The notes below the pieces were generated by a model. It did not search any database, was not told the DNA's origin, and was given only the letters and a program-made list of their open reading frames with translations. A stretch of DNA of 21,781 nt from an uncultured virus (IMG/VR IMGVR_UViG_2891407665_000020) (Duplodnaviria; Heunggongvirae; Uroviricota; Caudoviricetes), in the IMG/VR virus record IMGVR_UViG_2891407665_000020. The stretch is one strand, 5' to 3'. Below, piece by piece: positions 1 to 21,781 of this stretch (position 1 is its first letter; each line of letters opens with the position of its first letter). Both the position numbers and the translations under genes were made by a program.

Positions 1-1
1 T

Positions 2-1453
2 GTACAGGCGTCCGCAAAAACGCGACGCGAGCTTGAACGTTACGGAAAACGGTTAGTTGGCCTTTTGCAGCAGGATAAGATTTGCGTGCGTGAGATCAAA
101 GGGAATATTGGGGAATATTTGTCTAACTTCTGCCCGGCGTCTTTCCAGCGTGGGAATATAAAAAATACTTCAAGTTTTCTCGTAGGCCAGGAAGCGCTTG
201 CATTCCAGATGCCTTATAGGCTGAAAGGGCTTATTAACAGCTCTGGGATGCTCCTTGGTATGGACTGGCAGACCAGACTTCCGTTTGTGTATAACCCTTT
301 GGAGACTCCGGATGGACAGGTCGTGCTTGTTGCCGGTCGTACAGGTTCAGGAAAGACTTACACTTGCTTTAATATTGCACAGCAGGGGATTGGTTATGGC
401 ATACACAGTTCCGCTATAGACTTCAAAGGGCGAGAATGGTGCAAGCTTGCCGAGTTTGTAGACACGAAAGTGATTTCAATGGATGGGGCAGACCCAGTGT
501 TTGTAAATACGTTGCGCTTGGACGACTTAAACTGCACAAAGGACAATTGCAAGGAGATGTTTAGCAACGCAGTGACCGGTACTGTGATGCTGTTATCACT
601 TATGGTAGATTTACAGCCCAACGAAGGGAACGCTGTTGATTTGCATACCATACTTGAAAAAGCAACTATGAAGCTGTACAGCAGGGAAGGCGTGTTCCAG
701 GACAACCCAGAAACATTTAGCAGGACAGCATCAATGACTTACCAGGACATAATTGATATTGTAGCCGATTTGGAAAGCACGGGAATTTATAATGAGAACC
801 AGGTTAGGATTTGTAATTTAATTAAACTTAGGTGCTCAAATTACTTCTCCTCTGATGGGCGGTATAGCGACCTTATGCGGAATGAGGTAACCGTGGGGGA
901 TATTCTTAACACGCCGCTCATTGTATATTCATTCAATAAAAACAGTAATGGCGAGCTTGATTTGCTTGACACCATTAAGGTATTTATGGTGCAGTTCCTA
1001 GATAGCAAAAAGCATGAGATTCGTAAACAGCAGCATTTGCATACATTTGCCTTCTATGAAGAGCTGCAGCGTTGCACCAGCTTCACTGTATTGCTCCGGT
1101 ATATAAGCAGCCGCGTAACAGGGTCAAGGAGTTCAAATGTGTCCGTGTTCCTTTTGCTTAATGCCATTTCGGCGCTTGATTCTGATGCAATGGCACAAAT
1201 ACGTTCTAATATTACAACTAAGATTATTGGGAAAGTGACAGAAGAAGATAAAAAGGTTTTAGTGGAAAAGTTCGGGTGTGGCGCCATTGAAAAGTATATT
1301 GACTTAATAATAGATACGTCAAGTGTTTTATACCGGAATTGTTTTGCCATCCAGTATGAAACAGGGCACAATATGGATAAGGCGCTATTTAAAACTATCC
1401 TCCCTGATTATATGTGGGAAAAGCTGAATACCAGGGATAGCGTGGGTATGTGA
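2..1453 (+). CDS. VirB4/ConE-like conjugative (T4SS) ATPase, C-terminal part; 5'-truncated by the window edge
   Basis: Frame is open from base 2 (VQASAKTRRELERYGKRLVGLLQQD...), so the TTG at 65 is not the true start. Walker A VAGRTGSGKT follows GMLLGMDWQTRLPFVYNP. IDFKGREW matches the VirB4 'iDpkgEy' motif, and a Walker-B-like FAFYEELQR and C-terminal IRSNITTKIIG follow. It sits directly upstream of a wall hydrolase, as in Gram-positive T4SS clusters. Confidence 0.8.
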   Translation, partial: VQASAKTRRELERYGKRLVGLLQQDKICVREIKGNIGEYLSNFCPASFQRGNIKNTSSFLVGQEALAFQMPYRLKGLINSSGMLLGMDWQTRLPFVYNPLETPDGQVVLVAGRTGSGKTYTCFNIAQQGIGYGIHSSAIDFKGREWCKLAEFVDTKVISMDGADPVFVNTLRLDDLNCTKDNCKEMFSNAVTGTVMLLSLMVDLQPNEGNAVDLHTILEKATMKLYSREGVFQDNPETFSRTASMTYQDIIDIVADLESTGIYNENQVRICNLIKLRCSNYFSSDGRYSDLMRNEVTVGDILNTPLIVYSFNKNSNGELDLLDTIKVFMVQFLDSKKHEIRKQQHLHTFAFYEELQRCTSFTVLLRYISSRVTGSRSSNVSVFLLLNAISALDSDAMAQIRSNITTKIIGKVTEEDKKVLVEKFGCGAIEKYIDLIIDTSSVLYRNCFAIQYETGHNMDKALFKTILPDYMWEKLNTRDSVGM

Positions 1454-3558
1454 TGCGTAAAAAAGGTAACGGCTTTGGGAAATTTCTTCTGTCAATAATT
1501 CTAGCAACTTCCATGTTTTTTCTAGCAGCATTATCAGATCTTGATTCTTCAATGATGTACGTGCTCCTTGACCGCACAAGATTCAGCCCCGCCGGGATGT
1601 TATTTGATGGGCTACATGTATTCACAGAGGATGTGGAAGACAACAGCTCTAATAATGGTGCAGTGTCCTACGATGGGCTAAATTATGCTCTGATAGACCA
1701 GCTAAGCAATTCTTATGTCAAGAATCTGCTGAAATTATACCAATCATCAGCTTCAGGTGAGCTGGATAACTTTAAAAGCCATGTCACAGTGACAGGGCTT
1801 TTAACAACGCAGGTTTCCTCTACAGGGTATTATCCGAACACGGCGCTCCCCTTGTCTTATCTGCCTTTTGAGAACAATAAAGTCATTTGGGGGGAACCAT
1901 ACAAGGGCGTATCAAAGGATGATATGACGCTGCGTACTTTTGGTACGCAGCAGTACCGGAAGATTGGCGGGGAGGAATATAACCAGCTGATGAATGAGAA
2001 ACCCGCCAGGAAGCAAGCCGCACCTAAGAGGACCCCATGGGCAATCGACGTTACAGCGTTCAGTGCATCCGGGACTCGTGATTTCAGGAACCTACCTGAC
2101 TGTCTGTCATACCTGAACCAGTTATACGTGGAATCTTTAAAAGCACATGGTATAGAAGACGATTTAGCTTTAGCTTCTAGAGATACACGTATAGGTGACG
2201 CCTTATTTGCTGCCGGGTTGGAACTTGGTAAAGCTGATGCTGTGAAAAGTGCATTTGGCATTCTAGACAGACGTACTAATACGAAGCGTTTGGATATGGG
2301 GAAAAAGGGTTCTGGGGAGATGAGTATTCTTGCCTATAATTCTATTTTGTCCCTGTCACTTGATTTTCTTAATGGGTATCAAAAAGACCAGCGTTGGCAG
2401 GAGCTTTCGCCTGACGAGTTCATAGCAGACGCAGCGGTTGTCCTTGCTTGCAGGAATAACGGGTGGTTTCTCAGCAGAAAGGCTTATGACTCAATTGGGG
2501 AATCTACATTCCGAGTATGGAAGCTTTTGTATGCAGATGATACAGTGGCATCCGTAGCGGATTGTAAAGCAATTGCAGAAACAAAGGTGAAAGACTTACA
2601 AGAGGCCATAACCGCAACAACAGGGGTTCCAGTTAGTAAGAAAGATACACAGAAGGTGTATGGCACTCGAACAGACTATGATGATGCAGCAGGTGACAAC
2701 AATGGTTTTATTTATCATGTTTCTGAAAACGAGTGCAGTCTTTATACACGTTCTTACGATGACAGTACTGCGCCTTCTTTAGTATCCGTATACGACCGCA
2801 AGGTTGCCGGCAAGATAATTTTCACATGTGCCATGGGAGAAGTTTTGTATGTAAATTTACTAAAGGCTGGCGGTCTGACGAATGTTGATGTGACAGACCC
2901 ATCCACTTATAAAAATGAGGTGGTTAATAGCGGTAATAAAGTCTCCAACGGAAATCTAAACAGTATCTATAGCAAGGCCGGTCTTGACTCTACCATGCTT
3001 TCAGCGGAGCGTATTGCTGTTCTCAATAATGCAGCATCCATGCTTGGAAAGGCTTGTTACACATGGGGCGGTGGTCATGGCGGTTACGGGATTGGTGAGA
3101 CTCCGTCGCCAGCTTCTGATGGCATGTATGATTTTGACTGTTCTGGCTTTGTAAGCTGGTGTTTCATGAAAGAGGGTTATCTAAGCAGCCAGCGTGTATC
3201 TAATGGTTATGCACCTGATTTCTATCAGATTGACTATGACGAGCTTTTGCCTGGGGATATTTTCTCATGCAGTGGACATGTAATGATTTATGTGAATACA
3301 GATTCAAAGGGAAACTGCTGGGTAATTGATGATGGTGGGGGTGGGCCCGGCACATACCATGTGTATGTTGAAGGCGAGGTTGGCGTTCGGTTTATGAGCA
3401 AATCACTTCCTGTGAAAAATAAGAATGGGCGCGTTATAAAAACCTCTGGAGGCAGGACCGACAATAGGGTTTACGTGTGTATGCGCGCAAAATCATTTGA
3501 CAAGACCGATACTAAACGTAAAACATACATCCCATCAGGAAACAGTGGAGCAAGGTAA
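1450..3558 (+). CDS. Membrane-anchored NlpC/P60 (C40) peptidoglycan endopeptidase, probable conjugation wall hydrolase (CwlT/VirB1 analogue)
   Basis: N-terminal basic stretch plus hydrophobic helix (RKKGNGFGKFLLSIILATSMFFLAAL). C-terminal LGKACYTWGG...FDCSGFVSWCF...LLPGDIF...GHVMIYV retains the catalytic Cys and His. Overlaps the VirB4 stop (GTGA; alternative ATG at 1453). Confidence 0.85.
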   Translation: MMRKKGNGFGKFLLSIILATSMFFLAALSDLDSSMMYVLLDRTRFSPAGMLFDGLHVFTEDVEDNSSNNGAVSYDGLNYALIDQLSNSYVKNLLKLYQSSASGELDNFKSHVTVTGLLTTQVSSTGYYPNTALPLSYLPFENNKVIWGEPYKGVSKDDMTLRTFGTQQYRKIGGEEYNQLMNEKPARKQAAPKRTPWAIDVTAFSASGTRDFRNLPDCLSYLNQLYVESLKAHGIEDDLALASRDTRIGDALFAAGLELGKADAVKSAFGILDRRTNTKRLDMGKKGSGEMSILAYNSILSLSLDFLNGYQKDQRWQELSPDEFIADAAVVLACRNNGWFLSRKAYDSIGESTFRVWKLLYADDTVASVADCKAIAETKVKDLQEAITATTGVPVSKKDTQKVYGTRTDYDDAAGDNNGFIYHVSENECSLYTRSYDDSTAPSLVSVYDRKVAGKIIFTCAMGEVLYVNLLKAGGLTNVDVTDPSTYKNEVVNSGNKVSNGNLNSIYSKAGLDSTMLSAERIAVLNNAASMLGKACYTWGGGHGGYGIGETPSPASDGMYDFDCSGFVSWCFMKEGYLSSQRVSNGYAPDFYQIDYDELLPGDIFSCSGHVMIYVNTDSKGNCWVIDDGGGGPGTYHVYVEGEVGVRFMSKSLPVKNKNGRVIKTSGGRTDNRVYVCMRAKSFDKTDTKRKTYIPSGNSGAR

Positions 3559-3607
3559 ATCGGTTTAGATTTTTATAAATAATAAAAAGACACGAGGAGG
3601 ATGAACA

Positions 3608-3919
3608 ATGGAACGAGATGTGCAATTGAATGTTTTAATAAAACTTCGCAATGAGATGTGCCGAAAAAAGCGTCTGCTTCCCTATCAGATTTTTACGTGT
3701 GAGTGTGCGGAAGCTATTGTAGAAGCACAGCCGAGGAATCTGGAAGAGCTTGGGAGAGTCAAGGGGTTTCCAGCGGGAGGCAGGAGACACAATAAATACG
3801 GGAAGATAGTACTGTATACATTGCAGAACGCAGATAAGATCGAGGGCTTTGATATAGCAGAATCCGATAACGAGGGTGTGGATATCACGCCAGTGATAAG
3901 GAATATGACATGCTTTTAA
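3608..3919 (+). CDS. Stand-alone HRDC-domain protein
   Basis: LIKLRNEMCRKKRLLPYQIFTCECAEAIVEAQPRNLEELGRVKGF...KYGKIVL matches the HRDC pattern (L..lR...A....pPY.If....l..ia...P....eL..i.G......kyG..il). Strong RBS GAGGAGG upstream. Confidence 0.85.
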   Translation: MERDVQLNVLIKLRNEMCRKKRLLPYQIFTCECAEAIVEAQPRNLEELGRVKGFPAGGRRHNKYGKIVLYTLQNADKIEGFDIAESDNEGVDITPVIRNMTCF

Positions 3920-3963
3920 GAAGCATGTCAGGGTAGTCGCCTGTAAAAGGGCGTCAGCCCTTT
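3906..3963 (+). terminator. Tandem hairpins at the HRDC/NERD junction; possible weak terminator, attenuator or operator
   Basis: Perfect 10-bp inverted repeat TGACATGCTT (3906-3915) / AAGCATGTCA (3921-3930) around the HRDC stop codon. It is followed by an imperfect GC-rich stem AGGGTAGTCGCC...GGCGTCAGCCCT (3930-3961) and a short TTT. Confidence 0.4.
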
Positions 3964-3985
3964 AGTAATGCAAGGAGATAGGCGT

Positions 3986-4504
3986 ATGCGGACTGACCTT
4001 AATGTTAAAGGGGCTGTCTTTGAGTTTGTTATTGGTAACACTCTGAAAACCAATTTTAAACAGTCCAAACTTTTTTATGATATTCGTATAAAGTGCAGAT
4101 GGCTTCGGAGAAACGAGACACAGATAGACCTACTGCTTCTCACGGAAAAGGCGATTTATGTAATAGAGGCAAAAAATTGGAGCCGTGGGATAATTGGCAA
4201 TTATGGCGATTATGTTTGGAGGGGATATGGCAACCAGCCGCAAGGTATGACTGTTGTAAGTCCGTTCCTTCAGAACACGCTGCACACTAGGATGATTAAG
4301 TCCCGCGCGTTATTGCACGGGTGTACAATACCTCAGGTATTTAGCTTTATATGTGTTCCTGACAGCTGTGTAATAAATTCTGACTGCGGGGATATTGTGC
4401 ATTTTTCACAGATAGTACAGAAGATTGCTAGCGTAGAGCACAGCCTTACAAACTATTTTGATGTCCAGGATGTAGCCAGAATAATAGGAGAGTGCAAAGT
4501 ATGA
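3986..4504 (+). CDS. NERD-domain (PD-(D/E)xK) nuclease
   Basis: KGAVFE...TQIDLLLLTEKAIYVIEAKNWSRGIIG...SPFLQNTLH is the NERD signature (QIDh...iEvKN...sP..Qn..h). ATG 3986 is preferred over 3968 because AAGGAG lies 8 nt upstream. Confidence 0.88.
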   Translation: MRTDLNVKGAVFEFVIGNTLKTNFKQSKLFYDIRIKCRWLRRNETQIDLLLLTEKAIYVIEAKNWSRGIIGNYGDYVWRGYGNQPQGMTVVSPFLQNTLHTRMIKSRALLHGCTIPQVFSFICVPDSCVINSDCGDIVHFSQIVQKIASVEHSLTNYFDVQDVARIIGECKV

Positions 4505-5250
4505 AGAAACATTGTTTTACATGCGGTGGGCATGGATTAAAGGATAAGGTATGCCCAGAATGTGGGCTAAAGCATAATTCCATGAACTTGGATAAAAAGC
4601 CCGTTGAGGCAAAGAAACTTGTTATAGCGGCAAAAAAGTGCTTGATACCCGCTGGGTATACCGGTGTCGAATGGAATGAGGAGCGTTTGCGAATGTCGCA
4701 CCAGGAGCGTGCAAAAGACCAACTATTTTTACGGTTTGTTGCACAGTTAGATAAAGTGCATAGTATTTTTGCATCGGGCAGGTTGCCGGCAAAATCGGCT
4801 ATTTTCATAGCGCCGCCGCAGCATTCAAAAATGACTTTTGCATACAGCTGTATGCAGTTAGCGCTTATGCATGGTTTTAAAGTGGCACCATTGTTGGACA
4901 GCCTTGAGGTAAAAAGGCTACTGGTATTAGCTGCGGAGCGCCCGCAGGAGATTGTGCTGGGCATACCTTACGAGGAATATGTAAATGCAGATGTTGTGTT
5001 TATCACAATAACAAAAACAACATATCGTAACAGCGCTTATCAGATTATACAAGAGATGCTGGATAAGAGGAGCAGAAAAGGGCTGCCTACATTTTTTCTT
5101 TCAAGATATAATATGGCGACGCTAAGCGCATGGGACTCATCCAAGTCTTTTGACTATGTTAAGGATTATAACAATACAGAAAACTCGTTAAAGTACCCGG
5201 CAATCATAAACTGCTGGGTCAGGGACGACAGGGCAACGAAAGGGGTGTAG
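4501..5250 (+). CDS. Zn-finger plus DnaC/IstB-like AAA+ protein with degenerate ATPase motifs (putative helicase loader)
   Basis: N-terminal CFTC...CPEC. AIFIAPPQHSKMTFAYS sits at the Walker A position and ADVVFITIT at Walker B. IIQEMLDKRSRKGLPTFFLS matches the DnaC/IstB 'iid.R....lPtiitS' motif. ATG 4501 overlaps the NERD stop (ATGA), with AGGAG upstream. Confidence 0.65.
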   Translation: MKKHCFTCGGHGLKDKVCPECGLKHNSMNLDKKPVEAKKLVIAAKKCLIPAGYTGVEWNEERLRMSHQERAKDQLFLRFVAQLDKVHSIFASGRLPAKSAIFIAPPQHSKMTFAYSCMQLALMHGFKVAPLLDSLEVKRLLVLAAERPQEIVLGIPYEEYVNADVVFITITKTTYRNSAYQIIQEMLDKRSRKGLPTFFLSRYNMATLSAWDSSKSFDYVKDYNNTENSLKYPAIINCWVRDDRATKGV

Positions 5251-5253
5251 CCA

Positions 5254-5757
5254 ATGGATATTTCGAGATACCAGCTGGATAGTTATCGCAATGAGTATGA
5301 ACGGATAAGGAAAGAGATTCCTGCTGTAAAACAGAGAAAGCAGGACGCCCGGGCTGAAGGCGATTTAAGGGAAAATACTGAGTACGATATTGCAAGCTCT
5401 GAGTACGAGCAGCTAATGCGGAGGATGAGCCAGCTAGAAGAGATCATCAGCAGCGCTAATGTTATAGACGCTGATGCAGGTACCAGAATTGGGCTTGGAA
5501 GCTTTGTAAGGATTAAGTGCCTAACCCTGCCTGATAACCAGGAACGTGTCCTGCGTGTAGACGCCAATGGGGATCCAGTCTCTGATAAGAACAATCAAGT
5601 GCTTGGGATTAAATCACCGCTAGGCAGGAAGGTGTTCAACGGCGTATCAGGGGATTACAAGATACAGGCTCCCGCCGGTGAACTTGTGTACCATGTAGAA
5701 AAGATTACGCTAGAGGAGGTAAAAAAGTTCTATGAGGGGTGTGTGGAGGGGCAGTAA
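5254..5757 (+). CDS. greA: GreA/GreB-family transcription elongation factor
   Basis: Coiled-coil tip ARAEGDLRENTEYDIA keeps both acidic residues (GDLxEN). Also IGLGSFVRI and C-terminal SPLGRKVFNG...IQAPAGELVYHVEKI. Confidence 0.9.
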   Translation: MDISRYQLDSYRNEYERIRKEIPAVKQRKQDARAEGDLRENTEYDIASSEYEQLMRRMSQLEEIISSANVIDADAGTRIGLGSFVRIKCLTLPDNQERVLRVDANGDPVSDKNNQVLGIKSPLGRKVFNGVSGDYKIQAPAGELVYHVEKITLEEVKKFYEGCVEGQ

Positions 5758-6175
5758 ACTGTTGATTTTGTCTGTTGCTATTATCATTATCGCAGTAGTC
5801 TTTGGCTTTGGTGCGTTTGCCATAGCAACCCCCGCCCTTGATGGGGAAGATGTTGTGAAACTAATGTACGAGTTTCAGGATGTCAGGGAACTGGATTCCA
5901 ATAAAGAGAAACTGAGGGATTTAGTAACCGACAGCGTATTCGATGAGATTACGGTTGATACAGAGGGCAGAAGGCTGAATACATACCTACGTTTTATGGC
6001 GTCGCCTACACGCGTATCTATTATTAAGAAGACTAACGATTATGTGCTTTATCATATAAAAAATGAGAATATTGACAGTAAGCGCGTATTTCTATTTATG
6101 TTTGAGATAACTAATGGCAAAGTTAGTAAAGTGAGGGAGGCAGAGATTATTGATTTTGTTGAAGTTAATGATTAA
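5732..6175 (+). CDS. Hypothetical protein with N-terminal membrane anchor or signal peptide
   Basis: Hydrophobic LLILSVAIIIIAVVFGFGAFAIA followed by a small soluble alpha/beta domain. GAGGAGG upstream; overlaps the greA end. Confidence 0.7.
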   Translation: MRGVWRGSKLLILSVAIIIIAVVFGFGAFAIATPALDGEDVVKLMYEFQDVRELDSNKEKLRDLVTDSVFDEITVDTEGRRLNTYLRFMASPTRVSIIKKTNDYVLYHIKNENIDSKRVFLFMFEITNGKVSKVREAEIIDFVEVND

Positions 6176-6305
6176 GGTAATCGCCTTTGTGCTATTCTGC
6201 TTTATTAGCGCATATGTAGCGGTGGTCGGAAAGGGTAGAACAGGAATAAAAATTGATTATCTAATTACATCGATACTTTTATGCCTGCTGATGTTTAGGA
6301 TATGA
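6168..6305 (+). CDS. Small two-helix membrane protein (45 aa), absent from the supplied ORF track
   Basis: MIKVIAFVLFCFISAYVAVVGKGRTGIKIDYLITSILLCLLMFRI*. It fills the gap exactly, overlapping the upstream gene by 8 nt and the downstream start by ATGA (6302-6305). Confidence 0.7.
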   Translation: MIKVIAFVLFCFISAYVAVVGKGRTGIKIDYLITSILLCLLMFRI

Positions 6306-7288
6306 GATACACAGAAAAGAAACATGTGCGTTGGCTCGAGGCTGGAGCCAACTTAATAGAGTCCACGGTCGGCGTTGTTTTAAAGGCGCCATTTATCCTT
6401 GTGAAAGAGATAGGGATGAAAATCACATTCCTGAAACGAAAGACTATTGAGCACGTTTTGTCAGTTGCAATCCTAATCGCCGTGGCAGATATCTTGATGG
6501 AGTCAGGTATGCGACTGACTACTAAAAGTTTTAATTTGTATGTCGGAAGTCTCCCACTGATAGTACGTATTGTGGGGTTAATGGTTTTGGTGGCTATTTA
6601 TTTTGTATACGAATTATACGACTTTAAGATCTATCAGGATATTGAAGAGGTGTTATCAGTAAGAAGAGCTGATTATGAGGCAGCGGACGGTAAACCGGAT
6701 TTGCAGGAGCTTGCGTATGACTTGGATGCGGAAGAGGAGAGCATCCAGGATGAGTTTGCTGGTATGGGATATGATGCGCAGCACGATGCTACTGATGCGG
6801 ATGAGCCTGTACAGGACCTGAACTTGCAGGAAATTGATTTCGATAACCTGCAGGGGCTGGACGATTTAGAATCTTCCGACCTGGACGAAATACCGGAGTG
6901 TGGTTATGGGGAGAACACGTTAGACAAGACAGAACCCACTGTTATAAACTTAAAAAAGGATATTGAAAGCAGTCCCAGCAGTACAGGTAGTGTAGTGGGG
7001 GACAATAGTGATGATGCTTATGTAATTATTGATGATGAGATTGCTGATTACAAGCAGGAAACGGAGCAAAAGGTTAATGATATCCAAAAATTTGGTGCAG
7101 AGTATACTGGTGACCTGTCTGACACAGAGATTGCTGATATAGAACAGCGGTTGGCAGATGATAGTGAACCTTTGGATGAAGCGCTAGCAGCCTTGCTCGA
7201 AAAAAGCGACGCAGAGCTGGACGATTTTGAGGAACTTGAAAATTTGGAGGACTGGGGAATACCATCTTATTTTAATATGATGGTATAG
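6302..7288 (+). CDS. Membrane protein (about 2 TM helices) with a long, very acidic C-terminal tail
   Basis: Hydrophobic segments HVLSVAILIAVADIL and LPLIVRIVGLMVLVAIYFVY. The last ~225 aa are about 30% D/E by hand count. Confidence 0.75.
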   Translation: MRYTEKKHVRWLEAGANLIESTVGVVLKAPFILVKEIGMKITFLKRKTIEHVLSVAILIAVADILMESGMRLTTKSFNLYVGSLPLIVRIVGLMVLVAIYFVYELYDFKIYQDIEEVLSVRRADYEAADGKPDLQELAYDLDAEEESIQDEFAGMGYDAQHDATDADEPVQDLNLQEIDFDNLQGLDDLESSDLDEIPECGYGENTLDKTEPTVINLKKDIESSPSSTGSVVGDNSDDAYVIIDDEIADYKQETEQKVNDIQKFGAEYTGDLSDTEIADIEQRLADDSEPLDEALAALLEKSDAELDDFEELENLEDWGIPSYFNMMV

Positions 7289-7390
7289 TCTGTATACCAC
7301 TTATGCTATTGCAGTTTTTTATATGTAATTGTGACAATGAGATAAGTGTGTATTGTCCGCGAGGATTATAAGAAGCGAGGAGGTATTACT
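7289..7390 (+). promoter_or_regulatory. Largest intergenic region; AT-rich, possible promoter or structured leader, with strong RBS
   Basis: Weak sigma-A-like TTGTGA (7329-7334)-16 nt-TATTGT (7351-7356). Inverted repeat CACTTAT (7299-7305) / ATAAGTG (7342-7348). RBS GAGGAGGT before ATG 7391. Confidence 0.3.
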
Positions 7391-8170
7391 ATGTTAAAAG
7401 TACATGAGTACAATGGGTTATTGAAAGAGTATAAGGAAGAGGAGCTTGTTTCCGTTGTTGCAGACCTTTACCATAACCTTAATGGGGCAATCAAGATTAT
7501 GGATTGCCTTGCTAAATTCAAAAACAACGAGCTTGATGAATTCGAGGTTTTAGACGAGCTTGAAATGCTTGTACTAGGTGATGCGAAAGGTGTGTGCCAG
7601 TATGCACGCAACGCTAGTTCATCTGTCAATGCAATCAACAGGGTGTTGAGGATTACATACGGTTTTAAATGCGATGGGGTAACAGAGCCTGGTTATAGGG
7701 CAACACTTGATGCTGATATTTATAAAGTAGTTAGCGTGTTCAATGGTTTGAGCACGGAAGAGGCTGATATTATTAATGGGCTTGCATACGCCGTTGCTAG
7801 TAACGCCGCATACGTACTGAGACACGAGTTTTGCCTTGATGAGTTTATCGAATCATACCATAACGCAGGCAACAACCTTGAAGAGGCAGTCATTGATGTT
7901 GCATTCCAGCAATTCTGCAATGAAGCGGGATTGGGGGCAGTTGAGACCGCATCCAGTGTACTTGAATGCTCTTCAATCTATAAGCCAGCACTTCCAGTAT
8001 TCGACGAACATCCTGAATTAGAGGAAGAGTTTGAGAAGATCGTGGGGGCGAATTTAGCAGATGTAGATCCTGAGTCACTGACTATTGATGTCGTACTCAA
8101 AGTCCTGAATGGTACAATACAGCCATGTGAGCTGTTCGATATGTTCAATAATGCAAACGAGGAAAATTAG
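7391..8170 (+). CDS. Acidic hypothetical protein (259 aa)
   Basis: Start reassigned to ATG 7391 because of the GAGGAGGT RBS. No recognisable motif. About 47 D/E versus about 17 K/R by hand count. Confidence 0.75.
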   Translation: MLKVHEYNGLLKEYKEEELVSVVADLYHNLNGAIKIMDCLAKFKNNELDEFEVLDELEMLVLGDAKGVCQYARNASSSVNAINRVLRITYGFKCDGVTEPGYRATLDADIYKVVSVFNGLSTEEADIINGLAYAVASNAAYVLRHEFCLDEFIESYHNAGNNLEEAVIDVAFQQFCNEAGLGAVETASSVLECSSIYKPALPVFDEHPELEEEFEKIVGANLADVDPESLTIDVVLKVLNGTIQPCELFDMFNNANEEN

Positions 8171-8172
8171 AA

Positions 8173-8697
8173 ATGGCTGATACTTATGTGACTATGTTGT
8201 CAAGAATTGTTTTATCCATGGAGTCTGCTTATGGGCTCCACAATGCTAATGCCAATGGGGAGAAGATAAAAGACTTACCAATAAAAAGTGTGCTGGATTA
8301 TGTAAAGCAGAGTATCGAAAGTTCGACACAGGACGATATTAATCGTAAAAACCAGGATGTCGCTAAAGATATTATCCTTTTAAGTTATCTTGCCAGACGT
8401 ATTAAATACTATGGTTATTATAAACTGAATTATAAGAAGTATCCTGCAGTCAAGAATATTGCGAGGGTACTTCTTAATTTTACTAGTGTGAAACGGAATA
8501 CTGCGGACTGTCGGAAACAGTTGAATACGATAATAAAGATTCTGGATGAGCTAGACAAGAAGCAGGTGGCTGTGCGCGTCGGGCTTGCTTATATGTTTTT
8601 AAGGATATTTATTGTCATGGTTTTGCATGGGAATCTGTGCAACGCCTCAATTGTGGCCGATTTTATTATTAATCAATTTTCGGTGAGGAGGAATTAG
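8173..8697 (+). CDS. Hypothetical protein, predicted alpha-helical and basic
   Basis: 174-aa ORF starting 2 nt after the previous stop, with GAGGA upstream. No motif recognised. Confidence 0.7.
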   Translation: MADTYVTMLSRIVLSMESAYGLHNANANGEKIKDLPIKSVLDYVKQSIESSTQDDINRKNQDVAKDIILLSYLARRIKYYGYYKLNYKKYPAVKNIARVLLNFTSVKRNTADCRKQLNTIIKILDELDKKQVAVRVGLAYMFLRIFIVMVLHGNLCNASIVADFIINQFSVRRN

Positions 8698-8698
8698 A

Positions 8699-9007
8699 GT
8701 GGGAGTTGTTGACGTACTTGAACATTTATATGCTGATATCTGTAATAAGAGGTGGATAGACGATATTGATACTACTATAGAGGATATAGAGATTGTTGGA
8801 TGCAAGAATATGTTAAGAGCTTTTAAGCTGACACATCCGGTGCCAGCGGGATTTAAATGCAGTGCATCCCTCACTGAATGCGTAAAGCAAATACGGGAGA
8901 AAAAGGACTATTTCAGGTTATTAGAATTTTTCATGTTGCGCAACCCTGTATTGCGTGACTGCATACTGGGCATTATCCCTGAACTCGGGGGTGCATCTAA
9001 TGTATGA
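8699..9007 (+). CDS. Hypothetical protein
   Basis: GTG start with GAGGAGG RBS; tightly packed between its neighbours. Confidence 0.65.
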   Translation: MGVVDVLEHLYADICNKRWIDDIDTTIEDIEIVGCKNMLRAFKLTHPVPAGFKCSASLTECVKQIREKKDYFRLLEFFMLRNPVLRDCILGIIPELGGASNV

Positions 9008-10307
9008 TACTTTGTACAGTGGGCTAAAGAATTTAAAATCGTACGTTGCGGGTAATTTTGTTTTAGCTGCGGATAGCCTTGTTGGTCTACAGACTGTAGA
9101 TGTATTATCCGCGATATACCGGAAACGCGCAATTATTTCTTATGACACTGGGCTTGGCAAGACATACTTGGCGTCCGGGATTATTAGGATGTTGCTGAAT
9201 GAGGATTCTAGTCGGAAATTTATCATAATTGTTAAGAATAAACAGCTTGAGCAGACCCCAGTTAAGCTACAGAGATGCATTGGTGTTTCTGTCATGGCAT
9301 TGAATGCAGAGAGGACGGTCGTTAAGGAGAAAATTCTTTCGGGCGATTTCCTAAAAGCAACTGTACTGGTTATTACGCATAGCTGCCTCCAGAATAATGC
9401 AGTTATGTCAAAGTTATTAGAGAATAAACAGGAATACTGCTGCTTAATTATTGATGAAGCCCATAATTTAAGCAACACGACAGACGCAAATTCTGCTGTC
9501 ATGCTGAGAGGCATGTGCCGTGCTTTTGAATACTGTTTTGCCTTGACGGCGACACCTATTACTTCGGATGTAAAGCAATACGCTAGCTTGGCTAGTATGT
9601 TGGACAACGAAAAATACCCGGATAGCGCTAAGCTTGCAAGGAATCTTAGGTCTGGCAAGTTTCGAATTATGGACGACCCTTTGTTCTTCATCGAAAGGAA
9701 ACGTAATGATTTTGGCATCAGTTCAAAGATTAGTGGCTTTCCTTACTTTGTGGAATGTATGCCTCACCAGTTCGGTGCAAGGGGGCAAGATATGGCAGAG
9801 CTTTGTAAAGGGGACGGCGCCGTGAACCAGGCAATGGCACTAGTAAGCTTTATAGAAGAACACAAAGGATCACGTGGTCTTATCTATGTCAACAGGCATT
9901 CAATTAGGGGATGGATTATCCCTTTTCTGGAAAAAGCCGGCATTCGCTATGGATGCATTAATGGTTGTACGAAGCGTTCCGAGGACAGGGAGACCATGCA
10001 GAGGTTTAATAAGGACAGGGAACTAGATGTAGTTATAACTTCAATTACAGAAGCAATAGACTTGGACTGCGACTGGGTAATGTTTTATGAACTTACTTTG
10101 AATGTCGAGCAAATGATAGGACGCGCTTACAGGGGTCTTAACGACAAGGAGCTTGATGTGTACTTCATGCTTACGAAAGACACATACGAGTCCGATTTCT
10201 TTTATGAGAATATTTATAAGCGCAGCCAGATGGTAAAGAATATTTTAGGGAAGGAGTGTACTGCCGTACTGGAAACACAAGGCAAAATTGAACATCACTG
10301 GCAGTAG
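9000..10307 (+). CDS. SF2 (SNF2-like, DEAH) helicase/ATPase
   Basis: Motif I YDTGLGKT, motif II LIIDEAH, motif III LTATP, motif IV GLIYVN, motif VI EQMIGRAYR. ATG 9000 has GGGGGTG upstream and overlaps the previous stop. Confidence 0.9.
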   Translation: MYDTLYSGLKNLKSYVAGNFVLAADSLVGLQTVDVLSAIYRKRAIISYDTGLGKTYLASGIIRMLLNEDSSRKFIIIVKNKQLEQTPVKLQRCIGVSVMALNAERTVVKEKILSGDFLKATVLVITHSCLQNNAVMSKLLENKQEYCCLIIDEAHNLSNTTDANSAVMLRGMCRAFEYCFALTATPITSDVKQYASLASMLDNEKYPDSAKLARNLRSGKFRIMDDPLFFIERKRNDFGISSKISGFPYFVECMPHQFGARGQDMAELCKGDGAVNQAMALVSFIEEHKGSRGLIYVNRHSIRGWIIPFLEKAGIRYGCINGCTKRSEDRETMQRFNKDRELDVVITSITEAIDLDCDWVMFYELTLNVEQMIGRAYRGLNDKELDVYFMLTKDTYESDFFYENIYKRSQMVKNILGKECTAVLETQGKIEHHWQ

Positions 10308-10315
10308 GGGTTACT

Positions 10316-11929
10316 ATGCTTGATATTGATATAATTGCTGATGAGGAATTACAAGGGGTTGTCAGTGTTCTTATCAGCGGTGTGCTCCCACATAAAAACT
10401 ATCATTATGAGAATTATGCCGGAGTACTTGGGAGTATTTTAAGTTATATTAAGCTTGAGGAGTTCTCCATGGAATACCATGTGTTACTAAAAGCCCTGTA
10501 TGAAATGAACAAGATAAAGATAACTGCAGAGGGGTTTAAGCCGGAAATGACTAAGGAGATATTTAGCCAGATTGTTTCCGTGTCTGTAGAAGATTTAGTT
10601 ACTAACCCATGTATACAGATTAAAAGATACCTGGAATACGAAGGGTTGAGCAGTAACTTGAGCATACAGACCGCCCGGGAGACAGCGATGCAGAGGCTTT
10701 ACACGCGTTCCATGGACTTGTACGACAAATGCTTTGAGATGGCATTTGACAGTTCAAAAGTAGAGAATTACTTACCTGCATACAGGTCTGCTTTTATTGC
10801 GCATGTTGGTATGCAGAGTGTGCAGGCGCAAAATGCAATTATCACGGGAAACCTCAGGATAGGGAAGCGGGTTTACGCCGGGTTTGAGGACTGGCTTGAG
10901 TACTCTACAATGATGAATGGGGAAATTCATCGTAGGTTACAGGATGTTGATGACGCCAGCTCTTTGGTGACAGTCAACTCCCTCGAGATTGTAGACACGA
11001 TGTCTAGGGAATTAAGAAATTCTTTCATTCCAATAGCAAACTGGGGAATCCCAGAACTTGACGGTGATGGTTTAGAAGCCGGCACGCCAATTTTAAGACA
11101 CAGGCTTGTAGTCGTAGTTGGTTCTGTGAATATAGGCAAGTCCATGTTTTGTAAGGACGCGGCTACAACAGTCCTGCTGGATAATAAAAAGGTGCTTTAT
11201 ATGTATGGTGAGGGCGCTTCAGCTAATGTATGGGGTGACCTGCTCGTGAATTATATTTATAAAAGATTTAGTAAGTACGTGACAGTGCCTATGCTTACTA
11301 ATGAAGAAGAGCAGCCCGAGGAGATTCGGAGGATTATACGGCTTGCGAAAGCTGAGTTGTATGAGAGCGGCAACCTAAGCTTAAGGAAAGCTTATAGCTA
11401 TGACACGCTCCACCAAGAATTGGTTGATGATTATAAGCAAACCGCATTTGATATGGTTATTATTGACCATTCGCTTGCACTTGAAACCAGCGGGAAGACA
11501 AACCAGGAAAACGTACATAATCTTGCAATCACTGCCCGAAACTTTAAGCGTGAGTACCCGGTCTGTGTCTTAATTGCGTCACATCCCTCTGCAGCCGCTA
11601 AAGACTATTTGTCAAGTGGCCGCAAGATACCAAGTGATATAGCGACTACGAAAGAGAGTTCTACACTCGAGGCTGAGGCAGATGAACTGTTTGTTTTACG
11701 TGACACGGAGATTCTTGCAAAGCAGGGGCTGATTGCACTTGAGAACAAGAAGCGGCGTAACGCGCCAAGGTTAACAGAGCAGGTTATTTTAAGGAAATGC
11801 TTTGATGTATGCCATTTCGAATACAATCTGGAGGACCAAGCCACCGACCAGCGAGATGTGACCAGTGCAGAGCAAGCATTACTTGATTTAGAAAACTCGT
11901 ATGACGATGATTATGACTATACATTGTAA
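10316..11929 (+). CDS. DnaB-like (SF4) replicative helicase, divergent
   Basis: H1 VVVVGSVNIGKS, H1a VLYMYGE (catalytic Glu), H2 MVIIDH, H3 VLIASHP, H4 TKESSTLEAEADELFVL, and an Arg-finger-like KKRRN. The N-terminal ~230 aa are unrecognised and the tail is acidic. Confidence 0.8.
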   Translation: MLDIDIIADEELQGVVSVLISGVLPHKNYHYENYAGVLGSILSYIKLEEFSMEYHVLLKALYEMNKIKITAEGFKPEMTKEIFSQIVSVSVEDLVTNPCIQIKRYLEYEGLSSNLSIQTARETAMQRLYTRSMDLYDKCFEMAFDSSKVENYLPAYRSAFIAHVGMQSVQAQNAIITGNLRIGKRVYAGFEDWLEYSTMMNGEIHRRLQDVDDASSLVTVNSLEIVDTMSRELRNSFIPIANWGIPELDGDGLEAGTPILRHRLVVVVGSVNIGKSMFCKDAATTVLLDNKKVLYMYGEGASANVWGDLLVNYIYKRFSKYVTVPMLTNEEEQPEEIRRIIRLAKAELYESGNLSLRKAYSYDTLHQELVDDYKQTAFDMVIIDHSLALETSGKTNQENVHNLAITARNFKREYPVCVLIASHPSAAAKDYLSSGRKIPSDIATTKESSTLEAEADELFVLRDTEILAKQGLIALENKKRRNAPRLTEQVILRKCFDVCHFEYNLEDQATDQRDVTSAEQALLDLENSYDDDYDYTL

Positions 11930-11939
11930 GGAGGTTAAT

Positions 11940-12512
11940 ATGCGAACAGTACGTATGGTTACAGCAATACCAAAAGCTTTGGCTATGGAGTTAAGGGAGA
12001 AGAAACGCATTATAAATTTCAATACGCTTCCCCAGCTGCACCCTAAGCTAATTGACTCTATAAAGAAGTACTTTGAGGAAGTAGTAGGATACCATGATTC
12101 CCCGATAGCGTGCCTGAGCCGTGTAGGCCATAAAGATTCAACTATTAAGAGTATTGGCGCTTCTGTGTGTGATTTTATTCCGGTAAAGGCAAATGATTCT
12201 GTTGTCCTGGAATTGAATATGCCAGAGGATTGTATAGTGTCTATTGGATACGAGGACTTGCTGAATTTCTCACGCGACCTTACAGATTGTAATGGAGACC
12301 GTGTTGCGGAAAATGACACATTGGCATACTTTCTCGATTTCCTGAGTGTTGGTCTGGGGGATGGGTGCAGCGATACTATTTCTTTTGTACCCTTCATAGA
12401 AATGGAGAAATGCCAATTTTTTGCTATACTAGACAACTCATTTGGTATGGCAGACTTTAATCTGCCTGGGGTAGAGCAGGTTAGCCTGCACGAGCTTAAC
12501 ACATTCATTTAG
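11940..12512 (+). CDS. Hypothetical protein (weak DUF3841-like resemblance)
   Basis: ATG 11940 has an AAGGAGGT RBS. VVLELNMPEDCIVSIGY recalls the DUF3841 'llelevpe.evllsdf' pattern; family call unverified. Confidence 0.7.
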   Translation: MRTVRMVTAIPKALAMELREKKRIINFNTLPQLHPKLIDSIKKYFEEVVGYHDSPIACLSRVGHKDSTIKSIGASVCDFIPVKANDSVVLELNMPEDCIVSIGYEDLLNFSRDLTDCNGDRVAENDTLAYFLDFLSVGLGDGCSDTISFVPFIEMEKCQFFAILDNSFGMADFNLPGVEQVSLHELNTFI

Positions 12513-12522
12513 GGAGGGAACT

Positions 12523-14298
12523 ATGATTGACGATATGAAATGCTTTGGGGATAACAGCTTGGGTTCTGGGGTTAAAAAAGCTGATAAGGTACCTTTCGGG
12601 ATAGACCTTGGCACTACCAATTCTGCAATTAGCGTAGGATTAGGCACGGAAGGCTCTAAGATAATTACGCTGGCTAATGGCAAACATACGATGCCATCTG
12701 TAGTTGCCTGGAGGGGAGGCGATAATTTTATTGTCGGACAGGAAGCTTATGATATGGATCCTGATAACAGTGTAGTACGCTCAGTAAAAAGAATGATGCA
12801 GGATGCGGACGCTGCTGTTGTTTTTCAGTTTAACGGTGAAGAGAGAGTGATGTCACCTGCGGAGGTATCCGCAGAGATCTTGAAAGGTTTGGTTGCACAG
12901 ACTGGCGGAATCTATGGTGAGGTTAAGGATATTGTGGTCACTGTCCCAGCATACTTTAACCAGACAGGCATCGAAAATACAAAGAAGGCTTGCGAGTTGG
13001 CCGGGTTGAACTGCATTCATATTATGCGTGAGCCAACAGCCGCAGCGCTGAATTACCGTTTGGATAAGAATGAAGCAAATGTGCAATACGCACTGGTGTA
13101 CGATTTAGGCGGCGGGACTTTTGATATTTCACTCATACGTATCAGTGAGCGTAGCTCGCTCAATAAGCTGTACCGTATTTATGGTATCGAGCCGCCAGAG
13201 GACGACCATTCCAACCGTAAACTAATTGAACCGCAGGCAATAGACGGTGATGGCCATCTTGGTGGGGATGACTACGATGATGAGCTTTACAAGGAATTAA
13301 TCCGCATACTAGGGGATACGTTAAGGGACAAGTACCCCACCAAGAATTATGATCTGAGCACGATAACAAGTTTAGACAGGAAGAGGCTAACAAAAAAGGT
13401 GTGTAACGCGAAAACGGATGTGTACGCCACGCACTGTCTGAGTGTCGACGTAGTGCTGGCAGACGGCAGCCATGTGGATGAAGTGGTAAGAATGTCATAC
13501 CAGAATTTCTACAATGCCTTTCTTCCAATTTACACAAGGACTAAGAAAAAGACCAACAATGTGCTTAGGGAATGCGACTGCGATGTTGACACTATTATAC
13601 TCATGGGAGGTTCCACCAAGAACCCAATACTCGTTGATATGCTCTCACGGGATTTCCCAGGTTTCCGTATTAACAGAACCCTCGACCCTGATGAGTCTGT
13701 TGCTAAAGGGGCGGGGATACGTGCCCGAGATTTTATGTATGGTGATACAAGCGTGCAGATTTTCGATATACTCCCGCAGAGTATTGGCATCCTCAGTGGT
13801 GACACAGTGCTTCCACTAATTAGGAAAAATTCGCAGCTTCCCATGCTGGCGGAGAGTATGTTCACTACTACACAGGATAACCAGGAGCATGTCGATATAC
13901 GTATATTCCAGGGCAACTCTATGTACCCCGAGGAGTGCATAGAGCTTGGCAAAATTGTTATTGATGGCATCGAAAAAGCGCCAAAGGGTGTACCTGACCT
14001 CGCCATACAGCTGTCTGTTAATACGGATTGCCTACTTACCTGTAAAGCTGCAATTAATGGTGTTTATAAGGAAAAGAAGTTAAGCTTGAATGCTGTTAGC
14101 GACAAGGGAAACTCCACGCAAGAAGATAAATGGGTACTGCGGTGGAAGAAGGTGATTAATAGACTGCCTGAGGATGAGCAGGGAAAATTGCTTGATATGA
14201 TCAGCGGCTACCCATCAGTTTATTCTGCGAAGGATATTGGGAATGCGCTCAGGCAGTTTACGGGGCCAAAGTTGAGGACGATAGATGATTGTGGATGA
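12523..14298 (+). CDS. Hsp70 (DnaK/HscC-like) chaperone, divergent, with shortened lid
   Basis: GIDLGTTNS, VVTVPAYF, EPTAAAL, YDLGGGTFDIS, GDGHLGGDDYD, ILMGGSTKNP, DPDESVAKGA, linker VQIFDILPQSIGI and substrate-binding FTTTQDNQEHVDIRIFQG. Confidence 0.93.
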   Translation: MIDDMKCFGDNSLGSGVKKADKVPFGIDLGTTNSAISVGLGTEGSKIITLANGKHTMPSVVAWRGGDNFIVGQEAYDMDPDNSVVRSVKRMMQDADAAVVFQFNGEERVMSPAEVSAEILKGLVAQTGGIYGEVKDIVVTVPAYFNQTGIENTKKACELAGLNCIHIMREPTAAALNYRLDKNEANVQYALVYDLGGGTFDISLIRISERSSLNKLYRIYGIEPPEDDHSNRKLIEPQAIDGDGHLGGDDYDDELYKELIRILGDTLRDKYPTKNYDLSTITSLDRKRLTKKVCNAKTDVYATHCLSVDVVLADGSHVDEVVRMSYQNFYNAFLPIYTRTKKKTNNVLRECDCDVDTIILMGGSTKNPILVDMLSRDFPGFRINRTLDPDESVAKGAGIRARDFMYGDTSVQIFDILPQSIGILSGDTVLPLIRKNSQLPMLAESMFTTTQDNQEHVDIRIFQGNSMYPEECIELGKIVIDGIEKAPKGVPDLAIQLSVNTDCLLTCKAAINGVYKEKKLSLNAVSDKGNSTQEDKWVLRWKKVINRLPEDEQGKLLDMISGYPSVYSAKDIGNALRQFTGPKLRTIDDCG

Positions 14299-14908
14299 TG
14301 GAAAACTCAAGCAGGTGATTGAGTATGTGAACAGTTCACCTGATTACAGCTTTGAGAGATTTATAAAGGAACATAATTTAGAAAAGGATAGTGTTCAAAG
14401 GGCATTTGATGTTGTCATTAAATGCCCTTTTCATGTTGATTATTCACCGTCCTGCAGCATGAATGATACATTGCATGTATTCAATTGCTTCTCCTGCGGC
14501 CGAAGTGGCTCCTACGTGAAATTCCGCGCTTTGTATTCAACGGAAGTCGAGGGCATACGTTCAGATTACTACCATGAAGCGAATAAGCTTTTGCGGTCAG
14601 ATGCAGCAATGCAGGCTGCACTTGGATTTAACACAATCTTTAAAAACATGGCTATACCCTCGAATAGCAGGAAGCGTAACCGTTTTAGCGTAACAAAAGG
14701 GGAAGTAGCCCCCGCATCTTTCTTGGAATTAAGTTCATTACTTATGGCTAGCGGTGCGAACGAGGAAATGATTACACTTTTCATACTTCTTATGCAGCAA
14801 GGCTTTTCTGTCACAGATGTGTATAATGAACTTTTTGGTAAAAAGGCAGATAGATATGACAGTGGCAATGTTACGGTGTATGATCTTGAGAATTTATTTA
14901 ATGGTTAG
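14285..14908 (+). CDS. CHC2 zinc-finger protein (DnaG-type Zn-binding domain) with no TOPRIM domain
   Basis: IKCPFHVDYSPSCSMNDTLHVFNCFSCGRSG is the CHC2 signature. The protein is only 207 aa, with no TOPRIM EG...DxD motifs. Overlaps the Hsp70 end by 14 nt. Confidence 0.85.
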   Translation: MIVDDGKLKQVIEYVNSSPDYSFERFIKEHNLEKDSVQRAFDVVIKCPFHVDYSPSCSMNDTLHVFNCFSCGRSGSYVKFRALYSTEVEGIRSDYYHEANKLLRSDAAMQAALGFNTIFKNMAIPSNSRKRNRFSVTKGEVAPASFLELSSLLMASGANEEMITLFILLMQQGFSVTDVYNELFGKKADRYDSGNVTVYDLENLFNG

Positions 14909-14919
14909 GGGGTGTGACA

Positions 14920-15939
14920 ATGGCTTTACTTTCAGGGTGTATTTACGTGCGCCCTAAGGGCGTAATGCAGATTATTGAGCCATGCAGGTCCTATGATGCG
15001 AAAATTAAGTTGAATAAGAAAACTTCCTATTTAGTTGGGATAGACCAGTCAACAAGCTGCACTGGTATCTTCCTGCTGGATAAAACTGCGACATTTTGGA
15101 TACTTATTGACTTTAAGAGGGATGACCCGAACAAAGAATTATTTTTCCGGGATTTGGAGGGATTTTTAAGGGAATTGCTGGATGGGGTGCGTGTCACGCT
15201 TGTTGTGCATGAGGAACCAATACCCAGTACCATAGCGCCTACAGCACATGCAGTTCTTTCCGACTTGCGTGGGCGGCTAAGGTCATGGATTGCAAGGAAT
15301 CCTGCAATGGAGAATGCAGAGCTGCATTCGATATACCCGCAGACGTGGAAGAGCAGGGTGCTTGACAAAGCAGAACTTGCCGGGCGCGGGTTAAAACCAA
15401 AATCTGTTTTTAACTCAAAGTTTAAGATGGCTACGGAATTATGCCGGATTTACCCTTTCTTTGACAGTTACCGTTGCAGACGTTTTTCAACCGATTTCGA
15501 TGCATTCGATGCATTAGGGATTCTGATGGGATATTTGAAGTATTCACATAATGAGAAAGGGCAGCGTAAGATTTGCGGCACTATCGAAAAAAGGCATAAA
15601 ACCATTGTAGGATACGCATACGTAGACAAAAATAGCTTATCATTCCCAGGGACTGTTGACGAGAAATTAGGGATACTGCGGTATTCTCTAATCCCGGCAG
15701 TATTGTCTTTTAATGCAGAATACAGTGTTGCACAGAATATAAAGATGGCAAGCTCTAACTGGAATTTTGTTGTGACTGTTCTGCCTGATAAGTACTTACA
15801 GCCTTTAATGTGGCAGTTTGATTTTAAAGAGGACAAGGGCAAGGTTATGGTTCTGTTTATTTTTAAGAAGAGCTACCTGCGGATGTATAACTCTGTCGAA
15901 GCAATCTGTGAGCTGTTTCCAATGCACGAGGAGGTATGA
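14920..15939 (+). CDS. RuvC-like (RNase H fold) nuclease / Holliday-junction resolvase with C-terminal extension
   Basis: YLVGIDQSTSCTGIFLL (first Asp), VVHEEP (Glu), IYPQTWKSRV and DFDAFDALGI (last Asp pair) follow the phage/plasmid RuvC order. Start is ATG 14920 (or GTG 14914) after AGGGGGTG. Confidence 0.75.
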   Translation: MALLSGCIYVRPKGVMQIIEPCRSYDAKIKLNKKTSYLVGIDQSTSCTGIFLLDKTATFWILIDFKRDDPNKELFFRDLEGFLRELLDGVRVTLVVHEEPIPSTIAPTAHAVLSDLRGRLRSWIARNPAMENAELHSIYPQTWKSRVLDKAELAGRGLKPKSVFNSKFKMATELCRIYPFFDSYRCRRFSTDFDAFDALGILMGYLKYSHNEKGQRKICGTIEKRHKTIVGYAYVDKNSLSFPGTVDEKLGILRYSLIPAVLSFNAEYSVAQNIKMASSNWNFVVTVLPDKYLQPLMWQFDFKEDKGKVMVLFIFKKSYLRMYNSVEAICELFPMHEEV

Positions 15940-15941
15940 TT

Positions 15942-16337
15942 ATGGGAGTTACTCTTTGCAGGGTTCAGAACTTCGAGGAGCATATTTCAGCAGACAGCCA
16001 GGTAAGGTTGGCTGTAGAATTTGAGCAGCCTATCCGCCTACCCGGCATTACCATAGTTCCAGATTTGAAGCCACCTAAGGAACTGCTTGCATTTTACAGC
16101 ATTAATAAAGGGAGAAACCTGCAGTTTCAGGAACTAATAACTGAACTATACAAAGATTTCCTGAACAGCCTGGCAGCAAGGGTAGGGATCCGTATTATAA
16201 CGGATTATGATTTCCGCAAGAAGGAGATTATGGTTGTGTGTAATCCCGATAGTTTTTTTGATTACACATTGCTGCTTGATGAGTGCTTAAAAGACCATGG
16301 GATTTTCACTAAATACTTTATAACTAGGAGGGAATAA
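15942..16337 (+). CDS. Hypothetical protein, possibly DUF488-like
   Basis: VPDLKPPKELLAFY...ELYKDFL...EIMVVC resembles the DUF488 'laPs.eLl......Y...l.....i.llC' pattern. ATG 15942 is 7 nt from GAGGAGG (ORF track start 15936). Confidence 0.6.
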   Translation: MGVTLCRVQNFEEHISADSQVRLAVEFEQPIRLPGITIVPDLKPPKELLAFYSINKGRNLQFQELITELYKDFLNSLAARVGIRIITDYDFRKKEIMVVCNPDSFFDYTLLLDECLKDHGIFTKYFITRRE

Positions 16338-16343
16338 ATTACT

Positions 16344-16868
16344 ATGGCAAGAAAGTTATGGATTGTAGTACTCTTTGTGCTGTCAGCTATACTTTTTGTA
16401 TTCTTTATGTGTGGTTCATTATTTGTAAGGATTACTGTCCCGAGCGGGAGCATGGAACCTACAATACCGGCGGGAAGCAAGCTCCTCGTAAGAAGAGGAA
16501 AGACCGTGGAGCGTGGGGATTTAGTAATGTTCTATTCGGATGAGGAAAGCTGTTATATGATAAAACGGCTTATAGGGGAGCCAGGTGATATTATTGATAT
16601 TCGGCAAGGTACTGTGTATGTTAATGGTGTTTTCCTTAACGAGCCTTATGTGGGTTCCTACTCAGAGGATTCTGGCATTTATTGTATACCGGAGGATTCT
16701 TATTTTTTTCTAGGGGATAACCGTGCAGATTCCGACGATTCACGAGAATGGCAGAATCCTTATGTTTACAAGGGCCAGATAATAGGCAGGGCTGTTGCTT
16801 TTATCAGCCCAGAGTTTAAGATAATTAAGCAGACGGAGGATCTTTATGCAGAAACTTACAGCAACTGA
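16344..16868 (+). CDS. lepB: Signal peptidase I (S26)
   Basis: N-terminal TM helix, VPSGSMEPTI (catalytic Ser), YMIKRLIGEPGD (catalytic Lys) and YFFLGDNRADSDDSR. Confidence 0.93.
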   Translation: MARKLWIVVLFVLSAILFVFFMCGSLFVRITVPSGSMEPTIPAGSKLLVRRGKTVERGDLVMFYSDEESCYMIKRLIGEPGDIIDIRQGTVYVNGVFLNEPYVGSYSEDSGIYCIPEDSYFFLGDNRADSDDSREWQNPYVYKGQIIGRAVAFISPEFKIIKQTEDLYAETYSN

Positions 16869-18495
16869 TAAGTGTATACTGATGGCAGTACAGGCGGCTT
16901 TGCAGGAGAAAGGATGGATACCGCTTTTGGACGAGTATGCCGGGGTGTTACGTTTAGGTGACTTTATACTATATTTGTACCAAGACAGTTCAGATTTAGA
17001 GGGTAAGACCGGAACTAAGTTTTGTTATAGCGCGGGAGAGCTTGCTGATTCTGCGCTGAATACGACTAAAAAGGCAATTAATTATAAAATGCATTATTAT
17101 TTGCCAGAGTACCACTGGTGGATGGAGTGCTGCGGTGTTCTTGTAGCCATGGGTAAATTTAAAAAGACTTTTGGGGCAATTTATCACGGATCCGCCACTG
17201 AGAAAGTAAAACAGCAGTTTATGGAGTGTATGGATTCTATACATAGCATAGCGGCGCTGGGATGCGAGCGTGCGTTTAGGAATAGGCCTTCTTACAGTGT
17301 CCAACTTAAACCTGCAATGCGTCATGAACTTGTGCCGCACGATGCTGGCGTTCAGGAGGATTTATACCTGCGTACAGGCGAGGATCTTTATTATCTGGTA
17401 AAACGCCTTGGTGAAGAAGATGGTAGTAACACTGTTTATGCGCTTATCCCAGTCTCACTGAAAAAAGAGGATGGCTTAATTAAGGTTGATATTATCAAGA
17501 GCAATAAGCCAGTGCGCACAACATCTAGCGGGCTTTCACAGCTGCTGCGGCAGGGTGAGCTGCCTGCTTTCCGTATAGTCGAAGATCCCTATGAAGTAAA
17601 GGAGATGGTGTGGACTAATGAGAGTGTCCGTAGTTCAACCTACCATGAACATCCATTGCTTAAGCAGTTCAGCGGGTTTGGGCTGAATGGTTCACAAAAG
17701 GAGATCTTGTCACTTGGGCTTGACAGGGTTTATAATATCACGCCATTCCTGAACGGAAATATAGATGCTGCAACAGGCGCATACTTACTGAAATTTATCA
17801 GCAATGGTTTGGATGTATCGCTCATTACAATGAGCTACAGCGAAGAGGTCATGCAGACGCTGTTTAATATTGCAAATGGCGGTTTGTCCTTGCACAAGTA
17901 TGTGAATCCTGGGTATAGCCTGGACCGGATACGGACAATTTACAATGAGTTTTTGTCTGGTTTTGAGTTACAGAAAGAGCGGCTGGAAAAAGAAGGATAT
18001 AGCGAAGCGCAGATAAATTTTATGAGGCTTGTTGCTTCCAAGGGGAAAGGATTTTCACACCTTAAGACTGGGGAGCCTTTACCGGCATTATGGCTTCGCG
18101 ATGAGATAGCCATGGGCAATCATGTAGAGCTTATGACCTGGATGATCCCTTATGCCACCGACGACAATGCTGCTAATATCAGGATTCCCTGGAGAGTCCT
18201 GCCAGAATCCCTGCAGGAATACGTGATCCAGTGGTTCCGCAGTGTGCCTGAGGTTATGCTTGGAGGGCACAGCTGGGATAATATTGTGCTCCATGCAGCT
18301 AAGAATGCAACCGGGATTTGCTACAGTTATAAATACGGACTTATGCTGGAGTGCAATTATAATTTCCTGGCAATGGATTCTAACAGCGTGATGCTGAAAG
18401 CTTCCAGCTTCTTGAATGCTGCTAACGCTATGTTCATAAACGGCAGTATGTTTGTAAATGATTCCAAGTTTAGCCAGCTGCAGTTAGCATTATGA
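16846..18495 (+). CDS. Hypothetical protein with internal degenerate ~25-aa helical repeats
   Basis: 549-aa ORF with GGAGG RBS. Repeat-like units include SQKEILSLGLD, NGLDVSLITMSYSEEVMQ, GGLSLHKYVNPGYSLDRIR and GYSEAQINFMR. Confidence 0.75.
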   Translation: MQKLTATDKCILMAVQAALQEKGWIPLLDEYAGVLRLGDFILYLYQDSSDLEGKTGTKFCYSAGELADSALNTTKKAINYKMHYYLPEYHWWMECCGVLVAMGKFKKTFGAIYHGSATEKVKQQFMECMDSIHSIAALGCERAFRNRPSYSVQLKPAMRHELVPHDAGVQEDLYLRTGEDLYYLVKRLGEEDGSNTVYALIPVSLKKEDGLIKVDIIKSNKPVRTTSSGLSQLLRQGELPAFRIVEDPYEVKEMVWTNESVRSSTYHEHPLLKQFSGFGLNGSQKEILSLGLDRVYNITPFLNGNIDAATGAYLLKFISNGLDVSLITMSYSEEVMQTLFNIANGGLSLHKYVNPGYSLDRIRTIYNEFLSGFELQKERLEKEGYSEAQINFMRLVASKGKGFSHLKTGEPLPALWLRDEIAMGNHVELMTWMIPYATDDNAANIRIPWRVLPESLQEYVIQWFRSVPEVMLGGHSWDNIVLHAAKNATGICYSYKYGLMLECNYNFLAMDSNSVMLKASSFLNAANAMFINGSMFVNDSKFSQLQLAL

Positions 18496-19235
18496 AGAGA
18501 CTGCTACTAATAGTTATGCTGGCAGCCGTATTGACAGTGTTAGGCTATTGTTACGGATACCGTGTATCTGACACTAATTATTTCCAGGATGAAGTTACTG
18601 ATTATTACCGTTATTATAACGAGCAGCCTAAGAAGTATTACCATTCCCAGCAGGGAGCTGCATATCCTTTTGCCTATAATGAGAAGTGCAGTTTATACGA
18701 AGATGGCTTGTTTGAAGTTTATGGTATTTTTCCGCGTATCACGAGATTTAGCATTTTTGTCGACTGCAAGGACAAACAGATGATTTTCCAGGATTTTGAG
18801 ATCATTCTTGTGTTTTACGGAGAGGACAATCGAGTGGTCGGGAAGGAGAGTTCTACGCTTCACAATGTAAAGGCAGATGAGATACACGAGTTGAAATTTA
18901 AGTGTGTCGAGGGTGCACAGTATGTGGCTGTTTATGATATCAGTTACGCATTGATGGATCCTGACAGCTTGCTGGCTGTGTACTCAGCATACGAACTCCC
19001 TGCCAGGATTAAAGGTGAGTACTGCGACGTCACGATTACAGCGCCTGGGAGTAATTGTGTGGCGGTTACCGGGGATGTGAAGCAAGGGTATTCTGCAACT
19101 ATCTCGTTATTGAATAGGCACTACAAGGAACTTGAACAAATTAGCATAAGCGGCAAGAGCACTGTTAATTTAAGGAGATACACAGACTACGGCCTAAAAT
19201 ATTGCACAGTGCTTATTACGCAAGGAGGAGGGTGA
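18492..19235 (+). CDS. Exported or membrane-anchored protein with a possible FxLYD-type Ig-like domain
   Basis: Signal/TM segment MKRLLLIVMLAAVLTVLGYCYG. IILVFYGEDNRVVGKESSTLHNVKADEIHELKF resembles FxLYD beta-sandwich domains. ATGA overlap with the previous gene. Confidence 0.65.
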   Translation: MKRLLLIVMLAAVLTVLGYCYGYRVSDTNYFQDEVTDYYRYYNEQPKKYYHSQQGAAYPFAYNEKCSLYEDGLFEVYGIFPRITRFSIFVDCKDKQMIFQDFEIILVFYGEDNRVVGKESSTLHNVKADEIHELKFKCVEGAQYVAVYDISYALMDPDSLLAVYSAYELPARIKGEYCDVTITAPGSNCVAVTGDVKQGYSATISLLNRHYKELEQISISGKSTVNLRRYTDYGLKYCTVLITQGGG

Positions 19236-21419
19236 ATGGAAACAGATTTATTTTTACAACAATGCAATTCCGCAATGGGGTTCCCTGCTGCAGATGAGAC
19301 GACAGTCGGTGCCGATGATATGGATTTAATGGACTATTTTGGTATACTTGAGGATGACCTTGACGACGGGTTCACCGAGGCAAAGGATTCAGGATTGCAA
19401 TCTTCTGCGTTGGGTGAGGTGTATGACAGCATTGCGTGTGTGCCATCCAAGGGATATTCTATCACGTCTGTCTATATAGAGAATAGCGCACAGGAGAATA
19501 AGGGCGCTGAGACAGCCATTAGCGATTTTGATTCACTTACGGAATTGGAAATAGATTTCTTTGGGTGGGCTGTGAGCGTGCTAGGTACCAGCGTTACCGC
19601 CATGGCACACCAAACATTCAAAGAATTTGTAGTAGAAGTTTATAAGTTACTCTACCCAGATAAGGACTTCCAGGGAACAGACTATGCCCTATACGATTAT
19701 GTGTGCAGCCGGTATGGGGCAAATGTTTCATACGCGGTATTTAAGGAGAACGCACAGAATCCAATGGCGCTCCTAAGAAACCTGGCACACCCCTACAGGC
19801 GAGTGTCGGGGGAAGAAGTGGGTGTTATCCGGAAACATTGCATGTGCAGCTATTTTAATCCTGAGGATGTATACGCCTGTTCTTTGGAGCCGAGGGACAC
19901 AGAGATGATTTGTACACTACAGGAACGCGGCAGCTTTAACAGGAATGAGGCTTTACTGTACTGCAGCGACTATGACACATTATACTTCTATCTGTTATTG
20001 AGCATAAATGGTGCATACAATGCGGCAGAATACCGCCAGTGCGTCTCTATAGGGACTTGTAATGCATACGCTATGGGAAAACTTAATAATGACCCAGGGG
20101 TTACTGATGCTTTAAGCAGGAGGAGTGACTGGGTGGAGTGCGAAAAGTATTTGTCATCGGTATCGCCAGAGCTAGTAACCAAGTACTGCAAGGCAGAGTA
20201 TTTAGCGCCGCTTCTAAAGTTCGCAAGTATTTACGGAGTGAACATTGAATTGGTTGAGATGTATTTCCTTAAAAAGAGCCCATTATCTGAGCGGCTAATC
20301 AGCTGCCTGGATGACAGGAAGTTTATGTCAGAAGTTTGCCAGAATCCAGTAACTTTTCCTACTAAGCTCTTGGAGAAATACTGTAACAGCGTTGGGATCT
20401 CTATAGCGGATTGTGATATTGGCAATGATTTCGCATGGCAGCTAATGACAATGTTTGCTTCAAGTGATATAACATTAGAAGACGTTTTGCTGTATTTAAT
20501 AATCAACCAGCAGGGCAATGCTTTGTCCGATTTCCTTAAAGAGCATGGCATTACTGGTAAATGCAGCTTTTTTATTGCAGAATATGTTTCGGGTTTGATT
20601 GGAAAACAGGGATTTGCATTACCAAGCATTAGCGCACCGTTTTTGTACCAGTTCCGTTCTGGAGGTAGCAGCATGGTTTTTAATGTATACGAGTTTATTA
20701 ATCATGTTGAGTATTATTCCGCACGGATTAAGAAATACGCAATGACAAGCCAGGTCATAAGCTGTAATCAGATACGTGATATTGGTTATTGTATTAATTT
20801 TGGCAAAGATACAACTCTCTTTAAGAGGATGCAGGAGCGGGATAAGAAGTACCATTGTTCGTTGCAGGTATGGCTTTCCACTGCGAAGAAGCCAAAATAT
20901 GTAGTTACTACAAGCACTGTGTTACGTTATAATTTGCAGGTACTTGAGGAGGTCTTGCCTGAGGAGATCAGGGATTTCTGCTTAAAGATTCTGCAAGCTT
21001 TAGGGAATGTTGATTCTAAGAAGTACGCGTCATACGACCTTGTCTTGAATTACCTGTATTATAAACAAGGATACTGTGTTGCAATGACACAGAGGAATTT
21101 CCCAAGGATTGTATTTTCCTTAATGAATGCGATTTTGATGGACAATGATTTTGATGTTACGGTGTGCTTCCTGTATACTTTGTTCAATAATTTGTTCCCA
21201 GGCAAGGTGAAATCTAGTTTCATCACGCAGGAGATTATGAGGAATGAGCCAATAATAGTAATACAGCGAAACCATAATGATATCGCGGAGTTTAATGACC
21301 GGGTGCTGTTCATCAGCAGCTTTGACAGGGTCATTAAATGTATTCCCGAAACCGATGTTAAAGATGTTATCCTAAGGAAAACAGGACAAAAGCTGACTGT
21401 TGATATCTGCAGCAGCTAG
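19236..21419 (+). CDS. Large hypothetical protein (727 aa) with acidic N-terminus; Cys/Tyr-rich
   Basis: Long ORF with AAGGAGG RBS, abutting the previous stop. No motif recognised. Confidence 0.75.
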   Translation: METDLFLQQCNSAMGFPAADETTVGADDMDLMDYFGILEDDLDDGFTEAKDSGLQSSALGEVYDSIACVPSKGYSITSVYIENSAQENKGAETAISDFDSLTELEIDFFGWAVSVLGTSVTAMAHQTFKEFVVEVYKLLYPDKDFQGTDYALYDYVCSRYGANVSYAVFKENAQNPMALLRNLAHPYRRVSGEEVGVIRKHCMCSYFNPEDVYACSLEPRDTEMICTLQERGSFNRNEALLYCSDYDTLYFYLLLSINGAYNAAEYRQCVSIGTCNAYAMGKLNNDPGVTDALSRRSDWVECEKYLSSVSPELVTKYCKAEYLAPLLKFASIYGVNIELVEMYFLKKSPLSERLISCLDDRKFMSEVCQNPVTFPTKLLEKYCNSVGISIADCDIGNDFAWQLMTMFASSDITLEDVLLYLIINQQGNALSDFLKEHGITGKCSFFIAEYVSGLIGKQGFALPSISAPFLYQFRSGGSSMVFNVYEFINHVEYYSARIKKYAMTSQVISCNQIRDIGYCINFGKDTTLFKRMQERDKKYHCSLQVWLSTAKKPKYVVTTSTVLRYNLQVLEEVLPEEIRDFCLKILQALGNVDSKKYASYDLVLNYLYYKQGYCVAMTQRNFPRIVFSLMNAILMDNDFDVTVCFLYTLFNNLFPGKVKSSFITQEIMRNEPIIVIQRNHNDIAEFNDRVLFISSFDRVIKCIPETDVKDVILRKTGQKLTVDICSS

Positions 21420-21433
21420 AAGGATGATGCTGA

Positions 21434-21781
21434 ATGCTTATAATAGAACAGTACTTTCTCTACAGAAGTTCTACACACGTAATCCATATAACGAATGACA
21501 ATGAACCACAATGCCCAGCGTGTGGCAATCCATTGCGGTTTATTGGGACTTATAGGCGTAAGCTGAGAGACTCTGAGTACCGTGATGATACTTTTATAGT
21601 CCGTAAGCTGCGTTGCGATGCGTGTAAAAGTATACATGCTGAATTACCATCGTTATTCATCCCGTATAAGCAGTATTCGAGGAAGGGCATGGAAGATGCC
21701 GTTTATAATCCAAATACAAGCTTTAGTGGTGAAGAATCCACGATTAGAAGATGGCGCGCTTTTCTCAGTGGCCATTATTAA
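21434..21781 (+). CDS. DUF6431-like Zn-finger/HTH protein
   Basis: CPACG...GTYRRKL...VRKLRCDACKSIHAELPSLFIPYKQY...EESTIRRW matches the DUF6431 pattern. The TAA stop is the last codon of the window. Confidence 0.75.
   Translation: MLIIEQYFLYRSSTHVIHITNDNEPQCPACGNPLRFIGTYRRKLRDSEYRDDTFIVRKLRCDACKSIHAELPSLFIPYKQYSRKGMEDAVYNPNTSFSGEESTIRRWRAFLSGHY

Follow-up and report, generated by a model that had tools for sequence, protein, structure and literature searches.

Bacillota ICEs of the Tn916, ICEBs1 and Tn5397 type combine a T4SS of VirB4, an FtsK-like coupling ATPase and a wall hydrolase with large serine recombinases, and to our knowledge carry no RNA polymerase set, replisome, Hsp70, TubZ or pair of signal peptidases. 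Natural rpoB-rpoC fusions are found in Helicobacter and Wolbachia, where they encode the hosts' essential enzymes and are highly similar to other bacterial RpoB/RpoC. Hodors, conjugative megaplasmids of human-gut Bacillota, are described as free replicons of 211–389 kb with Rep_3, ParB, ParM and multiple sortases, first mistaken for huge phages without TerL (PMC12934698), and a term search of that paper's text found no mention of RNA polymerase. Jumbo phages are reported to have multisubunit RNA polymerases, with beta and beta' in several pieces and no alpha, as well as PolA/DnaB replisomes and PhuZ/TubZ tubulins (PMC7598289, PMC7824862). Gene-intervening elements of spore formers have been described in sigK (skin), spsM (SPbeta) and gerE (gin) (PMC4191935, PMC5595907, PMC5499854, PMC5025042).

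The stretch of DNA analysed here (21,781 nucleotides, hereafter the window) forms the middle of an island of at least 145 kb (C1:143,087-288,116) inside a 310-kb chromosomal contig (C1). We consider it reasonably likely that the window makes up the central part of a giant integrative element, probably conjugative, whose transcription and replication machinery is private. The window contains 23 ORFs, all on the + strand and spanning positions 2 to 21781 with a coding share of 99%, listed here with their occurrence among 35 related metagenome loci where counted.

2..1453, + strand: VirB4/TraG-P-loop-like ATPase, C-terminal 483 of 659 aa, Walker A GRTGSGKT
1450..3558, + strand: cell-wall hydrolase, 702 aa, C-terminal NlpC/P60 (Pfam NLPC_P60 2.3e-7)
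3608..3919, + strand: HRDC-domain protein, 103 aa (Pfam HRDC 7.8e-7; 28/35 loci)
3968..4504, + strand: NERD nuclease-related protein, 178 aa (Pfam NERD 2.2e-16; 27/35 loci)
4492..5250, + strand: DnaC/DnaI-like AAA+ helicase loader, 252 aa, N-terminal zinc ribbon (AF2/Foldseek; 23/35 loci, median identity 46%)
5254..5757, + strand: GreA-like transcript-cleavage factor, 167 aa (Pfam GreA_GreB_N 1.6e-13; 20/35 loci)
5732..6175, + strand: conserved ORF, 147 aa, no Pfam/PHROG/NCBIfam match (21/35 loci, median identity 41%)
6302..9007, + strand: four ORFs of 328, 274, 174 and 102 aa (6302-7288, 7346-8170, 8173-8697, 8699-9007), some with predicted membrane segments, no Pfam/PHROG/NCBIfam match (5, 2, 10 and 8 of 35 loci, counts limited by the 10-kb flank)
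8955..10307, + strand: SF2 (SNF2/ResIII-type) helicase, 450 aa (Pfam ResIII 5.3e-15, SNF2-rel 1.5e-11, Helicase_C 4.3e-10; 12/35 loci)
10316..11929, + strand: DnaB-like replicative helicase, 537 aa (Pfam DnaB_C 3.2e-7; phrog_19, phrog_239), Walker A GSVNIGKS
11901..12512, + strand: ORF, 203 aa, no Pfam/PHROG/NCBIfam match
12523..14298, + strand: divergent Hsp70, 591 aa (Pfam HSP70 1.2e-80)
14285..14908, + strand: CHC2 primase zinc-finger protein without Toprim, 207 aa (Pfam Zn_ribbon_DnaG 1.7e-8)
14914..15939, + strand: RuvC-like resolvase, 341 aa (phrog_159 1.4e-10)
15936..16337, + strand: ORF, 133 aa, no Pfam/PHROG/NCBIfam match
16344..16868, + strand: bacterial-type signal peptidase I, 174 aa (Pfam Peptidase_S26 5e-35)
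16846..21419, + strand: three ORFs of 549, 247 and 727 aa (16846-18495, 18492-19235, 19236-21419), no match in Pfam, PHROGs (also at E<=0.01) or NCBIfam
21434..21781, + strand: DUF6431 zinc-ribbon protein, 115 aa (Pfam DUF6431 1.3e-23)

The 22 junctions between these ORFs have gaps of -4, 49, 48, -13, 3, -26, 126, 57, 2, 1, -53, 8, -29, 10, -14, 5, -4, 6, -23, -4, 0 and 14 nt; nine overlap, one abuts and 18 are at or below 14 nt, a spacing that suggests translational coupling. The unbroken same-strand block of more than 21 kb proposed by the first-pass annotation is therefore borne out. Every domain it named (VirB4-like, NlpC/P60, HRDC, NERD, DnaC/DnaI-like, GreA, SF2, DnaB, Hsp70, primase zinc finger, RuvC-like and signal peptidase I) was recovered by Pfam/PHROG, fold or ESM Atlas evidence, and its "about ten ORFans" correspond to 10 of the 23 ORFs without assignment.

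The family comprises 62 metagenome loci, spread through human- and mouse-gut assemblies. In the 35 loci of at least 15 kb the genes from the transfer ATPase through GreA and SF2 to DnaB keep the order of the window, on the same strand, which argues that the order is not due to chance. The longest-contig values 154,203 and 158,636 are the same for homologues of the RNA polymerase (described below), Hsp70 and VirB4-like proteins, and 13 further values are common to two of the three, which suggests that these genes share contigs elsewhere. Contigs of 260-269 kb carry some of the relatives. PLSDB and INPHARED yielded no relative, none was among the IMG/VR matches listed, and no description of such an element was found in the literature searched; mobile elements of this kind seem to be widespread and yet undescribed. 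The large, poorly described replicon anticipated from the window is supported by its surroundings, which go further still, but the element is integrated in the chromosome here and is not a free replicon.

The start of the VirB4-like gene lies at C1:186,880, 526 nt ahead of the window, and the gene is present in 35/35 loci. Its product has no direct match in Pfam, PHROG, NCBIfam or PDB sequences, and its assignment is supported by the Walker A motif and by ESM Atlas clusters of the TraG-P-loop/AAA_10/DUF87 and TraC kind (feature scores 0.98-0.99; structure TM 0.56-0.72); its homologues form 85 clusters of 34-99% identity, the 99% being its own cluster, and some carry PF19044 or PF01935. The NlpC/P60 hydrolase has one predicted membrane segment and occurs in 23/35 loci; in one relative a Peptidase_M23 domain occupies this position. 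With a 6-TM giant protein and a ParA-like ATPase, these two genes make up a T4SS-like module that runs directly into the replication and transcription genes, from HRDC through signal peptidase I. Elsewhere the island encodes an FtsK-like ATPase, T2SSE, a sortase, LPXTG-type giant adhesins, a 2,409-aa TQ/SpaA adhesin, and SipW with its TasA-like substrate (NCBIfam), and the element has two signal peptidases. The VirB4-like and FtsK-like ATPases, wall hydrolase and adhesins indicate, as far as gene content can, that the element is probably conjugative; relaxase, VirD4 and VirB6 had no model match on the island in Pfam, NCBIfam or PHROGs. Among NCBIfam models T7SS EssC gives the FtsK-like ATPase its best score and the other ATPase is GspE/PilB-like, a pattern that would also fit a secretion or pilus apparatus in place of a DNA conduit.

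The first 143 kb of the contig (C1:1-143 kb) are chromosomal, with flagellar genes, mutSL, mreBCD, minCDE, obg, L21/L27 and the his operon. Of the 116 island ORFs, 114 lie on one strand. An intact large serine recombinase occupies one island end (C1:143,087-144,769; Resolvase 3e-32, Recombinase and zinc ribbon; phrog_95 2.5e-111). This end interrupts the 3' end of an alpha/beta-type SASP (spore-protein) gene, whose ORF reads into the element, and an intact homologous SASP gene on another contig (C20) reveals the missing C-terminus. The rest of this SASP gene did not turn up on C1; the far end given above is a minimum, and the element may extend to the contig end at 310 kb. The host, a spore-forming, flagellated member of the Bacillota, lives in the mouse gut. 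In two other studies contigs bridge the junction with equal depth either side; in a third run the junction is where a 139-kb contig of the element begins, at 20.7x versus 4-8x on the flank. An element nearly identical to this one (18 substitutions plus gaps over 9.9 kb) was in 3-fold excess and uncoupled from the flank in one run, and no attP/attB joint was seen in assembled contigs. The label "semi-autonomous" is inferred from gene content and one depth hint. Contigs from RNA libraries also cover the element and may be DNA carry-over.

An alternative reading is an integrated megaplasmid or chromid-like island that has lost self-transmissibility, in which T4SS-like, pilus and adhesin genes serve adhesion or secretion and the polymerases only maintain and express the island. 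Profile searches of the island found no relaxase or oriT-type protein, the motor ATPases match EssC and GspE/PilB best, ParA and TubZ are plasmid partition genes, element and flank are at equal depth in two runs, and the relatives' 260-269 kb contigs could be free replicons. We nevertheless regard this idea as rather unlikely, given the intact recombinase, the location in a conserved gene, the uncoupled 3-fold excess, and the conserved synteny of a family found in human- and mouse-gut assemblies; moreover, Hodor megaplasmids without a canonical relaxase have been argued to be conjugative (PMC12934698).

The private machinery extends well beyond the window. A fused beta-beta' RNA polymerase of 2,752 aa (Rpb2_6 4.6e-57, Rpb1_2, Rpb1_5) is encoded on the island, with an intact NADFDGD motif that is invariant among 25 aligned homologues. 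The model of an alpha N-terminal-domain (alpha-NTD) subunit (pLDDT 93) matched RNAP alpha or RNAP complexes in 45/45 listed Foldseek PDB matches (ranks 1-50, E ~1e-12), and a sigma-70-like factor (Sigma70_r2 and r4; C1:163,916-164,524) follows the DUF6431 gene just past the window; the element has a bacterial-type RNA polymerase set of alpha-NTD, fused beta-beta' and sigma. Replication genes elsewhere on the island comprise PolA, clamp loader, ligase and a Toprim primase domain, the last at C1:225,529-226,311, apart from the CHC2 gene; UvrD and a RecJ-like gene are also present, and partition-type genes are ParA and TubZ. Within the window, the loader model (pLDDT 73.4) matched DnaC in the DnaBC complex best among PDB structures (6qem_G, 3.6e-6), followed by DnaI (5he8, 2w58) and IstB, and its CxxC..CPxCG motif is invariant in an alignment of 18 sequences. 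The GreA-like factor reaches 1.3e-22 with NCBIfam greA, under that model's cut-off.

An ordinary chromosome, with the fused gene as the RNA polymerase of the host and the remaining genes as housekeeping copies, could be argued from the bin itself: the fused gene is its only PF00562 (RpoB domain 6) match, host rpoB was not found, and tblastn found no second DnaB. The contig also carries ribosomal-protein (L21/L27) and other core genes. This reading is extremely improbable. The bin is 94.9% complete and mixed, the fused protein shares only ~26% identity with cellular RpoB/RpoC, and ordinary rpoB frames occur in relatives from the host family. Other bin contigs carry cellular-type DnaK, GreA, LepB, PolA, clamp-loader and LigA genes at 23-44% identity, including a GreA-like gene on C5 (32%) and two LepB-like genes on C19 (36% to the window signal peptidase I). 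The recombinase in the disrupted SASP gene bounds the block, of which 400 host-family genomes yielded no copy. The element Hsp70 is 34-37% identical to host-family DnaK and 38-99% identical to its best 120 listed homologues (99% being its own cluster); it falls in a long-branched group separate from host-family DnaK (SH-aLRT 100), and no close relative was found in the 400 genomes, one per genus. The earlier proposal of private, divergent copies of host machinery is upheld by this tree and by the RNA polymerase.

If the element were a jumbo temperate phage or phage-plasmid, integrated by the serine integrase and with virion proteins too divergent for profile searches, its RNA polymerase, replisome and tubulin would have their role in a phage-like lytic programme. 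Jumbo phages are known to carry multisubunit RNA polymerases, replisomes and tubulins, the integrase belongs to phrog_95, the TubZ-like protein matches the PhuZ PHROG, several Atlas clusters closest to the VirB4-like ATPase are labelled Uroviricota, the NlpC/P60 protein matches a 'minor tail' PHROG, and Ig-like 'tail/structural' matches were obtained for a 501-aa ORF just beyond the core; ~75% of the proteins have no PHROG match (any match in 28/114). We consider this quite improbable, however, since capsid, portal and terminase were matched by 0/114 island proteins at 1e-5 and by 0/45 unknowns at 0.01, in agreement with the absence of virion genes expected from the first reading. The sortase, LPXTG-type adhesins, SipW with its TasA-like substrate, and VirB4-like and FtsK-like ATPases are plasmid/ICE hallmarks, jumbo-phage polymerases are split and without alpha (PMC7598289, PMC7824862) while this one is fused and accompanied by alpha-NTD, and neither INPHARED nor the IMG/VR matches listed contained a relative.

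For a giant integrative, probably conjugative element, the large serine recombinase would have placed it in the SASP gene and would excise it as a circle. Its own replisome would copy it, ParA and TubZ would segregate it, and its own polymerase would transcribe its long co-directional operons, with GreA rescuing stalled transcription complexes. Hsp70 may fold the very large surface and channel proteins, which the signal peptidases would help to export, and adhesins and a T4SS-like channel with the FtsK-like motor may carry DNA into new cells.

Compared with known systems, the element resembles Hodors (PMC12934698) as a very large gut-Bacillota element with a sortase, a complex surface-protein module, ParA and VirB4, in which VirB6 and relaxase are hard to recognise, but it is integrated, has no Rep_3 match and carries its own polymerases. 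Like phiKZ and AR9/PBS2-type jumbo phages, as these have been described, it is a mobile genome with a multisubunit RNA polymerase, replisome and tubulin; unlike them, it has one 2,752-aa beta-beta' chain, alpha-NTD, a sigma-70-type factor and GreA, and no virion genes were found. Beta and beta' are joined in one polypeptide as in Helicobacter and Wolbachia, yet the enzyme is far from the cellular subunits in sequence (~26% identity) and lies on a mobile island. As in accounts of skin, SPbeta and gin, a large serine recombinase sets the element inside a sporulation-related coding region, but the target is an alpha/beta SASP gene and virion genes were not found. SPbeta, at ~134 kb, is similar in size, and its polymerase YonO differs from a full cellular-type enzyme such as the element's. 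Alpha/beta SASP genes are forespore-expressed, and mother-cell excision and reconstitution would therefore not serve the SASP gene. With Bacillota ICEs the element shares chromosomal insertion inside a gene through a large serine recombinase, a VirB4-like ATPase whose gene precedes that of a membrane-anchored hydrolase (NlpC/P60 or M23), a giant polytopic membrane protein, an ATPase of the FtsK/SpoIIIE type and surface adhesins. Unlike Tn916-, ICEBs1- and Tn5397-type ICEs, it has no recognisable relaxase, is five to eight times larger, and carries alpha-NTD, fused beta-beta', sigma, GreA, a replisome, Hsp70, TubZ and two signal peptidases.

The window is part of a chromosomally integrated island that spans 145 kb or more (C1:143,087-288,116, possibly running on to the contig end), whose genes are carried on one strand and whose gene content includes a block with conserved synteny in related loci. 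The window occupies positions 164,573-186,353 on the minus strand of C1, a 310,254-bp contig of the parent genome bin G000. Twenty-three ORFs were called in it, all on the window's plus strand and with a coding share of 99%; their 22 junctions range from -53 to +126 nt, with nine overlapping, one abutting and 18 of 14 nt or less. ORF calling over the whole contig (283 ORFs, 95% coding) and scanning against Pfam identified C1:1-143 kb as ordinary chromosome. From the recombinase end to C1:288,116, 114 of the 116 called ORFs lie on the window's strand, one exception being a shadow frame. No Rfam family was found in the window and no tRNA in C1:133-310 kb.

Features assigned on contig C1 and in the window
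C1:1-143 kb: chromosomal genes, namely flagellar genes, mutS/mutL, mreBCD, minCDE, sepF, lexA, obg, L21/L27, his operon, recU, coaD and rsmD
Window, plus strand: Pfam families NlpC/P60, HRDC, NERD, GreA, SF2 helicase, DnaB_C, CHC2 primase zinc finger, Peptidase_S26 and DUF6431
Window, plus strand: HSP70 (Pfam, 1.2e-80)
Window 14914-15939, plus strand: RuvC-like resolvase (PHROG match)
Island outside the window: PolA of 1,341 aa and a second PolA-like ORF
Island outside the window: clamp-loader subunit, 5'-3' exonuclease and NAD-ligase-like protein
Island outside the window: UvrD, RecJ-like DHH protein and RNase T-like exonuclease
Island outside the window: Toprim ORF and second NERD protein
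Island outside the window: ParA and TubZ-like tubulin (partition)
Island outside the window: FtsK/SpoIIIE ATPase and GspE/PilB-type ATPase (transfer or secretion)
Island outside the window: sortase and transglutaminase-like protein (surface)
Island outside the window: SpaA-domain proteins of 1,568 aa and 1,745 aa (surface)
Island outside the window: TQ-ester/SpaA adhesin of 2,409 aa (surface)
C1:146,213-154,133: SipW-type signal peptidase and SipW-dependent TasA/BsaA-like substrate (NCBIfam)
C1:289,000-310,254, mixed orientation: Xer-like integrase, GmrSD fragment, Schlafen/AlbA_2, IrrE-like peptidase and D-Ala-D-Ala-ligase-like protein
C1:289,000-310,254, at the contig end: three DUF4116 repeat proteins

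The first-pass annotation had read a DnaC-like protein from the sequence alone. The AF2 model of the 252-aa ORF concerned (window 4492-5250; pLDDT 73.4) bears this out, with Foldseek matches to DnaC in the DnaBC complex (6qem_G, E 3.6e-6), DnaI and IstB, and a zinc ribbon is invariant across an alignment of 18 loader sequences from related loci (distinct complete ORFs from 17 of 23 matches). The estimate of about ten ORFans was also accurate, 10 of the 23 window ORFs still being without assignment. The primase is split, with a CHC2 zinc-finger protein that lacks a Toprim domain (window 14285-14908) and a separate Toprim ORF at C1:225,529-226,311, ~53 kb upstream in the element. The SipW-type peptidase and the SipW-dependent protein flank the 1,568-aa SpaA adhesin (C1:146,213-154,133), an arrangement that suggests an element-encoded fibre or matrix module besides the window's LepB-type peptidase.

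One end of the island carries a large serine recombinase (C1:143,087-144,769, 560 aa) with Resolvase, Recombinase and zinc-ribbon domains (phrog_95, 2.5e-111), which adjoins chromosomal genes and lies inside the ORF of a spore protein (SASP). From 142,980 (to 143,210), the plus strand of C1 encodes a typical alpha/beta-type SASP whose 3' end is cut off by the element. Because the SASP frame enters element DNA after '...GGYMVKK' and closes in an unrelated tail, and because a homologue on another contig of the bin (C20) is intact and ends '...GGEMVRRMIKSQEEQMK', we conclude that an ssp gene carries the element in its 3' end. About 18 codons at the end of the recombinase ORF fall on the host side of this junction, and excision would therefore alter the recombinase C-terminus.

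Junction depth was assessed from assembled contigs of four public runs on C1:133-153 kb (comparison L009). Single contigs from two other studies span it (L009:3825-18563 and 8652-17069), at the same depth to either side. A third run has the chromosomal side in fragments only (4.4-7.8x, ending at L009:9721), and a 139,250-bp element contig starts at L009:10142 at 20.7x, with 18 substitutions plus gaps over 9.9 kb; there, a near-identical element is ~3x commoner than the flank, the two being uncoupled precisely at the junction. Such an excess is a hint, not proof, of an episomal copy or of a second host or site. The junction region is present in 20 runs from 13 studies, labelled mouse, mouse-gut metagenome or coded organisms, and long contigs of other runs would end within the repetitive TQ adhesin gene. 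On the chromosomal side, a short, partly palindromic intergenic repeat with many loose ends (C1:136,700-136,855) has a summed depth of 177-998x in four runs versus ~5-18x in its flanks; it matched no Rfam family or tRNA, and elsewhere in the bin only short copies occur.

No boundary was recognised at the opposite end. When the recombinase end was compared with C1:286-310 kb for att-like repeats, direct or inverted, only chance-level matches (15-19 nt) appeared. The missing SASP C-terminus was not found, no synteny with the C20 SASP locus was detected, and neither the SASP gene nor the chromosome could be seen to resume in C1:288-310 kb. Definition of attB from the congeneric genome G084 was abandoned, the latter being too divergent (67% DNA identity). 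The region C1:289,000-310,254 is low in GC (31-38% in places), has genes in both orientations and could be either element cargo or a separate island.

G000 is a mixed bin. C1:102-140 kb is syntenic with another of its contigs, C14, at 45-87% amino-acid identity. The duplicated region (C1:102,000-140,500 versus C14:3,000-38,000) comprises xer-lexA-obg-L27-L21-rng-his-recU-coaD-rsmD, with proteins differing by 13-55%. Since the counterpart in the congener G084 is C14 (match 83-92%), not C1, the latter and hence the element's host probably derive from a different organism than most of the bin. Cellular-type DnaK, GreA, LepB (two copies), PolA, clamp-loader and LigA are encoded on other contigs and are 23-44% identical to those of the element. 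The chromosomal part of C1 also contains three flagellin genes followed by ~25 kb with genes for glycosyltransferases, radical-SAM proteins, aminotransferases and nucleotide-sugar functions (C1:38,000-68,000), probably a flagellin glycosylation island.

The island also encodes an RNA polymerase set. The beta and beta' subunits are fused in one 2,752-aa chain with the Pfam domains Rpb2_6, Rpb2_7, Rpb2_45, Rpb1_2, Rpb1_4 and Rpb1_5, and the NADFDGD magnesium motif (N1652-D1658) is invariant in an alignment of 25 fused polymerases, drawn from the 120 homologues listed; the catalytic motif, double-psi barrel and beta domains of a bacterial RNA polymerase are all present. A 212-aa ORF (C1:205,076-205,714) has a weak RpoA match in NCBIfam. 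Its AF2 model (pLDDT 93.2, 50 homologues aligned) was compared with the PDB using Foldseek, and each of the 45 matches listed among ranks 1-50 is either an RNA polymerase alpha subunit or an RNA polymerase complex (E 6e-13 to 1.3e-11, TMq 0.63-0.72). Its 115 homologues are 77-242 aa long, nearly all ~190-240 aa. By its modelled fold, the ORF is identified as an RNA polymerase alpha N-terminal domain without the C-terminal domain. A sigma-70-like ORF of 202 aa adjoins the window (Sigma70_r2 4.7e-10, r4 6.9e-9) and, as a candidate sigma, joins the alpha-NTD, beta-beta' and, in the window, GreA among the element's transcription proteins; no omega (RpoZ) family match was obtained in profile scans. 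No shared promoter motif was visible in 30 intergenic gaps of at least 35 nt, and sigma-70-like sites in the window were not above chance (33 versus 42.9 +/- 7 in shuffles). RNA-library contigs cover parts of the element, but as they may stem from DNA carry-over they are not read as a sign of expression.

The fused protein is ~26% identical to cellular RNA polymerase subunits, and the host-family genomes have ordinary rpoB frames. Together with its location inside the recombinase-bounded island and the fact that elsewhere it seems to occur alongside the transfer ATPase, these sequence comparisons argue that the polymerase is element-borne. Neither a host rpoB nor a host dnaB was found in the bin. 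A scan of genome contigs with the RNA polymerase alignment was rejected as a source of relatives, the matches listed being only cellular rpoB/rpoC and the pattern NADFDG being universal.

Protein clusters revealed a large set of relatives. At E<=1e-10, 827 clusters are homologous to the fused polymerase, the best 120 of which are 1,725-3,201 aa long (nearly all 2,400-2,920) and, its own cluster aside, 33-75% identical. The clusters listed derive mostly from Logan and ENA assemblies, some with >1,000 members, and the only named entries among them come from a Lachnospiraceae isolate and from Paraclostridium bifermentans, each annotated 'hypothetical protein'. The element-type Hsp70 has at least 120 homologues (those listed 38-72% identical, own cluster aside), among which the Lachnospiraceae isolate is represented too, and the VirB4-like ORF has 85 clusters (32-82%, own aside), 80 of which are 633-675 aa long. 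Identical sizes of the longest contigs, with 154,203 and 158,636 common to all three families and thirteen further sizes common to two of the three, suggest that the polymerase, Hsp70 and VirB4-like homologues are located on the same contigs.

Scanning metagenome contigs with a VirB4-like alignment (from 28 of the 85 clusters) recovered 62 loci at 32-61% identity, mostly from human-gut assemblies and on contigs of up to 670 kb. Synteny was analysed in those 35 loci that reach 15 kb or more, the remaining 27 being too short, and a shared gene order recurs in them on the same strand. The conserved order (counts out of 35) is a 402-aa protein (19), a 1,472-aa protein with six TM (32), proteins of 326 aa (32), 449 aa (31; ParA-like as a lead only) and 435 aa (32), the VirB4-like protein (35) and the wall hydrolase (23), then HRDC (28), NERD (27), the loader (23), GreA (20), a 147-aa protein (21) and, further on, SF2 (12) and DnaB (8), with the later counts bounded by the 10-kb flank. 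The family appears to be common in human- and mouse-gut assemblies. Five of the human-gut loci (L300-L303 and L335) are on contigs of nearly equal size (260,775-268,802 bp, ~261-269 kb), which might each represent a whole, free replicon of some related element.

A single Hsp70 protein as query gave no match on the metagenome contigs, and in 400 host-family genomes (one per genus) the element Hsp70 found DnaK-level matches (34-37%) and an unrelated ~570-aa paralogue only. The paralogues of ~565-570 aa in four family genomes were rejected as an element marker, with no other element protein within 20 kb. This second Hsp70 is 30-33% identical to that of the element (G148:C1:4,273,034-4,274,482; G213:C109; G386:C43; G167:C61). 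In a quick IQ-TREE analysis of 25 element Hsp70s, 11 family DnaKs and 3 paralogues, midpoint-rooted and with the careful search unfinished, a long branch (SH-aLRT 100) sets the element Hsp70s apart, and they diverge among themselves far more than the DnaKs do, in keeping with the private, divergent version of host machinery claimed in the first-pass annotation.

A tailed jumbo phage or prophage would be expected to encode capsid, portal and terminase. PHROGs of these kinds were matched by none of the 114 element proteins at E<=1e-5 and by none of the 45 unknown ORFs of at least 250 aa at E<=0.01, and profile scans of the element found no Pfam families for them. Any PHROG match at 1e-5 was limited to 28 of the 114 proteins, and 'tail' labels stem from an NlpC/P60 domain, a metallo-hydrolase and an Ig-like ORF. 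Judged by these profiles, the element does not appear to be a tailed phage. No relative of the polymerase or Hsp70 was found in PLSDB or INPHARED, and viral-contig scans with the RNA polymerase and Hsp70 alignments returned, among the matches listed, only generic ones (22-45%).

The evidence for a transfer apparatus begins with the VirB4-like ORF, which is 659 aa in full and enters the window at its 5' end. It matched nothing in Pfam, PHROGs, NCBIfam or PDB sequences. The original VirB4-like call is nevertheless upheld by a Walker A motif, by ESM Atlas neighbours of the TraG-P-loop/AAA_10/DUF87 (VirB4/TraC) type (features 0.98-0.99, structure TM 0.56-0.72) and by PF19044 or PF01935 (DUF87) on some homologues, so that, at the level of fold and language model only, it would represent the VirB4-family ATPase of an ICE (integrative and conjugative element). 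A 725-aa FtsK_SpoIIIE-domain protein (Pfam 7.6e-23) is a candidate coupling ATPase; its top NCBIfam match is T7SS EssC (2.4e-18), far under the model cut-off. A recombinase at the element end and insertion in a chromosome, as in an ICE, are both present. Relaxase families were not found across the element ORFs in profile scans against Pfam (1e-5), PHROGs (1e-5, 0.01) and NCBIfam (1e-3), and the element thus seems, on sequence, to lack the relaxase and oriT known from ICEs, although a novel relaxase may be encoded among the unknown ORFs. The position after the VirB4-like gene is occupied among relatives by Peptidase_M23 or NlpC/P60 hydrolases in proteins of similar size; of two distant relatives, L340:12007-14265 and L339:11993-13933, one has M23 and the other NlpC/P60 (compare window 1450-3558).

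These components are compatible with a mechanism in which the recombinase would excise the element as a circle, with replication by DnaB and the DnaI-like loader, split primase, PolA, clamp loader and ligase, and partition by ParA and TubZ. The element sigma would guide an alpha2-beta-beta' enzyme to element promoters, and GreA would restart backtracked complexes on the very long co-directional operons. Hsp70 and two signal peptidases may fold and process giant exported proteins, sortase-anchored adhesins may draw cells together, and DNA movement would fall to the two ATPases (VirB4-like and FtsK-like) together with the hydrolase and the polytopic giant protein. Transfer is the weakest link of this scheme: the scans found no relaxase, and the motor ATPases are also similar to those of T7SS and pili.

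We tentatively suggest, as a reading somewhat short of probable, that these islands form a class of their own, as yet undescribed, among the giant mobile elements that gut Bacillota carry. Such elements would join a conjugation-like transfer apparatus to a full bacterial-type core for information processing (alpha-NTD, fused beta-beta', sigma, GreA, PolA, DnaB, loader, primase, clamp loader, ligase and Hsp70) and would be largely host-independent in transcription and replication. By current understanding, plasmids and ICEs rely on host RNA polymerase and, to our knowledge, phages are the only bacterial mobile elements that bring multisubunit polymerases. An integrative conjugation-like element with a polymerase set, a replisome and a chaperone would blur the line between plasmid, phage and minimal chromosome. 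If so, a private polymerase may allow establishment in distant hosts or escape from host silencing, and the polymerase might be delivered together with the DNA. Confirmation would raise the questions of how a transferred element bootstraps its own transcription, which promoters the element sigma reads, whether having its own polymerase broadens the element's host range or lets it evade silencing and defence, and where fused polymerases lacking the alpha-CTD belong in RNA polymerase evolution.

Among known systems, the element would work like a Bacillota ICE, yet departs from one in the relaxase, and we know of no described ICE that carries machinery of this kind. In the main texts of open-access papers, no ICE or plasmid combining a fused RNA polymerase with GreA and Hsp70 was found described. 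SASP genes act in the forespore, and an ssp site therefore fits poorly with the mother-cell excision model of skin, SPbeta and gin. Insertion in a sporulation-related gene is common to the element and these three (PMC4191935, PMC5595907). Hodor megaplasmids are described as free circular replicons of >200 kb with a Rep_3 initiator and ParA/ParB/ParM (PMC12934698). They share with the element ParA, a sortase/surface module and the look of a 'huge phage without terminase', but the element has no Pfam match to Rep_3, ParB or ParM and is integrated rather than free. Jumbo phages likewise have a private multisubunit polymerase, which PMC7598289 and PMC7824862 describe as split and without alpha, whereas that of the element is fused and has an alpha-NTD. 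The proposed class would resemble jumbo phages in transcribing and replicating itself, but without a virion.
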